From: an uncultured Ardenticatenaceae bacterium
GTDB taxonomy: Bacteria; Chloroflexota; Anaerolineae; Promineifilales; Promineifilaceae
Length of the DNA stretch: 42,412 nt
Direction of reading: 5' to 3'
Assembly: GCA_964405285.1 (NCBI GenBank)
Contig: CAYONK010000001.1
Location: forward strand, 1-42,412
Shown here: piece after piece, positions 1-42,412 of the stretch
Layout of the letters: each line of letters opens with the position of its first letter
Numbering within the stretch: the first letter of the stretch is position 1
Translations under genes and position numbers: made by a program
The notes under the pieces: generated by a model
Told to the model about the DNA's origin: nothing
What the model saw: the letters and a program-made list of their open reading frames with translations, nothing else
Databases searched by the model: none

Positions 1-2418
1 GCTGCTTGCTGGCATAACTGCGGTGGACAGCGGTGTGTACTAAAAGCGCAGGTAGTAGACGGCATTGTGCAACGGGTAAAAACTGACGACACTCGAGTTG
101 ATACATCGGAAACGCTGCAAGTTCGTGCTTGCGCCCGCGGCCGTTCTCAACAGCACAATGTCTATGGCGTTGACCGGCTTAAATACCCTATGAAGCGCAA
201 GCATTGGGAACCGGGTGGCGGCCGTAAAGATCTGCGTGGCCGGGACGAATGGATCCGCATCACCTGGGATGAAGCGTTAGATATTGCCGCCAGCGAAATC
301 AAGCGCATCATCGACACCCACGGCAGTGAATCGATTATGGAACTGGGCAGCACGCTCAGCCGCATGATGTCTCTAACCGGCGGGGCTACTCGCTCTTGGG
401 GAACCACATCCTGGGGAACCTGGTTCTATACTGGCCCTATGATCGGTTTGGGCGATGGTCTCTCCATTACCAGCCATAACGACCGGATGGATCTGCAAAA
501 CTCGGACCTTATTGTTATCTGGGGCGGCAATCCGGCCTGGAGCGCCCAGGGCAACAATATGTACTTTTACCTGGAAGCGAAGCGCGCTGGGGCCAAGTTC
601 ATCTTTATCGATCCCTACTACAACGACTCGGCCATGATTTTGGCTGACGATTGGGTTCCAGTACGGCCGGCAACAGACCACGCACTGGCTTTGGGCATGG
701 CCTACACCTTGCTCGAAGAAGATGATCCCGATAGCAACCCACTCATCGACTGGGATTTCCTTTACCGCTGCACCGTTGGTTTTGACCGAGACCATATGCC
801 GGAGGGGGCCAATCCTGATGATAACTTTGTTGATTACGTCATGGGTCGTCTGGATGGCGAACCAAAAACACCTGAATGGGCCGCCAAAGTTTGTGGCATA
901 AACGCCCATCGAATCCGGCGTCTGGCCCGTGAGATCGCCCGCACTCCCCGCGTGGCGCTGCACACAGCCTGGGCGCCGGCCCGCACCCATAACACCGATT
1001 CCTGGCCCCAAATGTTTATGACGTTGGGCGCCATGACCGGTAATATCGGTAAATCGGGCTGTATGACCGGCGTAAGCTGCTGGGAGAAAACGGCCGATGG
1101 TGGCCCTGGTCTCATCGGTAGCGGGGGTGGTGGCGTCCCGCGCATTGACGACCTACCAGAACAAGTGCCGACCCGCATTAACAACAACGAACTATGGGAT
1201 GCTATTCTGACAGGTAAATACACGGCCGGCTACCAGGACATGCGCGACATCAATATTCAGATGATCATGCACGACGGTGGATCAGCCCTTAATCAGAAAG
1301 TTGGCATGGTCAAGGGTATTGCTGCCCACCGAGAGGTGGAATTCGTGATGACGCTGAACTTCACCCACAACAGCAACTCCAAATACTCTGACCTGGTGCT
1401 GCCTGTTACCACCCAATGGGAACGGACCGGGTTGCTGCGTGGTAATCGGAGCCATCTGATCTGGGCACGGCAGATCACTGAACCTATCTTTGAAGCCCGT
1501 GATGATGACTGGATTGCTGCTGAAATCGGCCGTCGGCTTGGTTTCGACCCCGACCTGATTACACCAGTGTCATTGGAACAGCAGGTGTTCAACCAACTGG
1601 CTGGGGCCTGGGTCATGAAGGAAGACGGCTCCGAGCGCGAACCGCTGCTGACCATAACGGCCGCTGACATTGCCGAAATGGGTGTCACTGGCGAGCCGCA
1701 GAGTGGCCGCATCACACTCCAGGAATTCAAAGAAAAAGGTGTCTACGTGGTTCCGCGCCGCAAAGGAGACAATCTGACCTACATCGCCCACAAGGCGTTC
1801 CGCGATGATCCGGAAGAAAATCCGTTGCCAACGCCAAGCGGTAAACTGGAAATCCATTGCCAGGACATCGTCAACTTCGTCAAAAATTCTGGCTTTGATG
1901 AAATTGAACCAATTCCGGTTTATAAGAAGCCAATTGAGGGTTACGAGGATACCTTCCGCGACTGGAATAACCAGGTTAAGGGTGACTATCCGCTGCAACT
2001 ATTTACTATTCACTATCGTCGGCGTTCACACTCCATCTTTGACAACGTGCCCTGGCTGCGTGAGAGTTTCCCGCAGGAATTCATGATGAGTCCGCTGGAT
2101 GCTCAGGTACGCGGTTTGAAGTCCGGTGACACCGTGTTAATCCGTAGTCGCCACGGGACGGTCATTCGACCGGTGTTTGTTACCGAACGGATGCGACCAG
2201 GGGTGGTAACGTTAGGTGAAGGTGCCTGGGCCGAAGTGGATGAAGAGAGTGGCGTTGATAAGGCCGGCTCAACCAATATCCTTAATGGTGCAATCCCCAC
2301 GGGTCAGGGGCATCAGGGTTGGAATACCTGTAACGTACAGGTTGAGAAATATAACGGCCCCATCGATCTTCAAGCGGACGTTAAGTGGCCCCAACGGTCA
2401 CCCTTAAGGGAGGTATAA
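1..2418 (+). CDS. dmsA: Molybdopterin (bis-MGD) oxidoreductase catalytic subunit, DMSO-reductase family (DmsA-like); 5' end truncated by window edge
   Basis: Frame 1 is open from nt 1 and reads AACWHNCGGQRCVLKAQVVDGIV, a Cys-rich N-terminal 4Fe-4S motif, before the tracked GTG at 67. Length and sequence are typical of the DmsA/TorA superfamily. dmsB- and dmsC-like genes follow immediately. Confidence 0.9.
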   Translation, partial: AACWHNCGGQRCVLKAQVVDGIVQRVKTDDTRVDTSETLQVRACARGRSQQHNVYGVDRLKYPMKRKHWEPGGGRKDLRGRDEWIRITWDEALDIAASEIKRIIDTHGSESIMELGSTLSRMMSLTGGATRSWGTTSWGTWFYTGPMIGLGDGLSITSHNDRMDLQNSDLIVIWGGNPAWSAQGNNMYFYLEAKRAGAKFIFIDPYYNDSAMILADDWVPVRPATDHALALGMAYTLLEEDDPDSNPLIDWDFLYRCTVGFDRDHMPEGANPDDNFVDYVMGRLDGEPKTPEWAAKVCGINAHRIRRLAREIARTPRVALHTAWAPARTHNTDSWPQMFMTLGAMTGNIGKSGCMTGVSCWEKTADGGPGLIGSGGGGVPRIDDLPEQVPTRINNNELWDAILTGKYTAGYQDMRDINIQMIMHDGGSALNQKVGMVKGIAAHREVEFVMTLNFTHNSNSKYSDLVLPVTTQWERTGLLRGNRSHLIWARQITEPIFEARDDDWIAAEIGRRLGFDPDLITPVSLEQQVFNQLAGAWVMKEDGSEREPLLTITAADIAEMGVTGEPQSGRITLQEFKEKGVYVVPRRKGDNLTYIAHKAFRDDPEENPLPTPSGKLEIHCQDIVNFVKNSGFDEIEPIPVYKKPIEGYEDTFRDWNNQVKGDYPLQLFTIHYRRRSHSIFDNVPWLRESFPQEFMMSPLDAQVRGLKSGDTVLIRSRHGTVIRPVFVTERMRPGVVTLGEGAWAEVDEESGVDKAGSTNILNGAIPTGQGHQGWNTCNVQVEKYNGPIDLQADVKWPQRSPLREV

Positions 2419-2419
2419 C

Positions 2420-3058
2420 ATGGCGAAACAATTAGCCTTTTACTTTAACGCCAGCGCCTGCAACGGGTGTGAAGCCTGCGTCATTGCCTGTAAGTCAAAA
2501 AACGCTTTCCCGGTAGGTATTAACTGGCGACGTGTACATCAATATGGTGGTGGCACCTGGATTCCAGATCCGGAAGACAAGAATTTGATGGTTCCCAGTG
2601 GTGTCTTTGCCTACTCAATCTCGGCGGCTTGTATGCACTGCATCAAACCCGTCTGTGCCCACGTCTGTCCTTCATCGGCGATTTTCAAGCGGGAAGAGGA
2701 TGGCGTGGTGCTGATTAACGCTGAACGGTGTATTGGCTGCCGCTACTGTGAGTGGGCCTGCCCCTACGGTGCGCCCCAGTATAATGAGTCTGTCGGCCAG
2801 ATGACCAAGTGTGACTTCTGTATTGACCTGCTGGAAAAGGGTGAGGAACCGTTCTGTACTGCCTCCTGCCCTATGCGAGCACTGGAATTCGGTGAACTGG
2901 ATGATCTGCGGGCCAAGTATGGTGATGTGGCCGCCATTGAACCGTTACCAGCCGCACGCATTACGGATCCCGCATTGGTTATCACCCCTCATCGTGATTC
3001 CCGGCCAAGCGGCACAGGTAACGGCCGTATCATTGGGCCAAAGGAGGAAATGTCATGA
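2420..3058 (+). CDS. dmsB: 4Fe-4S ferredoxin-type electron-transfer subunit (DmsB-like)
   Basis: Four Cys clusters: CNGCEACVIAC, CMHCIKPVCAHVCP, CIGCRYCEWACP and CDFCIDLL...CTASCP. Starts 1 nt after the dmsA stop. Confidence 0.92.
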   Translation: MAKQLAFYFNASACNGCEACVIACKSKNAFPVGINWRRVHQYGGGTWIPDPEDKNLMVPSGVFAYSISAACMHCIKPVCAHVCPSSAIFKREEDGVVLINAERCIGCRYCEWACPYGAPQYNESVGQMTKCDFCIDLLEKGEEPFCTASCPMRALEFGELDDLRAKYGDVAAIEPLPAARITDPALVITPHRDSRPSGTGNGRIIGPKEEMS

Positions 3059-3975
3059 ATATGCATGATTGGTCGTTGATCGCCTTTACTATTCTGGCGC
3101 AAATGTCCGTGGGTGCCTTTGTTATCCTGGGTATTGTCCACTTCGTGGCATTGCGTCAGGCTGGAGAGGCCGAAGCCAACCAACTCAGTAACCGCGCCCT
3201 GTTGGCCATTGGGCCGGTACTCCTGTTGGGAATGTTTGCCTCATTGCTTCACCTGGGTAACCCGCTGAACGCATATCTGGCTATTAGCAATCTAGGAGGA
3301 TCCTGGCTGAGTTTGGAAATTCTGTTGGGTGTTATCTTTGCCGTTCTAGGTGGTATTTTTGCCATCATGCAGTGGCGGAACATAGGCAGCTTTACCATAC
3401 GCAATGTGGTCGCCTTGTTAGCCGCTGTGACCGGTTTGGTTCTAGTGTATGCTATGGCTAGAATTTACATGCTGGAAGCACAACCCGCCTGGAATACACC
3501 ATTTACGCTTATTTCTTTCTATACGACGGCGTTCTTGCTCGGCAGTTTAGCGATTGGGGCTGCTTTTGTGGCCAACTATGCTTACTTGCAACGAAAAAGT
3601 GACGCTGATCTACAAACACAGGCACAGCTTCTGCGCGATAATATTCGCTGGATTGCCCTCCTTTCGATTGGGCTGTTAGGGGTTGTTCTAATTATGATGC
3701 CCCTCCATGTGGCCAGCTTGTCGGCCGGTGAGGCCGCAGCACAAGCCAGTGGCCGTATGCTTGTTGAGCAATATGGTCTACTGTTTGGGGTGAGGCTGGC
3801 ATTGGCTTTCATAGGAGCGGGGGTGATTGCCCTATTCTTATATCGTAACGCAGTTACACCTGGGCGTGAACGGCTGCTAGGTAACTTGGCCTATTCTGCA
3901 TTTGCCCTGGTCTTTGTGGCCGAAGTGATGGGGCGCTATCTTTTCTACGCGACGTATATCAGGATCGGCATCTAA
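3055..3975 (+). CDS. dmsC: Polytopic membrane anchor subunit (DmsC-like)
   Basis: 306 aa, hydrophobic throughout with about 8 predicted TM helices. ATGA 4-nt overlap with the dmsB stop. Its position is canonical for dmsABC. Confidence 0.75.
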   Translation: MNMHDWSLIAFTILAQMSVGAFVILGIVHFVALRQAGEAEANQLSNRALLAIGPVLLLGMFASLLHLGNPLNAYLAISNLGGSWLSLEILLGVIFAVLGGIFAIMQWRNIGSFTIRNVVALLAAVTGLVLVYAMARIYMLEAQPAWNTPFTLISFYTTAFLLGSLAIGAAFVANYAYLQRKSDADLQTQAQLLRDNIRWIALLSIGLLGVVLIMMPLHVASLSAGEAAAQASGRMLVEQYGLLFGVRLALAFIGAGVIALFLYRNAVTPGRERLLGNLAYSAFALVFVAEVMGRYLFYATYIRIGI

Positions 3976-4010
3976 CAACATCAGGATGCGCTGATTGGTT
4001 CAACTTAATA

Positions 4011-4047
4011 CTGGGGAGGTGGCTTGATCCGCCTCCCCAGTTTAATT
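4011..4047 (+). terminator. Rho-independent terminator after dmsC
   Basis: 9-bp GC-rich stem, CTGGGGAGG (4011-4019) pairing with CCTCCCCAG (4032-4040). 12-nt loop, followed by TTTAATTT. Confidence 0.6.
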
Positions 4048-4175
4048 TCTGACAGATCACCTGAATTTTTGTTACGTTTGTCGCTCGCATCAGGGTGCAA
4101 TGTCATTGTTGCTATGCAAAATTGCCATCTACAATGAGGAAGCTGCGCAAAAGTAACTAAATCTAAGCGAAAAAG

Positions 4176-5510
4176 GTGAAAATCATGATCATAGATGTAA
4201 ACCGACAAACCCTACGACAGATTAAAAATCCCAGTTTTGTGTCCTATGCCAAAATCTACGTCGGTATCTACGATCAATTCATGGCCCAATTCGAGACGGC
4301 AGGCGTAGAAATTGATGCTGCCTGCTATCAGGAGCAGGTGGCCGAGAAAATGGCTGCCTTGCGCGAAAAAGGGGCTATCTTTCGCAACCAGGGCAAAAGC
4401 ATCTACGTCAATCAGATTTCGCCTGCCTGCGAAGCTTGCCAACTGGGCATTGGCAGCGCCACTTTCTTCGTCTCGTTGAAGTGCCACCGCGACTGCTACT
4501 ACTGCTTCAACCCAAATCAGGAAAACTACGACCACTTCACCCAACATCAGCGCGATCTCGTCAGGGAGCTGGCTGAGGTTCGGGTAGCCGGGCAGAAAAT
4601 CAGGCATCTGGCTCTTACCGGCGGAGAACCGCTCCTACACAAAGAGGAAGCTGTCGCCTTCTACCAATATGCCAGCGACAACTTCCCGGATGCGTTCAAA
4701 CGGCTCTACACCTGCGGCGATTATGCCGACGCCGAGATTTTGGCCCGGCTGAAAGACGCGGGCCTGGATGAAATCCGCTTTAGCATCCGGATGCACGATC
4801 TGGCTAAGGGCCATCGCTTTGTCTTTGAGCGTATTGCCCTGGCCAAACAATATATTCCCCACGTTATGGTGGAAATGCCCATTTTGCCCGGTACGTTAGA
4901 GACGATGAAAGAGGTTTTGCTAGAGCTGGACCGTTTGGGCGTTTCGAGCATTAACTTGTTGGAGTTCTGCTTCCCGCTGTTGAATGCAGGTGCTTTCCGA
5001 GATAGAGGGTTCAAACTCAAGGCTCGGCCGTATAAGATCCTCTACAATTACTGGTACGCTGGCGGCCTGCCTATCGCCCGTAGCGAACTAGAATGCCTGG
5101 ACCTGCTCGATTTTGCCATTGACCAGCAGTTGACGATGGGCGTCCATTACTGCTCTCTGGAAAATAAGCACACCGGGCAAATCTATCAGCAAAACCTCGG
5201 CCAACCTGTTCCCCCAACGCATTATTTTTCGGACAAGGATTATTTCTTGAAATCGGCTAAGGTGTATGGCGATGACATCCCGAAGGTTCTTAAGGTGTTG
5301 CGGCAAAAGCGTGTTAAAGAGTTTGCGCGCAATGAGGATTATGATTATTTGGAGTTTCACGTGGATCAGATCAGGTTGCTGGGCAAAATGAACGTCGAGG
5401 TTGGTATCTCGTCTAGCGTGTTTGAGGTGCGGCCGGATGGCCAATATCTGCGTGAACTTAAGGTGGATTTAACCTATCCCGGTCTGTTCGACCCAGACCA
5501 GGATATTTAG
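4176..5510 (+). CDS. Radical SAM domain protein (start may be ATG 4185)
   Basis: CHRDCYYCFNP is a CxxxCxxC radical-SAM cluster motif. GGEPLL is a SAM-binding-type motif. An AAAGGTG SD-like sequence lies before ATG 4185. Confidence 0.8.
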   Translation: MKIMIIDVNRQTLRQIKNPSFVSYAKIYVGIYDQFMAQFETAGVEIDAACYQEQVAEKMAALREKGAIFRNQGKSIYVNQISPACEACQLGIGSATFFVSLKCHRDCYYCFNPNQENYDHFTQHQRDLVRELAEVRVAGQKIRHLALTGGEPLLHKEEAVAFYQYASDNFPDAFKRLYTCGDYADAEILARLKDAGLDEIRFSIRMHDLAKGHRFVFERIALAKQYIPHVMVEMPILPGTLETMKEVLLELDRLGVSSINLLEFCFPLLNAGAFRDRGFKLKARPYKILYNYWYAGGLPIARSELECLDLLDFAIDQQLTMGVHYCSLENKHTGQIYQQNLGQPVPPTHYFSDKDYFLKSAKVYGDDIPKVLKVLRQKRVKEFARNEDYDYLEFHVDQIRLLGKMNVEVGISSSVFEVRPDGQYLRELKVDLTYPGLFDPDQDI

Positions 5511-5514
5511 GAGT

Positions 5515-6228
5515 GTGATGATGAAAAGCAACGGCCGTTCCGCCGGACCACAATGGCATTCGATCCTGACCGGAGAACTACTGCTCACCGGTCTCCTGGG
5601 CAAACTTCTTTATACATATCCCGACCGCGATTTGTTGGCAATAGTCAGCGAGGAAGATTTTTTTGCTGAAGCTCCCTTCGCTGAGGCGCAGCCGGCCGTG
5701 CTAGAGGGGTTAACCCTGCTGCAAAAATGGAGCCGGGAGCAACAAGTCGCCGCGCCCGACGAGGCGCTCGACCAATTGCGGGCAGACTACACCCGCCTTT
5801 TTATCGGTCCGGGCAAGGTGTTGGCCCCGCTTTGGGAATCAGTCCATTCTGGTGAAGAGCGCCTGACTTTCCAGCAAGAAACTCTCGATGTGCGCCTATG
5901 GTATCAGCGTTTTGGCCTCGAAGCAGTCAACCAATATCACGAGCCGGACGATCATATCGGCCTGGAATTCGCTTTTCTGGCTCACCTGGCCGGTCGCGCT
6001 TTGGCAGCATTAGAACAGGACGATCAGCAGGCATTTAACTTCTTATTACAAGCGCAACGACAATTCTTGGCGGAGCATTTGCTGAGATGGGCGTTTGCCT
6101 GGTGCGCCCTGGTTGAGGAGCATGGGCAGACTGATTTTTATCGCGGCCTTGCCAAATTGGTTGCGGGTATGTTGACAGAACTACGTGACCGGACGCTGGC
6201 GGAATTACCAGCGGGGGCGCTGGCGTGA
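5515..6228 (+). CDS. TorD/DmsD-family redox-enzyme maturation chaperone
   Basis: YTRLFIGPG and EPDDHIGLEFAFLAHL are motifs characteristic of TorD-like chaperones. AGGAG SD just upstream. Confidence 0.8.
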   Translation: MMMKSNGRSAGPQWHSILTGELLLTGLLGKLLYTYPDRDLLAIVSEEDFFAEAPFAEAQPAVLEGLTLLQKWSREQQVAAPDEALDQLRADYTRLFIGPGKVLAPLWESVHSGEERLTFQQETLDVRLWYQRFGLEAVNQYHEPDDHIGLEFAFLAHLAGRALAALEQDDQQAFNFLLQAQRQFLAEHLLRWAFAWCALVEEHGQTDFYRGLAKLVAGMLTELRDRTLAELPAGALA

Positions 6229-7415
6229 ACTTATTGGCCTTAATTGAGCAGTTGGCGGAGGCTGCTGCCAGCCCTACAGGCGTCAGCCTGGATGCTGATC
6301 GTTGCTTGCACCGGCGCGACAAGCTGTCAGACTGCGACGCCTGTTTTGCCCTATGCCCAACGGGAGCCATTGAGCCGGGCAAGCCGCCGTCGTTCAATCA
6401 GGAGGCTTGCGTGCGTTGCCGGGCCTGTTTGCCGGTGTGCCCAACGCAAGCCTACCAGGCCGCAGACGAGATTATCCCGTTGCTTAAGCAGGCGATGCGG
6501 ATCAAAGGTAGCCGCCTGGAACTGGTTTGTGGGCTGCACCCGAACGAGGGAAGCGGCTTGCCGGAAGCAGATGCGGCTTTTCTGACGCGGGGTTGTCTGG
6601 CTGGGTTAGGCGCAGGAACTCATCTGGCGCTCCTGGCCCTGGGGCTTGACGAGATTGTCTTGCGCACAGACGCCTGCGCCGATTGTCCGTTAGGCGGGCT
6701 GCATGGAGAAATTGAGAAGCAGGCAACGGCCGTTTCCCGGCTCCTCCACACCTGGCCCAATACCGGGTCCGTTCGCTGCACCGGCCCACTCAACAGCGCC
6801 AACCTGGTCAAAAGGGCTATCCGCCTGGCCGATACCCCGCCACTCTCGCGCCGCGAACTATTTCGGCTGAACAAAGAACAGCCCCCCACGATCCCCGCCT
6901 GGTTGGAAGGTGGCAATGAAGCTGCCCGCCCCTCAACCAACCATCGCTTCATCATAACCGCCCTGGCGAAGTTCGGTCAGCCAGACCCGACGCTACCCGC
7001 TCCCGTTTTCACCGATCTGGGGCTGGCGGCCATAGAGGTAGATGGCAACACCTGCACGGCCTGCGGCGTTTGCGCCCGCGCCTGCCCCACCGGCGCCCTG
7101 CGCTTCACCGAAGAAAACCAGACGTTCTGCCTCTCCTTTGCCGCGCCCAATTGCATCGGCTGCGAGTTGTGCGCCCACGTCTGTATGCCTGAGTCCATCA
7201 CCGTCGAACACAATCCTTCCTGGGATCAGCTTTTCCCCACCGAGATGCCAGCCACTCTTCTGACGGGACCGTTAACGTCTTGCGAGCGATGCCATAGCCA
7301 CTTTTTCGCCAGAGATGACCAACGTTATTGCGCCATTTGTGAAATGAGGCGGCAGAATCCCTTTGCTTCGCTGCTGCCTGGTGGCTTTGACCGACAGCGC
7401 GCTGAACAGACGTAG
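6225..7415 (+). CDS. Multi-cluster 4Fe-4S ferredoxin-domain protein with C-terminal CxxC...CxxC
   Basis: Cluster motifs CDACFALCP, CVRCRACLPVCP, CTACGVCARACP and CIGCELCAHVCMP. C-terminal CERCHS...CAICE. GTGA overlap with the upstream gene. Confidence 0.8.
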   Translation: MNLLALIEQLAEAAASPTGVSLDADRCLHRRDKLSDCDACFALCPTGAIEPGKPPSFNQEACVRCRACLPVCPTQAYQAADEIIPLLKQAMRIKGSRLELVCGLHPNEGSGLPEADAAFLTRGCLAGLGAGTHLALLALGLDEIVLRTDACADCPLGGLHGEIEKQATAVSRLLHTWPNTGSVRCTGPLNSANLVKRAIRLADTPPLSRRELFRLNKEQPPTIPAWLEGGNEAARPSTNHRFIITALAKFGQPDPTLPAPVFTDLGLAAIEVDGNTCTACGVCARACPTGALRFTEENQTFCLSFAAPNCIGCELCAHVCMPESITVEHNPSWDQLFPTEMPATLLTGPLTSCERCHSHFFARDDQRYCAICEMRRQNPFASLLPGGFDRQRAEQT

Positions 7416-7433
7416 ACCACCAAAGGATTACTT

Positions 7434-8057
7434 ATGACAACTTTGCAAACAATTCTGGAGATTTCTGCCTCGCGGCACAAACATTTGTGCCCACGACAGG
7501 TGTTAGGGGCGCGGATGGGTCTGGCGGGTGTCGCCGCTCTTGGCCTGGAAGCGCCGCGCAGCGATAAACGGCTGCTCGTGTTTGTGGAAACAGACGGGTG
7601 CTTTGCCGATGGGGTGGAGGTGGCAACCGGCTGCACAATGGGACATCGCACACTGCGCCTGGCTGATTATGGCAAGATTGCGGCGACCTTTGTGGACGTG
7701 AGGACGGAAACGGCCGTTCGCGTTGCCGCCCAACTCGACATCCGGGAAAAAGCCATCCACTACGCCCCAGAGGAAAAGAAGCGCTATTTCGCCCAACTGG
7801 CCGGTTACCAAAAAATGCCAGACACGGAACTGCTAACAATCCAACCCGTGCGCCTGACAACGCCGGTGCGCCAGATTGTCAGCCGCGCCGGGGTGCGGGT
7901 AAATTGTGCCGCCTGTGGCGAAGAGATCGTCAACGAGCGAGAAGTACTGCGGGATGGGCAGCCATACTGCGTTGCTTGCGCCGGTTCCGCCTATTACGCG
8001 CCGGAAGAACTGCTCTTTGTCGTGGAGGCCAGGACCCCCCATTTTTTAGAGAGATAG
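7434..8057 (+). CDS. FmdE-family protein with C-terminal zinc ribbon
   Basis: HLCPRQVLGARMG, ETDGCFADGVEVATGCTMGHRTL and DYGKIAATFVD match the FmdE domain pattern. CAACGEE...YCVACAG is the zinc ribbon. AAAGGA SD upstream. Confidence 0.75.
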   Translation: MTTLQTILEISASRHKHLCPRQVLGARMGLAGVAALGLEAPRSDKRLLVFVETDGCFADGVEVATGCTMGHRTLRLADYGKIAATFVDVRTETAVRVAAQLDIREKAIHYAPEEKKRYFAQLAGYQKMPDTELLTIQPVRLTTPVRQIVSRAGVRVNCAACGEEIVNEREVLRDGQPYCVACAGSAYYAPEELLFVVEARTPHFLER

Positions 8058-8138
8058 TGCGGTAGCGCAGAGATTGGCTCATGAGAGCAACCTGGCGCCC
8101 TCCGCAGCACTGCTGCGATCTCTCAGACGGGCAGATTT

Positions 8139-8154
8139 TGTGAAACTTTTCACG
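8139..8154. promoter_or_regulatory. Candidate CRP/FNR-family binding site TGTGA-N6-TCACg
   Basis: TGTGAaactttTCACg matches 9 of 10 positions of the TGTGA-N6-TCACA consensus. It lies about 105 nt upstream of the small gene at 8259, in the 200-nt intergenic region. Confidence 0.35.
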
Positions 8155-8258
8155 AAATGGCGCGTATTAGAGAGCGGTCATGATGATACAGTTTGTTAGT
8201 TTGTGGGCTTGTTGGCGAGCAAACTCGCCAGCAAAGCTCACATACAAAAGGAAGTGAC

Positions 8259-8438
8259 ATGAGCGCTCAACCACAACCCGCAAAACAAGAGACTTTTTCC
8301 TGCGAAAGCTGCGCCATGCGCCAAAAAGCTGAGACCAACCCTAAATCGTTTTGGGCGCGGCTGTGGCGCTGGCACACCACCTGGTGCCCAGGTTGGAAAG
8401 CGTATCAGGCGCATCTGGCGCAGCAAGAAAAAGAGTGA
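8259..8438 (+). CDS. Small Cys/Trp-rich hypothetical protein (59 aa)
   Basis: ATG at 8259 is preceded by an AAAGGAAG SD. Sequence CESCAMR...RLWRWHTTWCPGWKAY. A strong terminator follows. The longer TTG start at 8193 seems less likely. Confidence 0.55.
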   Translation: MSAQPQPAKQETFSCESCAMRQKAETNPKSFWARLWRWHTTWCPGWKAYQAHLAQQEKE

Positions 8439-8478
8439 CCCCCCGCTGGTCTCTACTCATCCCCGCCATACTAACGTG

Positions 8479-8520
8479 AAAACGGCCGTTCTTCACCAGA
8501 AGAACGGCCGTTTTTGCTTT
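8479..8520. terminator. Intrinsic terminator built from two AACGGCCGTT palindromes (probably bidirectional, between convergent genes)
   Basis: AAAACGGCCGTTCTTC-acca-GAAGAACGGCCGTTTTT forms a 16-bp stem with a 4-nt loop and a T-tract. Confidence 0.8.
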
Positions 8521-8574
8521 GGCTGATTACCTGCCCGTTTGGTCCAGGCGCTAGTGGGGAATTATTGTGGGCAA

Positions 8575-10017
8575 TTATTGGTTGAAATAGATGAGACGAA
8601 CCGCTTTGTAGTCCCGGTCGGTGGCGCAGATACCGTCGCCATAGAGATGTTCGGCGTCATAGGCAATGCGCGGATTGCCCGCCCCATCCAGCGCCAACGA
8701 CGGCCGGTAGCCACCGTACCAATAAGAAGCCCCACAGCCAATCGGCGGCGCGATGGGGAAATCCGCATCCAGGACGCTCGATTCCTCGGCGATAACTGCC
8801 TGCCAGACAGCGCCATCACTCTGGCAGTCGTCCGTGCAGCGGGCATAGACCAGTCCGGTTGTGCCGTTGAATTGAAAAGCCAGATGGGGCCGGTTGTTGG
8901 CGTCTATGAGCAGGTCGGGGTGCTGGCCGATGCCCCGATCCAGTTCCAGGTCATAGCCGCCCCAATTGTTAAAGTCCAGGCAGTTGTTGTCACACCAGAC
9001 GTAGTACAGTTTCTCGCCGGCGCCGCCGTCAAACGCCCCCTGGTAGAAAGCCAGGCGCGGCCGGCCGCCGCTGTCCAGGCGCAGCGCCCAAAAGGCGTGG
9101 CCGGAACCCCGGTCGAACAGGGCGGCGCGCTCCCAGTTGGCCGGGTCGGCGCAGTTCTGATTGCACTGCAAGTAGTAGACCACGCTGGGGCCAAACGGTG
9201 TCGAAATATAGCTGACGACACGGGGTTGGCCGCTCGCCGTGAACGCCAGCGACGGGTAGACAAACATTTCGTAGTTGGCATCGCCGCCCTGGTCTAGCCG
9301 GGTTTCGTACCAGTTGGCCGGGTTGGTGCAATTGCTGTCGCAAAAGACGTAATAGCTGCCCCAATGCTGGCTGCCCTGATTGTCAAAGTAGATAAAGCGG
9401 GGCCGCCCCTGCCCGTCGAGGGCGAAATAGTTCTGGCCGTAATCCCACAGGCTCATGTCCACCACGTCGTGGTAGGCGACGTTGAGCAGCGACCAGTTGG
9501 CGGCGCTGGCGCAGTTGTTGTCGCAGGCGGCGTATTGGAAGTAGCCGCCCCCGCTGCCGGTTTTGAGTAAGAGGCGGGGTTGACCAACGGCCGTTAACTG
9601 CAATTGCACCTCCTGCACGTCATCGCTCAGGGCGATGCCCGACCAGTTGGCTGCCTGGCTGCAATCGGTGGTGGCTGGTTGGCAAGTGCGGTAGTAGGCG
9701 GCGCTCTCATTGTTGCTATCCAGGCCGAAGGCGGCGTAGGCGAGGTGCATCCGACCGCTGGCGTCTACCTTGAGGTAGGCGCTGTTGGTCTGGCGTGTCT
9801 TGTCCAGGAAAAGCGCCCCTTCACCGCTGTTGCCGGGCGGCGGCGGTGTTGGCGGCGGCGTCCCCGGCTTAACCGCTAAAGGGAGATAGATGGTATGGTC
9901 AGCCTCGGCTGACGCAGCCACGCTGCTGTATCCCGGTCTGCTGATAGCCAGTCCGAACACGAAGAGGGTCAAGAAGAATAAGATGGGCCAATAATGGGTT
10001 GTCTGTCTTTGTTGCAT
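8575..10017 (-). CDS. Secreted/membrane-anchored protein with six Cys-x2-3-C-x4-ANW repeats (propeller-like)
   Basis: ATG at 10017 follows an AGGAG SD, which I prefer to the tracked start at 10077. N-terminal hydrophobic segment WPILFFLTLFVFGLAI. Six roughly 55-aa repeats end in YY..C(D/N)xNCxxxANW. Confidence 0.7.
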   Translation of the reverse strand: MQQRQTTHYWPILFFLTLFVFGLAISRPGYSSVAASAEADHTIYLPLAVKPGTPPPTPPPPGNSGEGALFLDKTRQTNSAYLKVDASGRMHLAYAAFGLDSNNESAAYYRTCQPATTDCSQAANWSGIALSDDVQEVQLQLTAVGQPRLLLKTGSGGGYFQYAACDNNCASAANWSLLNVAYHDVVDMSLWDYGQNYFALDGQGRPRFIYFDNQGSQHWGSYYVFCDSNCTNPANWYETRLDQGGDANYEMFVYPSLAFTASGQPRVVSYISTPFGPSVVYYLQCNQNCADPANWERAALFDRGSGHAFWALRLDSGGRPRLAFYQGAFDGGAGEKLYYVWCDNNCLDFNNWGGYDLELDRGIGQHPDLLIDANNRPHLAFQFNGTTGLVYARCTDDCQSDGAVWQAVIAEESSVLDADFPIAPPIGCGASYWYGGYRPSLALDGAGNPRIAYDAEHLYGDGICATDRDYKAVRLIYFNQ

Positions 10018-10143
10018 GTGCCAGTCTCCTGATAAAGACGGAAGACGGGGGATGAATAAGCAATATCTCTGCTCCATCCCCCGTCTTCCATCATGTGTAA
10101 TTGATAACAGCGGCAGGGTAGCAAAACGGCCGTTTGCCCAGCG

Positions 10144-11334
10144 TTAGCCCATCGTTTGTAAAACAATGTCCGGTTCAAACAGGCGGGCGGGTGGGGCCAA
10201 TCCCTGTTGCACGGCGTAGAGCGTTTCTAGCACCGAAGCGCTGTGGAGGCTTCTTGCCACCACCCGCGCCAGATAGGGGGTCAGGTCGCCGTTGTCTCCC
10301 AGGTGGCGGCCGGTCCAGCGCCGCGCCTCAGCCTGGACCAATTGGTGAACAGGACGCAGGTGGTGGGCCAGATGACGAGCCAGGCGGCGCTGGAAACGGC
10401 CGTTGTCAGTCCCCAACACCCCCGCGCTTTCCCGGTCCTCGGCCAGGCAATTTATCAGCGAGGCCCGCACAGCGAGCGCGTGACTCACCGGCTGCCCCAG
10501 CAAAGGGTTGGGCAGGTAGCCGGGCAACGGGAGATGCACCCGGTCGGCGGTGGTGGGCAACCTGGCTGACCAGTTGGCGATGGACAGGCGTGACACGGCG
10601 GCCAATGGCTCCGCCTGCGCCAATAATTCCGCCAGGTCTGGATTGGGTAAGGAATGGGCATACGTTAAAAAGGCATTCTCGTCCAGTGGGGGCGGGTCGG
10701 CGGCTGTGCCCCAAAGCGCCAGGTAGAACTGACCGGTCATAACGGGCAGAACGACGGCCCCACGCCGGGGGGCGATAGCCGGTTCCTCTGGCTCAATGAC
10801 CAGCATATGCCAGCTTACCTGGTGGCCGTGAGGCCATTGGTAGGGGCGACTGCTCCCGACCAGCAGCGCCGGGCTGGGCGCAGGCAGGTTGCCCTGACCA
10901 TTGGCTTCGATAGTCAGCCCGGCCGCTGCCGGAGCTGTTTGGGATAATGTGGCAAGGGGGTGGAACTGAACGGCCGTTTCCCTTTCCAACCGCCTGCGTA
11001 TCGCCGCCAACAGCAGGGCCGGTTGGCAGCTGATCAGATCGTAGGCGGAACAGTAGCGGGGTCGCCAACGGCCGTTGACCGACCAGGCCACGCGCAGCCC
11101 CAGGTTAAACCGGGCTGCTCCGGCCTCAACCAGTTCGGCCGGAAGGCCAGGGAACACTCCTTCGAGCGCTGCCTGATCATGGCCGTTGAGCAGATAGGGC
11201 GGCGCGGCGGCAAGCGGTTGTTCCACCACAACCACTTGCCGGAAAAAGCGGGTCAGCGCCTGAGCCGTCAACAACCCGGTCAGGCCATCCCCCAAGACGA
11301 GGGCTTGCTGATGATGGGTAGAGTGCGTATTCAT
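10144..11334 (-). CDS. Hypothetical protein with N-terminal FAD/NAD(P)-binding Rossmann motif (start uncertain, 11334-11412)
   Basis: ALVLGDGLTGLLTAQAL...VVVVEQ gives GxGxxG plus an acidic residue at the end of beta2. I recognised no further family. Confidence 0.55.
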   Translation of the reverse strand: MNTHSTHHQQALVLGDGLTGLLTAQALTRFFRQVVVVEQPLAAAPPYLLNGHDQAALEGVFPGLPAELVEAGAARFNLGLRVAWSVNGRWRPRYCSAYDLISCQPALLLAAIRRRLERETAVQFHPLATLSQTAPAAAGLTIEANGQGNLPAPSPALLVGSSRPYQWPHGHQVSWHMLVIEPEEPAIAPRRGAVVLPVMTGQFYLALWGTAADPPPLDENAFLTYAHSLPNPDLAELLAQAEPLAAVSRLSIANWSARLPTTADRVHLPLPGYLPNPLLGQPVSHALAVRASLINCLAEDRESAGVLGTDNGRFQRRLARHLAHHLRPVHQLVQAEARRWTGRHLGDNGDLTPYLARVVARSLHSASVLETLYAVQQGLAPPARLFEPDIVLQTMG

Positions 11335-11628
11335 GAAGGGAGTGTAACGAAACGGCCGTTTGCCCATCGTTGGGGGAGCGCTTGGGGCCGGGATGAGGAC
11401 GCGGACGACCAATGATCCAGTCTGGCGCGCAAACTGGCTGTTATATTTTGACCACCCATGACGACATTATGGTGGACGACTTGTGGCAACGCCTGGCAAA
11501 CGCTGGTCAAACGGCCGTTGCGCTATCGTTCCTAACAAGACGCCCGAAGACGAAGGAAGAACGACAGAAAAGGCAAAACAGCCGCTTTATCTTTCGTCCT
11601 CGAGAGCAAATCGAAGGAGGACATTATC

Positions 11629-13371
11629 ATGTCTCGCACGCATATTTTTATTCTATTAGGAGGTGGCCTGGGGCTGGTGCTGGCCGCAATTGGCGGAGTA
11701 GCTTTGCTGGTACACAGCTTCTTCCTCATTGACAACACGGACACGGTGGCAGCGACCCCCATCGCCGTTGTTGAAACGCTGCCGACGCCCACCGACACCA
11801 TCACCCCGCCGACCGAGGAAGCGACGCCGGAAACGGCCGTTACGCCCACCCCCACCGCTGAAGCCAGCCCGGCTGCTGGCGGAGTGACCGCCTGCACCAA
11901 CGCTGCCCTCTTTGTCAGCGATGTGACCATCCCGGACAACAGCGACGTTGCGCCGGGCGCTGACTTCCTCAAAACGTGGCGGCTGAAAAACAACGGCACC
12001 TGCATCTGGGACGGCCGTTACCATCTCGTCCATACCGGCGGCCCGACGCTTGATGCCGTTGTGCGGCAGATAGCCTTGCCCGCCATCGTCGCCCCTGGCG
12101 AAACGGTTGACGTCAGCGTGCAGATGAGATCGCCCGTGACGCCCGGCGTTTATCAGAGCAATTGGATATTGGAATCACCCCAGGGCACGCGCTTTGGCGT
12201 AGGGCGCAGCGGCAGCGCGGTTTGGGTGAAAGTGCGGGTTCCCGGCGGGCAGCCAACAGCTTCGCCCACCACCAGCGCAGCCTGCACCAATGCGGCCACC
12301 TTTGTCGCCGATATTTCGATTCCCGATGACAGTGAAATCCCCACCGGGGCATCGTTTATCAAGACGTGGCGCATTCGCAACAGCGGGACTTGCACCTGGG
12401 ACGGCCGTTACAAACTGGCCCACGTAGATGGTCATCTGCTGGGCGCGGTGGTGGGGCAAATGGCGCTGCCCGCCAGCGTGGCCCCCGGCCAGACCATTGA
12501 CTTGAGTGTGCAGTTGACGGCCCCGACCGCAGCGGGCAGCTACCGGGGCGATTGGAAATTGGTCACGCCGCAAAACAATCTGTTTGGCCTGGGCAGCAGC
12601 CATGCCCCCTTGTGGGTCAAAATTAAGGCGTTCAGCACGCCCACGCAAGATGGCTCCATCTCCGGTCTGGTGTACCAGGATCAGGATGAAAACGGCCGTT
12701 ACGACAACGGTGAACCCCTGATGGGGAGCCGTGAAGTGTGGCTCATTGAGGGCACGGCCTGCCACGTATTGCAAAATGCGACCCAGACGACCTGGAGCGG
12801 CACAGACGGCCGTTATTGGTTCAACGGCCGTTTCAGCGGCAGCTACTGTGTGGGCTTGATGGGCAGCGACGGTTTGTTGGAAGACGTAACGGCCGTTACC
12901 GTGACCAGCGGCCAGACCGTCACCAATGCCAACCTGCGCGCCTTGATCCCCAATGGCTCCATCAGCGGCTACCTATGGGATGACTCCTGTGTGACGGCAG
13001 AAAACGGGGAGATATTGGCCGGGAACTGCGTCATGGACGGCAATGGCGTGTACCACGCCGACGGCATGATCCAGCCCACGGAAAGCTACATCGCCGGTGT
13101 AACCATCTCGCTGCGCCCCGGCTCTTGCACCAACAACAGCGGCGGGACGGTAGGCGCGGTGACAAACAGCAACGGCCGTTACACCTTCGCCAACCTGAAT
13201 CCGGGCGTCTACTGCGTCTCCATGAACGCCGCCTCACCGGAAAACGTCCCCCTGCTGCTGCCCGGCGATTGGACCTTCCCCGCCAGAGGCATCTGGTATC
13301 ACCAGATCACCCTGGCTCCCGGCGAGCATCTGCCGGTAGTCAACTTCGGTTGGGATTATCAGTTGCGCTAA
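11629..13371 (+). CDS. Membrane-anchored surface protein: Thr/Pro linker, two tandem NBR1-FW-like Ig domains, SdrD-B/carboxypeptidase-regulatory-like repeats
   Basis: N-terminal TM segment ILLGGGLGLVLAAIGGVALLV. Duplicated roughly 115-aa modules (ACTNAA.FV.D..IPD....G..F.KTWR..N.G.C.WDGRY) are about 50% identical to each other. SISG(L/Y)..D motifs also occur. GAAGGAGG SD upstream. Confidence 0.75.
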   Translation: MSRTHIFILLGGGLGLVLAAIGGVALLVHSFFLIDNTDTVAATPIAVVETLPTPTDTITPPTEEATPETAVTPTPTAEASPAAGGVTACTNAALFVSDVTIPDNSDVAPGADFLKTWRLKNNGTCIWDGRYHLVHTGGPTLDAVVRQIALPAIVAPGETVDVSVQMRSPVTPGVYQSNWILESPQGTRFGVGRSGSAVWVKVRVPGGQPTASPTTSAACTNAATFVADISIPDDSEIPTGASFIKTWRIRNSGTCTWDGRYKLAHVDGHLLGAVVGQMALPASVAPGQTIDLSVQLTAPTAAGSYRGDWKLVTPQNNLFGLGSSHAPLWVKIKAFSTPTQDGSISGLVYQDQDENGRYDNGEPLMGSREVWLIEGTACHVLQNATQTTWSGTDGRYWFNGRFSGSYCVGLMGSDGLLEDVTAVTVTSGQTVTNANLRALIPNGSISGYLWDDSCVTAENGEILAGNCVMDGNGVYHADGMIQPTESYIAGVTISLRPGSCTNNSGGTVGAVTNSNGRYTFANLNPGVYCVSMNAASPENVPLLLPGDWTFPARGIWYHQITLAPGEHLPVVNFGWDYQLR

Positions 13372-13377
13372 GGAACT

Positions 13378-13436
13378 GGGATTGGAGATTGGAGATTAGA
13401 GATTGGACCAATCTCCAATCTCTAATCTCCAATCTC
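13378..13436. repeat. Long palindrome built from heptamer repeats (GATTGGA/GATTAGA x4, then the complement x4)
   Basis: GGGATTGGAGATTGGAGATTAGAGATTGG-a-CCAATCTCCAATCTCTAATCTCCAATCTCC forms a stem of about 29 bp with one mismatch and two G-U pairs. It lies 7 nt after the stop of 11629..13371, between convergent genes. Confidence 0.85.
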
Positions 13437-13474
13437 CATCATTTACACTGCGCCCTTTACACTGAGACAATGCT

Positions 13475-16400
13475 TCAAATACGGGCCAGCAGTTCCGCGA
13501 TTGAGGGAGCAACGGCCGTTTCCCCCATCCCCTTCTCCGCCAACTGCGTCACCAGCTTAGCGGCGCGGGTCTGAACCGGGCCGCTGCTGGCCGGATGGCT
13601 CTGGACCCGCTGCGCCAGGGCATAAGCAGCCGCTTTCTGCCCCGTTTGCGCGTAGAGGTCGGCCAGACCGGCCAACGCTTCCAGCGCATAGGGCAGGGCA
13701 TGGGCAGCTACGGCGGTCGCAAAGGCATCCCGATAGGCCGTTTCCGACCCGGCATAATCCCCCTGGGCCAGGCGAATGGCGGCCGCTAACGTTTGCCCTT
13801 GGGTAATGCGCCAGCGATCACCCAGTTCGGTGAAGATAGTCAGGCTGCTGTGAACGGCCGTTTCCGCCTCTTCATAGTCTGCCTGGGCCAGTTTGAGCGC
13901 GCCCAGGTTGTGCAAAAAGGTAGCTACGCCATACCGGTCGCCCGCATTTTGGGCCAGCGTCAAACCCTCTTGCAGCGCGGCTTCCGCTTCCTCATGTTTA
14001 CCTATGACGCGGGTCACAATGCCAAAAAATGAAAAACAGAAGACGCCCAGCCGGGGGGAGCCATTGCGCCGCCAGATAGTCAGGCTTTTGCTAAGCAGCT
14101 CATAGGCTTGCGCCGCCTGCCCCTGAGCCAGGCGCACCATGCCCAGAATGGCCAGGCTGTAAGCCTCGCCCCAATCATCCTTGAGCCGTTGGCTAATAGC
14201 CAGGCCCTCGTCGAGGGCGCTCTGGGCCGTGGCGTAATCGCCGCTGATGTAGGCCACCATGCCCAACTGGAACAAGGCAAATTGCAGGCAGCGCTCTTTC
14301 TCGGCGTGGGGTGCGCTCATCCGAATGTGGGGCAGGCTCTCATCCAGGGCGGTGCGGGCCTCGGCCATCTGGCCGCAGCGAAAATGGAACCAGCCCTGGC
14401 TGCCCAGCACGGCCCCCAACAGTAATCGGGCAGCCGGATTGACTGACTCCGTTTTGACCAATGGTTGTAATCGTTCAGTGGTATCGCTTAACACGCGCAG
14501 CCCTTCCTGGTTCCAGGAACGGAGTTCAAAACAGGTAGGATACGTGCGGGCGGCCCGGAGCAGCAGATCCCACTGCTGCTGCGCCAGACCCCATTCCCAG
14601 GCGACCCGCAAGTCGCCGACGCTGGTCGTCAACTGCTCAAAGACGAGGCTGCGCAGATGGCTGAACAAGTTGGCCTCGCTGTCGGCTAACCAGTCGAGAA
14701 AATAACGGCCGTGTTTTGCCGCAACTTCCTGGTAGGCGGTCGTATCGGCGTGCAGCCGTTCCCCCGCATATTGGCGGATCAGCTCGTGCAGACTGTAGCG
14801 GTCTGGTCCCTGACGGCGCAGCAACGATTTGTCAATCAGGCTGGATAACAGCGGCAGCGCCGCCTCGGCCACGGCTGCGGCGGCCGACCGGGTAAAGCTG
14901 CCCTGAAAAATGGTCAAAGCCTGTAATCGTTGCCGTTCGGCGGGTGTCAGCAGCGCCCAGGATTGGTCAAACACGGCGCGCAAGTTCTGGTGCTGCGCCG
15001 GGATATTGCGCGTGCTGACTACTAGAAAATCGAGGCTTTGCTCGATCTCCTGAGCAATCTCAGCGCAGGAAAGCAGCCGCGTCCAGGAGGCGGCCAGCTC
15101 AATACCCAGCGGCAGCCCCCCGACCAATTGGCAAATTCGGGCCACCGCCTCATAGTCGGCCGGAGTCAGGTTGAAGTTGTTGTCGGCGCGGCGGGCGCTC
15201 TGCGTGAAGAGGGCAACCGCGCTGCTGTTTTCCATTTCGGCGGCGACGGGCGCGGCCGGCAGCGTGAATTCGCCCAGGGCAAAGCTCCACTCTTCTTGTA
15301 GATCGAGCCGCTGCCGCGAAGTGACCAGCAGCTTGACGCCTTGGGCCTGGGCCAGAATGTCGGCGATCAGGTCTATGCCCTGAAGCAAATGCTCGAAGTT
15401 GTCGAGGAATATCAGCATCTCGCGTTGGGACAACAGGTGGAGCAGTTGGCTGCGGGTGTCGGGCTGTCCGGCCAGGGTCAGGTTGAGGGCGCTGGCGATG
15501 GTGGCGGCCAGAAAATCGGCCGAATTGAGCGGGCGCAGGGAGACGTAGGCCACGCCATCGCGGAAATGGGGTTGTTGGGAAACGGCCGTTTGCAGCGCCA
15601 GCCGCGTTTTCCCCATCCCGCCCGGTCCGGTGATGGTCAGCAGACGGCAGTGGGGGTCGGCTAATAGTCGGCCGATCTCAAGCAGTTCCACCGCGCGGCC
15701 GATGAAAGGCGTGGGGGGCTGGGGCAGCGGCCGGGGTTCGCTTGGGGCCAATGTCGGCGGCAGGGCAACCGCTGACGCGGCCTGCGCCAGCGCTGCCTCA
15801 TAGGCGGCCTGTGTGGCTGCTTCTGGCTCAACGCCAAGCTCCTGCGCCAGCCTGTCCACACACTGCTGGTAGACACGCCGGACGGCGCTCCGCTCCCCCG
15901 CCAGAGCGTGAAGACGCAGCAGGCGGATGGTGTGGGCCTCGTTGAGCGGGTCTTGTTGGGTCAGTTTTTGAGCGTAATCAGACGCAGCCTGATACTCCCC
16001 CGCTTCGGTGAGCAGGTCTACCAGCTGAACCAGGGCTGCCTGGTAACGGCGGGCCAGGTCATCCCGCTGCGGGATCAGCCAATCTTCGTAGTTGGCGGGG
16101 AGCAAATCACCCCGGTAGTGGGTGATGGCCTGCTCCAACCAGCGGCGGGCGGTGTGGGGATCGGCCGTTTGTCCGGCGGCCAGCAGCGCCTCTTCAAAGT
16201 CAGCCACGTCTAGCCGGTAGGGGAGTTGGGGCCGCCATTGCAGGGTCAGCTTGTCGGCGACCAGGTAGCTGTCGGCGTTGGGCAATGCCTGGCGTAGGGT
16301 GTGCAACAGGTAGCGCAAGTTGCTCAATGCTTGCGTCTCGGTCGAGTCGGGCCAGAGCAAAAAGGCGAGATGGCGGCGGGATTGGGGGGCGTCGCGGTGC

Positions 16401-16513
16401 AGCAGCAGATAGGCCAGCAAGGTTTTGGGGCGGTCGGCGTTGAGAGTGGGCAGGGAACGGCCGTTTATCTGCACATTAAACTCGCCCAAAAGGCAAATTT
16501 CTATGGGTTGCAT
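13475..16513 (-). CDS. SARP/BTAD-family transcriptional regulator with NB-ARC-type ATPase and TPR repeats (AfsR-like)
   Basis: N-terminal winged-helix plus BTAD (ICLLGEF.V..NGR...RPKTLLAYLLL). P-loop ITGPGGMGKTRLA. The C-terminal half has a TPR-like periodicity. Confidence 0.85.
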   Translation of the reverse strand: MQPIEICLLGEFNVQINGRSLPTLNADRPKTLLAYLLLHRDAPQSRRHLAFLLWPDSTETQALSNLRYLLHTLRQALPNADSYLVADKLTLQWRPQLPYRLDVADFEEALLAAGQTADPHTARRWLEQAITHYRGDLLPANYEDWLIPQRDDLARRYQAALVQLVDLLTEAGEYQAASDYAQKLTQQDPLNEAHTIRLLRLHALAGERSAVRRVYQQCVDRLAQELGVEPEAATQAAYEAALAQAASAVALPPTLAPSEPRPLPQPPTPFIGRAVELLEIGRLLADPHCRLLTITGPGGMGKTRLALQTAVSQQPHFRDGVAYVSLRPLNSADFLAATIASALNLTLAGQPDTRSQLLHLLSQREMLIFLDNFEHLLQGIDLIADILAQAQGVKLLVTSRQRLDLQEEWSFALGEFTLPAAPVAAEMENSSAVALFTQSARRADNNFNLTPADYEAVARICQLVGGLPLGIELAASWTRLLSCAEIAQEIEQSLDFLVVSTRNIPAQHQNLRAVFDQSWALLTPAERQRLQALTIFQGSFTRSAAAAVAEAALPLLSSLIDKSLLRRQGPDRYSLHELIRQYAGERLHADTTAYQEVAAKHGRYFLDWLADSEANLFSHLRSLVFEQLTTSVGDLRVAWEWGLAQQQWDLLLRAARTYPTCFELRSWNQEGLRVLSDTTERLQPLVKTESVNPAARLLLGAVLGSQGWFHFRCGQMAEARTALDESLPHIRMSAPHAEKERCLQFALFQLGMVAYISGDYATAQSALDEGLAISQRLKDDWGEAYSLAILGMVRLAQGQAAQAYELLSKSLTIWRRNGSPRLGVFCFSFFGIVTRVIGKHEEAEAALQEGLTLAQNAGDRYGVATFLHNLGALKLAQADYEEAETAVHSSLTIFTELGDRWRITQGQTLAAAIRLAQGDYAGSETAYRDAFATAVAAHALPYALEALAGLADLYAQTGQKAAAYALAQRVQSHPASSGPVQTRAAKLVTQLAEKGMGETAVAPSIAELLARI

Positions 16514-16638
16514 GGCAGCCTCTTACAAGGTGGCAAAGTCATCACAGCTAGAGATGGTACAGGGTGGAATGGAGATGCTGCTGATTATAGAACAGCTTAT
16601 GGGAATCAAACAAATCCACGCCTGCCGGACTCACCTTC

Positions 16639-17004
16639 TTGGGCGCCCGGTATTATGGCAACGCGGTTCACCTGGAATACCAGGCCGCGAATAACGAAGG
16701 CTACCTGATCATCACGCAATCTAAGCATGGTTTCTTGCAGTCAGATTGGGATGCGGCGCCGGAAACGGCCGTTATCCCAGTGCAGATTGGCGATATACCG
16801 GGCGAACTGGTGCAAGGCACTTTTGTGGCCTACGCCGGTGCAGAGACAGCCGAGTGGAACTCGCTTGCGCCCGTCCTGCGCCTGCGCTGGATGCAGGACG
16901 GCATCTGGTTTGAGATGGGCCGGTATGGTTCTGCCCACGCCGTAACCCAACTGGACCAGGCTGACCTGGTGGCGCTGGCGGAGAGCCTGGCCGTTCAGCC
17001 GTAA
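16639..17004 (+). pseudogene. Possible remnant or short gene resembling the C-terminal domain of DUF4367-type (anti-sigma-associated) proteins
   Basis: The frame opens only at 16591 and has no ATG, only TTG at 16639. The translation YYGNAVHLEYQAANNEGYLIITQSK...VLRLRWMQDGIWFEM looks like a C-terminal domain with no N-terminal part. Confidence 0.3.
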
Positions 17005-17064
17005 GGCAAGAAGAGGCTTCCTGGGCAGTTGCCTGAATGTGTGACGTGGTTTGGCACAAAGTAC

Positions 17065-17104
17065 AAAACGGCCGTTACGTGCAGCGACGTAACGGCCGTT
17101 TTTT
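17065..17104. terminator. Intrinsic terminator built from two AACGGCCGTT palindromes
   Basis: AAAACGGCCGTTACGT-gcagcg-ACGTAACGGCCGTTTTTT forms a 16-bp stem with a T-tract. It lies between convergent genes. Confidence 0.8.
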
Positions 17105-17149
17105 AGTTGCCATAAGCCCGGCGCAGCACCGCCACACCTGGCTATCAGC

Positions 17150-18262
17150 TTACAGTTTCACACTTACTCGCAGTTCGTCAACTTTCCTCTCAAGCTGCTG
17201 GAAATAATCGGTTTCGACAATGCTGGCCACTTCGCTGGCAGTTTTACTTTTATCAATTTTAATGTGAAGCTGACGGATTTGTCGCTTCATATCCTCCTGA
17301 CGTAGGCGTGTTTCCTGGGCCATTCTTCCAAAAATGCGACAGAGTTGACTGATTTCATCGTCGCCCGGGGTTGTCTTCAGGTCTTGAATATGTTCAATAG
17401 AAAGCTCATCTGCCTCCATCAGTTGGGCTGCGTCGCTGAGATTGATAATGACTCCAGAAAGGCGTTGCGCGATCATACTGGCATTGACAATGACAAAGAG
17501 CATCGTCAGGATAATCGTAAACGACAGCTTGAACAAGATAAGCCCCTGGTCGCTATTTCCGCCAACCATGTCAGGTTGTACCAAGAAAAGACCCAGCAAA
17601 ATAATGGGCAAACCGGCGGCGCTGAGAAGCAAGAATAACAGCCGGCGCATGAACCTGGAGCGGAACGCTCTAAATGCGTTCATATCAAAATGCTGAAAAT
17701 TGTAGAGCAAGATGGGCAAGAGAAAGACGACGTTGTAAATGTTGCTCCAGACGGCTGGAACAAAGTATTGGGTAAAGACAAAATGCACGTCTAAAACACC
17801 CAAAGCCACCGTCAAGGCGGAGGCCGTCCCCATCCCTAACACGATGGCGGTCATTGCCACAAGGATGGCGTGGAAATAATCGCGGAGAGTATTAAACTCA
17901 GGAATAAAGCGTCTGGCAAAACCTGGGACCATGCCCATGAGTCCGTTGCCGATCTGCCAGGCTAAAAACGTGCCCATAGCAAAGTCAACAAAAGCGTTCC
18001 CCGTCAGGGGGGATACCGGAAAAGAGATGACGCCGGAGAGAAGGTCTCCCATGATGTTGCCAACCATCCCGGTGAAAAAGCCAACCGCCGGACCAAAAAC
18101 AAACCCAAAAAAGATAGGGACAACAACGCCAGGGCGAATATTGACGTCACCAGCTGTGGCCAACGGAAAAATCGTTGTTAGCCAGTTCAACAGCGCATAC
18201 AGGGTCGCGCCGACAAGCGGTATCAACAGGTTCTTGTTGTTTTGAAAATAATGAGTTGTCAT
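17150..18262 (-). CDS. Polytopic membrane protein with HAMP-like domain and C-terminal coiled coil, last gene of the exporter operon
   Basis: About 6 TM helices, with RPGVVVPIFFGFVFGPAVGFFTGMVGNIMGDLL reminiscent of ECF S-components. The HAMP signature is PGDDEISQLCRIFGRMAQE. It starts 15 nt downstream of the ABC gene stop. Confidence 0.6.
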   Translation of the reverse strand: MTTHYFQNNKNLLIPLVGATLYALLNWLTTIFPLATAGDVNIRPGVVVPIFFGFVFGPAVGFFTGMVGNIMGDLLSGVISFPVSPLTGNAFVDFAMGTFLAWQIGNGLMGMVPGFARRFIPEFNTLRDYFHAILVAMTAIVLGMGTASALTVALGVLDVHFVFTQYFVPAVWSNIYNVVFLLPILLYNFQHFDMNAFRAFRSRFMRRLLFLLLSAAGLPIILLGLFLVQPDMVGGNSDQGLILFKLSFTIILTMLFVIVNASMIAQRLSGVIINLSDAAQLMEADELSIEHIQDLKTTPGDDEISQLCRIFGRMAQETRLRQEDMKRQIRQLHIKIDKSKTASEVASIVETDYFQQLERKVDELRVSVKL

Positions 18263-18277
18263 CTCTCTTACTCCGAT

Positions 18278-21253
18278 TTATGCCATTTGCCGTTTTGCCA
18301 GGTCGGCAAATAACCCTTCCACGTTAATTAGTTCGTCGTAGGTTCCTTGTTGGACAACACGGCCGTTTTGCAACACAAAAATCTTATCCGCCCCCTTGAT
18401 AGTGCTGAGCCGATGGGCGATGACCACCCGCGTCGCTTGCAGATCTTCCAGGCTGCGGCTGACAACAGCCTGGGTGTGGTTGTCCAGGGCGCTGGTCGCC
18501 TCATCAAAGAACAGGATGCGCGGCCGGTTGACAATGGCGCGGGCGATGAGCAGGCGCTGCCGTTGCCCGCCAGACAACGTGCCGCCGCCGTTGCTGATGA
18601 TGGTGTGCAGCCCCATCGGCATTTTCTGAATATCTTCGGCCAACCCGGCCATGACGGCCGCACGCCAGGCATCTTCCACGGTCAAGGGTAAGGAGCCGAC
18701 AATGTTGGTGAAGAGATCGCCGGCCATCAATTTGCCATTTTGCAAGACGACGCCCATTTGCCGCCGCACTTCGCGGACATCCAGGCTGTCCAGATCGCGG
18801 CCGTCGTAATAGATGCTGCCCGACAAGGGTTGCTCGAAGCCCAGCAGCAGCCGGAAGAGGGTGGATTTGCCCGAACCGGAAGCGCCGACCAGAGCTACAA
18901 ATTCGCCCGGTTTGATCGCCAACGAAACATCCTTGAGGATCATCGGGCCATCCTGGCTGTAACGGAAAGAGACGTGGGACACTTCAATGCTGCCGACCAG
19001 TTCGCCAGGATGTTCTTTGAGAGCGTCCACTTCTGGCATGGCTTGCAGCACCGGGCGGGCGCGTTCATACATGGGGATGATGTTGAGGATGGTCAAGAAG
19101 GCGCCGCTTAGGGTGAGAACGGCCGTCATAAATTGAATAAACGCCGTGTTGAATGCCAGGAATTGACCGATAGTGAATACTTCGCGCCCGGATAAAACAA
19201 CGACGGCAAAGATCGCCATGGCCGTGATGACTTGATAGCCGGCGTTAAACACTTGCAGATTATTAGATATATCACGTGCCTGGTAGCTGGCCTGCCGGGC
19301 GTGGCTAAACTCGGCCGCCCAGGTGGCAAAGGCGCGCCCTTCGGCGGCGGCGGCGCGGAATTTGGCGATCCCTTCAATCGCCTGCAAAAGAATACCCGAC
19401 AACTTACCTTGCAGGTGGACCAGTTGGCGGTAGTATCCCATCTGGCGATACCCGGCAAAAACCATCACCGCGACGGAAAGCGCCACCAACCCGGTCGCCG
19501 TCCAGGCCAGGCCGCTGTGGTAGTAAAAGAGCAAGAAGAAGCTGAACACCGAGAAAATACCGGCCAGCATGGCGCTCATCACCGTACCAGAGAGAATTTG
19601 TTGGATGCGGCGAATGCCTAAGACACGGTTACCCAAATCGCCTGAAGTGTAATCGCGGAAAAAGGAGACAGGCAGGCTGAGTACGCGCTGCCAGATAGCC
19701 GCTTCTAAATCAGCGCCCATGCGTTCTTGCAGCCGGAGTAGAGCCAGGTTTTGCACGACCTGAAACAGGGCCATTGCCAGGACAACGATGATCAATGAGA
19801 AGCCGAGTTGGAGGAGCGGCAAACGGCCGTTCTGCGGGATGATCTGGTCGAAAATGATAGCGGTTGTAATGGGGATGAGCATCCCCAAGATGCCGATGGC
19901 GATACCCGCAAATAAAATGAGGCGCAGGTCCATTGTGTCGCCTGCCAGACCAAATTTGATCAGCTCCCAGGCGCCAACTGGCTTGTTGGGTAGGGAGCGG
20001 TAAAACATGTAGGCAAATGGCTTCATGGTTTCGGCGACTTCGGCAGTCAACGCTTGTTGCTGCCGCGTGGCCGGATCGTGGAGTTGGTAGCCTCGTTTGT
20101 AGGGCATGAGGACGATGGGCTGCCCTGTTTCCTCCCAGAATCCCAGCAGTGGGCCGTTGTCTTGTTGCCACCATTCCCCCTTCAAAACCACCTGGCGCGT
20201 CTGCACGCGCGAAGCGCGAACGATATCCGCCAGGGAGAGGGCCTTATTTTGCTGCGCTTTTTTCGGAGGGGCAACGATGTCCATGCCCAGGCGCTGCCCA
20301 ATCATCTGGCAGGCTTGTAACAGGGGGTTGTCTTCGGGGGAAACGGCCGTTAACGGCGCGGCCGGCGACACAAAAGGGACAGCCAGGCGGGTCAGCGCCT
20401 CATTGATAATGGCTTGATCAGAAGCCTGTTTGGCATACAGGCGACCTAACTGCTGCCGTCGCGTTTGCTCCAGCCATTGGGCGATGTTCTGCAACATGTG
20501 ACGGTGAAAATCCGCCAGGTCCGGCCAGGGAACCGTTTGCGCCAGGAAGGTGTGGGTATCAATGAGATCGATCTGGCTATTTTCGGCTGTTTGAATCCAG
20601 GCGCGTTCCGAAATAGGCCAGCGCACTTTGCCATTGAGCAGCGGCAATTGATTCACGCCAATAAACCGGGAATGCCCATAATCGTGCCGCACCCACAACA
20701 CACCACGCCGCGCACAGACGTTGCTGGCTTCTTCAATGTAAATCGCCGGACCAGCCTCCAGACGACGACAATCTTTAGGTGGGAGGCTGTCCAAAAGGCA
20801 GGCCGAAAGTTGCCGTACCCAGTTATCGAGCAGCGCAGTTACCGGCTGCCGAAAATCATGATCTTGAGACAGGCGATACAGCCGATCAGTCGAGAGGCGT
20901 AGCAGCCGTGCCTGTTTGCCCCCCACCAACAGCAGCCCGACCTGACACTGTTCCGCACGCAAATCCATGCCAAAGACAGCCTGCCCTGCCTCCACCCGGA
21001 ACAGATGCGTTCTACTCCCGGCGACTTCGCCATTCTCCAATGAAACGGCAAATACGTCAGCCCATCCTGTATAGACAACCCAGCAATGCGCAAGGTCGTC
21101 TAAAAGGATTGGTTTGTTGCTACCGCTCTCGACCATTTGCGCTTCTTTATAACGTAAATGCAGCAGGAACAACTCTTCCACCGGCATCTCTTCGGCTGGT
21201 TCTACTATTGGGTCGTCTGGTTGACCGTGCGCTGGTAATTGTCGTGTTTTCAT
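18278..21253 (-). CDS. RiPP/bacteriocin export ABC transporter permease-ATPase with N-terminal cyclic-nucleotide-binding-like domain (NHLP/NHLM ABC2 type)
   Basis: 991 aa. Walker A GASGSGKST, signature LSGGQRQR and Walker B ILFFDEATSALD. Six-TM ABC membrane domain. About 400 aa of N-terminal extension and no C39 domain. ATGA overlap with the upstream ABC gene. Confidence 0.85.
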   Translation of the reverse strand: MKTRQLPAHGQPDDPIVEPAEEMPVEELFLLHLRYKEAQMVESGSNKPILLDDLAHCWVVYTGWADVFAVSLENGEVAGSRTHLFRVEAGQAVFGMDLRAEQCQVGLLLVGGKQARLLRLSTDRLYRLSQDHDFRQPVTALLDNWVRQLSACLLDSLPPKDCRRLEAGPAIYIEEASNVCARRGVLWVRHDYGHSRFIGVNQLPLLNGKVRWPISERAWIQTAENSQIDLIDTHTFLAQTVPWPDLADFHRHMLQNIAQWLEQTRRQQLGRLYAKQASDQAIINEALTRLAVPFVSPAAPLTAVSPEDNPLLQACQMIGQRLGMDIVAPPKKAQQNKALSLADIVRASRVQTRQVVLKGEWWQQDNGPLLGFWEETGQPIVLMPYKRGYQLHDPATRQQQALTAEVAETMKPFAYMFYRSLPNKPVGAWELIKFGLAGDTMDLRLILFAGIAIGILGMLIPITTAIIFDQIIPQNGRLPLLQLGFSLIIVVLAMALFQVVQNLALLRLQERMGADLEAAIWQRVLSLPVSFFRDYTSGDLGNRVLGIRRIQQILSGTVMSAMLAGIFSVFSFFLLFYYHSGLAWTATGLVALSVAVMVFAGYRQMGYYRQLVHLQGKLSGILLQAIEGIAKFRAAAAEGRAFATWAAEFSHARQASYQARDISNNLQVFNAGYQVITAMAIFAVVVLSGREVFTIGQFLAFNTAFIQFMTAVLTLSGAFLTILNIIPMYERARPVLQAMPEVDALKEHPGELVGSIEVSHVSFRYSQDGPMILKDVSLAIKPGEFVALVGASGSGKSTLFRLLLGFEQPLSGSIYYDGRDLDSLDVREVRRQMGVVLQNGKLMAGDLFTNIVGSLPLTVEDAWRAAVMAGLAEDIQKMPMGLHTIISNGGGTLSGGQRQRLLIARAIVNRPRILFFDEATSALDNHTQAVVSRSLEDLQATRVVIAHRLSTIKGADKIFVLQNGRVVQQGTYDELINVEGLFADLAKRQMA

Positions 21254-23523
21254 ACGTACAACTTCTCCAATATCGAGTCAAGCAGTCGCTCTGATTCAGG
21301 CGTTTCGGCTTTAATGAGGCGGGTATATTCCCCACCACGACGCCACAGTTCTTCATGTGTGCCACGTTCGACCACCTGGCCGTTGTTCAAGACGATGATC
21401 TCGTCACAGTCACGGATGGTACTCAGCCGATGGGCGACAATCAGGCAGGTGCAGCCGCGACGGCGCAAGTTGTCATCAATCAGTTTCTCGGTGATGGGAT
21501 CGAGAGCGCTGGTGGCTTCGTCGAGAATCAAGATAGATGGGTCGCTGATCAGCGACCGCGCGATTTCCAGGCGCTGCCGCTGCCCACCGCTGAAGTTACG
21601 TCCCTCTTCCTCGACCATGTGATCGTACCCGGCGGCCTGGCTGGTGATCTCATCGTGAATATGGGCATCTTTAGCGGCGCGGATGATCGTCTCTTCCGGA
21701 ATTTGCCGATCCCACATGGTGAGATTGTCGCGGATGCTCCCTTCAAAGAGGAAAATGTCCTGATCGACAATGCGCAACGAATGGCTGACGACCACACGCG
21801 GAAATTCTTCGCGCTCACGGCCGTCAAAGAGAATTTGTCCATCCCAGGGACGGTAAAGACCGGCGACCAGGCGGGCAATGGTAGATTTGCCGCTGCCACT
21901 ACCACCAACCAGGGCCACGCGCATCCCCGGTTGTAAAGAGAGGTTGAAATTCTGGATCAGAGGGGCAGCCAGGCGGCTGTAGCCAAAGGTCAGGCTACGG
22001 ATTTCGAGCTGCCCCATCAGTTTTTGTAGGGAGTGGTCGGCGTCTTCCAGGAAGGTGTCGTCCGCCAAATCCACTCGCGGGTCCGGCTCATAATTGGTCA
22101 CGTCGTTCAGGCGGCGGACAATGCCATCTACTTCTTGCAACTGTGTACCCAATTGCACGACCTGGTTCACCGGCGCCAAAAAACTGGACATCAACGTTTG
22201 AAAAGCGACCAGGATGCCAACGCTCATTTGCCCATTGAGGATCAACGACGCGCCAACGATGAGAATGACGACGGTGGTGATCTGGCTGAGCAAGAAGGGG
22301 ACGACGTTGATGATCTGGGTGGTGGCCCCTAGCTCCTGGTTGGCGTTGAAAACTTTGGCCTGATACCCAGACCAGGTGGCGAAAGAATCAGCCTCGCGCC
22401 CGGTTGATTTGATCGTCTCGATTTGGGACAGGCTGTTGAAGGTGGTGGAGAGCAATTTGCCATGTTCTTGAACCAGACGTTGGTTAACATCTTTGCGGCG
22501 ACGCGCCACCATGCGCAGGGCCAGGAAGTTGAGGGCGGCCATCCCGATGCCGATGAGGGTTAGGGTGACGCTGTAATGAAACATGAGGATGGCATAGAAG
22601 AAGATCAGCACGCCGTTAAGCAAGGTGGTTGCCAGTTCGCCGGAGAGGAGTTCGGCGACGCGGTCGTTTTGTTCGATACGGGCGCTGATGTCGCCTGCGC
22701 CACGCTGGCTGAAGAATTCAATGGGCAGACGCAGGATATGCCAGGTGAGGCGGCTGGCATTGGACAGGGCCAGCCGCGTTTCTAGGCGCAGTAGATAGCG
22801 CTGTTGCATCCAGGTGAGGATGGAGCGCAACACGGCCGTTAACGCCATTCCGCCCAACAAAGGAACCATCCACTCTGTGCGACCGCCCACCAGGTAATAA
22901 TCCACAAAGACCTGGGAAAAAGCGGGGATCAGTAGGCCGGGAATGACCAGGACCAGGCTGACCAACACAACGAAGGCCAGAGCCATTTCCACCCCTGCCA
23001 GCCGGGGCAGCAAGGCGGCTGCCAGGCTTGGCTTTTTGCCCTGCGGTTGAAAACCCTCTCCTTTGCTAAAGGTCAAGACCACGCCAGTGAACGCTTCATC
23101 TAGCTCCTGGGCCGACACTGTGCGCGGGCCGGTTGCCGGATCGTTCAGGTACACCGTATCCTTGTAAAAGCCTTCGAGGACGACAAAATGATTGAAGTTC
23201 CAGTGGATGATGGCGGGCAAGGGTACGTCGCGCAGACCGGCCGGCTCTTGCCGGTATCCTTTGGCTGTCAGGCCATAGGTGCGCGCTGCTTTGACCATGT
23301 TGCTGGCTTTGCTGCCATCTCGGTTCACGCCGCAGGCCGCGCGCAGCTCTTCCAGGGGGATGTGGCTGCCATGATAGGCGAGGATGCTGCCCAAAGCGGC
23401 CGCGCCACATTCGACCATTTCCATCTGCAATACCGTGGGTGTTTTGGCGCGATGTCGCCCAAGCAGGTATTTTTTCAGTTCCGGCCACGCCTTTTTTGCT
23501 CTCTCGATCCGGTTTTCGTTCAT
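21250..23523 (-). CDS. Bacteriocin/lanthipeptide export ABC transporter with N-terminal C39 double-glycine peptidase domain (LanT/NHLM ABC1 type)
   Basis: C39 catalytic Cys context LQMEMVECGAAALGSILAYHG and His context IIHWNFNHFVVLEG. Walker A GGSGSGKST, signature FSGGQRQR and Walker B LILDEATSALD. Confidence 0.9.
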   Translation of the reverse strand: MNENRIERAKKAWPELKKYLLGRHRAKTPTVLQMEMVECGAAALGSILAYHGSHIPLEELRAACGVNRDGSKASNMVKAARTYGLTAKGYRQEPAGLRDVPLPAIIHWNFNHFVVLEGFYKDTVYLNDPATGPRTVSAQELDEAFTGVVLTFSKGEGFQPQGKKPSLAAALLPRLAGVEMALAFVVLVSLVLVIPGLLIPAFSQVFVDYYLVGGRTEWMVPLLGGMALTAVLRSILTWMQQRYLLRLETRLALSNASRLTWHILRLPIEFFSQRGAGDISARIEQNDRVAELLSGELATTLLNGVLIFFYAILMFHYSVTLTLIGIGMAALNFLALRMVARRRKDVNQRLVQEHGKLLSTTFNSLSQIETIKSTGREADSFATWSGYQAKVFNANQELGATTQIINVVPFLLSQITTVVILIVGASLILNGQMSVGILVAFQTLMSSFLAPVNQVVQLGTQLQEVDGIVRRLNDVTNYEPDPRVDLADDTFLEDADHSLQKLMGQLEIRSLTFGYSRLAAPLIQNFNLSLQPGMRVALVGGSGSGKSTIARLVAGLYRPWDGQILFDGREREEFPRVVVSHSLRIVDQDIFLFEGSIRDNLTMWDRQIPEETIIRAAKDAHIHDEITSQAAGYDHMVEEEGRNFSGGQRQRLEIARSLISDPSILILDEATSALDPITEKLIDDNLRRRGCTCLIVAHRLSTIRDCDEIIVLNNGQVVERGTHEELWRRGGEYTRLIKAETPESERLLDSILEKLYV

Positions 23524-23580
23524 GGAATCACTTGCCTTTGGGCTTGTTTGCTTGCCTGCGGCCCTGCTATTAAGCCGAGG

Positions 23581-24369
23581 CTAACGAAGAGGCAGCACCA
23601 ATTCAATGGGGCGCTGTGCCCCGATCTGGATGGTGGCGGAAGCCAATGTACCGATGAGGCCGGGCGATAGTTGGGTAATGGCCGTATCCGTCTCGATCAG
23701 CACGCGCACCTCAATCGGGTTATCCGGTAGCGCCAGATTGTGGGCGAGTGCCTCGCTGCCCAACAAGTGGGTTATTTGCTGTCTGGAGACGGGGTATTGG
23801 CTAACGGCCGTTACCACACCAGACATAGGAGCAACGCTAGTCGTGGCAACAGGCTCAATTGCCACTGGCATACCGACCTGGAGTTGGCGAGCGGCGACCG
23901 GCGATAGGTAGAGGACCGCTTCCAGGCTCTCGCCTGTCCCGGTGGATTGTAGACTGGCCAGGGAGTCGCCGCTGCGCAGGAGTTGGCCTACGTCTGTGTT
24001 TAGCTGCAAGATGCGGCCGTTGTGCAAACTGCGTACCGGCACGGGCGCGCTCTTGCCCAGAGGCAGAATCTCAGCCACGATCTGGTTTGTGGCGACGCTC
24101 TCTCCGGCGGCGACGTGCCAGGCATAAAGCTGTCCTTGTTCAGCCACGATGACGTTTTTGATGCCTCCTGTGGGGATCAAAGCGGCCGTCGCCGTTTGTT
24201 GCAAGGGAATTTGACCGAAGATGGCCCAATAAACGGCCGTTGCCACCAGCAGCGCCAAGGCCAGAAAAGCGAGCCAGCTACGGGGGCTGGTCACTTGCAT
24301 GAGTAGATCAAGCTGCTCAGGGGATGAAAGACGGTCAAGGGAAACTTTACGAAAAATCGAAGAAGTCAT
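23581..24369 (-). CDS. HlyD-family membrane-fusion/secretion protein (short NHLP-system type)
   Basis: 262 aa. N-terminal LSSPEQLD motif, a TM segment (WLAFLALALLVATAVYWAIF), then a beta-barrel-like region. Adjacent to the two ABC genes. Confidence 0.75.
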   Translation of the reverse strand: MTSSIFRKVSLDRLSSPEQLDLLMQVTSPRSWLAFLALALLVATAVYWAIFGQIPLQQTATAALIPTGGIKNVIVAEQGQLYAWHVAAGESVATNQIVAEILPLGKSAPVPVRSLHNGRILQLNTDVGQLLRSGDSLASLQSTGTGESLEAVLYLSPVAARQLQVGMPVAIEPVATTSVAPMSGVVTAVSQYPVSRQQITHLLGSEALAHNLALPDNPIEVRVLIETDTAITQLSPGLIGTLASATIQIGAQRPIELVLPLR

Positions 24370-24379
24370 ACGGTCCTCC

Positions 24380-25546
24380 TCACATCATAACCGGCGTTAG
24401 CGGCGTCTCGTTGGTCGTTGCCTCTATGCGCTCGGTTGCCGACAAAATGACTATTCTCCAGGCACGAACTTTCTCTGCCAGACGCTTTTCCCCGTCGCTG
24501 GCGGCCAGATCGGACAGGCTCGTGCCTGCCAGCGCGCAGAGTGCGGCTCCCCGGCCGACCTCGTCCCGATCCTGCCCGGCTAATGCGCGGTCGAATCGTT
24601 CCAGGTTGTAAACGGCCGTGACAACGATGTCCATGATCTGGAAAAATGCCGGGTCCTGTCGCAGCGATGGGTCCAGGTAATTTTCCAGCCGCCCCCCTGT
24701 CCGGTAGGATGGGTATGTTTCTAAACCCATAAAACGCAGCGCCCAATCGGCGCGGTAATGCCCGATGGCGGCGACGATGCCCGCGTAGTCAGCCAGTAAT
24801 TCGTCGTGCAGGTGTCGGCGAATAACGCCAAAGACTCGTTTGGTGAAGTAGTGGGCACACTCATGCTCAAGCCGTATCGTTAAGGAGAGTGAGTGCCACT
24901 CGTCTGCTGCCAACCCAAGCGAAGCGGCGGTCACGTTGCTGTAAGCCCCCTGGCTAAGGATGATGAAGCGGTCCTGATAAAGGTGCTTTTGGGGGATGAG
25001 TTCCTGAAAGGCGTGCGGCCAATCTTGGGATGTGCGGCGGGGATCGGCCGCCAACCATTGGCGGCGATAGGCGCGAACGCGATCCCAATTGTTGTATCCG
25101 GCGATCATGCAAGCGCCCATGGAATCGGGGATGGGGGATGGTTCGTTGTGTTTGGCCAGAGCTTGCACCAGAGCGCAAAAATCGGCGCGGGTGGCCGGGA
25201 TCAGTACCGGCACGGCGCCGGCGATGCTTTGGTGAATGTGTAACTGGAGGGCGTCCGGTTGTTGGAGCAGTAGGCCGCTCAGACCGGCCCATCCAGAAGT
25301 ATCTACCCCTTGTTTGGTCGCGGCGCGGTAAACGGCCGTTTGGCTGATACCCTGGTGAATGGGAAACTGCAACTGCACCAATCGCGCCTGCAGCGCTTCC
25401 CAGGCGCTACGGTGTACCGCTTCCGCCTGGTACTCCTGCCAGGTCGCTACATGATGTTCTGGCGGCAAGGGCAAACGACCATATCGCCAATTAAGGGAAG
25501 CGGGTGTATGTTGGGAAATTGGTGCGTCAACATATGCTGCGATCAT
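24380..25546 (-). CDS. Hypothetical protein with HExxH(+E) gluzincin-like motif; putative metallopeptidase
   Basis: LEHECAHYFTKRVFGVIRRHLHDELLADY carries HECAH, with a Glu 17 residues after the second His. The gene sits between the GT and the HlyD gene in the same orientation, 10 nt from the HlyD start. Confidence 0.5.
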   Translation of the reverse strand: MIAAYVDAPISQHTPASLNWRYGRLPLPPEHHVATWQEYQAEAVHRSAWEALQARLVQLQFPIHQGISQTAVYRAATKQGVDTSGWAGLSGLLLQQPDALQLHIHQSIAGAVPVLIPATRADFCALVQALAKHNEPSPIPDSMGACMIAGYNNWDRVRAYRRQWLAADPRRTSQDWPHAFQELIPQKHLYQDRFIILSQGAYSNVTAASLGLAADEWHSLSLTIRLEHECAHYFTKRVFGVIRRHLHDELLADYAGIVAAIGHYRADWALRFMGLETYPSYRTGGRLENYLDPSLRQDPAFFQIMDIVVTAVYNLERFDRALAGQDRDEVGRGAALCALAGTSLSDLAASDGEKRLAEKVRAWRIVILSATERIEATTNETPLTPVMM

Positions 25547-25639
25547 GATGCCTTCCTGTGAAAGTCTTACTTCGAGTCTAGCTTCAATCCAGGACCAACA
25601 CCATATGGGGGTAGTTACATTTCGCCTATGACTTTGACT

Positions 25640-26896
25640 CTACGTTACCCACGATAACTGTAATGGTTCTGTTTGCCGTACTACCGGGGCCTGCTTCAGC
25701 GCCAACGTCTCCAACAGGGAGGCTGCGCGTTCCGCGCCCTTATAACGCGCAAGCGCCTGTTGTACACAACGCGCGTTTTGTTTGAGGTTACCGTCATAAA
25801 GCATTGCCCTGACGGCCTCTTTAAGATTTATTGGGGTCACTTCATTGGCAGGTATACAGTGGGCAACCCCTGCTTGCCCACACACTTTAGCCACATCGTA
25901 GCTTTCGCTGGCCGTAACAATGATCACCATGGGCAACCCATGCGATAAGGTGTTGAGCATAATACTTGTCGTCCCATTCGTGATCACGCCAGCAGCGTAA
26001 GGAAGAATAGCCTGGTGTGGGATATGTTGGCTCACAAAGAAGTTGTCCGGCAAATTGCTCTGCGTTATTTCAGGATCATTGGTTGACACAGCCACCGCAA
26101 CAGGCTCCTGTCTGAACGCCTCTAAGAAAACGGGCCAAAAATCAGGTATGCCATTCAATGTCTCCCCATCCTGTTTGAAAGGCTTTGACCAGCGGTTGTT
26201 GTGTTGTACATAGATGATAGGCTTCTGAGATGCGGTTACGCTATTTAGCCAGTCCAACAAAGGTCTCTCGGGGGAAATGGGCGATTTCCACAAACAGCCA
26301 CCAACCAGATGCACTTTGTCGGGAAGTGTTTCGATATCTTTTTGTAGTTCTGGCACACTACGTAGGAGAAACAGGTCTCCCAATAAGGCTGACTGGGGAT
26401 AAGCGCTTTGCTCTAATGGTGGCCTCTCACCTGTTGAGTACAGGCAGGCCAAACGGTATGTCTTCCAAAGGCCGTCATACCGTTTGGCCTCCCAGCTTTC
26501 AGAGTGCAAGCCCTCAATGCCGTTAATGGTTGGCCAGGGGTACGTCGCTAACCCCAAAACCGCGACCGGGATGTGGTGCTTTTGGGCGATAATAAGAGGC
26601 CCTATCGCCAACGCCGAAGTAACTATGACATCTGGCTCAAATGTGTTCACGGCAGCCGTGACGTAATCTGCTTGCTTGCGAATACCTTGTAGATCCATCC
26701 ATTGCGATACAGCAAAGATGTCATGGGCCTGGTCATTCGTGGGGATATATGAATACCCCGATTGCTCCAGTGTCGCTGCAAAAGAAGGGCCGGTGGTAAA
26801 GGCAACTTCATGGCCTCTGCTTTGTATTTCAGAGGCAACGGCCATGGCTGGGTAAACATAGCCTTCGCTTGCCAGAACGCAAAATAGATAACGCAT
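25640..26896 (-). CDS. GT-B fold glycosyltransferase, GT1/MGT (macrolide-glycosyltransferase-like) family
   Basis: MRYLFCVLASEGYVYPAMAVASEIQSRGHEVAFTT is a typical GT1/GT28 N-terminal acceptor domain. The C-terminal donor region reads GGC..., ITNGTTSIMLNTLSHGLPMVII. The gene starts 5 nt after the lanM stop. Confidence 0.8.
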   Translation of the reverse strand: MRYLFCVLASEGYVYPAMAVASEIQSRGHEVAFTTGPSFAATLEQSGYSYIPTNDQAHDIFAVSQWMDLQGIRKQADYVTAAVNTFEPDVIVTSALAIGPLIIAQKHHIPVAVLGLATYPWPTINGIEGLHSESWEAKRYDGLWKTYRLACLYSTGERPPLEQSAYPQSALLGDLFLLRSVPELQKDIETLPDKVHLVGGCLWKSPISPERPLLDWLNSVTASQKPIIYVQHNNRWSKPFKQDGETLNGIPDFWPVFLEAFRQEPVAVAVSTNDPEITQSNLPDNFFVSQHIPHQAILPYAAGVITNGTTSIMLNTLSHGLPMVIIVTASESYDVAKVCGQAGVAHCIPANEVTPINLKEAVRAMLYDGNLKQNARCVQQALARYKGAERAASLLETLALKQAPVVRQTEPLQLSWVT

Positions 26897-26901
26897 TTGC
26901 T

Positions 26902-29900
26902 TTACTCCTGGGGCAATTCAAACAGCAACAGAGAAGGTATATCTGCCGGATAGGCAACTCTTAAGAGACTGTACCCAATGCCGGCAAGGCCATTCATGAG
27001 ACCCATAGTCTCGATACCGAGCGGCGCGCCGCAAATAAGTCCTTCCTGGCAAATGGATGCTATGAGATCGTTCGCTAACTGCTGCACGTGGGCTTTTAGG
27101 TTAGCATCTGACAGTTGTTGTGCAGCCTGGAGCAAGAACTCCAGGTTGCCAGACGCGCCATGACAGAGCGAGTGGTTGTCGCCCACTCCTGTGGTGAGTG
27201 CGCTTTGCACGGCCGTTTTGATCTCCTCGCGCATTTGGGGGTCATCCATATAGCGGGTGGATGCTAAACGCGCCATTCCCACGCCGGTTATCCCATCACA
27301 CCAGGTGGCAGGCAACTTAGATCCCTCGGCAGCTAAAACAGACCGCTCATAAGCGATAGCAGAAGCGGCTGCCTGGTAAAAACGAGGTTCCCCGCTGACG
27401 TGGTGCAGTTTCAATAATGCCCAGGCAATCCCGCTCCCCCCAGTGGCAAAGCCTACGTTGTGAGAATTGTTTTGTAGATTCTTCTCTTGCCAGGATATGC
27501 CTGATGCTGAATGCTGTGCCTTGTCGAGCAGCCAATCGCCGCATTGTATTGCCGCATCTAGCACCGGTTTTGAAGGACGATGGGCATACAGGCTGGTAAG
27601 ACAAACAATCGTACCGGCCGCGCCAGAGAGGATGTCAAAATGGGTATCGCGTTGGATGAGTGAGGTAATGTGCTGCACATAATGTTCGGTGCGTGCGAGA
27701 AGGTCTTCGTCTTGCCAGAGAGTACCCAGATGCGTCAGGGTATAAATAATGCCACCCCATCCATCAAATCCGCCAATCAATTTAAGTGCGCGCTTCATGG
27801 CTAATGTTGGGTTTTCCACCCAGCCAAGCACAGAGTTGATTGTGTGCCGGGCCAGGGTGGTGTAACGGCCGTTGTCCGTCACGCGCCCCAGGTGAGCTAA
27901 AAACAAAGCGCTGCCCGGCAAACCACTGTAGAGGCTTGTGTTCCCCGCTTCCAGGAACCACTTATGTTCTTGGGCATATAGATCAACCCAGGTGGCACGA
28001 TCTCCTTCCCGGATGGCTGACGCCGCAATTCTCTCCCCTAACACGTTCGCCAACGCAAGCGGATCGGGGCGTGTACCCGGTGAGGCAAGCAGGACGGGTT
28101 TTCTCCGCACTTCGCTGGCAGACGACGACCGGACAAATGAAGCGCGCACAAACCAAACCTGCCGCTCGTAATCGGCCGCGCTCAAGTCTCGTAGCCGGTT
28201 TTTAGCCAACTCCAGCCCAGACTCTTCCAGGTAATTGGCGATGCAGTCGCCGCGGCTGCTCCATACATGCTCTGAACCGGGTTGGGTCGTGAAAAAAGGA
28301 ACATCCAATTGCCACAAATCGTTGCGTTCAAAAGGAATTAACTGTTTTAAGTGAGGCTGATCAGGCACTTCAAGCCACAATTTGTCACATGTTTTCTCGT
28401 AATTCAAGCCATCGCGCAGCTCTTGTGGTTGTAAGCATTGCCGCAATAACAGGGCATAGGTCATGCTGTTTCTGGGCACAATGCGCGTTTGATCGGTTGC
28501 AAATTGGTCTAAGGGGCTGCCGGGATGTAATAACTCGTCACGATGATCGTGCAATAACCAATACATAGCGTGAAATCCGGCAAGAACCTCGTCTATATAC
28601 GCCAGGCTGTTTATCGGTTGCCCTTGCAGGTGGGGTTGGTGATTTGTCACCCCTCCCGAAATTGGTTTGTGGGCGTACTGCATTTTGTCCGTTCCTACAT
28701 TTTCCAATACCAACGCTGTTCGTGTACTCTCGCTGGCAGCATCTCCCATGCCGCCTATGTCCAAACCGAGGCTGATTAACCTGATGTTGGGCAACAACAA
28801 CGGGTTGACTACCGAGTCGTTGATTTGTTTGTAGGCCGTGGCGATTGCGCCGTGCGCAGCCATATATGTAGGATGAAATAATGTCTCCAGATCGATCAGC
28901 ATGGGGTGTTCACCGGAAGCGATCACATTTTCATAATGAAAATCAACCCCTTTCAAAATGGTTAACAGCCCCAGATACCCTCCTTGCCTGGTGAAGAAAC
29001 GCCTGACTTCTGCTTCTGTGGCGCAAGCCTGCGCAGACACAAATTCGACCCAACCATGGCTGCTGCGATTGAGCAGCGGTAATGTTGCCAGGGGTGGGGT
29101 GAAACCTCGCGCATTGATCCAGCAAAGCAGAGATTGGAAATGCGCGTCAACGTCGAGTGGTTTGGGCTTATAGACCAACTTTTCGCCGGAGCGAAAGGTG
29201 ACGATCATGACTCTGGCGCTGCCAGCGTGGCGGTCTCCGGCATTGGCGTTGATCTGGGCTACACAATCAGAGGGATCTATCGCTGCGAAAGTATGGCAAA
29301 TGTCTTCCCAATCGCTGCATAAGCGCTGCAGGAATAGGCGTGTTGCTTGAACCCAGTTCTGCAAAAAAGTAATCAGCAAACGAGCCAGGACCGGATATTC
29401 TTGTAAGAGGGAAAGCGCCAAATCTGGTTGATGCAGACGGCCGATGAAACTTTGGAAACGAGCTTCTGGTGTTTCACCTTGTAAAAGGCCCAGCACACGT
29501 GCCGCTTGAAGTTCCAAGACCATGACCGGCGTCAATATCGCTGTTAATTCGTCTAACAAGGGGCTGAACAAGATATCTTCGATGGTGGTTTTATCAATCG
29601 GGCTGGGGAAACGGCCGTTTTGCCCAACAAGCTCGCTGACAGTTACATGAACGGCCGTTTGCGATTGCTGGATCAATGGCTTGATCAATGCGAGAAAAGT
29701 CGTATCTATCTTTGCCCGCAAAACCTGCGATAGCCCAGCATCGGCGTCAAGGTTTGTCGAAAACGCCGCCAATAACTCAGCAACCCACGCTTGCTTCGCC
29801 ACACGCCCTTGCAAAGTCACTGCCGGTTCAGCTAATAAAGAGAGCAGCCCCTCTTCTGTCAGATGGCTCTCCGCCAATCTCTGCGCAAAATACCCATCCT

Positions 29901-30096
29901 GGTCAAAAGGTCGCTGACGCTTCCATTGACCCAGGCGCTTTAGATGACGTTCAGAAGGCGCTTGTTCCACAGGTAAATTGTTATGGTCCTGATAGAGAGA
30001 ACTTGTCCGTTCAAACAGCGTTGCTGCCTGTAACCATAAGGGCGTGTCAAATTTTGCATTCAGCATGGCTAAACTCAACGGAGACAAATTTTTCAA
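26902..30096 (-). CDS. lanM: Class II lanthipeptide synthetase LanM (dehydratase + LanC-like cyclase); start uncertain (TTG 30096 or ATG 30066)
   Basis: Dehydratase motifs GDRHAGSARVMIVTFRSGEKLVYKPKPL and HYENVIASGEHPMLIDLETLF. Cyclase motifs GGSGIAWALL, WCDGITG and CHGASGNLEFLL, which carry the Zn ligands. Confidence 0.95.
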   Translation of the reverse strand: MKNLSPLSLAMLNAKFDTPLWLQAATLFERTSSLYQDHNNLPVEQAPSERHLKRLGQWKRQRPFDQDGYFAQRLAESHLTEEGLLSLLAEPAVTLQGRVAKQAWVAELLAAFSTNLDADAGLSQVLRAKIDTTFLALIKPLIQQSQTAVHVTVSELVGQNGRFPSPIDKTTIEDILFSPLLDELTAILTPVMVLELQAARVLGLLQGETPEARFQSFIGRLHQPDLALSLLQEYPVLARLLITFLQNWVQATRLFLQRLCSDWEDICHTFAAIDPSDCVAQINANAGDRHAGSARVMIVTFRSGEKLVYKPKPLDVDAHFQSLLCWINARGFTPPLATLPLLNRSSHGWVEFVSAQACATEAEVRRFFTRQGGYLGLLTILKGVDFHYENVIASGEHPMLIDLETLFHPTYMAAHGAIATAYKQINDSVVNPLLLPNIRLISLGLDIGGMGDAASESTRTALVLENVGTDKMQYAHKPISGGVTNHQPHLQGQPINSLAYIDEVLAGFHAMYWLLHDHRDELLHPGSPLDQFATDQTRIVPRNSMTYALLLRQCLQPQELRDGLNYEKTCDKLWLEVPDQPHLKQLIPFERNDLWQLDVPFFTTQPGSEHVWSSRGDCIANYLEESGLELAKNRLRDLSAADYERQVWFVRASFVRSSSASEVRRKPVLLASPGTRPDPLALANVLGERIAASAIREGDRATWVDLYAQEHKWFLEAGNTSLYSGLPGSALFLAHLGRVTDNGRYTTLARHTINSVLGWVENPTLAMKRALKLIGGFDGWGGIIYTLTHLGTLWQDEDLLARTEHYVQHITSLIQRDTHFDILSGAAGTIVCLTSLYAHRPSKPVLDAAIQCGDWLLDKAQHSASGISWQEKNLQNNSHNVGFATGGSGIAWALLKLHHVSGEPRFYQAAASAIAYERSVLAAEGSKLPATWCDGITGVGMARLASTRYMDDPQMREEIKTAVQSALTTGVGDNHSLCHGASGNLEFLLQAAQQLSDANLKAHVQQLANDLIASICQEGLICGAPLGIETMGLMNGLAGIGYSLLRVAYPADIPSLLLFELPQE

Positions 30097-30183
30097 CCTT
30101 GGGAAACGTGTCCGAGGGGATTAAGAGGGTTTCATTGTTTGCGCGGGACATCTTTTTTATATCCCAGATGCAACGCAACTATA

Positions 30184-30226
30184 CAGCCTCTCAAGACCTG
30201 ACAGGTTTTTAACGAAGCATTTGGCA
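30184..30226 (-). promoter_or_regulatory. Operator/promoter element copy A upstream of lanM (shared with 36530-36572)
   Basis: Plus strand reads CAGcCTCTCAAGACCTGACAGGTTTTTAACGAaGCaTTTGGCA, a 40/43 match to copy B. The core is the palindrome AAGACCTG-A-CAGGTTTT. On the minus strand a TATAGT -10-like hexamer follows directly (30178-30183). Confidence 0.55.
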
Positions 30227-30336
30227 GATTCGCAATCTGGTAGAAATCTGTCAGGCCAGTTATGATGCAATTGCTATTAGCGTACTGGCACGGTCATAAG
30301 ACCGTGCCAAACGAGAGAACTCTGATCGCGATGCCC

Positions 30337-30401
30337 AAATAAAAAGGGTTGCTCCCCGGTCAAATTGTAATAACGCATTCAATTTGACCGGGGAGCAACC
30401 C
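30337..30401 (-). terminator. Strong intrinsic terminator between lanA and lanM
   Basis: Minus strand reads GGGTTGCTCCCCGGTCAAATT-14 nt loop-AATTTGACCGGGGAGCAACCC-TTTTTATTT. This is a perfect 21-bp stem that begins 10 nt after the lanA stop. Confidence 0.85.
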
Positions 30402-30410
30402 TGACACAAT

Positions 30411-30620
30411 TTATCGAGTGTTAATCTTGGTGTTACCACAAGTGTTGATACAGGTCCAGGCTCCACCGGCAACTTCTTCCAACTCTTCATCCGACAATTC
30501 GGCCATGTTGTCGGGGGAAGGCGGCAAAGCAGCGAGTTGATCGGGGGATAAACTGTTGCGGAATTCCTCATCTTTCCAGGCCTGCACAATTTCTTGGGGG
30601 GTTGGGGTATATTCTGACAT
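30411..30620 (-). CDS. lanA: Lanthipeptide precursor LanA, mersacidin/lichenicidin-type leader with double-glycine site; predicted core AWTCINTCGNTKINTR
   Basis: AAGGAGA SD lies 11 nt upstream. The leader is IVQAWKDEEFRNSL...AELSDEELEEVAGG, with hydrophobic residues at -4, -7 and -12. The 16-aa core has 4 Thr and 2 Cys. Adjacent to lanM. Confidence 0.9.
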   Translation of the reverse strand: MSEYTPTPQEIVQAWKDEEFRNSLSPDQLAALPPSPDNMAELSDEELEEVAGGAWTCINTCGNTKINTR

Positions 30621-30782
30621 GACTCTTTTAGTCTCCTTATTTATGTTTTTGAATCTGAATATAGTTTCTTAACTGCTTCCTGGAACACATTTTGCAGAGA
30701 GTGTGCACATCTCCGTCTACAATTTGTATCCCCTCTATCACAATCTGCCGCGGACAGATTGAAGAACAACGCAAGAACAATC

Positions 30783-31058
30783 TTAATCAAGCGGTACAAT
30801 TGGGCGATTATGCAAAAGATAGTGCCACCACGTATCCTCAGATGGCTCGGTATCTTTTCCCCATTCAGCGTCAAGGCCAAAAACCGTGAACTTCCGATCC
30901 TCTTCCTTTTTGTACTCTTGTATCCAGCGTTGTGCATCCACAACAGACTCGAAGGCACATCCGCCACGATACTCTTCTGTACGACCTACTTTAAAGAGGG
31001 CGCCCCATACTTGTAGCTGCGCTTTGTATACTTTTTCTGGGCCGACAGTGTAGATCAC
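30783..31058 (-). CDS. Small hypothetical protein (91 aa, GTG start) directly upstream of lanA
   Basis: AAGGAA SD lies 7 nt before the GTG. Acidic, Trp-rich and cytoplasmic-looking. I recognised no family. Confidence 0.5.
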   Translation of the reverse strand: MIYTVGPEKVYKAQLQVWGALFKVGRTEEYRGGCAFESVVDAQRWIQEYKKEEDRKFTVFGLDAEWGKDTEPSEDTWWHYLLHNRPIVPLD

Positions 31059-31273
31059 GTCTTAATTCCTTATTGTTGGGTCGTGTGTTTAACTATGCTC
31101 GATCATACTGGAAGCCTGACTTGGGGACATGATGTAACAGCTATATTTTCCAGCGTGACATTGAGCCTATATAAATGTGCCATCAGTTGGAGAAGGAACA
31201 AGACTGTGGCGACATTGCTACATCACAAACGAAAGGAATAATTGCGGTAGCCTGGCGAAACTTGCGCCGGATT

Positions 31274-31301
31274 TTGACCGTGTAACCGTGTAACATAGAT
31301 T
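31274..31301 (+). promoter_or_regulatory. Candidate sigma70-type promoter of the MDR reductase gene, containing tandem CCGTGTAA CCGTGTAA
   Basis: -35 TTGACC (31274-79), 16-nt spacer, -10 TAGATT (31296-301). The spacer holds a perfect tandem 8-mer (31278-31293). The ATG lies 42 nt downstream with an AAGGATGG SD. Confidence 0.35.
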
Positions 31302-31342
31302 GCCAACTTGTACTACAGGGTAACTGGCAAAAGGATGGTGAA

Positions 31343-32449
31343 ATGAGAAATCTGGCAGTGATCAATCATGCAGAAGAATCGCTATGTGATAGCGCAAAGG
31401 AAACGGTTGAGATAGACGGCGTTCCCGTTACCTTTGGCATGATATCCACGTCTGTACCTGAGTTTAATGGAAACGCTCCTGAAAACCGGCAGCGGGTCTT
31501 GGTGAGAAAGAAGGCCTTTTCCTGTAACTACCGTGATAAAGCCTTTATCTTTGCCGCCAGCAAGCAGACCCGACCAGGGGTCTATCAACCTATTGGCTCA
31601 GAGTTTGCTGGAGAGGTGGTTGATATTGGGCGTGATGTTGTTGGATTAGCTATTGGGGATAGAGTGATTGGGAACAACCATTACTATGACAACAGTTCTC
31701 CTTTTGCCGAAGGTGTGCCCACAAATAAGGCATCCAAAGAGTACGAGGTGTTGCACTACGCTAAGCTCATCAAGATCCCGCCGCAAATGTCGGATGAGGT
31801 CGGCGCTGCGTTTAGCATCGGGGCGCAAACCGTTTATGGCATGATCCGCAAGCTCAACTTGAAGCCTGGCGAAAAAGTCCTTGTGACCTCGGCAAAATCG
31901 AATACATCTTTGTTTGCCATCAATGCCCTCCGCCAATACGATGTTGCCGTCTACGCCACCTCGACAAATGATGATTATGCTGACAGATTACAAGAGATGG
32001 GCGTACGTCAGCTATTTGTGGTGTCGCCCGAGCCTGAGGCAGGCAGCATTATGGCTGCGGCCGGAATGTTTGACTGCGTCCTTGACCCCTTTTTTGATCT
32101 CCATCTAAGCTGGGTAGTGCATTTAATGACCTATAATGCACGCTACGTTTCCTGCGGCCGTGCTGGTCAATACCATCGCATCATTGATAAACAACCGCCT
32201 GTTATAGAGAAAACGAATGCCTTGACGGATGTTCTATCCAACGTTGTGGTGAAGAATATGAAACTGATCGGAAATTGTGTGGGTGTTACGGAAGACCTGG
32301 CTCAAGCTATCGCGGATTACACGACCGGGCGCTTTGATGTTGTGATTGACTCAGTTTACTCTGGTAAACAGCTAGGTGAGTTTATCAACAGGAGTTACAA
32401 TGCCAGAGAACGGTTTGGCAAAGTGATCTATAAATATGATGGTGATTAA
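31343..32449 (+). CDS. Medium-chain dehydrogenase/reductase (quinone-oxidoreductase/enoyl-reductase-like, apparently zinc-free); LanJ-type dehydroamino-acid reductase candidate
   Basis: GSEFAGEVVDIGRDVVGLAIGDRVIG is the GroES-like MDR core, with Ser in place of the catalytic-Zn His. LKPGEKVLVTSAKSNTS occupies the position of the Gly-rich dinucleotide motif. The gene is divergent from the lanA operon. Confidence 0.7.
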   Translation: MRNLAVINHAEESLCDSAKETVEIDGVPVTFGMISTSVPEFNGNAPENRQRVLVRKKAFSCNYRDKAFIFAASKQTRPGVYQPIGSEFAGEVVDIGRDVVGLAIGDRVIGNNHYYDNSSPFAEGVPTNKASKEYEVLHYAKLIKIPPQMSDEVGAAFSIGAQTVYGMIRKLNLKPGEKVLVTSAKSNTSLFAINALRQYDVAVYATSTNDDYADRLQEMGVRQLFVVSPEPEAGSIMAAAGMFDCVLDPFFDLHLSWVVHLMTYNARYVSCGRAGQYHRIIDKQPPVIEKTNALTDVLSNVVVKNMKLIGNCVGVTEDLAQAIADYTTGRFDVVIDSVYSGKQLGEFINRSYNARERFGKVIYKYDGD

Positions 32450-32510
32450 CCAAGCGGTAACACAGGCGAAGAACCTGTGTTACCCTGGCTACATATTAGT
32501 TATCGCCTGA

Positions 32511-33611
32511 TTAAACACTTTGTAGGGCAGACTTGGCGGGTGGTAACCAGCTCTTGTTGATACATAAATAAGCTTTTGTCTCGTAAGAGGAGTTTGGGTG
32601 GATGACCACCTTAATATGGTTGATGCACCTGACAAGCACATTGCGGGAATATGGGCCGTCCACAAAATACCCCTCTTGTTCTTGGGGCAGAAGGTTATAT
32701 TGACCACCATACCACATCAGCAACGCTTCTCTTTTATTTGGCATACATTGCCCCATCTTGACGAGATGTTCTAGCAACAGAGGCCAACGCGCTTCTTTTC
32801 TGGGGTTGTGTTCAGTCAGGTAGCATTCAATCCCAATTTTAGGGGAAATCTCGCCATTGATAACGTCTAATTGAAAAGCGATTCGATCTAAGAACGGGTC
32901 TATTTCGTGCAAGAAAGTGTGGATAGTGTCATAACAACCGGGCCATCCCACATCTTTCAAATAGGGGATGACTTGTTCTGGTGTTATATCGGCCACGCAT
33001 AGCTTGATGGGCACGGAATCTCTACACAGCATTGCCCCTACAGAAAACATATAAGAATGTTCTGGTAACGAGTTGAAGCAAGTGTCTATCTTGTGCGCAA
33101 GCAAGGGGGATAAAGGTGCTGCGAGCAATATCTCCAAAGCGACTTTGGTGGCTTGATGATGCCTTGATCTGAGTGTCTGCAGCTCGGTTGTACCGGGTTT
33201 CTTTTCATACGTGACAAATAATCCAGGGATTGGGATGTGCGGGGGAGGGCCATCCACATCAAACTCAAGCCAAATGTCAGCCACCTCCATATTTAGAAGT
33301 TCTACCTGTTCCCACTGCGCGCAGAAATCTTGCACACGCTGCCAAGCATGGCTGTCGAGTACCCCTTGGTTGGGCAGTAGATAGTTCGGGTTGCTGTTGG
33401 TGAGGAAAGTACGAGAACCATCGTGCGCTAGAAACTGTGGAATAAAATCAACAGAATCTGACTTGCCTAAACGACATTCTAAAACCAAACTGGATGCAGG
33501 GGGTAAAATTTTAGCTATTGTTTTGAGGCGCGCCAAAGCTGTGGGAGAAACCAATTCAGGACTCATCCGGGATTGGGTAACTTCTAAGTACCGAGTAGGT
33601 GAATATATCAT
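32511..33611 (-). CDS. Hypothetical protein (366 aa), no recognised family
   Basis: Long ORF with ordinary-looking composition. No signal peptide or TM segment. It shows five spaced strand-like motifs (see findings). Confidence 0.6.
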   Translation of the reverse strand: MIYSPTRYLEVTQSRMSPELVSPTALARLKTIAKILPPASSLVLECRLGKSDSVDFIPQFLAHDGSRTFLTNSNPNYLLPNQGVLDSHAWQRVQDFCAQWEQVELLNMEVADIWLEFDVDGPPPHIPIPGLFVTYEKKPGTTELQTLRSRHHQATKVALEILLAAPLSPLLAHKIDTCFNSLPEHSYMFSVGAMLCRDSVPIKLCVADITPEQVIPYLKDVGWPGCYDTIHTFLHEIDPFLDRIAFQLDVINGEISPKIGIECYLTEHNPRKEARWPLLLEHLVKMGQCMPNKREALLMWYGGQYNLLPQEQEGYFVDGPYSRNVLVRCINHIKVVIHPNSSYETKAYLCINKSWLPPAKSALQSV

Positions 33612-33680
33612 CCTGAACCCCCTTATGTTAACTATGATCGGTTTCTAACTGTGTAGCTTTTGGTTTTTTGTTGTATAGCA

Positions 33681-34451
33681 TCAGGCAAGGACGAGTTCGG
33701 GGCTGTTAAGCAGCAGCCGCGCGACGACGCTCTTTAACCCTTCGGTGAACGGGTGGTCGGGATAGTTTAGGCAGAACAAGGCGGCGCTGCCGTTTTCGGC
33801 GATGTCTATGGATAGGGGCAGCAGGGCCGCCACGTCGCAATGGTAGGCATGCTCAACTTGTTCTTGTACCTTGTCAAAGTTGTATTCTGGGGGAACTTTG
33901 TTCACAACCAGGCTAATCTCTGGCACACGCAGGCGACGGGCGACGTCTACTGTGACGCTGGTTCCCTGGAAATCTTGCTGGTCGGGGCGGAGAATGATGA
34001 CCAGGCTGTCGGAGATGGCGATGGAGAGCAGGGTTTCTTCGTTCAGGCCAGGATGGGTGTCAATGAGCAAATAATCTAACGATAAAGCGGCGATCAAATC
34101 CCTGAAGGCGCTGTGCATATCGCTCGCATCGTATTTTTCCCGCAAGATACGGGCGATGTCGTTGGGATCGAGGCTGGAAGGGACAAGGTGGACTTCGCCA
34201 CCCTGTTCTGACTCATATACTTTGTAGGCGGCGTCTTCGATGGCGCATTTGCCCCAGAGAAAGTCATTGAGTGTGTGGACAACGGCCGTTTCCGCCAGCT
34301 CGAAAATGACGTGAATCCCAGGAGATTGAATATCTGTGTCAAACACGCCAACCCGGTAGCCTTCTTGAGCCAATAGCGCGGCCAGGTTTGCCGTTACGTT
34401 CGATTTACCCGTGCCACCACGAAAAGAATGTGTCGAAATAATCTTGGTCAT
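33681..34451 (-). CDS. MinD/ParA-family (SIMIBI) P-loop ATPase
   Basis: Deviant Walker A FRGGTGKSNVTANLAALLAQEGYRVGVFDTDIQSPG and Walker B YLLIDTHPG. Starts 14 nt after the upstream gene's stop. Confidence 0.85.
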   Translation of the reverse strand: MTKIISTHSFRGGTGKSNVTANLAALLAQEGYRVGVFDTDIQSPGIHVIFELAETAVVHTLNDFLWGKCAIEDAAYKVYESEQGGEVHLVPSSLDPNDIARILREKYDASDMHSAFRDLIAALSLDYLLIDTHPGLNEETLLSIAISDSLVIILRPDQQDFQGTSVTVDVARRLRVPEISLVVNKVPPEYNFDKVQEQVEHAYHCDVAALLPLSIDIAENGSAALFCLNYPDHPFTEGLKSVVARLLLNSPELVLA

Positions 34452-34465
34452 CGGTTATCTCCCTC

Positions 34466-36148
34466 TTATACTAAAATAAGCTGGTTATCCACGCTCACGG
34501 CGACAGCCTCTTGCTTCATGTCTTGCTTAAGATTCGTCGCAAAATGAATAACGTCATCCAGGTGCGCATCTAGCGCTTTTTTCGAGACGAAAGTGCGCAC
34601 GATTGTCACTTGTTCTGTTACCAGGCCGCTCTCCTCACTGCGCCAGGCCCCCTCGGCATTACTGCTCGTCGCCCCCCCAAACAGATTTCCCAGGAAAGAT
34701 AGCGTCGCTTTTACCTGCTTGCTGCTGTCTACCTGTTGGTCCACATTGATCGTAGATGGCACAAACAAGGCCACTGCGTGGTTTAAAGAAAGTCGGCGAT
34801 AGACTTCGTGCAATGCCTGGGTTAGCAGGCTATCAGGGGCGCTTTGTATCAAAGTCAATTGTTGCTTGTTAGCCGAGGCCACCGCCGTTTCGTCGGCAGG
34901 GATGACCAGGTGAAAACGAGCATCCAGATTAGACGGAGGCTGTGCGCCGCTTTGTAATGCCAGGACGCGCTTCTGACCGGGGAAAGAATAGGGCTGTAAA
35001 CTTGCCCAACGTTTCAACGCATCCTCCGCGCCATCCGGGTCACGAGTCAGAGTGATCAGCGTATGGGCCTGCCCGCGCAGACGAGACGTTATCTCCAGAT
35101 TGTCCCTGCTGCCAGCGTCGCAGATAATGTACTCATATTGGGCTGATAGATCGCTCAGAAGCATGTCCAGCTGCACCTGAATGGCGTAACTGCTTGGGTC
35201 AAGAGCGGCGAGACGATCGGGGCCATCGCTATAGGCTGTGATGTTAGCCTGCCCAACCTTCTTGTCTGACGTTGCCATCACCCTGCCGGGCCATTCATTG
35301 TCGAGTTGGTTCAATGACCAAAAAAGGACTCGGCCGGCCGTGTCCGATTCTGTTTGTTGATGCGCCAGCCAGGCCAGATTCAGCGCGAAGGTGGTTACGC
35401 CAGCCCTGGGATGAACGCTGTCCACCACCCACAGTTTGCGCTGGTGCTGGGAGCTGGCCTGCTGGCACGTGGTTAACTGTTGACTGAGGTGACGGTTAAG
35501 CGCCTGAGCAAACTTGCCTTGCTCCTGAATGAACCCCAAAAAGTCTGAGGTTGACCAGGCGAGCAGGGTGGTGGCGGTAACGGCCGTGTAAGTCGTTGTC
35601 ATCGGCGTTTCGCTTAGACCTTCGGCCAGCCCAATCCAACTTCCTCGATGCAGATAATTCCCCGCCTGTTTTGTTTGCAGACTGCGCAGCCGTGTTTGTA
35701 CCAGCAACCCTTGTTGTACCAGCCAGACCCAATCCGTTTTATGCCCTTGCCAGGCAAGCACTTCGTCTGGAAGAAGAGTGCGCTTTTGGCTTAGTTGCAG
35801 GAGTCTTTCTTTCGCTGAAGGGGGGAGAACGGCCGTTAACGGAACCTCCGTCAAGAAGGCGTCCGGGGTCTGCTCTAACAAATTTACAATCGCCGCCGGC
35901 ATATTCCACACCGCGCGGCGCTTAAATTGGAAACGGGCCGAGAACACCCGTTTCCCCCTACGCAGCTGTTCTACGATCCGATCTTGCCGCAACAGCCCGT
36001 TCAGCACCTTCTCCACTTCCGTCAGTTCCATTCGGGCCTGCGCAGCCAACTCAAAGATCGTCAGCTGCGGATGCCTGGTCAGGCACCGGAGAATGATTTG
36101 CTCGTCTGAAGAGACAGAGAGTAGCTCAATAGGAGAAATAGCCGCCAT
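34466..36148 (-). CDS. Multidomain protein: N-terminal wHTH, cyclic-nucleotide-binding-like domain, degenerate ParA-like domain, C-terminal GGAT...GAW domain
   Basis: The wHTH (SPIELLSVSSDEQIILRCLTRHPQLTIFELA) is paralogous to the 90-aa ORF upstream. The cNMP-like segment reads VLAWQGHKTDWVWLVQQGLL...GSWIGLAEGL. KLWVVDSVHPRAGVTTFALNLAWLA is a ParA fold lacking the P-loop Lys, and YEYIICDAG is its Walker-B-like motif. Confidence 0.65.
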   Translation of the reverse strand: MAAISPIELLSVSSDEQIILRCLTRHPQLTIFELAAQARMELTEVEKVLNGLLRQDRIVEQLRRGKRVFSARFQFKRRAVWNMPAAIVNLLEQTPDAFLTEVPLTAVLPPSAKERLLQLSQKRTLLPDEVLAWQGHKTDWVWLVQQGLLVQTRLRSLQTKQAGNYLHRGSWIGLAEGLSETPMTTTYTAVTATTLLAWSTSDFLGFIQEQGKFAQALNRHLSQQLTTCQQASSQHQRKLWVVDSVHPRAGVTTFALNLAWLAHQQTESDTAGRVLFWSLNQLDNEWPGRVMATSDKKVGQANITAYSDGPDRLAALDPSSYAIQVQLDMLLSDLSAQYEYIICDAGSRDNLEITSRLRGQAHTLITLTRDPDGAEDALKRWASLQPYSFPGQKRVLALQSGAQPPSNLDARFHLVIPADETAVASANKQQLTLIQSAPDSLLTQALHEVYRRLSLNHAVALFVPSTINVDQQVDSSKQVKATLSFLGNLFGGATSSNAEGAWRSEESGLVTEQVTIVRTFVSKKALDAHLDDVIHFATNLKQDMKQEAVAVSVDNQLILV

Positions 36149-36219
36149 CTTATTTCTGTCTAAAGCTTATCTGGTTGCAATACAGCAATCAGAACTTGCT
36201 CACTAGACCCCTGCATCCA

Positions 36220-36492
36220 TTAGTTAAAAAGCGTATCCAACAAGCTGGACCCACGTTCCCGCTTGGGCTTATAAGATGGTTGGAGCAGAACCTGAAACTT
36301 GCTTTCGCCATCTTGGTTAAGACGGCAGTCTCGAACCATTCGGTTGACAAGGCCCTCCAACTCATCCAACGGAATTCTGGTCAAACCAGCGATCTCTTGC
36401 AAAGTCAGACGTGGTTGACGCACCAGGCAACGAATGACATCTTGTTCTTGACTTGATACAGTTAACAAATCCAGCGGAGACATCAAAGTCAT
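36220..36492 (-). CDS. Small winged-helix (MarR-like) DNA-binding protein, 90 aa
   Basis: ATG at 36492 lies 8 nt after an AAGGAGAA SD. MTLMSPLDLLTVSSQEQDVIRCLVRQPRLTLQEIAGL is about 45-50% identical to the N-terminus of 34466..36148. The tracked start at 36582 would read through the promoter element. Confidence 0.7.
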   Translation of the reverse strand: MTLMSPLDLLTVSSQEQDVIRCLVRQPRLTLQEIAGLTRIPLDELEGLVNRMVRDCRLNQDGESKFQVLLQPSYKPKRERGSSLLDTLFN

Positions 36493-36529
36493 GACGTAAT
36501 TCTCCTTACAGCTAATGTTGATAATTACA

Positions 36530-36572
36530 CAGTCTCTCAAGACCTGACAGGTTTTTAACGAGGCGTTTGGCA
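36530..36572 (-). promoter_or_regulatory. Operator/promoter element copy B upstream of the small wHTH gene
   Basis: Plus strand reads CAGtCTCTCAAGACCTGACAGGTTTTTAACGAgGCgTTTGGCA. On the minus strand, CTGTCA (-35-like), a 17-nt spacer and TAATTA (36522-27), then an SD and ATG 36492. Confidence 0.55.
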
Positions 36573-36766
36573 AACCCACCAAGCCTGTATCATGACTAAT
36601 TTTGTAAAAACTCCAGAGTAAACATACGCAATTACAGCTATATTATTAACCAGGATCGCTTCGATTGCCTGATATAGCAATCATTATTCAATTATGATTT
36701 TGCTGATAGGGGCTATATGACCAGCGGTATAGTCCGCGGCGTCCGATCTTGTCACCCAAGACTGCA

Positions 36767-37474
36767 TTATTCAACAATAACCCGATTAATCCAGGCCCAC
36801 GTAACCGCTTCTGCTCTATTGCGTATCCAAGGGATCTTGCGATAAGTGTTTTGTAAATGAGACTTCACCGTTCCCTCGCTAATGTTTAACTGCCTGGCAA
36901 TCTCATCATTAGACAAGCCACGCGCCAAAAGTTGAACAATGCTGATCTCGCTCCCACTTAATTCTTGATTCATCTCAGGGATAAAACGCAACATCGTATT
37001 CTGAATTTGCTGATTGAGTACAGTCTGACCTGAGGCCACAGAGCGAATCCCATCCACGACCGTTCCCAGATAATCCTGTTTAAGCAAATACCCTTTAGCT
37101 CCTGCCGACAACATACTCCAAACATAATGCCGGTCGTGGTAACTACTAAAGACCAAGATCTCTGCATGTTCAGCGTCAGGGTTCCCTGCCCTCCTCTTGC
37201 CGAGGTACCTTGCAACCTCGATCCCGCTCAAATTGCGCAAATTTATATCAAGCACAATGACGTGGGGACCAAGCTGTTCGGTGAGCTGAAGCAACTCTTG
37301 CCCATCATCTGTCTCGCCAACGACGAAAATATCGTGGTGCTTTTCGATTTCTTGCCGTACTCCCTGCCGCACGATCTGATGGATATCCGCGATGAGAACA
37401 CGAATGGTATCTATGCTATAGGGCTGGCAGGCAATGCCGCCATTCAAGTTAGTTTCAATTGAATTTTCAAGCAT
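36767..37474 (-). CDS. NarL/FixJ-family response regulator (REC + LuxR-type HTH), second copy
   Basis: REC domain with VIVLDINL, the phospho-acceptor Asp context. The first acidic pocket is LIADIH, with a single Asp. C-terminal LSGSEISIVQLLARGLSNDEIARQLNISEGTVKSH. Confidence 0.85.
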   Translation of the reverse strand: MLENSIETNLNGGIACQPYSIDTIRVLIADIHQIVRQGVRQEIEKHHDIFVVGETDDGQELLQLTEQLGPHVIVLDINLRNLSGIEVARYLGKRRAGNPDAEHAEILVFSSYHDRHYVWSMLSAGAKGYLLKQDYLGTVVDGIRSVASGQTVLNQQIQNTMLRFIPEMNQELSGSEISIVQLLARGLSNDEIARQLNISEGTVKSHLQNTYRKIPWIRNRAEAVTWAWINRVIVE

Positions 37475-37707
37475 GGACCCTATTTTCCTTCCAAAGCACT
37501 GAATCGTGTTGAGGAAAAAAACCTATTTACATTGTGGCTAAGTGACCACTATCCTGTGACTTTGAGTTTATTATTGGGTTCAGAAACAGCACAAAACACC
37601 TGAGGTTCAGGCTTCGAAAACGTGACTAGACCTCATCCTCTTTGATGAGCTTACGATTGATCTGGTACGACTGGCTGCTCAGCGCCTGGAACGCGCAAGA
37701 ATGGCGT

Positions 37708-38400
37708 TCATTCAACTTCAACGATTCGGTTTTCCCAAGCCCAGGCAACCGCTTCTGAGCGTGTACGGATGTTGGGAAGCTTTTTATACGTGTTCATCAC
37801 ATGGTTCTTAACTGTACCGACGGCGATGAACAACGCCTCAGCGATTTCTTCATTCGTATAACCTTTAGCCATCAAACGCAAAACCTCCAACTCTCTCTGG
37901 CTCAGGTTGTGGCGAGGTTCTGTCCGGCGCGTCAGAAGCATCTTTTGTACCGGCAAGCTCAGAACAGGCTCCCCGTTGATGATCTGGCGAATGCCGGAAA
38001 TGATACGCTCAGGGGTTTCGTCTTTCAGCAAATATCCTTTGGCCCCGGCAGCAAACAAATTATATACGTACTCTGGCTCACAATAAGCGCTGAGAATCAG
38101 GATGTGCGGTGGCCAATATGAAGCGTGTTCCGGCTGATCCTCTATCAGGATTTCGCTCATTTTTTCTGTCACGTCCGTGCCCTGCAAGCCAGGCATATTG
38201 ATGTCTAAGACAAGAACATCTGGCCGAAGCTTGCGGGCCATTTCCAACGCTGCGTATCCATCCGCCGCCTCGCCGACGACTTCGATGTCATTACAGCGTT
38301 CTAAAGCGCTGCGAATACCAGAACGAACGACGTGGTGATCATCAGCCAGAATAACCCGTATTTTTTTTGCTAGTTGGTTAGTTTCATGCTGAACCATCAT
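37708..38400 (-). CDS. NarL/FixJ-family response regulator (REC + LuxR-type HTH), ComA-like position
   Basis: ILADDHHVVR and VLVLDINMPG are the REC motifs. The HTH is LSQRELEVLRLMAKGYTNEEIAEALFIAVGTVKNH. ATGA overlap with the kinase stop. Confidence 0.9.
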   Translation of the reverse strand: MMVQHETNQLAKKIRVILADDHHVVRSGIRSALERCNDIEVVGEAADGYAALEMARKLRPDVLVLDINMPGLQGTDVTEKMSEILIEDQPEHASYWPPHILILSAYCEPEYVYNLFAAGAKGYLLKDETPERIISGIRQIINGEPVLSLPVQKMLLTRRTEPRHNLSQRELEVLRLMAKGYTNEEIAEALFIAVGTVKNHVMNTYKKLPNIRTRSEAVAWAWENRIVEVE

Positions 38401-40820
38401 ACCTTTTCCTCCAAAATGTCATGATTTGCGAATGGAACAATTACCTCCAGAGACGTACCAGAACCAGGGGTCGAAGCGATCTCAAACGTTCCATTGAGCA
38501 GTTCGACTCTTTCGCGCATGCCTACCAAGCCAAAATGATCCTGCTCCATCAAACTCCCTAAGCGTGCCGGGACGACAAAGCCTAACCCATTGTCACTAAT
38601 ACTTAGCTTAAGCTGTTCTTGCCGGATTGACAAATTGATTGCGATTTGGGTTGCTGAGGCATGTTTGCGGGTGTTTGTCAACGCTTCTCCTGCGCACCGA
38701 AACAGGCACAGCGCCAAATCCTCATCAACAGGTATCGCTCGATCCCCTTCGATGGTCAGAGACACTCCAATATCTGATTCCATCTCAAAACGATTCGCAA
38801 GAGAACGAATGCTTGACACAAGCCCTAAATCCAAAGCAGCCGGGCGCAAATCCTGGCACAGCAACCGCGTCGTTTGGATGAGTTCGCCGATTTTTTCTTG
38901 TAAGTCCCCCACCAACGCTCTGTCGTTTACATCTTGCAGAGCAAGTGAGTGACCAACTTCAATTTGGGCCATCTGATATTTCAGACCGATCAAATGTTGG
39001 ATGACCTGATCGTGCAATTCGCGGGCGATCCGTTTTCTTTCCTCTTCGCGGGTTCGATTGATTTCTTTTTGATATCGTTCGTTTTCACGCGCCTTCTCTT
39101 CTAATTCGCTGATTAGTTGGACGTTTTGCAGGATAACGCCTGCCTGACGCGAGATAACGTTCAGTATCCCCATATCTTCCGTGTTGAATAGATCTCCTCC
39201 GTATTTGGGGCCAAGAAGGAGGAGTCCCAAGGAATTTTCTAATCCACGGATAGGAACCCATAGGCGAACTGCGCCGCTCTCAAGCAATTGCTTCTCTTCG
39301 CTGGATAACTTGCTGCGAGGAAGTTCTCGTTGAATTGTTTGATTATCTATCGGGTGAGATTTCTGTTTCAGATATTGGGAAATATTCTGCAAATTCGCAA
39401 GTTTTAACCCATCTAAGGGGATGGGGGTCTGTGTGTTGTCTGAAACGTAAGACGTTGTTTGTTTTGGTAGTTTTCCTTGCCAGAGTAAATACACCCAATG
39501 GACGCGCATTGCCTTTTGTACGCTGACGCTCAACGTTTCAGCAAGGGTGTCTATGTCGGCTGTCTCTTCGAGTTCGTGCGTTACCTGATTGACAACTGTT
39601 GGATAGTCGTACCAGCCTCCATATAGAAGGTAATCTACCAAATTTTGTAACCGACGGTACAGCGGGTTGTAGATAAGCACCAGGGTCAAAATAATGAGCA
39701 GATTGGTTAATGGGCTTGTTAAGATGTCATGGTGAAGCAGATTTTGGGCGGCATAAATGATTCCGAAGTAAAAAAAGCACAATAAACCGGTGACGTAGAT
39801 TGCGGTTGCGCTGCGGCTCACATATCGTTCAACTCGGATAAATTGATGCTTGCGAATCGCGTAGCCATACCCTATCGGGATGACGACGAGAAACGACAAA
39901 GCTATTTGAGCGGGTAACAGCATCTCGTCTAGCAGAATCTTGGGGAAAACTGAAAGGCTGAGTAACGGCATACCAGCCATCAAGCCAGAAAGCGTCACCA
40001 TGCCAATCTGCCGTTTGGTTACAGGAGAAGCAGTATGGCGATACGCCCGAATTAACAATAGCATAACAACAGTTAGCCCAATTAGTATCCAGGTATAGAA
40101 GGCGACGGCATACCAGGTTGAAGCGGAGTTTGGCACTGTGATGAATTCGGTCGCTATCACCAGTCTGAACAAGATACCTGACGCGGCAATGCCATATATG
40201 ACAAAAATAGAGCTGTTGTTATGCCAGTTGGTATGGTTAAAGGGAAAAAATAAATGGAAGTGGATGGCAAAGGCTACGGCACACCATGTCAAGATATTTG
40301 CAGCGTGTCCGGCCCAGACTTCGCCTGTGACAACGCCCAAAGCCAGACTGGTGCCGAGCGTTTGGTACCATAAAAAGAAAAGCAAAGTCTCCTTTGTGGT
40401 GGTTGGCGATAAGAGGATGACAGCCATGCTGACTCCCCAAAACACCAGGGCAACGAAACTCAATGAGAGTCGTGTGACGAGGATAAAAGGCGGTGCAGGA
40501 TTGGTATACGACCGCTCTAACACCATCTCTTGACCATCTCGAAGGATCTCCAGAGAAATGCGGTCCCCTGTTTGCCACCGGTAATAGGGAAAACCACTTT
40601 CTCTGAGAGATAGGCCATCAATTCTTATGATTTGGTCGTTTACTTGTAGGCCAGAATGTTGATGGGCGTAATAAATAATCCCGTTGTCTGCCCACAATGC
40701 ACCTAATTCTGGTTGTATTGTTGTTTGCCAGATTGACCAGTTGATGGCCAATAGTGAAGAAATTGCTATCACAGCGATGGAGATCTGGACTGCAAAGCTT
40801 TTTTGATGGATTGCAAACAT
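38397..40820 (-). CDS. Polytopic sensor histidine kinase (PDZ-like extracytoplasmic loop, about 10 TM, GAF-like, HisKA_3, HATPase_c), ComP-like architecture
   Basis: H-box RIARELHDQVIQHL (HisKA_3). N/G boxes EALTNTRKHA, DNGLGF and GLVGMRERVELLNGTFEIASTPGSGT. The N-terminal 430 aa are highly hydrophobic. A GLQVNDQIIRIDG...GDRISLEILRDG segment follows TM1. Confidence 0.85.
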   Translation of the reverse strand: MFAIHQKSFAVQISIAVIAISSLLAINWSIWQTTIQPELGALWADNGIIYYAHQHSGLQVNDQIIRIDGLSLRESGFPYYRWQTGDRISLEILRDGQEMVLERSYTNPAPPFILVTRLSLSFVALVFWGVSMAVILLSPTTTKETLLFFLWYQTLGTSLALGVVTGEVWAGHAANILTWCAVAFAIHFHLFFPFNHTNWHNNSSIFVIYGIAASGILFRLVIATEFITVPNSASTWYAVAFYTWILIGLTVVMLLLIRAYRHTASPVTKRQIGMVTLSGLMAGMPLLSLSVFPKILLDEMLLPAQIALSFLVVIPIGYGYAIRKHQFIRVERYVSRSATAIYVTGLLCFFYFGIIYAAQNLLHHDILTSPLTNLLIILTLVLIYNPLYRRLQNLVDYLLYGGWYDYPTVVNQVTHELEETADIDTLAETLSVSVQKAMRVHWVYLLWQGKLPKQTTSYVSDNTQTPIPLDGLKLANLQNISQYLKQKSHPIDNQTIQRELPRSKLSSEEKQLLESGAVRLWVPIRGLENSLGLLLLGPKYGGDLFNTEDMGILNVISRQAGVILQNVQLISELEEKARENERYQKEINRTREEERKRIARELHDQVIQHLIGLKYQMAQIEVGHSLALQDVNDRALVGDLQEKIGELIQTTRLLCQDLRPAALDLGLVSSIRSLANRFEMESDIGVSLTIEGDRAIPVDEDLALCLFRCAGEALTNTRKHASATQIAINLSIRQEQLKLSISDNGLGFVVPARLGSLMEQDHFGLVGMRERVELLNGTFEIASTPGSGTSLEVIVPFANHDILEEKV

Positions 40821-40851
40821 TGTTTTAGTGGTCTTATCAAGGGTATGGTGG

Positions 40852-41775
40852 TTATGGGTGATGTTGAGTGAGGTTATATTGATTTACCATCTGTTGCAGT
40901 GTTTTGTTTGTTTCTGTGGGGATTGTCATCCTTGCTAATATCTGCATAGCCTGATCGCGGTGAAGCATCGCTTGTGTTGCCAGATAAACGGCTGCGCCGC
41001 TTTGGAGGATTAACCGCCGCGCTGTCTCTTTTTTTGCTGGTTCGGTGGACTTGAGTAAAGATAATAACTCATCTTGTTGTGTTGCGGGTAAGACTGTTAG
41101 GGCATAAGCAATGGGGAGGCCATGCCCGCTGCTGATATCTAAATCTTGTTCTGCGGTGAGGTCGGTCAGGTCATCGTGAATCTGGTCTAGTAGCCCCAGA
41201 GTGCAGCCAAACTGGCGACATAATTTTAGCTCTTGTCTGTCTGAAGTGGCGATACGGCTTCCTGCCCAACAAACCAGGCCTAACCCAACGGCCGTTTTAT
41301 TCCGGGCGATCTCCCAACTTTGGTCCAGACTTGGCATGCGTATGGACAAATCATCATGTTGGCCTCCACATATTTGCAGCAAAGCGACATGGAATTCCCG
41401 CCGAATCTCCTGCGCAGTTTCAGATGGTATCGTATGCGATTCCAATTCGCCAAGTAAGTAGCTCGCCGTAAAGATTAAACCTGTCGAGACGTTGAGGGTA
41501 ACGGCCGTTTGCCCCGATAACGCCTGATGATTATCTTCAACGTCGTCCAACAAACGGGCGGCATGGCGTAACACGTTCCAAATCGTCACAATCGGCGCCG
41601 TTTGCTTAAGGTCGCCCCCATACGCTTCACAGAATATAGAAGGCAGCCTTGACAACGCGCTGTCCGCAGATGCAGTTTCGCCCGTCCACTGGCAGAGCCT
41701 TCGCAGAGTGGCAACATAATCTGCGCTAATTTGAGAGTCAGACCAAAGAGCGTCAATTCCAAAGGTTTCAATCAT
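40852..41775 (-). CDS. Polyprenyl-synthase-fold protein lacking IPP-binding basic motifs; ComQ-like peptide isoprenyl-transferase candidate
   Basis: Two Asp-rich motifs, LLDDVEDN and IHDDLTD, plus GGQHDDL and NKTA. GGDLKQ replaces GGKRxR, and no RRG follows the first Asp-rich motif. No Lys-rich C-terminal motif. The stop is 31 nt upstream of the kinase start. Confidence 0.7.
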   Translation of the reverse strand: MIETFGIDALWSDSQISADYVATLRRLCQWTGETASADSALSRLPSIFCEAYGGDLKQTAPIVTIWNVLRHAARLLDDVEDNHQALSGQTAVTLNVSTGLIFTASYLLGELESHTIPSETAQEIRREFHVALLQICGGQHDDLSIRMPSLDQSWEIARNKTAVGLGLVCWAGSRIATSDRQELKLCRQFGCTLGLLDQIHDDLTDLTAEQDLDISSGHGLPIAYALTVLPATQQDELLSLLKSTEPAKKETARRLILQSGAAVYLATQAMLHRDQAMQILARMTIPTETNKTLQQMVNQYNLTQHHP

Positions 41776-41867
41776 GGACTGTCACGAGACAAGCTCAAAT
41801 GGATTATTGAAAGCGCTCCGGGAGATTTTGGCAATCTTTGCAAGCGCAAATGCGCACCCCCAAAACG

Positions 41868-41893
41868 AAAAAAGCCAAGTTTTCACTTGGACT
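41868..41893 (-). terminator. Weak hairpin + T-tract after the 72-aa peptide gene (possible attenuator)
   Basis: Minus strand reads AGTCCAAGT-gaaa-ACTTGGCTTTTTTCGTTTT. The core stem is only 6 bp, followed by T6. Confidence 0.3.
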
Positions 41894-41927
41894 TTTATTT
41901 CAACGTAAATATGCGAATGATATTCTC

Positions 41928-42146
41928 TCAGGGTATCCACGCTTGTTCTGGCGCAGGACTGGGCACGTAATCGGCGGCAAGAAGCTGGCGCAAGGAATCC
42001 GAGTTCTGAATCATCGAAGATAGGGCTTGCTTTTCTGCCGAGGCAAGATTGAATTGCTCAAGCAGCGCTGGACCCTGTTGCATAATCTCAGCCAACAATG
42101 TTGAATTGGAAACAATCTGATACACAACTTCATGTAAAGTATTCAT
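41928..42146 (-). CDS. 72-aa RiPP-type precursor peptide candidate (ComX-like): helical leader, C-terminus ...AADYVPSPAPEQAWIP with the only Trp 3 residues from the end
   Basis: A GGAGG SD lies 5 nt before the ATG. The leader segment LLAEIMQQGPALLEQFNLASAEKQAL resembles NHLP-clan/LigA-like leader domains. The gene is first in a co-oriented string with the ComQ-like, kinase and regulator genes. Confidence 0.65.
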   Translation of the reverse strand: MNTLHEVVYQIVSNSTLLAEIMQQGPALLEQFNLASAEKQALSSMIQNSDSLRQLLAADYVPSPAPEQAWIP

Positions 42147-42412
42147 GTTGTCCTCCAGGAGATTCTGAGTTCACAATAGCAACAAATAAAATCCAGCAGA
42201 TCCAACATTAAACTCGCCGGGCGCGATAAGCAGCATTTGGCGTGGACCCGCTGTGGTTAACGTGAATGTGAGAGCAAATTTTTCTGCACGCTGAAAAGCC
42301 CATTTTTTATCATTTGTATATTTTTAACTTACAAAAGAGATTGTATACCACTTATGATTATCAGTGTAGAAAATAAGTCATTTTTTGACTATGACTTTCA
42401 CCACATATTTGC

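Follow-up and report, generated by a model that had tools for sequence, protein, structure and literature searches.

A 10-nt palindrome, AACGGCCGTT, recurs throughout a 42,412-nt stretch of DNA from an uncultured Ardenticatenaceae bacterium (the whole stretch is called the window here), which raises the question of what kind of element it is and what keeps it there. A sequence-only reading of this DNA had likened it to the cyanobacterial palindrome HIP1 and to the uptake sequences of Neisseria and Haemophilus. Our analysis indicates that it is probably a highly iterated palindrome, a HIP-class genome-wide DNA signal with the core ACGGCCGT and the lineage-preferred 10-mer AACGGCCGTT.

Abundance of the motif in the window

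As listed in Table 1, the window contains 36 exact copies of AACGGCCGTT, the number counted by the sequence-only reading. Its start positions were also right except for one, which was given as 15580 and is in fact 15581. Under Markov models of orders 0, 1, 2 and 3, only 0.05–0.2 copies are expected, and the observed/expected ratio (O/E) is 780, 637, 282 and 165, respectively; at orders above 3, the background is contaminated by the motif itself. Dinucleotide-preserving shuffles gave 0.08 copies (maximum 2), in line with the earlier estimate of well under one copy.

The 8-mer core ACGGCCGT occurs 48 times in the window (∼1130 cores per Mb) with an O/E of 29–68 for Markov orders 0–3, and 75% of these cores carry the A..T extension. 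The window has 14 one-mismatch variants of AACGGCCGTT, 11 of which are changed at the outermost positions; the GACGGCCGTT variants reported previously at 12010 and 12400 are present, together with a third at 12805. The unit under selection is the 8-mer ACGGCCGT, and the A/T extension reflects the preference of the lineage. The density of the core is uneven, being 0.18 per kb in positions 1–5500 versus 2.4 per kb in 5.5–17.2 kb, and the stretch at 30.2–33.7 kb contains no core at all. Core density tracks local GC3 (Spearman 0.65), therefore base composition may account for some of this unevenness.

Table 1. Motif copies and motif-built hairpins in the window (L numbers denote orthologous loci)
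Feature	Position	Context
AACGGCCGTT	5530..5539	NGR in NarJ-like gene 5515-6228(+)
AACGGCCGTT	6725..6734	TAV in Fe-S protein gene 6225-7415(+)
AACGGCCGTT	7709..7718	TAV in FmdE-like gene 7434-8057(+)
AACGGCCGTT	9586..9595	TAV in gene 8575-10077(-)
AACGGCCGTT	10125..10134	intergenic, between 10077 and 10144
AACGGCCGTT	10395..10404	NGR in gene 10144-11412(-)
AACGGCCGTT	10969..10978	TAV in gene 10144-11412(-)
AACGGCCGTT	11067..11076	NGR in gene 10144-11412(-)
AACGGCCGTT	11351..11360	sole KRPF-frame copy, in gene 10144-11412(-)
AACGGCCGTT	11510..11519	intergenic
AACGGCCGTT	11832..11841	TAV in N_BRCA1_IG gene 11629-13371(+); core kept in ∼80%-identical orthologues
GACGGCCGTT, 8-mer core intact	12010..12019	identical in four ∼80%-identity orthologous loci (three distinct sequences); L160 gapped here
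GACGGCCGTT, core intact	12400..12409	identical in 5/5 orthologous loci
AACGGCCGTT	12691..12700	NGR in gene 11629-13371(+); kept in the four ∼80%-identity loci
GACGGCCGTT, core intact	12805..12814	kept in all orthologues
AACGGCCGTT	12823..12832	NGR; lost in L158/L159 by one C-to-T change (ACGGTCGT)
AACGGCCGTT	12888..12897	TAV; core retained in L158/L159, mutated in L156, L157, L160
AACGGCCGTT	13171..13180	NGR; kept in all orthologues
AACGGCCGTT	13511..13520	TAV in BTAD/NB-ARC/TPR regulator gene 13475-16513(-)
AACGGCCGTT	13853..13862	TAV in BTAD/NB-ARC/TPR regulator gene 13475-16513(-)
AACGGCCGTT	15581..15590	TAV in BTAD/NB-ARC/TPR regulator gene 13475-16513(-)
AACGGCCGTT	16456..16465	NGR in BTAD/NB-ARC/TPR regulator gene 13475-16513(-)
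AACGGCCGTT	16764..16773	TAV in ORF 16639-17004(+)
AACGGCCGTT	19822..19831	NGR in ABC transporter gene 18278-21253(-)
AACGGCCGTT	20342..20351	TAV in ABC transporter gene 18278-21253(-)
AACGGCCGTT	23803..23812	TAV in HlyD-like gene 23581-24369(-)
AACGGCCGTT	24232..24241	TAV in HlyD-like gene 23581-24369(-)
AACGGCCGTT	25331..25340	TAV in DUF7005 gene 24380-25546(-)
AACGGCCGTT	27864..27873	NGR in LanM gene 26902-30096(-)
AACGGCCGTT	29610..29619	NGR in LanM gene 26902-30096(-)
AACGGCCGTT	29650..29659	TAV in LanM gene 26902-30096(-)
AACGGCCGTT	34281..34290	TAV in ParA-like gene 33681-34451(-)
AACGGCCGTT	35828..35837	TAV in cNMP-binding protein gene 34466-36148(-)
AACGGCCGTT	41287..41296	TAV in polyprenyl synthetase gene 40852-41775(-)
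AACGGCCGTT	41500..41509	TAV in polyprenyl synthetase gene 40852-41775(-)
Core only (AACGGCCGTA)	3021..3028	sole core within first 5.5 kb
Core only (AACGGCCGTG)	14705..14712	
Core only (CACGGCCGTT)	18359..18366	
Core only (AACGGCCGTC)	19119..19126	
Core only (CACGGCCGTC)	21817..21824	
Core only (CACGGCCGTT)	22832..22839	
Core only (AACGGCCGTG)	24612..24619	
Core only (CACGGCCGTT)	27209..27216	
Core only (AACGGCCGTG)	35580..35587	
Bidirectional intrinsic terminator hairpin	8479..8516	stem formed by copies at 8481 and 8503; -33.9 kcal/mol, z -8.5
Bidirectional intrinsic terminator hairpin	17065..17102	stem formed by copies at 17067 and 17091; -28.6 kcal/mol, z -6.0

Distribution in related bacteria and phages

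We scanned 185,579 species genomes, one genome per species, which returned 120 loci. Among these, 101 belong to Chloroflexota MAGs (Promineifilaceae/"Ardenticatenaceae"/Anaerolineae); the 19 non-Chloroflexota loci carry the seed pair only, apart from L033 and a pair of very short contigs that have one further copy. The named homologues of one window protein likewise come from Ardenticatenaceae, Anaerolinea or Chloroflexi. In 772 kb of pooled clade DNA, we counted 1333 cores (1.7 per kb, 1730 per Mb), corresponding to an O/E of 76 against a motif-masked background; the next palindromic 8-mer reaches 2.8. In nearly all ∼46 MAGs, no 8-mer outranks ACGGCCGT, which at most shares first place with its overlaps shifted by one base; from 12% to 93% of the cores carry the A/T extension, depending on the MAG. 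At one related locus (L034/L005), a ∼110-nt repeat situated between small gene cassettes contains two copies.

The motif is also found in phages. Core density is ∼2 per kb on IMG/VR contigs that encode a terminase, a portal protein and a major capsid protein, and it rises to 3.7 per kb at other IMG/VR loci. Between two phages of 94.6% identity, there is one mismatch in 136 motif nucleotides, versus 7.3 expected; phage structural genes both bear and preserve the motif. It is a property of an uncultured Chloroflexota group (Promineifilaceae, 'Ardenticatenaceae' and related Anaerolineae MAGs) and of phages with the same signature.

Flanks and sequence specificity

The sequence-only reading had named longer conserved flanks, as in a dispersed mobile repeat family, as an outcome that would overturn its claim; we found no conserved flanks among the copies. 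Beyond position -1, the flanks hold at most 0.17 bit of information, with a symmetric G-rich/C-rich tendency. The preference weakens outward and is palindromic throughout (ggaA-ACGGCCGT-Ttcc), although pairs of 10-mers served to pick the comparison loci, which inflates the flank statistics and 10-mer counts of those loci. Because the flanks differ between copies, the motif is not a dispersed mobile repeat; the copies are independent point occurrences, not fragments of a longer repeat.

The specificity for the core is sharp. Within the xCGGCCGy series in the clade, strong enrichment is confined to A..T (76-fold); the half-matches are enriched 2.8- to 4.6-fold and the others lie near 1. Inner one-off variants stand at or below expectation in the pooled DNA (O/E 0.2–1.2), beside the 1333 perfect cores. 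The highest value, 1.21, belongs to the inner C-to-T variant (ACGGTCGT/ACGACCGT), and the same C-to-T change is the commonest single-step loss among the very few loss events observed, which hints at a methylated, deamination-prone cytosine.

The earlier suggestion that enrichment of the EagI-type CGGCCG site speaks against restriction avoidance agrees with the hexamer counts. Of the 6-mer palindromes in the clade, CGGCCG alone clearly exceeds its expectation; other GC-rich ones are strongly avoided (O/E 0.05 for GGGCCC, 0.06 for GAGCTC and 0.15 for CCGCGG); CGATCG is avoided as well (0.26).

Copies inside genes and their conservation between species

The use of all three reading frames, as claimed before, was seen in the window, but it is strongly uneven: 19 copies are read as TAV, 10 as NGR and one as KRPF, and six are intergenic. 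The peptide contexts given earlier were confirmed (ENGRYD at 12691, ETAVTP at 11832 and GKRPF at 11351). Synonymous-codon shuffling leaves 1.07 coding copies of AACGGCCGTT (maximum 4) and codon-order shuffling 0.085, compared to 30 observed, which bears out the proposal that selection acts on the DNA rather than on the protein. A side-effect of peptide content or codon bias was rejected, since both shuffles abolish the signal. In the pooled clade DNA, ∼78% of the cores are inside ORFs, again with all three frames in use (605, 291 and 144 cores), and 293 lie outside. The copies are written into genes, in every frame, through correlated choice of synonymous codons and amino acids.

The comparison with related genomes that the earlier reading had called for drew on alignments totalling 25.8 kb and on a single orthologue family, with the seed copies separated out. 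In 24 cross-species alignments of 66–80% identity, 57% of the cores are kept in place; the corresponding shares are 10.6% for 8-mers up to 48 nt away and 4% for palindromic 8-mers other than the core. For gene 11629-13371, each of three orthologues of ∼80% identity retains 7 of the 8 cores; at codons for the same amino acid, third-position identity is 94–100% in cores versus 57–69% outside. What keeps the copies in place over long divergence is purifying selection or a repair bias that restores the site, either one acting on the DNA.

Terminators built from pairs of copies

Two pairs of copies had been proposed to form intrinsic terminators, and both fold into strong hairpins, each located between convergent genes. 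The hairpin at 8479-8516 has four extra loop-side pairs, two outer A-T pairs and a 4-nt loop, and lies between an A-run and a T-run. The one at 17065-17102 has a 16-bp stem and a 6-nt loop with AAAA/TTTTTT flanks. The 29610/29650 pair is coincidental as a hairpin (fold z -1.3). In the clade loci, 33 of 116 close pairs leave a loop of at most 8 nt, and 23 of these 33 are intergenic. Some copy pairs are thus co-opted as the stems of bidirectional intrinsic terminators.

Comparison with known repeated motifs

HIP-class elements in the sense of Elhai (2015) and Xu et al. (2018) reach an O/E of at least 15 and 300–2700 copies per Mb, and ACGGCCGT does so both in the window and in the pooled clade DNA. 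It is likewise an octamer with an optional palindromic extension and symmetric flanks, it occurs in three frames and in non-coding DNA in both data sets, and its cores are conserved above control octamers by a route other than codons, in a small sample. On these points the proposed parallel with HIP1 (GCGATCGC) is supported. Each is a palindromic octamer whose palindromic extension varies with the lineage and within which a restriction-type hexamer is nested (CGATCG in HIP1, CGGCCG in ACGGCCGT), and extensions and nested methyltransferase sites have been described for HIP1 (PMC4390886). Both are clade-wide, with hundreds to thousands of copies per Mb and O/E values of tens to hundreds, and both lie in all frames and in intergenic DNA. 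Site conservation between genomes exceeds that of codons or amino acids in both; for HIP1 it goes beyond codon effects (PMC5861425). The motif is not HIP1 proper, as its sequence differs, without an embedded GATC, and the host phylum is Chloroflexota instead of Cyanobacteria. One-off variants are common for HIP1, whereas inner one-offs of ACGGCCGT are not enriched, and terminator use is prominent for ACGGCCGT. It is apparently an undescribed counterpart of HIP1, a HIP-class element in a new phylum.

The known uptake sequences, the DUS of Neisseriaceae and the USS of Pasteurellaceae, lack symmetry and are therefore found in either orientation. ACGGCCGT resembles them in size (∼10 nt), in density (about one per kb), in family-level conservation with dialects, in skewed frame use and in inverted pairs serving as transcription terminators; different from them, it is its own reverse complement and has symmetric flanks. 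For the same reason it cannot carry polarity, and a polar motif of the Chi or KOPS type, which is non-palindromic and skewed between the strands with replication, was rejected. In E. coli, CCWGG is over-represented through very-short-patch repair (Dcm/Vsr). ACGGCCGT is similarly a short palindromic methyltransferase-type site with depleted one-step neighbours; however, its magnitude is far larger (76-fold) and its specificity extends over 8–10 bp. Short length, palindromy, high copy number and occasional terminator function are shared with REP and MITE elements, but REPs are extragenic, 20–40 nt long and share a family consensus, whereas the copies here share only 8–10 nt and lie mostly inside genes at conserved codons.

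What may read the motif

The motif is perfectly two-fold symmetric, is sharply specific over 8 bp and has symmetric flank preferences that decay outward, from which we infer that a symmetric (dimeric) DNA-binding or DNA-modifying protein recognizes it. The reading that we prefer, tentatively, is that a solitary methyltransferase would act on the nested CGGCCG, as proposed for HIP1. The methylated motif would then be a dense 'resident DNA' mark for repair, recombination or DNA exchange, and phages replicating in these hosts may retain it for the same reason as the hosts. The two grounds for the link to methylation are the analogy with HIP1 and the restriction-type core. A HIP-class motif would be expected to nest the site of a DNA methyltransferase, usually an orphan, that shares its distribution. 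We found no C5-methyltransferase gene in ∼1 Mb of sampled loci, a sample far too small to be informative; the only methyltransferase seen there is part of an MvaI/BcnI-type restriction-modification pair.

An unlikely alternative is a DNA uptake signal, in which a surface or periplasmic competence receptor would prefer DNA with ACGGCCGT, and biased uptake plus recombination (molecular drive) would spread and retain it in the gene pool of the clade. Type IV pili are encoded by most wastewater Chloroflexota MAGs (PMC10746286), and preprints tie HIP1 itself to transformation efficiency. A density of ∼1–2 per kb, lineage dialects in the flanks, frame skew towards tolerable peptides, paired copies as terminators, positional conservation and the sparser motif in low-GC, strain-variable DNA would all fit. 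However, uptake sequences lack the perfect palindrome and symmetric flanks seen here, and the motif is under constraint in phage terminase, portal and capsid genes, to which biased uptake would bring no obvious benefit unless these are prophages.

We consider it still less likely that the motif is a functionless by-product, with VSP-like repair tied to a CGGCCG/ACGGCCGT methyltransferase converting near-matches and deaminated sites into it. The lack of a cloud of inner variants around the perfect copies, the same signature in host-replicated phage DNA and the prominence of inner C-to-T changes are what such repair would leave. Restoring sites can hardly account for an O/E of 76, or for one 8-mer across very different contexts in ∼46 species; the loss events are tiny in number, and no Vsr or methyltransferase gene of this kind was found in the sampled loci. 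For HIP1, Xu et al. (2018) reason that conserved positions speak for selection rather than for neutral replenishment (PMC5861425).

A dimeric nucleoid-associated or chromosome-organizing protein that uses the copies as a dense array of binding sites is improbable. Such an architectural role was suggested for HIP1 by Xu et al. from its periodicity (PMC5861425), the perfect palindrome with its ggaA and Ttcc flanks is a typical dimeric-binder footprint, and the motif is genome-wide irrespective of gene orientation. Against it, no candidate protein was found, density varies 10-fold between adjacent regions of the window, and conservation in small phage genomes is not obviously expected. Despite the ∼110-nt repeat at L034/L005, a dispersed REP- or MITE-like repeat or a side-effect of repeated peptides or codon bias is very improbable, and refuted for the bulk of the copies, given the unrelated flanks in window and pool, the mainly intragenic cores in all frames, their place at orthologous codons in diverged genes and their loss on shuffling.

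Going beyond the methylated resident-DNA mark that we prefer, ACGGCCGT could be a 'self password' of this Chloroflexota lineage, a speculative and rather doubtful proposal in which a symmetric reader treats motif-dense DNA as resident and phages are selected to mimic it. This reader would be either an uptake receptor or a factor that couples repair or recombination to methylation. If true, the HIP/DUS strategy would have arisen convergently and independently beyond Cyanobacteria and Proteobacteria, and phages would for the first time have been shown to uphold a signal of this type in their genomes through purifying selection.

Abundance and specificity of the palindrome in the window

An exact count gives 36 copies of the palindromic 10-mer AACGGCCGTT in the 42,412 bp of the window, in line with the sequence-only reading of at least 36; 35 of the start positions in that reading were also correct, and the remaining copy begins at 15581 instead of 15580. 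Dinucleotide-preserving shuffles of the window gave an expectation of 0.08 copies. Markov models of orders 0 to 3 predicted 0.05-0.22 copies, corresponding to observed/expected (O/E) ratios of 165-780; models of higher order are contaminated by AACGGCCGTT itself. Chance and low-order composition are ruled out by these values, and the ratio near 1 that a composition effect would give was not found. Fourteen one-mismatch variants are present in the window; 11 of them are altered solely at the outermost base, and the CGGCCG interior is intact in all 14. The 8-mer core ACGGCCGT, in which CGGCCG is nested, is the commonest 8-mer of the window, with 48 copies.

Apart from a weak symmetric tendency (G-rich on the 5′ side, C-rich on the 3′ side), the surroundings of the 36 copies are unrelated; therefore, the copies are not pieces of a longer repeat, and a mobile repeat family with conserved flanks, the other explanation raised earlier, is rejected. 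The motif turns up in assemblies that many projects made independently, some from short reads and others from long reads, which rules out an assembly or adaptor artefact.

Of the 36 copies, 30 fall within coding sequence and the other six between genes. All three reading frames are used, as had been claimed, albeit unevenly: 19 coding copies are read as xTAV, 10 as NGR and one as KRPF, and the frame requiring CGG-CCG codons is almost unused. When synonymous codons were shuffled gene by gene, a mean of 1.07 copies (maximum 4) remained, and 0.085 copies remained when codon order was shuffled, versus 30 observed. Therefore, both synonymous-codon choice and local amino-acid order are bent to the DNA word; a peptide or codon effect is rejected, and the proposal that selection acts on the DNA rather than on the protein stands.

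Features of the window and of the comparison loci (gene calls are greedy longest-ORF calls)
Feature	Position	Remarks
Molybdoenzyme segment	window 1-5529	DmsA/DmsB/DmsC-like genes and radical-SAM gene; no 10-mer, one 8-mer core; GC3 0.54-0.63
DmsABC-type molybdoenzyme operon with accessory genes	window 67-8057	
Fe-S protein	window 6225-7415	no relatives found in metagenome contig scan
Paired copies	window 8481/8503	hairpin, -33.9 kcal/mol, z -8.5
Secreted N_BRCA1_IG/SdrD_B-domain protein	window 11629-13371	eight cores in 1.7 kb (4.6 per kb)
Paired copies	window 17067/17091	hairpin, -28.6 kcal/mol, z -6.0
Class II lanthipeptide cluster	window ~17-30 kb	LanM, glycosyltransferase, DUF7005, HlyD, two ABC exporters
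Strain-variable lanthipeptide island	window 17150-33680	compared with L001 (comparison locus) 10772-20771
Paired copies	window 29610/29650	z -1.3, inside LanM
Full copy directly followed by half copy, AACGGCCGTTAACGG	window 20342-20356 and 35828-35842	also in pooled loci
Several unknown or secreted proteins	window	
BTAD/NB-ARC/TPR regulator	window	
ParA	window	
Two-component regulators	window	
Polyprenyl synthetase	window	
Composite repeat, ~110 nt	L034 1480-3070; L005 (minus strand) near 5690-5860	three occurrences, 680-790 nt apart
MvaI/BcnI-type restriction-modification pair	L151 (IMG/VR 3300033072_001034) 8314-10738	IS1595 transposase adjoining

Core density varies along the window: it is 0.18 per kb at 1-5.5 kb, 2.4 per kb at 5.5-17.2 kb, 1.1 per kb in the lanthipeptide cluster, zero at 30.2-33.7 kb and 0.57 per kb across the last 8.7 kb. 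Among the window genes, GC3 correlates with per-gene core density (Spearman 0.65, p = 1e-4). The GC3 of the molybdoenzyme segment is lower than that of the motif-dense block (0.69-0.76), and this motif-poor segment may be a more recent acquisition; the NarJ-like, Fe-S and FmdE-like accessory genes directly downstream carry one 10-mer each.

Between the ParA stop codon at 33681 and the end of the window, contigs from other metagenomes match the window sequence with 99.6% identity. Leftward of the stop codon their cassette is a different one (P450, a further LanM, NHLP-type precursor, DUF7005 and HlyD), of which the HlyD and DUF7005 genes alone can be aligned to the window, with 69-74% identity. 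The ParA protein of the window is identical on many ENA and Logan metagenome contigs. Look-ups returned no exact-protein matches for three window proteins, and an Rfam search of the window and of L034/L005 gave no match.

Paired copies in intrinsic terminators

The copy pairs 8481/8503 and 17067/17091 form near-perfect hairpins with stems of 16 bp or longer. Both hairpins sit between convergent genes and have an A-run upstream and a T-run downstream; as predicted from fold and context, they are bidirectional intrinsic terminators, which agrees with the earlier reading of these copies as stems of two terminators. The third pair, 29610/29650, was rejected as a terminator and its pairing is coincidental.

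Distribution of the motif across Chloroflexota

One genome per species (185,579 species) was scanned with the pattern AACGGCCGTT-N(1-30)-AACGGCCGTT. At least 120 loci matched, at least 101 of them from at least about 46 Chloroflexota MAGs. These include "Ardenticatenaceae bacterium", Candidatus Promineifilaceae, Ca. Leptofilum, Ca. Leptovillus and Ca. Hadersleviella; the named genera are placed by NCBI taxonomy in Chloroflexota, Ardenticatenia, Promineifilales, Promineifilaceae. Many further matches come from MAGs named "Anaerolineae/Chloroflexota bacterium", whose sources range from sludge, soil and sediment to a dolphin mouth. Among the matches listed, 19 loci are from other phyla; nearly all hold the seed pair alone, at about the chance level for the 596 Gb scanned, and two very short contigs hold one extra copy each. 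The clear exception is L033 (CALKWL010000057, labelled as a Gammaproteobacteria MAG), which contains seven 10-mers and nine cores in 8 kb and resembles the Chloroflexota loci; this contig is probably misbinned.

Among the matches listed, ACGGCCGT is the top 8-mer, or is tied with its own one-base-shifted overlaps, in nearly every Chloroflexota MAG, at a density of 1.5-3 per kb. The A..T extension is nearly obligatory in some lineages (75% in the window, 87% in BC3.16 and 93% in the dolphin-oral MAG) and weak in others (9/43, 3/24 and 2/16); therefore, the shared unit is the 8-mer, and the flanks are dialect-like. The pooled Chloroflexota loci listed contain 1333 cores in 772 kb. Against a motif-masked background, the O/E of the core is 76, and that of the next palindromic 8-mer is 2.8. 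When both bases around CGGCCG were varied, A..T was enriched 76-fold, half-matching flanks 2.8-4.6-fold and the others about 1-fold; inner one-off variants of the core are at or under expectation (O/E 0.2-1.2). The flank preference is symmetric and decays outward (A 73%, A 46%, G 43%, G 47%), with the consensus gg-a-A-ACGGCCGT-T-t-cc; because the comparison loci were picked for two 10-mers each, the 10-mer and position -1 statistics are inflated.

The second most over-represented palindromic 8-mer of the clade is CGTTAACG (O/E 2.8), and its excess corresponds to the full-plus-half copies. In L034 and L005, two comparison loci, each occurrence of the composite repeat follows a small gene cassette; judged by eye from the translations, the cassettes look like toxin-antitoxin pairs. 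The repeat is laid out as TACGGCCGTA, a C-rich tract, TGGCCAATGAAA, AACGGCCGTT, 23 nt and AACGGCCGTT, and could represent an array of integron-like cassettes in which the palindrome forms part of the recombination sites.

Conservation in host and phage genes

Among the fetched loci, 24 cross-species alignments (66-80% nucleotide identity, 25.8 kb) were analyzed. The aligned position also has a core for 57% of cores, or for 56% with the ascertainment seeds left out; the corresponding figures are 10.6% for other 8-mers within 48 nt, 9% for all or GC-matched 8-mers and 4% for other palindromic 8-mers. For the gene of the secreted N_BRCA1_IG/SdrD_B-domain protein, the orthologues retrieved comprise three distinct sequences at ~80% nucleotide identity and one at 68%; seven of its eight cores are kept in each of the former and four in the latter. 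The base preceding the core is free among A, T, C and G. In codons with unchanged amino acids, third-position identity is 94-100% within cores and 57-69% elsewhere; these orthologue tests are small. A silent-site test of this kind was used by Xu et al. to argue that HIP1, the highly iterated palindrome (HIP) of cyanobacteria, is under selection (PMC5861425), and the conservation of ACGGCCGT reproduces it at small scale. Cores in this gene fall on repeated peptide stretches of the types GTAVT and NGRY, and its homologues are abundant among Chloroflexota metagenome proteins, named Anaerolinea sp., Ardenticatenaceae bacterium or Chloroflexi bacterium. Together with the shared signature, these names suggest that the window belongs to the same clade.

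Few core losses were seen, mainly single transitions, the commonest giving ACGGTCGT/ACGACCGT, which also has the highest O/E of the inner variants (1.21, pooled loci). This weakly hints at a deamination-prone, meaning methylated, inner cytosine in GGCC, with numbers too small for reliance.

Among IMG/VR viral contigs, 32 stretches match the pair pattern as well, and core density is clade-like in about 20, reaching up to 3.7 cores per kb. ORFs of three of these (L130, L135 and L155) match PHROGs phage structural protein families, and most contain several cores; in L130, four cores lie in the large-terminase gene, five in the portal gene and three in the major-head gene. Two related phage contigs (94.6% identity) share 16 of 17 sites, with one mismatch in 136 motif nucleotides versus 7.3 expected (Poisson p about 0.006). 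Therefore, the motif-maintaining process acts on phage/prophage genomes too.

Restriction context and methyltransferase search

In the pooled loci L005-L123, GC-rich 6-mer palindromes are mostly strongly avoided, with O/E values of 0.05 for GGGCCC, 0.06 for GAGCTC, 0.15 for CCGCGG, 0.16 for CCCGGG, 0.17 for CCTAGG, 0.18 for AGGCCT, 0.21 for CTCGAG and 0.26 for CGATCG, a pattern suggesting that the clade as a whole is under heavy restriction pressure. Copies of CGGCCG outside the motif are spared (O/E 1.0-1.5), and this sharpens the earlier argument that the enrichment of this hexamer speaks against restriction avoidance.

In roughly 1 Mb of sampled loci, no CGGCCG-related methyltransferase was found by tblastn with an approximate M.HaeIII-like query and by regular expressions for C5 and N4/N6 motifs, nor did this DNA yield a gene for a reader of the motif. 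The sole methyltransferase match in all loci searched belongs to the restriction-modification pair of L151, an IMG/VR locus, which consists of an MvaI/BcnI-family endonuclease and an N4/N6 methyltransferase (SPPY motif). The stretch is motif-rich and lacks phage structural genes, so this segment of a 'viral' contig may be a host island.

Class of the element and possible mechanism

Taken together, these observations show a signal at the DNA level whose specificity covers 8 bp, with a graded and symmetric contribution from the flanks. Host genes and phage genes alike maintain it against mutation, and terminators reuse it. In every tested respect, the element behaves as a HIP-class palindrome, which bears out the parallel drawn with HIP1. 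Its features are those of the class (PMC4390886, PMC5861425): a palindromic octamer, palindromic extensions that differ by lineage, hyper-abundance, clade-wide occurrence, independence of frame and strand, and conservation of silent sites. It is not HIP1 proper: sequence and phylum differ, and CGATCG is avoided in the Chloroflexota clade.

The symmetry and graded flanks point to a dimeric DNA reader that would recognise the motif, and the sparing of CGGCCG where the genome otherwise purges palindromes suggests that this nested type II-like hexamer is modified or otherwise privileged. From these two considerations we favour, tentatively, a methylation-coupled mark of 'resident DNA', as currently discussed for HIP1; the methylated motif might serve as such a mark in repair, recombination or DNA exchange. 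A palindromic DNA uptake signal is unlikely: the density, dialects and terminator pairs resemble those of the uptake sequences of Neisseriaceae and Pasteurellaceae, so this part of the earlier parallel holds, whereas known uptake sequences are asymmetric and ACGGCCGT is palindromic. A pure by-product of repair bias seems somewhat less probable again, and an architectural array of binding sites would be quite improbable.

Implications

HIP1 has been unexplained for about 30 years, partly because it is, to our knowledge, essentially a single evolutionary instance. Among the papers searched in full text, none describes AACGGCCGTT or ACGGCCGT or reports a HIP in Chloroflexota. ACGGCCGT is an independent HIP in a distant phylum, and its conservation by phages is an added observation. 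A second HIP of unrelated sequence with HIP1-like population-genetic behaviour (hyper-abundance, silent-site conservation, palindromic extension and lineage variation) makes a comparative test possible, in which genes common to HIP-bearing cyanobacteria and Chloroflexota and absent from HIP-free relatives can be sought among methyltransferase, Vsr, competence, repair and nucleoid proteins. As a taxonomic signature, the 8-mer is also very strong and can be used to bin and decontaminate MAGs of the Promineifilaceae/Ardenticatenaceae-like type, among them abundant filaments of activated sludge; the probably misplaced Gammaproteobacteria-labelled contig illustrates how the motif could serve as a binning marker. 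In addition, it can help to assign uncultured phages to these hosts and to flag recently acquired DNA, and it may matter for making these organisms genetically tractable.

Follow-up and report, generated by a model that had tools for sequence, protein, structure and literature searches.

The window, that is, the whole stretch of 42,412 nucleotides that was analyzed, carries a lanthipeptide cluster of class II (LanM), in which a precursor of mersacidin type is combined with a three-component exporter of NHLP type, as the initial annotation had proposed. All genes of the minus-strand string were found in the order and at the places given there, and LanM, LanA and the C39 transporter each score above a curated family cut-off. 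The original limits (17150-32449) are too narrow, since the conserved cluster reaches to about 37474. There, a gene for a LuxR-type response regulator marks its syntenic edge, with Response_reg + GerE genes at the equal position in the comparison loci L001 and L002. The features are as follows.

17150-18262, minus: 370-aa membrane protein, last gene of the minus-strand string
18278-21253, minus: second ABC permease/ATPase (TIGR03797), carrying roughly 300 additional residues at its N-terminus
21250-23523, minus: C39 peptidase/permease/ATPase (TIGR03796 and Peptidase_C39)
23581-24369, minus: HlyD-type adaptor (TIGR03794, NHLP bacteriocin export system)
24380-25546, minus: DUF7005 protein (PF22541, 467 bits), first described as an HExxH protein
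25640-26896, minus: GT1-type glycosyltransferase-like protein (GT), 6 bp 3' of lanM
26902-30096, minus: lanM, class II synthetase with dehydratase and LanC-like cyclase domains
30345-30402, minus: stem of a long, perfect hairpin 3' of lanA, followed by a U-tract
30411-30620, minus: lanA, 69-aa precursor with a mersacidin-type leader (TIGR03898) ending in GG
30783-31058, minus: 91-aa ORF adjoining lanA on its 5' side
31343-32449, plus: MDR gene, LanJA-type NAD(P)H-dependent dehydroamino-acid reductase, divergent from the lanA operon
32511-33611, minus: 366-aa protein of an uncharacterized family
33681-34451, minus: ParA/MinD-like P-loop ATPase (Pfam ParA 66.5 bits, AAA_31, CbiA)
34466-36148, minus: 560-aa protein with an N-terminal winged-helix-like segment and a cNMP-binding domain
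36220-36492, minus: 90-aa paralogue of the N-terminus of the 560-aa protein, recognized from its translation
36767-37474, minus: LuxR-type response regulator

Precursor, synthetase and reductase

LanA matches the mersacidin/lichenicidin family model TIGR03898 over residues 10-53 (64.2 bits, cut-off 23.5), and its leader ends in ...EELEEVAGG, with the double glycine at residues 52-53. Against the NHLP leader model TIGR03793 it scores 27.3 bits, below the cut-off of 50.9, and aligns only to model positions 57-77, which form the GG-proximal leader motif. The 16-residue core, AWTCINTCGNTKINTR, holds four Thr, two Cys and no Ser, so that the predicted maximum of four dehydrations is right. Its computed mass is 1794.85 Da unmodified and 1722.81 Da at four dehydrations, and the orthologous cores are GWTCIGSCGNTQIR in L001 and AWTCVGTCGNTKINAQ in L002. 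A ribosome-binding site (AAGGAGA) lies 5' of the gene. On the 3' side, folding supports the terminator that had been noted from the sequence: the hairpin, followed by UUUUUAUUU, has a dG of -45.8 kcal/mol (z = -9.47), and none of 200 shuffles was as stable. A simple terminator scan did not pick it up because the stem exceeds the length which that scan counts. Judged from its sequence, the hairpin is likely an attenuating terminator that sets the ratio of lanA to lanM transcript.

LanM covers positions 2-932 of the 932 positions of TIGR03897 (869 bits, cut-off 304) and matches the Pfam families DUF4135 (PF13575, 383 bits) and LANC_like (PF05147, 208 bits). The cyclase zinc-ligand motifs WCDG and LCHG can be read by eye from the translation of its C-terminal domain. 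From these family assignments, LanM would bind the 69-residue LanA via the mersacidin-type leader, dehydrate up to four Thr of the core and close two methyllanthionine rings onto Cys4 and Cys8.

Immediately 5' of lanA always lies the 91-aa ORF, which belongs to no Pfam family and has orthologues (52-90% identity) only in the LanM-GT clusters L001-L006 and L026. An exhaustive search of 1.84 billion proteins gave 187 representative clusters at E <= 1e-3, and a word-indexed homologue search gave two near-identical matches only. A Pfam scan of ten longer members of the family showed no consistent fusion partner (one methyltransferase, one Acb2/Tad1 hairpin). The 366-aa family, in turn, recurs in LanM and other RiPP clusters, with homologues in L007, L011, L014, L031, L033, L039, L067, L091, L093, L094, L096 and L106. 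The protein has no Pfam or NCBIfam match and a profile search of the family against PDB sequences returned nothing; as a guess, it might have a prenyltransferase-like fold.

The divergent MDR gene had been counted among the unusual tailoring functions, but it falls into the LanJA family, together with LtnJ of lacticin 3147 and SacJ. Specifically, the protein passes the Pfam ADH_N cut-off (36.5 bits against 23.5) and shares 31.6% identity with LtnJ on pMRC01 (tblastn, E 3e-46), whose position within the ltn operon was confirmed. It matches Staphylococcus aureus homologues at E 2e-42 and a LanM-linked homologue from Pseudanabaena with 41.7% identity (tblastn, E 2e-88). Most of the ordinary MDRs listed lie at about 1e-9 to 1e-14, with one Actinomyces oris plasmid gene at 5e-33. 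The motifs SCN[YF]RDK, AKSxTSLF, DPFFD and IGNC are common to the window's protein and LtnJ. In a 2020 survey, genes for zinc-dependent dehydrogenases (ADH_N) were present in 63 class II clusters. Because the LanA core contains no Ser, the substrate of the reductase would be dehydrobutyrine (Dhb), and the enzyme is expected to turn leftover dehydrobutyrine into D-aminobutyrate. To our knowledge, dehydrobutyrine has been reported as the substrate of a LanJA reductase for CrnJ only. Judged from gene content, D-amino-acid formation is not a family trait, since the MDR gene is not conserved with lanM and lanA and is absent from every cluster below about 80% identity. As only the closest relatives carry it, dehydrobutyrine reduction would be lineage-specific.

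A GT1-type protein linked to lanM

The association of the GT with lanM is borne out by the relatives of the cluster. Of 20 independent informative contexts, 11 have the GT clade adjoining LanM, and six others are radical-SAM RiPP-like or NHLP-exporter settings. The initial annotation had made conservation with lanM and lanA decisive for its reading, and for the GT the linkage is kept in homologues of 33-42% identity, in which the other cluster genes are rearranged or replaced. L026 has the same GT-lanM arrangement as the window. In L003-L006, the GT gene lies by lanM and the exporter operon is inverted; in L007, a JmjC gene is inserted between the two genes; and L009 and L093 combine GT and lanM with a different exporter, a single C39-ABC. 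L021 has two tandem GTs, and the metagenome contigs L100, L101 and L103 also show the GT with LanM adjacent. This pattern makes it very improbable that the GT is a chance neighbor of lanM that serves envelope or small-molecule glycosylation, or self-protection in the manner of macrolide GTs. Such a role would fit its best named relatives, which are the small-molecule enzymes YjiC, CalG and OleD/OleI, as well as the three of 20 contexts that show none of the tested RiPP genes (L098, L099 and L108). However, lanM and GT lie on the same strand with a 6-bp gap, their adjacency outlasts inversions and the swap of every other component, and it recurs in several source records labeled with different lineages.

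Whether the conserved partner transfers a sugar is a separate question. The protein has a full-length GT-B architecture, and all three of its Pfam domains exceed their cut-offs (given in brackets): EryCIII-like_C (PF06722) at 40.4 bits (31.7), Glyco_transf_28 (PF03033) at 27.8 (26.2) and UDPGT (PF00201) at 21.1 (19.5). Among PDB sequences, its nearest solved structures are YjiC, EspG2, CalG1/2/4 and OleD/OleI, with E-values of 1e-19 to 1e-11 against YjiC, CalG and OleD. In GT1 enzymes, the N-terminal His of the G-H-x-x-P motif is the catalytic base. This canonical His is absent here: Tyr13 aligns to His16 of YjiC, and the position is Y, F, L or A in all 22 members of the clade. In place of an intact HHGG-type diphosphate motif there is a degenerate one (TNGT), the score against the macrolide-GT (MGT) subfamily model TIGR01426 stays far under the cut-off (119.6 against 260 bits), and no sugar-nucleotide genes were found in the cluster by translation and Pfam scan. 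All of this would suit a conserved LanM partner that is not a glycosyltransferase, either a non-catalytic binding or scaffold protein or an enzyme that transfers another group. We consider this unlikely, however, given that both Rossmann halves exceed their Pfam cut-offs and that YjiC gives a good alignment over the C-terminal nucleotide-sugar half, with the conserved Glu in place. Furthermore, His29 and Asp174 are invariant in the clade and could, as candidates, provide an alternative base, and the tandem GT copies of L021 are what stepwise glycosylation would predict.

The available data are thus most compatible with a glycosyltransferase, predicted from sequence to be a tailoring enzyme acting on the LanM product. 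As homology and gene linkage suggest, it would add a sugar to the LanM-modified peptide, and its donor would be an NDP-sugar from primary metabolism, because the cluster has no sugar-nucleotide genes of its own. GT-linked precursors mostly carry the motif [S/T]C-x3-[S/T]C (C-x3-[S/T]C in L003), and in the closest GT-linked subclade C-x-x-T is also common to the cores. Alignments of GT-linked cores revealed no potential acceptor residue outside the ring motif that is conserved in all. The protein may work with an uncommon donor or acceptor, or transfer no sugar. Because the catalytic His is absent and only [S/T]C-x3-[S/T]C is conserved in the substrates, the GT may glycosylate an unusual nucleophile, for instance a Thr that is spared from dehydration or the thiol of a Cys that would normally close a ring. 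Overall, the locus is best explained, with a probability of roughly 0.6, as a class II lanthipeptide biosynthetic cluster with GT1-type tailoring from an Anaerolineae-type Chloroflexota bacterium.

An exporter with a conserved accessory set

The three exporter components are assigned by NHLP-type models. The C39 protein scores 1092 bits against TIGR03796 (cut-off 853) and 126 bits against Peptidase_C39. The HlyD-type adaptor passes TIGR03794 narrowly (163.2 bits, cut-off 156.2), having 262 aa against a model of 421 positions and matching it in two stretches. The second ABC protein matches TIGR03797 with 950.2 bits (cut-off 709.4) over residues 308-990. The cNMP part of its original label, a cNMP-ABC protein, is weaker than had been stated: the N-terminal 435 residues have no Pfam cNMP_binding match at E <= 1, and residues 55-139 align weakly to a small cNMP alignment in hhalign (69% probability, P = 4.5e-5). 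From the family assignments, the trio would cut the leader after the double glycine and export the product.

With the tailoring genes on one side and the exporter on the other, the DUF7005 gene immediately precedes the HlyD gene, and it had been proposed to encode a tailoring metallopeptidase. Its HExxH motif (H228, E229 and H232) is invariant in 120 sequences, as are the acidic residues D248, E249 and D253. These features are what could be expected of a zinc metallopeptidase that trims or degrades leaders or cuts the exported peptide a second time during maturation. Neither a zincin fold nor a peptidase family was found, however. An AF2 model built from a 120-sequence alignment, which replaced an unusable one from 18 sequences (pLDDT 53), reaches a high confidence (pLDDT 92.9, pTM 0.90), yet Foldseek found no significant match to it in the PDB (best E 1.1, TM <= 0.16), with an M60 zincin among the fold matches only at a probability of 0.04. 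A profile search against PDB sequences found nothing, PF22541 is the only family match at E <= 10, and the literature searched contains no mention of DUF7005. Cleavage after the double glycine is already accounted for by the C39 domain, and irrespective of the cargo the DUF7005 gene is tied to regulators of the ParA and cNMP-binding kinds. Because the sequence and fold searches gave nothing significant, the metallopeptidase is kept as an alternative only, and an improbable one.

Gene neighborhoods instead place DUF7005 with the exporter. The family has more than 2000 homologues, most of them cyanobacterial, and the best 80 of 437 genome loci were counted. Among these best 80, ParA occurs in 55, HlyD, ABC1 and ABC2 in 55-59, LanM in 19, the GT in two and the MDR in none. 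In 47 of 75 loci the gene immediately upstream of DUF7005, in the same orientation, encodes ParA, and 41 of 58 loci have a C39-ABC gene on the downstream side. The cyanobacterial order is ParA, DUF7005, cNMP protein, NHLP precursors, HlyD, ABC1 and ABC2. In hundreds of genomes from cyanobacteria and Chloroflexota, DUF7005 is accompanied by the exporter, a ParA-like ATPase and a cNMP-binding protein, and the N-terminal region of the second ABC protein is likewise conserved in 43 of the best 80 DUF7005 loci. In the window, the 560-aa protein passes the cNMP_binding cut-off (35.9 bits against 27.5) and has orthologues in L001, L002, L005-L007 and L012; syntenic genes for proteins of 90-92 aa in L001, L002, L005 and L006 match its 90-aa paralogue. 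The 370-aa membrane protein has an N-terminus resembling the S component of ECF transporters (PF07155, 29.6 bits, cut-off 26.7) and a HAMP-like C-terminus with a coiled-coil module. Its label as a HAMP protein is weaker than had been stated (PF00672, 18.2 bits, under the cut-off of 25), and its residues 242-366 are conserved beside ParA in 36 of the best 80 DUF7005 loci.

On this comparative evidence, DUF7005 is an exporter-associated accessory protein, not a cluster-specific tailoring peptidase. Together with the ParA-like ATPase, the cNMP-binding protein and the HAMP-like membrane protein, none of them a tailoring enzyme by the same evidence, it is part of a conserved accessory set of NHLP-type exporters, and this set is probably regulatory. 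Elsewhere, in L005-L007, the sensor beside ParA is a dCache protein with a recorded HAMP match (faint in L005 and L006, unmarked in L007).

Relation to known systems

Glycosylated lanthipeptides are as rare as the initial annotation had stated: in the reviews and papers searched, the only ones named are NAI-112 (class III, AplG) and cacaoidin (class V), which belong to other synthetase classes and whose clusters, unlike the window, encode deoxysugar pathways. Neither a glycosylated class II lanthipeptide nor a LanM-linked GT was found in the literature searched, which covered few subscription journals, so that absence is no proof. The RiPP glycosyltransferases with a stated family in that literature are GT2 or GT4, and none of GT1 type is named. 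Specifically, Cao8 and Cao16 of cacaoidin are GT-2 and Cao24 is GT-4. In glycocins (SunS, ThuS, PalS and GccA-type) and with the lasso-peptide GT IgtG, a dedicated GT glycosylates a Cys, Ser or Thr of a RiPP, and double-glycine leaders and C39 exporters are found as in the window. These enzymes, however, are GT2/GT-A with a DXD motif, in contrast to the GT1/GT-B protein described here, and glycocins contain disulfides instead of lanthionines.

Gene comparison thereby sorts the cluster: the reductase is of a routine kind, the genes for HExxH protein, ParA-like ATPase, cNMP-binding protein and sensor go with the exporter, and the GT1 gene is the real novelty, pointing on sequence grounds to a type of sugar-decorated peptide so far undescribed. 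A bolder proposal, which we hold tentatively and place a little short of even odds, is that an unrecognized, RiPP-dedicated GT1-fold clade makes the first glycosylated class II lanthipeptide and that, separately, DUF7005 (a new HExxH fold), the ParA-like ATPase, the cNMP-binding protein and the HAMP-like sensor form an undescribed control module of NHLP exporters in cyanobacteria and Chloroflexota. If true, a GT1-fold enzyme that coevolves with LanM would give the largest lanthipeptide class, and the one most amenable to engineering, a modification new to it, and the enzyme would represent a new peptide-glycosylating catalyst. The glycosylation prediction is easily testable by co-expression because the substrates are small, with GT-linked cores of 14-23 residues. 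The exporter-linked genes, in turn, point to an unstudied and widespread layer of peptide-secretion control in cyanobacteria and Chloroflexota.

Other known systems share single parts of the cluster. Lacticin 3147 (ltnA1A2M1TM2J) and staphylococcin C55 are class II systems with a LanJA reductase, as in the window, but they are two-peptide systems from Firmicutes with a single LanT exporter, and their reductases act on Ser-derived dehydroalanine, in contrast to the single peptide and Thr-only core found here; the annotation of the lacticin 3147 operon lists no GT. With the mersacidin/lichenicidin family, the window has the TIGR03898 leader, LanM and C39-dependent cleavage after the double glycine in common. 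The core is unrelated and presumably lacks the lipid II-binding mersacidin ring motif, the exporter has three components, and a GT is present.

The initial annotation had remarked on the pairing of this exporter with a mersacidin-type leader. LanM beside the TIGR03794/03796/03797 trio, with NHLP/Nif11 precursors, is already on record for Nostoc and Azospirillum B510 (Haft et al. 2010), and only the mersacidin-type leader is new. Cyanobacterial LanM/NHLP clusters combine LanM with this three-gene exporter, and the GG-proximal leader motif is common to both. The leader of the window, however, is mersacidin-type (TIGR03898), not NHLP or Nif11, and the window has one precursor instead of a paralogous set. 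Its GT1 gene within the lanM operon is absent from 78 of the best 80 DUF7005-anchored loci. The locus pPg_03 of Pseudanabaena galeata also combines LanM with the trio. As in the window, a divergent gene there encodes a LanJA-type reductase (42% identity), and the locus has genes for MinD/ParA, for a cNMP-binding protein and for a homologue of the 366-aa protein.

The cluster and its precursor

The cluster is real, and most of it belongs to a known kind, namely a LanM system with a LanJA-type reductase and an NHLP-type exporter. The new element is a conserved GT1 partner. The genes listed in the initial annotation, their coordinates and their order are all borne out in the window:

31343-32449, plus strand: MDR reductase (LanJA-type)
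30783-31058, minus strand: 91-aa ORF
30411-30620, minus strand: lanA
26902-30096, minus strand: lanM
25640-26896, minus strand: GT1-type glycosyltransferase homologue (GT)
24380-25546, minus strand: HExxH protein (DUF7005)
23581-24369, minus strand: HlyD
21250-23523, minus strand: C39-ABC transporter (ABC1)
18278-21253, minus strand: second ABC transporter (ABC2)
17150-18262, minus strand: 370-aa membrane protein

LanM covers the entire TIGR03897 model (869 bits against a cut-off of 304), and its DUF4135 dehydratase and LanC-like domains were both found. LanA, whose gene has a good ribosome-binding site, matches the mersacidin/lichenicidin precursor model at 64.2 bits (cut-off 23.5), and 3' of lanA lies a terminator with a long perfect hairpin and a U-tract (dG -45.8 kcal/mol, z = -9.5). 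The core AWTCINTCGNTKINTR, which follows GG at residues 52-53, contains two Cys and four Thr but lacks Ser. Its calculated monoisotopic mass is 1794.85 Da before modification; each dehydration would take off 18.011 Da, down to 1722.81 Da with all four Thr dehydrated. The sole Thr or Ser N-terminal of Cys4 is the neighbouring Thr3; Cys4 would either close a reverse-direction ring, of the type present in cinnamycin, or its thiol has another fate.

A conserved glycosyltransferase partner

The GT scores above cut-off with three GT1-type Pfam domains, and its closest solved structures are YjiC, EspG2, CalG1/2/4 and OleD/OleI. Its homologues were traced to contigs, genome loci and metagenome loci, which yielded 20 contexts after near-identical loci were merged and too-short contigs excluded (handles beginning with L denote these and other homologous loci). 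LanM adjoins the GT, or lies one gene off, in 11 of the 20: the window family (window, L001, L002), L003/L004, L005/L006, L007, L009, L021, L026, L093, L100, L101 and L103. Outside the window family, the GTs of these contexts share only 33-42% identity with the window GT, and the surrounding genes differ. Specifically, the exporter operon is inverted, swapped or missing, and tailoring genes vary: L003 encodes an acetyltransferase plus a sulfotransferase, and L007 encodes JmjC oxygenases, one JmjC gene lying between lanM and GT. L009 has three precursors, and its exporter is of another kind, a single C39-ABC protein. The remaining nine contexts comprise three radical-SAM RiPP-like loci (L008, L092, L094), three NHLP-exporter loci (L095, L096/L097, L106) and three in which none of the tested genes was found beside the GT (L098, L099, L108). 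The initial annotation had allowed that the GT might belong to an unrelated neighbouring operon; its conservation with lanM speaks against this, and chance cannot explain the adjacency.

In the Anaerolineae genome locus L021 (6766-9316), a tandem GT pair follows lanM, alongside two near-identical precursors with cores GAPTIGSCNMISCFDL and LAPTIGSCNMISCF; the pair suggests two sugars or two sites.

In GT1 enzymes, the His of the G-H-x-x-P motif supplies the catalytic base. In the HMMER alignment, this residue (His16 of YjiC) is replaced by Tyr13 in the window GT, and all 22 aligned clade members carry Y, F, L or A there; the HHGG-type diphosphate motif of the window GT reads TNGT. These replacements are compatible with a GT that has changed or lost catalysis, an alternative that we consider improbable; His29 and Asp174 are invariant in the clade. 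Sequence comparison supports a GT-B fold and a partnership with LanM, and we infer glycosyl transfer, together with its donor and acceptor.

The GT-linked precursors have short cores, most with [S/T]C-x3-[S/T]C and L003 with C-x3-TC. The motif reads TCINTC in the window, TCIGSC in L001, KCNGTC in L003, SCNMISC in L021, SCWIASC in L007, SCVAASC in L009 and SCGWSSC in L093. In the six clusters nearest the window it is followed by C-x-x-T, as CGNT(K/Q), CTNT, CTFTK or CTGTK. Core alignments identified no sugar acceptor common to all GT-linked cores, and conservation of Trp2 and Asn10 does not extend beyond the three closest relatives.

Conservation of the 91-aa ORF 5' of lanA is limited to those LanM-GT clusters in which the GT has a 12-residue insertion (NNRWSKPF...), a feature of the window subclade (L001-L006, L026). 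Its family comprises 187 representative clusters and has no known domain; the protein could be a GT partner or an immunity protein.

Glycosylated lanthipeptides are indeed rare: the reviews and papers searched name NAI-112 and cacaoidin only, the two given in the initial annotation, although coverage of subscription journals was thin and a recent report may have been missed. The RiPP glycosyltransferases described there are GT2 or GT4.

The reductase

The MDR had been considered an unusual tailoring enzyme, a view that does not hold. In a tblastn search against plasmids it falls with a small, distinct group comprising a Pseudanabaena gene (41.7% identity, E 2e-88) transcribed divergently from a LanM gene that is accompanied by Nif11 precursors, plasmid genes of Azospirillum B510 (46%) and Pediococcus (34.7%, E 6e-51), LtnJ (31.6%, E 3e-46), whose place at the end of the lacticin 3147 operon of pMRC01 was confirmed, and homologues on S. 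aureus plasmids (30%, E 2e-42). Other MDRs among the matches lie mostly at about 1e-9 to 1e-14, with an Actinomyces oris plasmid gene intermediate (5e-33). The window MDR and LtnJ share the motifs SCN[YF]RDK, AKSxTSLF (which replaces the glycine-rich loop), DPFFD and IGNC. Zinc-dependent dehydrogenases are a recognized tailoring class, a 2020 survey having tallied 63 class II clusters with ADH_N genes. Among GT-linked clusters the MDR is confined to the window, L001 and L002, and it occurs in none of the best 80 of 437 DUF7005-anchored loci; it is a routine, lineage-specific addition. Since the window core lacks Ser, the MDR would have to reduce dehydrobutyrine.

The exporter and its accessory genes

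All three exporter proteins exceed the curated cut-offs of NHLP bacteriocin export families (1092 vs 853, 950 vs 709 and 163.2 vs 156.2 bits). The label of ABC2 as a cNMP-ABC protein stands for its ABC part; the cNMP part is weaker, the N-terminal region having no Pfam cNMP_binding match at E <= 1 and a modest profile-profile match to cNMP barrels (69% probability, P = 4.5e-5). The HAMP label of the 370-aa membrane protein is likewise weaker, at 18.2 bits under a cut-off of 25.

C39 domains recognize the GG-proximal part of the leader, and the final 20 residues of the window leader match the GG-proximal motif of the NHLP model. The combination of a mersacidin-type leader with an NHLP-type exporter is an unsurprising variation. 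The pairing of LanM with such an exporter was already known: the three-gene transporter was described beside LanM in Nostoc and Azospirillum (Haft et al. 2010), where, unlike in the window, the leaders are NHLP or Nif11.

The HExxH protein belongs to Pfam DUF7005 (467 bits), which has more than 2000 homologues, most of them 50-55% identical and from cyanobacteria, Nostocales included; no mention of it was found in the literature. A genome scan gave 437 relatives, and neighbourhoods were counted in the best 80 loci. Among these, a ParA-like ATPase gene lies immediately 5' on the same strand in 47 of 75 with sufficient flank, a C39-ABC gene lies 3' in 41 of 58, and the last 120 residues of the window's 370-aa membrane protein are kept beside ParA in 36 of 80; LanM occurs in only 18-19 and the GT in two. 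The cyanobacterial order is ParA, DUF7005, a 360-aa cNMP-binding protein, NHLP-type precursors, HlyD, ABC1 and ABC2. In L012, the export and regulatory module is retained at 67-86% identity with a different LanM (27%) and no GT. The DUF7005 protein is therefore read as exporter-associated. The initial annotation had proposed a metallopeptidase, and the HExxH motif is indeed invariant; comparison of the confident predicted model (pLDDT 92.9, pTM 0.90) with solved structures gave nothing significant (best E 1.1, TM <= 0.16), and sequence searches found no link to peptidase families, which leaves a metal-dependent peptidase doubtful.

The ParA/MinD-like ATPase, DUF7005, cNMP-binding protein and HAMP-like sensor (33681-36492, 24380-25546, 17150-18262) form a set that sits beside NHLP-type exporters with any cargo and spans cyanobacteria and Chloroflexota (L012-L091).

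Extent and surroundings

The nearest relatives are metagenome-assembled Chloroflexota. L002 ('Chloroflexi bacterium' assembly GCA_016716065.1) has this cluster too, with proteins about 80-90% identical, and in L015 (a contig with the label Anaerolinea sp. CH6) identity across the exporter genes is 87-96%. Of the proposed extent, 17150-32449, the left end agrees with the relatives: synteny stops at 17150, and the BTAD/NB-ARC/TPR regulator gene at 13475-16513 is not shared with them. G+C falls near 17 kb, from 0.61-0.63 in the 9-17 kb flank to 0.47-0.58 across the cluster, and is 0.47-0.53 over 25-42 kb. The G+C step and the synteny break coincide there, which fits a mobile or recently acquired block. 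The right end lies too early, as synteny with L001 and L002 continues through:

32511-33611: 366-aa protein
33681-34451: ParA
34466-36148: 560-aa cNMP-binding protein
36220-36492: 90-aa paralogue of the N-terminus of the 560-aa protein
36767-37474: LuxR-type response regulator

Pfam, NCBIfam and PDB sequences gave no match to the 366-aa protein. Homologues 27-37% identical to it recur in clusters with LanM and in those of other RiPPs (L007, L011, L014, L031, L033, L039, L067, L091, L093, L094, L096, L106); the L093 homologue lies between lanA and lanM.

Two LuxR-type response regulator genes and a gene for an 807-aa multi-pass histidine kinase lie beside the cluster (36767-40820); the first, syntenic regulator may control it. 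At the other side, 67-8057 holds a DMSO-reductase-family operon (molybdopterin subunit, 4Fe-4S subunit, DmsC anchor, radical SAM protein, TorD/NarJ-type chaperone, polyferredoxin, FmdE-like protein) that has no relation to the lanthipeptide cluster. A polyprenyl-synthetase homologue is encoded at the far end of the window (40852-41775), and polyprenyl-synthetase or squalene-hopene-cyclase-like genes lie beside the GT in the distant RiPP clusters L092 and L093, which could point to prenyl chemistry or be coincidental.

Follow-up and report, generated by a model that had tools for sequence, protein, structure and literature searches.

A Trp-containing class II lanthipeptide precursor clustered with an LtnJ-type reductase, a GT1 glycosyltransferase and a candidate prenyltransferase in an uncultured Chloroflexota bacterium

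The window analysed here is the whole 42,412-nucleotide stretch of DNA from an uncultured Ardenticatenaceae bacterium. The feature under study is lanA, a 69-aa open reading frame on the minus strand (30411..30620), whose translation is MSEYTPTPQEIVQAWKDEEFRNSLSPDQLAALPPSPDNMAELSDEELEEVAGG|AWTCINTCGNTKINTR (leader|core). It starts with an ATG at 30618-30620, which has an AAGGAG motif about 12 nt upstream, and it ends with a stop codon at 30411-30413. The leader of 53 aa (30462..30620, minus strand), of the mersacidin/lichenicidin type, has an L(X)4L motif and EVAGG as its last five residues, while the core AWTCINTCGNTKINTR (30414..30461, minus strand) comprises 16 aa. Residues 10-53 of the leader match TIGR03898 (mersacidin/lichenicidin type 2 lantibiotic) with an E-value of 7.7e-18 and 64.2 bits, which is far beyond chance given the model cut-off of 23.5 bits; the NHLP model is matched by the leader solely over its C-terminal ~20 residues.

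The core contains four Thr and two Cys residues (Thr3, Cys4, Thr7, Cys8, Thr11 and Thr15), as well as Trp2, and has no Ser. A preliminary description of this DNA had proposed exactly this core after EVAGG and a leader of the mersacidin type, and both points are borne out by the translation and the TIGR03898 match. It had also stated that the CTLTxEC motif is lacking; a direct reading of the core finds neither CTLTxEC nor TxTxEC, by which the mersacidin-like lipid II-binding motif is defined (PMC7268733), and no Glu at all.

The lanM gene (26902..30096, minus strand) begins 315 nt downstream of lanA and encodes a class II lanthipeptide synthetase of 1064 aa (TIGR03897, E 2.8e-261) with DUF4135 (PF13575) and LANC_like (PF05147) domains, which agrees with the initial assignment of lanA to class II; among solved structures, that of LicM2 (6st5, E 2.9e-110) is the nearest. 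An attenuator between lanA and lanM is the usual layout of lantibiotic operons. Between the two genes in the window we detected a long hairpin followed by a U-run (30336..30407, minus strand), which is intrinsic terminator/attenuator-like and looks like this arrangement. Its 22-bp stem has a folding energy of -49.5 kcal/mol (z -8.5), and none of 200 shuffled sequences was equally stable in RNA folding; a simple terminator scan did not report it, its stem and loop being larger than that scan allows. Directly upstream of lanA is orf91 (91 aa, 30783..31058, minus strand), for which Pfam and NCBIfam scans gave no family match. Its homologues, 78-90% identical in the related loci L001-L004, are always located between lanJ and lanA.

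Export of the peptide is represented by a module of five genes on the minus strand. It opens with a DUF7005 protein (24380..25546; PF22541, E 4.9e-140), a putative HExxH metalloenzyme, followed by an HlyD-type adaptor of an NHLP-type bacteriocin exporter (23581..24369; TIGR03794, E 9.2e-48, above cut-off), a C39 peptidase-ABC transporter of the LanT/PCAT type (21250..23523) with Peptidase_C39, ABC_membrane and ABC_tran domains (TIGR03796, 1092 bits with a cut-off of 853), and the second ABC subunit of an NHLP-type exporter (18278..21253; TIGR03797, 950 bits with a cut-off of 709). The module ends with a membrane protein of 370 aa (17150..18262), which has a weak ECF-S-like match, is conserved after the second ABC gene in L005 and L006, and is possibly an immunity or transport accessory. 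A BTAD/NB-ARC/TPR regulator identified with Pfam (13475..16513, minus strand) flanks the module, and such a regulator follows the export module in L006 too. Since a C39-ABC exporter is encoded, the double-glycine cleavage assumed in the preliminary description is plausible, and this protein may be expected to cut after the GG of the LanA leader. Experiments on peptides of this leader group demonstrated GG cleavage by LahT150 (PMC9576775).

Comparison with related loci defines the limits of the tailoring region. Two of them, L003 and L004, are fully syntenic with the window. In related Anaerolineae-type contigs, the flanking genes (a kinase, two response regulators, a cNMP-binding protein and a ParA-like protein) are kept together with the export module (DUF7005, HlyD, both ABC genes and the membrane protein), whereas the cargo between them differs. 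In L005 it consists only of LanM and two small ORFs; in L006/L007 it includes an NHLP-leader precursor (core GNCSASWCSSASISPN), a glycosyltransferase (39% identical), a P450, a p366 homologue (27.5%) and LanM (31.5%). Because the same flanks and module enclose different cargo, the variable island of the window is p366-lanJ-orf91-lanA-lanM-GT, located between the conserved ParA-like gene and the conserved NHLP-type export module, and DUF7005 belongs to the latter. No LanD or flavoprotein decarboxylase was found by Pfam and NCBIfam scans of most of the window's ORFs of at least 120 aa.

The database search for related peptides suggested in the preliminary description revealed five close homologues of lanA (87-93% identity) and a distant one, P0002 (71-75%), in syntenic loci; one homologue is annotated in the Chloroflexota MAG GCA_016716065.1. 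The leader is near-invariant among the six homologues, and the order lanJ-orf91-lanA-lanM recurs in the distant relative L001/L002. These data bear on the suggestion that the true substrate is encoded elsewhere in the genome and that lanA is not the real one, or not the sole one, having for instance decayed. The window covers no more than 42 kb of the genome, and ProcM-like systems are known to use remote precursors. Against this stand the intact reading frame with its ribosome-binding site immediately upstream of lanM, its conservation (71-93% identity) together with lanM, lanJ and orf91, the invariance of the core motif, and the result of a search of all 42 kb, by phmmer and by motif in six frames, which found no second precursor and so agrees with the single precursor gene noted earlier. 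We consider a remote substrate extremely improbable; on the evidence of its sequence, lanA at 30411..30620 is a genuine class II lanthipeptide precursor gene.

Within the core, W2, T3, C4, C8, G9 and T11 are invariant across the six homologues. Position 7 is T or S and position 10 is N or Q; among the six homologues and the window core, Ser7 occurs in P0007 and P0002 only. Neither the sequence nor the length of the tail (positions 12-16) is constant, and Thr15 shows no conservation. The P0002 core AWTCAGSCGQTCSNT can be written as AWTC AGSC GQTC SNT, that is, three [T/S]-C-x-x units followed by Thr. The same unit occurs twice in the other five homologues, and the conserved part is [T]-C-x-x-[T/S]-C-x-x-T. 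With such repeats, a Cys(i)->Dhx(i+3) scheme pairs every Cys in every homologue, and it is this pattern that favours, without deciding the matter, rings with Cys upstream, putatively Cys4->Dhb7 and Cys8->Dhb11, leaving Dhb3 unpaired. Rings of the Cys-upstream i+3 kind are rare among characterised lanthipeptides. MppM of the mpp pathway was shown to form a ring of this orientation, a DL-lanthionine between Cys79 and Ser83 of MppE (PMC11791876, PMC12715784), with Cys upstream as in the ring pattern presumed here.

The preliminary description had instead proposed a ring between Dhb3 and Cys8 together with Cys4-Dhb7, or with Cys4 linked to Dhb11 or Dhb15. Its first ring is consistent with the invariance of T3 and C8, and a forward i->i+5 ring is ordinary chemistry. 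Cys4 then needs an extra reversed ring, and in P0002 the forward i+5 scheme leaves Cys4 unpaired unless such a ring is added, while the repeat pattern argues for two consecutive Cys-upstream rings. Moreover, since the tail varies and Thr15 with it, two rings leave only a single conserved Thr, and the two or more surplus Thr residues expected earlier are not a common property of the family.

The statement that the adjacent Thr-Cys pairs cannot form a ring proved too strong in its general form. Thr-Cys pairs 3-4 and 7-8 would give seven-membered methyllanthionines with Thr11 free for tailoring, and the T-C dipeptides, strictly conserved and present three times in P0002, fit this arrangement equally well. 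No Dhx(i)-Cys(i+1) ring in a natural product is known to us, and the invariance of Thr11 would be left unexplained. Mersacidin, which has a leader of the same family, contains a ring A that joins the adjacent Cys1 and Dhb2; its order, however, is Cys-Thr, and MrsM formed no ring when the order was reversed to Thr-Cys (PMC9486960). Rings between adjacent residues therefore appear improbable.

The synthetase itself introduces an element of doubt. In LanM the kinase/lyase motifs are present, as are the Cys-Cys-His ligands for zinc in its cyclase (WCDG, CHG), but the GxSHGxxG motif (here GFATGGSG) has Thr at the position of the conserved acid/base His, which makes the efficiency or mode of cyclisation uncertain. 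This position is occupied by Asn in L003, by Arg in Archangium, and by His in L005 and L006. One can suggest that the Cys residues are not involved in thioethers at all, with LanM performing dehydration only and Cys4 and Cys8 forming a disulfide or undergoing glycocin-like S-glycosylation. The missing His and the location of the glycosyltransferase gene next to lanM are consistent with this, as is the behaviour of LanII-2B, a peptide of the same leader group which retained one free Cys in E. coli (PMC9576775). The zinc ligands, however, are intact, the distances between Thr/Ser and Cys are conserved, which speaks for rings, and glycocin glycosyltransferases (SunS-type, acting on Cys) belong to GT2 (PMC11912497), whereas the enzyme of the window is a GT1/GT-B protein. 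Cysteines outside thioethers are thus decidedly improbable.

The leader and the synthetase connect the locus to the mersacidin/lichenicidin family: the TIGR03898 match, a LanM closest to LicM2 and GG/C39 export are shared. The core is unrelated and has no TxTxEC motif, and no LanD/AviMeCys gene was found among the ORFs scanned. Unrelated cores and differing products behind similar leaders are also seen in the experimentally studied LanII-2 group (PMC9576775). An orthologous relationship between LanII-2B of Archangium violaceum, from that study, and the Archangium gephyra cassette discussed below was considered and rejected because of their different cores.

The lanJ gene (31343..32449, plus strand) encodes a LanJA-type dehydro-amino-acid reductase of 368 aa from the MDR family. 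Its product is 32% identical to LtnJ of pMRC01 over 348 aa (E 3e-56) and has the unusual GSEFxG and SAKSxTSLF motifs in common with it; the position of the gene is conserved in L003, L004, L001 and L002. By this alignment, the product of the gene labelled 'ADH' is a true LanJA homologue, and the reductase announced in the preliminary description is indeed present. In the lacticin 3147 system, too, the precursor and synthetase genes are accompanied by a gene for an MDR-family reductase (LtnJ). There the enzyme converts Dha to D-Ala, whereas the window core offers only Thr-derived Dhb. Since this core contains Thr and no Ser, the substrate of LanJ would be Dhb and its product D-Abu. To our knowledge, reduction of Dhb to D-Abu has been reported for carnolysin-type systems only.

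The glycosyltransferase (418 aa, 25640..26896, minus strand) belongs to the GT1 family (GT-B, MGT-like) according to its EryCIII-like_C, Glyco_transf_28 and UDPGT domains, which confirms the presence of the second tailoring gene recognised earlier. Its match to TIGR01426 (E 1.6e-34) is below the model cut-off, its relatives in the PDB are YjiC, CalG and OleD, and it represents a divergent GT1 with a divergent donor-binding motif. Homologues with 34-39% identity are located beside LanM in L006, L009, L016 and L018, and other relatives occur beside NHLP-like precursors (L017) or in a locus free of RiPP genes (L020). The idea of an exclusively RiPP-associated clade was rejected because of L020 and of some relatives with 32-36% identity outside RiPP contexts.

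The cores of the Archangium and L016 cassettes, which have related glycosyltransferases, contain only two Ser for three Cys, so surplus Ser/Thr is not a common sugar acceptor, and the O-glycosylation of surplus Thr envisaged in the preliminary description is not a shared feature of these systems. Two rings use up the free Ser/Thr of these cores, which makes Trp or Cys a plausible acceptor and suits the earlier proposal that Trp2 might be N-glycosylated. By a 2025 count, glycosylated lanthipeptides comprise two only, NAI-112 of class III, in which AplG N-glycosylates Trp, and cacaoidin of class V (PMC11912497); our literature search found no report of a natural glycosylated class II lanthipeptide. 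Both known systems share with the window a cluster-encoded glycosyltransferase and a conspicuous aromatic residue (N-glycosylated Trp in NAI-112, O-glycosylated Tyr in cacaoidin), but they differ from it in lanthipeptide class and synthetase, and their labionin and AviMeCys machinery is absent from the window.

The remaining gene of the island, p366 (32511..33611, minus strand), encodes an unannotated protein of 366 aa with a predicted PT-barrel (ABBA aromatic prenyltransferase) fold. It matches no family of Pfam or NCBIfam at E<=0.001, a PDB sequence search was empty, and sequence models of the cyanobactin prenyltransferases (LynF/TruF/PatF, PagF, KgpF) gave no match. The AlphaFold2 model, built from an 18-sequence alignment, has a pLDDT of 86, a pTM of 0.87 and five alpha-alpha-beta-beta units. 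The top 46 Foldseek matches in the PDB are all aromatic prenyltransferases (probability 1.0, moderate TM-scores of 0.45-0.54 and sequence identity of ~10-13%) and include NphB/Orf2, AnaPT, DMATS1, FgaPT2, CymD, AmbP1, FamD1 and KgpF; with the latter, a peptide Trp prenyltransferase (8ye0), the similarity is at the level of fold only (E 5.4e-4). The gene is part of the same variable island and had been missed by the preliminary description; lanJ, on the opposite strand, parts it from lanA.

A word-indexed search returned 20 relatives of p366 and a profile search 4350 representative clusters, by which the assumption of a rare family was rejected. Fusions to methyltransferase, 2OG oxygenase, sulfotransferase or squalene-hopene-cyclase domains occur in some relatives. 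Homologues of p366 are combined with LanM and a glycosyltransferase in L006, in Archangium gephyra (L009/L010) and in a soil metagenome contig (L016); in L013 the p366 homologue and LanM are ~8 kb apart. In L012 and L013 the homologues directly follow NHLP exporters and are accompanied by NHLP precursors and no glycosyltransferase, and a strict association of p366 with the glycosyltransferase was rejected on this ground.

Trp is present in all nine distinct cores encoded beside p366 homologues, whether their precursors are of the LanM or the NHLP type, and in six of the nine it occupies core position 1-2; rough arithmetic with a Trp frequency of ~1.3% makes such an occurrence by chance very unlikely. 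Examples are the Archangium gephyra core NAAASCDWCSCIAAEAAAE (L009/L010) and LAAASCDWCSC of L016. Taking into account the modelled fold, we regard p366 as a candidate Trp2 prenyltransferase. The fold and the Trp-bearing neighbouring cores support prenylation of Trp2 better than its glycosylation after the manner of NAI-112. Trp2, to which attention had been drawn earlier, is invariant in the homologues, but its link to NAI-112 is an analogy only. This also bears on the overall scheme of the preliminary description, with its Dhb3-Cys8 ring, reduction or O-glycosylation of surplus Thr, possible N-glycosylation of Trp2 and no prenylation. The GT1 and LanJ genes which it invokes are real; however, it ignores a PT-barrel gene that co-varies with Trp cores even where the glycosyltransferase is missing (L012, L013), it involves a non-conserved Thr15, and its model for Trp glycosylation is a class III lanthipeptide. 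We consider it rather unlikely.

Prenylated lanthipeptides named 'steromaze' have reportedly been described by Hubrich et al. in 2024. More broadly, prenylated members of class II became known in 2024-25, including those of the mpp pathway of Moorena producens PAL, where the MppE core is a peptide of seven residues, ACWRWSG, and the ABBA prenyltransferase MppC geranylates Trp82 only on leader-bearing, cyclised MppE, the L(X)4L motif being required (PMC11791876, PMC12715784). According to the mpp-pathway literature, MppC-like proteins occur commonly among Cyanobacteriota and Myxococcota; of 258 such proteins, 76 adjoin LanM. The system studied by Saha et al. (2025) and Wakeel et al. (2025) shares with the window a class II LanM, a very short Trp core, a GG leader with L(X)4L and a prenyltransferase-fold gene in the cluster (for p366, a predicted fold). 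The lanA leader ELSDEELEEVAGG resembles MppE ELSDSELEAVAGG, and the L(X)4L-GG segment is common to both. The differences are also clear: MppE has a Nif11 leader, while the window has a short mersacidin/lichenicidin leader without the long Nif11/NHLP structured nucleus engaged by MppC, and Trp2 of the window lies outside the presumed rings, N-terminal to them. The window cluster adds a GT1 enzyme and LanJA, has no halogenase, arginase or terpene cyclase, and belongs to Chloroflexota.

Combining these observations, we propose that the locus directs the synthesis of a two-ring methyllanthionine 16-mer which would carry prenyl-Trp2, D-Abu and a sugar and would be GG-cleaved and exported; we assign to this reading, which is drawn from gene content and conservation, a probability of roughly 0.55. 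LanM would dehydrate Thr and close two methyllanthionines within W-T-C-x-x-T/S-C-G-N/Q-T, most parsimoniously Cys4->Dhb7 and Cys8->Dhb11, with Dhb3 left over, and the LanJA homologue may then reduce the remaining conserved Dhb to D-Abu. Prenylation of the invariant Trp2 by p366 would probably take place on the leader-bearing peptide, whose leader keeps the L(X)4L-GG segment needed by MppC. The GT1 enzyme would attach a sugar to an acceptor in LanA, and the C39-ABC exporter would cleave after Gly-Gly and secrete a compact lipidated 16-mer. That one and the same 16-mer is at once Trp-prenylated, glycosylated and D-Abu-containing and has two reverse i->i+3 methyllanthionines made by a LanM without the cyclase His is a stricter claim, and it seems doubtful that it holds in full.

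Lanthipeptide prenylation together with LanJA and GT1 on a mersacidin-type leader in Chloroflexota suggests a combination not yet described. If the proposed reading is true, the product would be the first class II lanthipeptide with a sugar, its glycosyltransferase the first acting on this class, and the peptide the first with prenyl, sugar and D-Abu tailoring, encoded in an uncultured member of Chloroflexota with relatives in Myxococcota. Prenylation of lanthipeptides would thereby be extended from long Nif11/NHLP leaders to a short mersacidin-type leader. Lipidated, glycosylated macrocyclic peptides are sought-after scaffolds, and if the tailoring is real, a gene-encoded 16-mer would unite thioether rings, prenyl-Trp, a D-amino acid and a sugar. 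The lanA family also represents a natural test of Cys-upstream ring formation by LanM, including enzymes without the cyclase His. The cluster is compact and has defined parts, and its heterologous reconstitution is directly feasible.

A minor observation concerns the DUF7005 protein at the head of the export module. Its confident structural model has no PDB neighbour, a PDB sequence search was empty, and no mention of the family was found in our literature search. The role of a core-specific tailoring enzyme was considered for it and rejected, as it travels with HlyD and the two ABC genes beside unrelated cargo and adjoins differing cassettes in L005, L006, L008 and L013. More than 2000 homologues, mostly cyanobacterial, were found. 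The HExxH motif is invariant, and a peptidase role is possible.

The NHLP-type export module opens with a gene for a DUF7005 protein (24380-25546, minus strand), irrespective of the cargo, in the window and in the comparison loci L003-L008 and L013. It has more than 2000 homologues, for the most part cyanobacterial, and carries an invariant HExxH motif (H228-E229-x-x-H232) along with D248, E249 and D253. The AF2 model is confident (pLDDT 88), and a PDB structural search with it returned no neighbour (best E 0.29). DUF7005 may represent a metallopeptidase of an undescribed fold, with GG-leader peptides as its substrates.

At L013, a single contig region (2599-17105) combines DUF7005, a homologue of the candidate Trp2 prenyltransferase p366 and a distal LanM with four or more NHLP precursors, each with a core starting in G/D-W; one of these cores (DTNWTCGGWSCG...) is similar to the AWTC motif of the window core. 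Relatives of the window glycosyltransferase occur in another setting: on the metagenome contig L017 (6677-11135), three GT1 relatives adjoin a pair of GG-leader precursors, whose short cores (GPDDPPTW and LERVYPYPERTDPSVDTAQP) are not of lanthipeptide type, and the contig carries no LanM. This arrangement suggests that the GT clade also works for other RiPP types.

The window LanM (26902-30096, minus strand) has the cyclase motif GFATGGSG, without the conserved His of GxSHGxxG; the window enzyme has Thr at this position, that of the syntenic L003 has Asn, and the homologue from Archangium has Arg. The LanMs of the neighbouring cassettes L005 and L006 retain the cyclase His and have a Cys-Cys-Cys zinc site resembling that of ProcM.

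A 91-aa ORF (30783-31058, minus strand), invariably placed between lanJ and lanA, is 78% identical in the distant relative, versus only 43-52% for the LanM and LanJ N-termini there. A family search gave no match; the product might act in immunity, as a chaperone or in regulation.

The minus-strand gene order at 36767-42146 recalls the prenylated-pheromone modules of the ComQ-(ComX)-ComP-ComA or PalQ type: a 72-aa ORF (41928-42146) with a Trp close to its C-terminus (...PAPEQAWIP) lies upstream of a divergent polyprenyl synthetase homologue (40852-41775; DDVED and DDLTD motifs), which is immediately followed by a HisKA_3 kinase (38397-40820) and two NarL/GerE response regulators. Alternatively, the synthetase homologue may be the source of the prenyl donor for p366. 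Elsewhere in the window, an unrelated operon (67-8057, plus strand) encodes a molybdopterin oxidoreductase, a 4Fe-4S subunit, a DmsC-type anchor, a radical SAM protein, a NarJ-like chaperone, a ferredoxin-like protein and FmdE.

Follow-up and report, generated by a model that had tools for sequence, protein, structure and literature searches.

The window analysed here, a 42,412-nucleotide stretch of DNA from an uncultured member of the Chloroflexota, contains a reductase gene that faces away from a set of lanthipeptide biosynthesis genes. The reductase gene lies at positions 31343–32449 on the forward strand and encodes a protein of 368 amino acids, which we assign to the LanJA family of MDR reductases on the basis of homology, motifs, phylogeny and dN/dS. 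Translation starts at ATG, and the N-terminus, MRNxA, is common to the homologues. LanJA enzymes turn dehydrated Ser and Thr residues of ribosomal peptide antibiotics into D-amino acids, and serve as tools for placing D-amino acids in ribosomal peptides. The original prediction placed an MDR open reading frame at this position, divergent from its neighbours, and our analysis agrees: it stands opposite a unit with the order orf91-lanA-lanM-GT.

This unit is read from the minus strand. It is headed by an open reading frame of 91 amino acids (30783–31058), followed by the precursor gene lanA (30411–30620), the gene for the class II lanthipeptide synthetase LanM (26902–30096; DUF4135 at 382.9 bits and LANC_like at 208.3 bits) and the gene for a macrolide-GT-like GT1 glycosyltransferase (25640–26896). 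The precursor has 69 residues and a double-glycine leader ending in ELEEVAGG, after which comes the core AWTCINTCGNTKINTR. Further minus-strand genes to the left of the reductase encode a DUF7005 protein, HlyD, a C39-ABC exporter and a second ABC protein. A distance of 284 nt had been given between the reductase gene and the lanA operon; this is the size of the divergent intergenic region (31059–31342) up to the 91-residue open reading frame, while lanA itself is 722 nt from the start of the reductase gene and LanM is 1.2 kb from it. The reductase is therefore encoded with a lanthipeptide dehydratase and a precursor, in an arrangement that is syntenic in a relative of the same genus. The LanM of this cluster provides the sole LanC-like domain in the assembled genome, which is 90.6% complete.

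The 91-residue open reading frame matches no Pfam or NCBIfam model and has no homologue in other LanJA loci. Its 90% protein identity in the same-genus relative and a dN/dS of 0.12 make a real gene very likely. The GT1 gene directly after lanM is 80% identical at the amino acid level in the same relative, but none of the other 68 LanJA loci has a counterpart, and we therefore regard it as a genus-specific addition to the cluster. On the other side of the reductase is a convergent minus-strand open reading frame of 366 amino acids that belongs to no family (orf366, 32511–33611). The 61-nt gap between the two genes holds a perfect hairpin (32456–32484) with an 11-bp stem and a 7-nt loop, for which we calculated −22.5 kcal/mol and z = −4.44 relative to shuffled sequences; it is terminator-like, with no U-run on either strand. 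Homologues of orf366 are found in about 25 of the 68 LanJA loci (among them L004, L014, L017, L019, L025, L029, L030, L033, L035, L036, L047 and L061), where the precursor cores tend to end in Trp (…KIKW, …PKPKW, …QGW, …KKHW). The core of the present cluster has a Trp at position 2. No Pfam match was obtained for orf366, nor any match in a sequence comparison with PDB structures. The Trp-ended cores would fit a Trp-modifying enzyme, for example a lanthipeptide prenyltransferase such as MppC (PMC12715784).

A neighbourhood similar to that of the window occurs on plasmid pPg_03 of Pseudanabaena galeata (L068), where LanM is divergent from LanJA and where genes for a MinD/ParA protein, a cNMP-domain protein, a DUF7005-like protein and an NHLP-type secretion protein are also present. 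The regulatory and export genes to the right of the reductase may travel with such clusters across phyla.

The divergent intergenic region had also drawn attention for a perfect tandem 8-mer. The repeat does exist, as two copies of CCGTGTAA at positions 31278–31293 of the forward strand, and CCGTGTAACCGTGTAA is the only perfect 8-nt tandem in the window. A first-order Markov model gives 0.61 such tandems against the one observed, and half of the simulations (50%) contain at least one. In the orthologous spacer of the same-genus relative (G086) the tandem is absent, and an 8-bp indel and substitutions are found instead. Being at chance frequency and not conserved, it was rejected as an operator and has no regulatory support; the best reading is slippage duplication in the recent past, or chance. 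Sigma-70-like matches in the same region (31059–31342) are likewise at chance level, with three found and a mean of 3.2 in shuffled sequences.

A protein search with the reductase returned 814 homologues, the top ones being annotated as zinc-ADH or QOR-like. The nearest two are 92% and 89% identical, the second coming from a Chloroflexota MAG, and below these is a large and mostly cyanobacterial group at about 50% identity. It includes ACC81659 of Nostoc punctiforme PCC 73102, which is 48% identical over the full length, is the sole LanJA family member of its genome, and is encoded directly upstream of LanM and beside six NHLP-type precursors with Ser/Thr-rich, Cys-free cores. The npn cluster that yielded NpnJ has been described with the same arrangement (PMC5808125), and because the neighbourhood matches that description we infer from organism, cluster context and single copy that ACC81659 is NpnJ. 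A tblastn search against plasmids recovered LtnJ, which closes the ltnA1-A2-M1-T-M2-J operon on pMRC01 (31.6% identity, E 3e-46) and SacJ on the Staphylococcus aureus plasmids for staphylococcin C55 (E 2e-42), the two covering an identity range of 30–32%.

The reductase has the two-domain architecture of the MDR superfamily, a GroES-like domain followed by a Rossmann domain, as judged by Pfam and by structure prediction. It scores above the Pfam cut-off for ADH_N (36.5 bits, cut-off 23.5) and below that for ADH_zinc_N (27.7 bits, cut-off 31.8). The AF2 model has a mean pLDDT of 84.7 and an MDR fold, and Foldseek aligns it to ADH, QOR and enoyl reductase (ER) structures with a TM score of around 0.7. 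The best matches among solved structures are the CurF ER, the JamJ ER and zeta-crystallin, with E values from 1e-12 to 1e-10 and the same TM score. Among the matches from this comparison, made with both profile and Foldseek searches, there was no LanJA structure with an SNTS cofactor loop.

Two motifs had been taken to mark the protein as a divergent enoyl-reductase-like outlier with a degenerate cofactor site. Both are present: GSEFAGEV covers residues 85–92 (codons 31595–31618), at the position of the GHE motif of zinc ADHs, and SAKSNTS covers residues 183–189 (codons 31889–31909), in place of the Gly-rich dinucleotide loop. The second contains no Gly at all. HMM alignment to the CurF ER sets KSNTS opposite SGGAG, and in the AF2 model residues 182–186 form the beta1-alphaA loop of the Rossmann domain, between strand 178–181 and helix 187–196. 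Their interpretation as signs of decay does not stand. In an alignment of 68 homologues, drawn from about ten phyla, G85, S86 and T188 are kept throughout (68/68), F88 and S186 in 67, S189 in 66 and N187 in 65. The reductase differs at none of the 49 positions with conservation of at least 95% in the family, which include the invariant set SxNYRD, GS[ED]F, SNTSL, DPxxD, CG, NCxG and RFGK. The characterised members have the same features, with SAKSATSLF and GSEF in LtnJ, SARSTTSIF and GSEF in SacJ, and AAKSNTSLF and GSDF in NpnJ. Since GS[ED]F and SNTS are invariant or nearly so, they do not indicate a degenerate enzyme, and judged across this alignment Ser in place of His and SNTS instead of the Gly-rich loop are the normal LanJA architecture. 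Nor are they an argument against the use of NADPH: NpnJ carries this loop too and is reported to require NADPH in vitro (PMC12328550; PMC5808125), and by analogy with these published data the reductase would be expected to use NADPH as well. The absence of the His and of the Gly-rich loop is likely to be misread repeatedly, and recognising both as hallmarks of LanJA rather than of decay corrects this.

The LanJA family is labelled zinc-dependent in the literature. Throughout the alignment the GHE His is an invariant Ser, and the reductase has no Cys cluster for a structural zinc; the conserved cysteines are C61, C271 and C312. The Cys of LtnJ (C115, in VIPDC) is found in the Bacillota subclade alone, and the corresponding sequence is VIANN in NpnJ and VIGNN in the reductase. 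This Cys was presented as the presumed zinc ligand of LtnJ in the description of rodencin (PMC11519912).

To place the protein we built a maximum likelihood tree of 68 LanJA-like sequences from about ten phyla, with eight other MDRs of the same genome as the sole outgroup. The 68 sequences group together with an SH-aLRT of 100, and a long branch sets them apart from the other MDRs; within this clade the reductase falls in the subclade that holds NpnJ and LtnJ/SacJ. In a profile search, 39 of 66 homologue loci had a LanM no more than 10 kb away, as did 22 of the 33 that have full flanks, often at less than 300 bp. Several of the loci counted as lacking LanM are cut short or show a piece of LanM at their edge. 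LanJA homologues without LanM in Bacillota (Pediococcus, Apilactobacillus, Bombilactobacillus and some Staphylococcus) adjoin ABC transporters, and on plasmid pMD136 of Pediococcus pentosaceus (L070, 1537–9116) there are also a ‘HopA1 family’ protein and a serine hydrolase, so that a split, class-V-like dehydratase may replace LanM there. One further locus (L060), on a contig labelled ‘uncultured Acetobacteraceae’, has NpnA-like precursors and a LanJA nearly identical to that of a locus from the genus Nostoc (L073); the contig is probably of cyanobacterial origin and was mis-binned, the source being a lichen or cyanobiont metagenome.

The gene is sporadic, being present in one of 60 relatives of this genome, and a family gene occurs in four of 81 Nostoc genomes. 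The one relative belongs to the same genus, has about 85% nucleotide identity and possesses the complete cluster with an unchanged gene order. Comparison of the two gave dN/dS values of 0.082 for the reductase, 0.14 for LanM, 0.18 for the glycosyltransferase, 0.13 for orf366 and 0.12 for the 91-residue open reading frame. The reductase has the lowest value of the five and is under strong purifying selection.

These data bear on whether the protein could be a housekeeping quinone oxidoreductase, or a pseudo-enzyme that ceased to bind NAD(P)H when the Gly-rich loop was lost. The ADH_zinc_N score below the cut-off and a loop without any Gly would suit this explanation. We find it hardly credible, however, as the same loop is invariant in the 68 homologues, which include enzymes of demonstrated activity, the distribution is sporadic and linked to clusters, and the branch that separates the reductase from the other MDRs of its genome is long and fully supported. 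No NCBIfam model, those for QOR and ADH included, came near its cut-off, the best score being 54.8 bits against 349. Neither this curated cut-off nor the AxxGxxG loop nor the broad vertical distribution of a housekeeping QOR or zinc ADH is found here.

Homology, a shared clade with characterised members, the presence of all invariant residues and linkage to LanM all support family membership. On its sequence the reductase is a new and uncharacterised member of the known LanJA family of LtnJ/NpnJ type, and the original proposal of a LanJ(A)-type candidate is well supported by these lines of evidence and by selection. We consider it likely that the gene encodes a LanJA-type peptidyl dehydroamino acid reductase, an NADPH-using MDR tailoring enzyme of the class II cluster orf91-lanA-lanM-GT1 and its export genes. 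LanM would form Dhb by dehydrating Thr residues in the 16-residue core, and two of these Dhb would go into methyllanthionine rings. The reductase would then transfer hydride from NADPH to the C-beta of a leftover Dhb, with a proton added at its C-alpha, giving D-aminobutyrate and a mass increase of 2 Da per site. Both the activity on this LanA and the choice of Dhb rather than Dha as substrate are predictions.

The neighbouring genes could instead point to a different reduction, for which the enzyme would have been recruited: that of a double bond in a prenyl group attached by the orf366 protein, or of a keto or enone intermediate linked to the glycosyltransferase. About 25 of the 68 loci do have an orf366 homologue along with the reductase, and the GT1 of this cluster is at none of the others. 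Yet the NpnJ and LtnJ loci are without orf366 and the glycosyltransferase while their enzymes have every invariant residue in common with the reductase, which nests in the clade of proven peptide Dha reductases, and neither Pfam nor the sequence comparison with solved structures supports orf366 as a prenyltransferase. Recruitment of this kind is very unlikely, and we return to reduction of the lanthipeptide itself.

The identity of the residue that is reduced depends on the precursor. The core that follows the double glycine has 16 residues with four Thr, two Cys and no Ser, and that of the orthologue, AWTCVGTCGNTKINAQ, has three Thr, two Cys and no Ser. A Ser-derived Dha outside the rings, the substrate of LtnJ, SacJ and NpnJ, is accordingly absent from both. 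As neither core contains Ser, any dehydro residues can only be Dhb, and the reductase either makes D-Abu from Dhb or has no substrate here. Thr residues outnumber the two Cys, at four here and three in the orthologue, which should leave one or more Dhb free. The surplus of Thr had been put forward as a source of plausible substrates; the count of four Thr to two Cys is correct, but characterised LanJA enzymes other than RodJA act on Dha only and the core is free of Ser. LtnJ, the founding member, SacJ, and NpnJ, the nearest characterised enzyme by sequence, reduce Dha only (PMC12328550; PMC11519912), and RodJA is the single LanJA demonstrated to reduce Dhb (PMC11519912). CrnJ was considered as a second precedent and ruled out, as it is of the flavin-dependent LanJB type (PMC5808125). 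The Ser-free LanA thus lowers confidence that the enzyme acts identically to NpnJ and LtnJ, and not that it belongs to their family.

It could be that the protein is a genuine LanJA homologue with the Dha specificity of NpnJ and LtnJ, and so without a substrate in this LanA; it would then either be idle or act on a precursor in the unassembled part of the genome, approximately 10%. That NpnJ and LtnJ leave Dhb unreduced (PMC12328550; PMC11519912) and that Ser is missing from both cores are in keeping with this, as is a genome that is only 90.6% complete. Against it, a dN/dS of 0.082 over two species with Ser-free cores argues for maintained function. No second lanA gene turned up in a search of the window and the assembled genome, leaving a single lanA-like gene beside the single LanC-like domain, and there are other loci with LanM and LanJA (such as L033 and L044) in which only Ser-free precursors were detected. 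On balance a Dha-specific enzyme seems unlikely. Given these other loci, and given that the gene is under strong purifying selection in two species whose cores both lack Ser, reduction of Dhb to D-Abu is favoured over the absence of a substrate, although the Dhb step would have one precedent, RodJA from Bacillota. Residues 97/98 and 110–112 showed no pattern with Ser-free precursors across the family.

In its most specific form the proposal is held tentatively, with slightly less than even confidence: a Dhb-reducing LanJA from Chloroflexota (Anaerolineae) that would have a Ser-free core of 16 residues as its sole substrate and convert it to a D-aminobutyrate peptide, in a family that would bind NADPH by the invariant S-N-T-S loop and have no canonical zinc site. 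If true, this would be the first Dhb-reducing LanJA beyond the Bacillota enzyme RodJA, and the many Thr-only, Cys-free precursors encoded beside LanM and LanJA in cyanobacteria, Acidobacteriota and Gemmatimonadota would give rise to D-Abu peptides. NpnJ, the workhorse tool, is confined to Dha (PMC12328550), and a relative under selection with a Thr-only precursor is a rational candidate for forming D-Abu. The reductase also belongs to a compact lanthipeptide pathway with several tailoring steps, in an uncultured Chloroflexota lineage.

Among known enzymes, the PKS trans/cis enoyl reductases and QORs of the MDR superfamily (CurF ER, JamJ ER and zeta-crystallin) have the same fold as the reductase and are without zinc. 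Unlike the reductase they keep the Gly-rich AxxGxxG loop; identity is 15–22% and the LanJA invariant set is absent.

RodJA, from the rodencin pathway of Bacillus subtilis EH5, carries out the activity predicted here, the conversion of Dhb to D-Abu (PMC11519912). Its Arg100 and Asp101 have been singled out, other LanJAs having Thr/Ser-Asn at these positions (PMC11519912). The reductase has Arg97-Asp98 at the position of T100-N101 in LtnJ, matching the Arg100-Asp101 described for RodJA. The same-genus orthologue differs in having Ser-Asp at 97/98, and the positions vary across the family, so the match to RodJA may be coincidental and we give it little weight.

LtnJ, of lacticin 3147, and SacJ, of staphylococcin C55, resemble the reductase in the SA(K/R)SxTS loop, in GSEF and in belonging to class II lanthipeptide operons. 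They differ in forming a Bacillota subclade on a long branch with the Cys of VIP(D/N)C where the reductase has VIGNN, in being encoded last in their operons and in reducing Dha only (PMC11519912).

The comparison with NpnJ (NpnJA) is closer. Precursors found beside LanM and LanJA in cyanobacteria, Acidobacteriota and Alphaproteobacteria are mostly Ser/Thr-rich with 0–1 Cys and often form arrays of 3–10 genes (L005, L009, L011, L012, L017, L025, L040, L060 and L076), and NpnA-like linear D-amino acid peptides therefore seem to be common far outside Nostoc. The precursors served by NpnJ are six NHLP peptides that contain Ser and no Cys, and its gene runs in the same direction as npnM, whereas the reductase gene is divergent and is associated with a single short-leader LanA that has two Cys, four Thr and no Ser. 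NpnJ is also reported to be specific for Dha (PMC12328550), unlike the Dhb activity predicted here. The two enzymes nevertheless have GS[ED]F, (A/S)AKSNTSLF, DPFFD, CG, NCxG and RFGK in common, both are without the Cys of the Bacillota ‘VIPxC’ sequence, and LanM adjoins both.

Follow-up and report, generated by a model that had tools for sequence, protein, structure and literature searches.

The window, by which we mean the whole stretch of 42,412 nucleotides analysed, carries on its minus strand, between positions 36767 and 42146, a module of five open reading frames, which we call X, Q, P, A1 and A2. All five were confirmed at the following positions.

41928..42146, minus strand: X, a 72-aa precursor with one Trp, W70 (...EQAWIP), and a GGAGG sequence 7 nt before its ATG
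40852..41775, minus strand: Q, a 307-aa divergent polyprenyl-synthase homologue (PF00348, 57 bits; cut-off 27)
38397..40820, minus strand: P, an 807-aa sensor kinase with HisKA_3 and HATPase_c domains, starting 31 nt after Q
37708..38400, minus strand: A1, a NarL/GerE regulator (Response_reg and GerE) that overlaps P by 4 nt
36767..37474, minus strand: A2, a second NarL/GerE regulator (Response_reg and GerE), a paralogue of A1 at 42% identity

An earlier, sequence-only reading of this DNA had described a 72-aa ORF with a GGAGG Shine-Dalgarno sequence and a single C-terminal Trp, a polyprenyl-synthase homologue with both Asp-rich motifs, a polytopic HisKA_3 kinase of about 10 transmembrane (TM) segments 31 nt further on, a NarL-type regulator overlapping the kinase and a second such regulator, and in all these respects it was borne out. 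Its description of the background as GC-rich was wrong, as the GC content of the module is 45–50%, with values of up to 64% elsewhere in the window; the background is that of the Chloroflexota.

Beside Q, a small ORF with its Trp is found again in about 24 independent loci, as is the gene order, and thus the module is not a chance arrangement. The search for homologous loci that keep a small Trp-containing ORF by the transferase–kinase–regulator set, proposed in the sequence-only reading, was therefore positive. These loci all come from metagenomes or metagenome-assembled genomes (MAGs), and where named they are nearly all Anaerolineae MAGs; a metagenome scan contributed just 8 further loci, mostly short. 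The order X-Q-P-A1-A2 is kept in 11 independent loci of the close clade, while the approximately 13 more distant loci, one of them on a contig of 66% GC, show X-Q-P, or P-A-X-Q in L012. The order X-Q-P-A has a single exception among the approximately 24 loci, and X comes before Q in the window as in all the related loci seen. A2 is found in every close-clade locus that is long enough and is missing from the distant ones, and the regions upstream of X vary from locus to locus. At the level of the whole enzyme family, the Q profile collects 535 clusters (50% identity) at E ≤ 1e-30, from several Anaerolineae orders and at least one high-GC lineage. Across loci, identity is lowest for X and increases through Q, the P sensor and the P kinase core to A1; in the com loci of Bacillus, too, divergence is fastest in X, Q and the sensor domain. 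The conserved block often reaches past the five-gene module, down to position 33681, and contains no protease or exporter gene.

Among 21 aligned X homologues the sole invariant residues are Met1 and the Trp of the tail. W70 is the third residue from the C-terminus of X and is followed by Ile and Pro; close relatives end in W[IV]P or W[IV]PPxx[PT], with 2–6 residues after the Trp within the close clade, and the peptides of distant members end in ...WWV or ...NWG. The AlphaFold model of X predicts helices over residues 4–59 and a disordered tail (residues 60–72) with pLDDT below 50. A protein search with the 72-aa X found one other sequence, and the peptides were therefore read from the loci instead. 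Five of the 150 best family representatives carry an X-like leader joined in frame to Q (20–34 bits with the X profile), which supports a physical partnership between X and Q; a similar-looking fusion, P0075, falls below the threshold of the X profile, and one fused X-Q relative adjoins an NRPS.

The sequence-only reading had called the leader of X NHLP-clan-like, a name that draws its support from distant homologues: X alone matches no curated family, and no NHLP-clan model at E up to 1. Distant X homologues match NF038399 (L014 with 40.5 bits, the cut-off being 40, and others with 27–30 bits) and, more weakly, TIGR04509 and TIGR03793, and the close-clade X profile aligns with the distant X profile (hhalign 92.8%, E 4e-7). 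Judged by transitivity, via these distant homologues, the X leader probably belongs to the NHLP clan. Against the Pfam ComX family (PF05952) the window X gave no match, and 2 of 14 relatives reached an E of about 0.05. A homology of the X leader with ComX, which looks alike by eye, was rejected as unsupported, since three ComX sequences did not outscore their shuffles (200 each) with the X profile.

In Q, the two Asp-rich motifs lie at residues 77–81 (DDVED) and 201–205 (DDLTD), and across 23 homologues D77, E80, D81, D202 and D205 never vary; pseudo-motifs (NDxxD or NDxxG) occur at the second site only in family members that are more distant. As had been noted previously, no RRG follows the first motif: DDVEDNHQALSG of Q aligns by phmmer with the DD..D..DLRRG / MRRG of the synthases, with LSG in place of RRG. 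The accompanying claim that GGDLKQ replaces the GGKRxR motif of the IPP site holds in substance and probably not in its alignment. MAFFT pairs the GG of GGDLKQ with that of GGKRxR, but phmmer and Pfam both align YGGDLKQ of Q with the loop that follows helix C in real synthases ('YGATAKD' in 6kd7), so that the claimed replacement is probably a misalignment; position 27 of the Pfam model corresponds to Q residue 48, and the Q model has helices at 44–51 and 56–80. The GGKRxRP position falls at about residues 40–46 of Q (ALSRLPS; family consensus LAxLP), and because no K or R is conserved there, the loss of the basic IPP-site motif stands nonetheless.

Two comparisons suggested earlier, of profiles for ComQ versus synthases and of predicted folds by AlphaFold and Foldseek, did not single out ComQ as the nearest relative of Q. 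In reciprocal profile searches, the mutual scores of the Q family and Bacillus ComQ are no lower than those that either gives true synthases: the Q family profile gives ComQ 59–78 bits, with 68.9 for 6kd7, 67.6 for the indole prenyltransferase Ord1 and 66.6 for 3nf2, and the ComQ profile gives 39.7 bits for the window Q (23–68 for the family) versus 37.9 for the best PDB synthase. The Q family also aligns with the ComQ alignment (hhalign 98.8%, E 9e-17), and the AlphaFold model of Q (pLDDT 87) matches IPPS and Ord1 folds with TM scores of 0.72–0.79. NCBIfam gave no model specific to ComQ, not even with genuine ComQ as the query, and the E. coli IspA control in these comparisons was a provisional sequence. 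A grouping of Q with ComQ over the synthases was therefore dropped, since reciprocal profiles, NCBIfam, hhalign and Foldseek give superfamily membership only, and they do not rank ComQ above the true prenyl-diphosphate synthases or Ord1 as a relative of Q. Most Q-family members are labelled GGPP synthase by JGI.

P consists of TM1, a PDZ-like outer loop, about 8 more TM segments, a linker, HisKA_3 and HATPase_c, and its residues 1–390 contain 9–10 hydrophobic segments. A profile of its first 400 residues matches residues 10–383 of Bacillus velezensis ComP with 62.4 bits, the baseline being shuffled sequences, of which 300 scored at most 6.7. By BLASTP the two proteins are collinear (E 2e-26; E 1e-5 for the N-terminal part alone), and the PDZ-like loop after TM1 is common to both. 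By these alignments the membrane sensor domain of P, beyond the catalytic core, is homologous to that of ComP, and this match is the strongest link to ComQXPA. A1 is 73–76% identical within the close clade and 27% identical to ComA, a similarity at family level only.

Several DNA elements accompany these genes.

42375..42397, minus strand: inverted repeat (7-9-7) AAGTCAT-N9-ATGACTT, some 230 nt before the X start codon
42340..42345, minus strand: hexamer TACAAT, resembling a -10 element, 29 nt after the inverted repeat
41875..41890, minus strand: terminator-like hairpin CCAAGT-GAAA-ACTTGG, then CTTTTTTCG, between X and Q
37540..37562, minus strand: weaker copy of the putative operator, AAGTGAC-N9-GTGACTT, with 3 mismatches, upstream of A2

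The exact core AGTCAT-N9-ATGACT has 17 copies in the 447 kb compared, all upstream of X, and the full 7-9-7 palindrome is exact before X in 10 independent close-clade loci and has one mismatch in an eleventh (L003). AAGTCAT-N9-ATGACTT is thus a probable regulator-binding site. The hexamer TACAAT is in register with TAAAAT, TAGAAT or TATAAT at an equal distance in other loci, from which we infer a promoter element. The weaker copy upstream of A2 has an equivalent, AAAGTCAC-N9-GTGACTT, in the A1–A2 spacer of L001 and L007, and is no more than suggestive of a regulatory site. Two other weaker sites lie at 36678 and 25612. The hairpin between X and Q is possibly a leaky terminator that would give surplus precursor transcript; as a general attenuator it was rejected, as it is not conserved and the X–Q spacer measures 1–41 nt in most relatives. 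A generic scan for promoters and terminators gave counts no higher than those of shuffled sequence.

Beyond A2, the conserved block continues with three further genes and is followed by a lanthipeptide cluster.

36523..36572, minus strand: 50-nt element containing the palindrome ACCTGTCAGGT, immediately before the 90-aa gene
36220..36492, minus strand: 90-aa protein, probable winged-helix domain, a frequent but not universal companion of the module
34466..36148, minus strand: 560-aa protein with a cyclic-nucleotide-binding domain (PF00027), a frequent companion
33681..34451, minus strand: ParA/MinD-type P-loop ATPase, 256 aa, at the end of the conserved block
30411..30620, minus strand: 69-aa lanthipeptide precursor candidate (...EEVAGG / AWTCINTCGNTKINTR), read from sequence
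30177..30226, minus strand: second copy of the 50-nt element, 81–130 nt upstream of the lanM start
26902..30096, minus strand: LanM, class II lanthipeptide synthetase (DUF4135 and LANC_like, Pfam)

Homologues of the 90-aa protein, 89–102 aa long, occupy the same place in other loci, and the protein itself shares 45% identity with residues 1–58 of the 560-aa protein. The latter is present in 8 of the 10 close-clade loci that are long enough, being truncated in L006 and L029 and absent from L030, and the ATPase is 72–91% identical across species. Loci L033 and L034 equal the window at 99.6% from position 42412 to exactly 33681 and diverge at the stop codon of the ATPase gene; Rfam and tRNA scans found no RNA genes in the region, so this strain junction is not a tRNA site. 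The lanthipeptide cluster begins with LanM and continues to about position 17150. That the module could control such a neighbour, as had been suggested, gains some support from the LanM neighbours and the shared 50-nt element: three different LanM clusters adjoin the module, which makes the link plausible, and the two copies of the element share 28 nt exactly (0 expected by chance). The 69-aa precursor candidate is a possible target of such control. Shared half-sites (AGATTGC etc.) between the module and the lan-cluster spacers were discarded as a signal, as they occur 9–26 times across the window, near chance.

When set beside Bacillus ComQXPA, the module likewise has an IPPS-superfamily enzyme next to a 55–80-aa precursor with a Trp near its C-terminus, a polytopic HisKA_3 kinase with a homologous, collinear sensor domain and a NarL/GerE regulator directly after the kinase. 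Q and ComQ have both lost RRG and the GK loop after the second motif, and in both systems X, Q and the sensor domain diverge fastest. In contrast, the order is X-Q-P-A-A' here and Q-X-P-A in Bacillus, the NHLP-clan leader assigned to X is without detectable ComX similarity, the second motif is DDLTD, a full DDxxD, versus GDYYV / NDYKG in Bacillus ComQ, and a second, paralogous regulator is present. The host phyla also differ (Chloroflexota versus Firmicutes), and no competence link is known for the module.

Like PalQ and StheQ, ComQ is an IPPS-fold enzyme known to prenylate a Trp in the C-terminal region of an adjacent small peptide (PMC10853753; bioRxiv 10.64898/2026.08.29.745113); PalQ and StheQ are likened here to the Q family by their described features only. 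In the PalP-PalX-PalQ cluster of Paenibacillus alvei, an NHLP-type precursor is encoded before the transferase (PMC10853753). Our module, too, has the peptide first, with a leader that is probably NHLP-like, so that the order and leader pointed out previously are not unprecedented. Both PalQ (UniProt K4ZRG6) and Q have two Asp-rich motifs and, three positions ahead of the second, a Gln (Q197-D200-D204 in PalQ; Q198-D201/D202-D205 in Q); the Pal cluster, too, includes a histidine kinase, and Trp prenylation by PalQ has been shown biochemically (PMC10853753). However, the residue prenylated in PalX is its last, and activity is lost when the C-terminus is extended, whereas the Trp of X is not terminal, and the order P-X-Q, with no regulator described, differs from X-Q-P-A. 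StheQ/StheX of Sphaerobacter thermophilus, for which farnesylation of the tail Trp was observed by LC-MS/MS (bioRxiv 10.64898/2026.08.29.745113), is likewise a Chloroflexi pair of an IPPS-fold enzyme and an adjacent small peptide. StheX, of about 69 aa, has an ordered leader (1–59) and a disordered Trp tail, comparable with the helices (4–59) and tail (60–72) modelled for X. Unlike X, which lies upstream of Q, stheX is downstream of stheQ; StheQ has DExxD and NDxxD and StheX ends in WW-x, versus DDVED, DDLTD and a single Trp here; and the preprint describes the stheQ–stheX pair only, the term 'histidine kinase' being absent from it, whereas the module has a ComP-like kinase and regulators (bioRxiv 10.64898/2026.08.29.745113). 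A StheQ fingerprint made from the published residue positions had no match among the 196 proteins compared. Ord1 (PDB 9V4G-9V4J), an all-alpha-helical indole prenyltransferase among the best Q matches (67.6 bits, TM about 0.75), shows that an IPPS fold can prenylate an indole instead of elongating a chain; its substrate is a small-molecule indole rather than a peptide, and, unlike Q, it has neither a precursor peptide nor a kinase context.

Taken together, the conserved X–Q pair, the ComP-homologous sensor and the Chloroflexota loci support the proposal of a ComQXPA-type unit in a non-Bacillus background, and we consider it likely that the module is a peptide-pheromone unit of this type. From the gene content, conservation, homologies and conserved DNA site observed, we infer its prenylation chemistry, processing and export, ligand sensing, the regulator that binds the site and the regulon as follows. 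X would be made as a 72-aa precursor whose helical, probably NHLP-clan leader docks on Q, while the disordered tail enters the active site. With its allylic-diphosphate site kept and its IPP site lost, Q would transfer geranyl or farnesyl to the indole of W70. The leader would then be cut off and the lipidated tail peptide exported, and the extracellular peptide would be sensed by the polytopic ComP-like domain of P. P would phosphorylate A1 and/or A2, which would bind AAGTCAT-N9-ATGACTT upstream of X, closing an autoinduction loop, and would switch on further targets, possibly among them the adjoining, strain-variable lanthipeptide cluster.

A less probable reading, although the most serious competitor, is that the locus is a RiPP natural-product cluster, in which X prenylated by Q is a lipopeptide with another role (antimicrobial or membrane-active) and the kinase and regulators control its production or sense envelope stress. 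NHLP-clan leaders are characteristic of RiPP natural products, the module adjoins lanthipeptide clusters and one fused X-Q relative stands beside an NRPS; moreover, the role of PalPXQ is unknown (PMC10853753) and that of StheX is stated to be unknown (bioRxiv 10.64898/2026.08.29.745113). However, the P sensor is homologous to the ComX receptor domain of ComP and accompanies Q across distant lineages, the palindrome upstream of X beside regulator genes fits autoinduction, and the module lacks conserved immunity or export genes. It is more doubtful still that Q does not prenylate Trp at all, and either acts on X otherwise (at another residue, or by cyclisation) or is a working prenyl-diphosphate or terpene synthase with X in a regulatory or scaffold role. 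The complete DDxxD second motif of Q, where ComQ and StheQ have a pseudo-motif, is a point against the ComQXPA reading and leaves both Asp-rich motifs intact, and N-to-D changes in the second motif lower the activity of ComQ and StheQ by 90–98% (bioRxiv 10.64898/2026.08.29.745113). The top matches of Q by sequence and by fold also include true synthases, and the JGI label points the same way. Yet PalQ retains the second motif and still prenylates Trp (PMC10853753), the conserved IPP-binding basic residues are missing from Q, Trp is the only invariant residue of the X tail, and the distant Q-family members with NDxxD/NDxxG have peptides ending in ...WWV or ...NWG, as in StheX and ComX.

That the 72-aa ORF is a chance frame, next to an ordinary two-component system by a diverged isoprenoid gene, is hardly credible. 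X alone matches no curated family and short ORFs are common by chance, but about 24 loci hold a homologous ORF in the equivalent position, with its leader conserved and its Trp invariant, and X is preceded by a strong ribosome-binding site and a conserved operator and has relatives in which it is fused to Q. The conservation data effectively refute this explanation.

ComX-type pheromones are the textbook lipidated peptide signal, and the Anaerolineae are abundant, mostly uncultured filamentous bacteria. Such pheromones have been thought limited to Firmicutes, and a genome census in 2014 found ComQXPA loci in that phylum only (PMC4008528); here a complete candidate circuit, with precursor, transferase, ComP-homologous receptor kinase, regulators and conserved operator, is found in Anaerolineae. 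More speculatively, X-Q-P-A may be a large and old prenyl-tryptophan peptide-signalling family of which Bacillus ComQXPA is one derived branch, and which here, with two paralogous regulators and the 90-aa, cNMP-binding and ParA-type genes, would form a fixed control unit for any lanthipeptide cluster inserted at a strain-variable junction beside it. The literature searched yielded no studies of cell–cell signalling or lanthipeptide control in Chloroflexota, and the pheromone reading, if true, would provide a testable handle on both. Prenyl-peptide quorum sensing would then be far older or more mobile than assumed, and many natural Trp-prenylating enzymes with varied tail motifs would be at hand for peptide lipidation. 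A ComQ-like enzyme with its peptide is already known from Chloroflexi in StheQ/StheX, reported in a preprint of August 2026 (bioRxiv 10.64898/2026.08.29.745113), and the module would lend a functional context to this pair if it works as proposed. The distant Q-family member P0023 (locus L032) has NDCHD and a peptide ending in ...WWV, which equals the published description of StheQ/StheX, and its peptide is encoded upstream of the enzyme, unlike stheX.

The five open reading frames of the candidate signalling unit are all confirmed on the minus strand at 36767-42146, as is the single-Trp tail and GGAGG that the sequence-only reading had ascribed to the peptide gene:

41928-42146, minus: X, precursor peptide, 72 aa, sole Trp W70 (...PAPEQAWIP), GGAGG 7 nt 5' of the ATG
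40852-41775, minus: Q, polyprenyl-synthase homologue, 307 aa, Pfam polyprenyl_synt 57 bits
38397-40820, minus: P, kinase, 807 aa, HisKA_3 and HATPase_c, starting 31 nt past Q
37708-38400, minus: A1, receiver and GerE domains, 4-nt overlap with P
36767-37474, minus: A2, receiver and GerE domains

The two regulators are paralogues (42% identical), and residues 1-390 of P contain 9-10 hydrophobic segments. The background had been called GC-rich, which does not fit the module, with 45-50% GC locally. Along the window, GC is 56-64% at 6-25 kb but 45-52% at 30-42 kb, a stretch that takes in the module along with some of the lanthipeptide cluster and may be horizontally acquired DNA. We conclude that the unit is a genuine and conserved peptide-signal module of the ComQXPA type. 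Its chemistry and signalling role we infer by homology and context; ComQXPA-type signalling is the mechanism we consider likely.

Related loci from other contigs (L-numbers) were compared by gene neighbourhoods and tblastn maps. The order X-Q-P-A1-A2 is kept in 11 independent loci forming a close clade, and X-Q-P in about 13 more distant loci, usually with one regulator; the small Trp-containing ORF beside the transferase, kinase and regulator, whose conservation had been proposed as a check, is thus kept in both sets. L012 is an exception in gene order (P-A-X-Q), and in L037, on a 66% GC contig, an 81-aa ORF ending ...SNWG precedes Q, kinase and regulator. Genes for a 90-aa protein, a 560-aa cyclic-nucleotide (cNMP)-binding protein and a ParA/MinD-type ATPase often follow 3' of A2, in the window down to 33681. 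Since L030 lacks all three and L006/L029 has a truncated copy, the core is X-Q-P-A1-A2; the block starts at X, because the DNA flanks upstream of it are unrelated from locus to locus. A word-index search of 5.8 billion proteins gave only about 27 relatives of Q, whose named hosts are all Chloroflexota of the class Anaerolineae (Ardenticatenaceae, Caldilineales, Thermoflexales, Anaerolineales). A full HMMER scan with the Q-family profile gave 535 clusters, formed at 50% identity, with E-values no higher than 1e-30, and the family is therefore far larger than that search implied.

Among the companion genes, the 90-aa protein (36220-36492, minus) is paralogous to the N-terminal 58 residues of the cNMP-binding protein (34466-36148, minus; 45% identity, E 2e-15). 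The latter has no Pfam match beyond its cNMP domain; RAGVTT near residue 260 resembles a degenerate P-loop, by eye only. A dCache_1/HAMP protein of ~500 aa is inserted between the cNMP-binding and ParA-type genes in L004, L009, L010, L017 and L031.

This kind of circuit is already known, and it is its setting that is new at phylum level. Loci resembling comQXPA were found in Firmicutes only (Dogsa et al. 2014, PMC4008528), and a 2022 survey stated that Chloroflexi hold only the kinase-regulator pair (PMC8895600). An August 2026 preprint (bioRxiv 10.64898/2026.08.29.745113) on Sphaerobacter thermophilus, a member of the Chloroflexi, reports that StheQ attaches a farnesyl group to W68 of StheX, a 69-aa peptide encoded next to it, and suggests an unrecognised quorum-sensing-related system in Chloroflexi; it covers the stheQ-stheX pair only, and 'histidine kinase' is absent from its text. 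Literature searches pairing ComQ or ComX with Anaerolineae or Chloroflexota gave no further reports. Compared with the known ComQXPA kind, the module has its own order (X-Q-P-A-A'), NHLP-clan-like leader, intact second Asp-rich motif, second regulator and conserved putative operator. The peptide-first order and different leader are indeed both seen here, but they have a precedent in Paenibacillus PalPXQ, where an NHLP-type precursor precedes the transferase, with a kinase alongside (PMC10853753).

On sequence grounds, the kinase is the strongest link of the module to ComQXPA. In BLASTP, P is collinear with Bacillus velezensis ComP (57-793 against 60-765, E 2e-26), and its membrane part alone gives E 1e-5. 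A sensor profile covering residues 1-400 of 14 P proteins scored 62.4 bits on ComP residues 10-383, with 300 composition-preserving shuffles as the control (best 6.7), and 91.4 bits on the kinase of L037. P and ComP also share a PDZ-like loop, which follows their first membrane segment. This sensor homology and the conserved X-Q-P-A1-A2 order support the proposed ComQXPA-type unit in a non-Bacillus host. Because the ComX-receptor module of ComP appears to travel with Q and X across phyla, the comparison favours a shared origin of the whole circuit over convergence.

For Q, the question is whether it is closer to ComQ or to true synthases. Its Pfam score is far below those of true synthases, and it reached the cut-off of no NCBIfam equivalog model. 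Both Asp-rich motifs, DDVED (77-81) and DDLTD (201-205), are kept, as had been noticed, and are conserved across the family. The claim that GGDLKQ replaces GGKRxR is probably wrong, since phmmer and Pfam align YGGDLKQ to the loop after helix C of real synthases, not to GGKRxRP, whereas MAFFT pairs the two GG motifs. Loss of the IPP site still stands despite the probable misalignment, because the GGKRxRP position (about residues 40-46; family consensus LAxLP) has no conserved basic residue and the RRG after the first Asp-rich motif has become LSG.

The AlphaFold model of Q (pLDDT 87) has the all-helical IPPS fold. Its closest structures in Foldseek are synthases from archaea and bacteria, together with Ord1, an indole prenyltransferase (TM 0.72-0.79). 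For the profile comparison, Bacillus ComQ sequences were collected with a query that matched database entries, several annotated as ComQ, at 99-100% identity. The Q-family profile scored 59-78 bits on ComQ, which it did not single out, 6kd7, Ord1 and 3nf2 reaching 66-69; the ComQ profile gave the Q family 23-68 bits (window Q 39.7) and any solved synthase at most 38. Given these reciprocal scores and an hhalign value of 98.8% between the two alignments, Q appears no more distant from ComQ than from any true synthase, although a specific ComQ clade is not proven by the scores. Q retains DDxxD at the second motif, unlike ComQ and StheQ, and more distant family members have NDxxD or NDxxG. PalQ also keeps this motif, yet it prenylates Trp (PMC10853753).

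Across 21 aligned peptides, Met1 and the tail Trp are the sole invariant residues. Close-clade C-termini read W[IV]P or W[IV]PPxx[PT], and distant ones ...GWFVP..., ...NWKWG, ...WWV or ...SNWG. The window X matches no curated family, and similarity of the X profile to Bacillus ComX is undetectable. The suggested NHLP-clan-like leader gains support by transitivity, since distant homologues match NCBIfam NF038399 ('Os1348 family NHLP clan protein'; L014 40.5 bits, cut-off 40) and the close-clade and distant profiles align (hhalign 92.8%, E 4e-7); matches to TIGR04509 and TIGR03793 are weaker. A shallow AlphaFold model of X (pLDDT 74) has helices over 4-59 and a disordered tail (60-72) carrying W70, just as StheX is described with an ordered leader and a disordered tail. 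Independent evidence that X and Q act jointly is provided by natural fusions: of the 150 top-scoring representatives from the wider family, 5 carry an X-like leader joined in frame to Q. These predicted fusions (P0059, P0062, P0067, P0069, P0146) have 401-436 aa, with a Trp in the leader-enzyme linker; P0075 looks fusion-like by eye. The P0059 gene (L035) is flanked on one side by a stand-alone receiver-domain gene, on the other by a large NRPS gene.

Cross-species alignment of the DNA upstream of X revealed a palindrome, AAAGTCAT-N9-ATGACTT, followed after 29 nt by a -10-like TAnAAT. In the 447 kb of sequence compared there are 17 exact copies of the core, all upstream of X and spread over 10 independent loci; the eleventh close-clade locus (L003) has a copy with one mismatch. 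At up to 3 mismatches the window holds 5 matches against 1.45 expected, and 0 shuffles reached 5. The following copies and a second motif are found in the window:

42375-42397: palindrome, predicted operator, upstream of X
37540: weaker copy upstream of A2, as also in L001/L007
36678: weaker copy upstream of the 90-aa gene
25612: weaker copy within the lanthipeptide cluster
36663-36682: second palindrome-like motif, GATTGCTATATCAGGCAATC, upstream of the 90-aa gene

We infer that the palindrome upstream of X is a putative binding site of A1 and/or A2, whose binding would lead to autoinduction of X. The second motif, GATGATTnnTATATCAGGnAATC, is conserved in several species, preceding the 90-aa gene in L001, L003, L004, L029 and L031 as well.

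The window also carries a class II lanthipeptide cluster, whose genes include:

21250-23523: C39-peptidase ABC transporter
26902-30096: LanM
30411-30620, minus: precursor candidate, 69-aa ORF, MSEYTPTPQEIVQAWKDEEFRNSL...EEVAGG/AWTCINTCGNTKINTR

A 50-nt direct repeat (36523-36572 and 30177-30226; 90% identical, 28-nt exact core, 0 expected by chance) with the palindrome ACCTGTCAGGT has one copy just before the 90-aa gene and the other before lanM. In the strains of L033 and L034, whose Q protein is identical, the DNA matches the window at 99.6% from 42412 to exactly 33681, the ParA-type stop codon, and then diverges to a different LanM (30% identity; 18096-20924 in L033, 13511-16339 in L034) and a P450. 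L007, from another species, has a third LanM-like gene (28% identity; 16970-18877) 124 bp past its ParA-type gene, and L031 a BTAD regulator directly past its own (19694-20999). Lanthipeptide clusters seem to have a hot spot at this junction. The variable LanM clusters and the shared 50-nt element make the suggested link to the module plausible, but not universal, no LanM being seen in L029 or L030.

The 69-aa ORF has an apparent NHLP/Nif11-style leader and double-glycine site, looks like the precursor of the adjacent LanM, and is followed by a 23-nt exact inverted repeat (30345-30402). The palindrome ACCTGWCAGGT also precedes the ParA-type gene of L009 and of L010, and L029 has three copies. 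A BTAD-AAA-TPR (SARP-like) regulator (13475-16513, minus) stands at the far end of the lanthipeptide cluster, and that of L031 is 31% identical to it.
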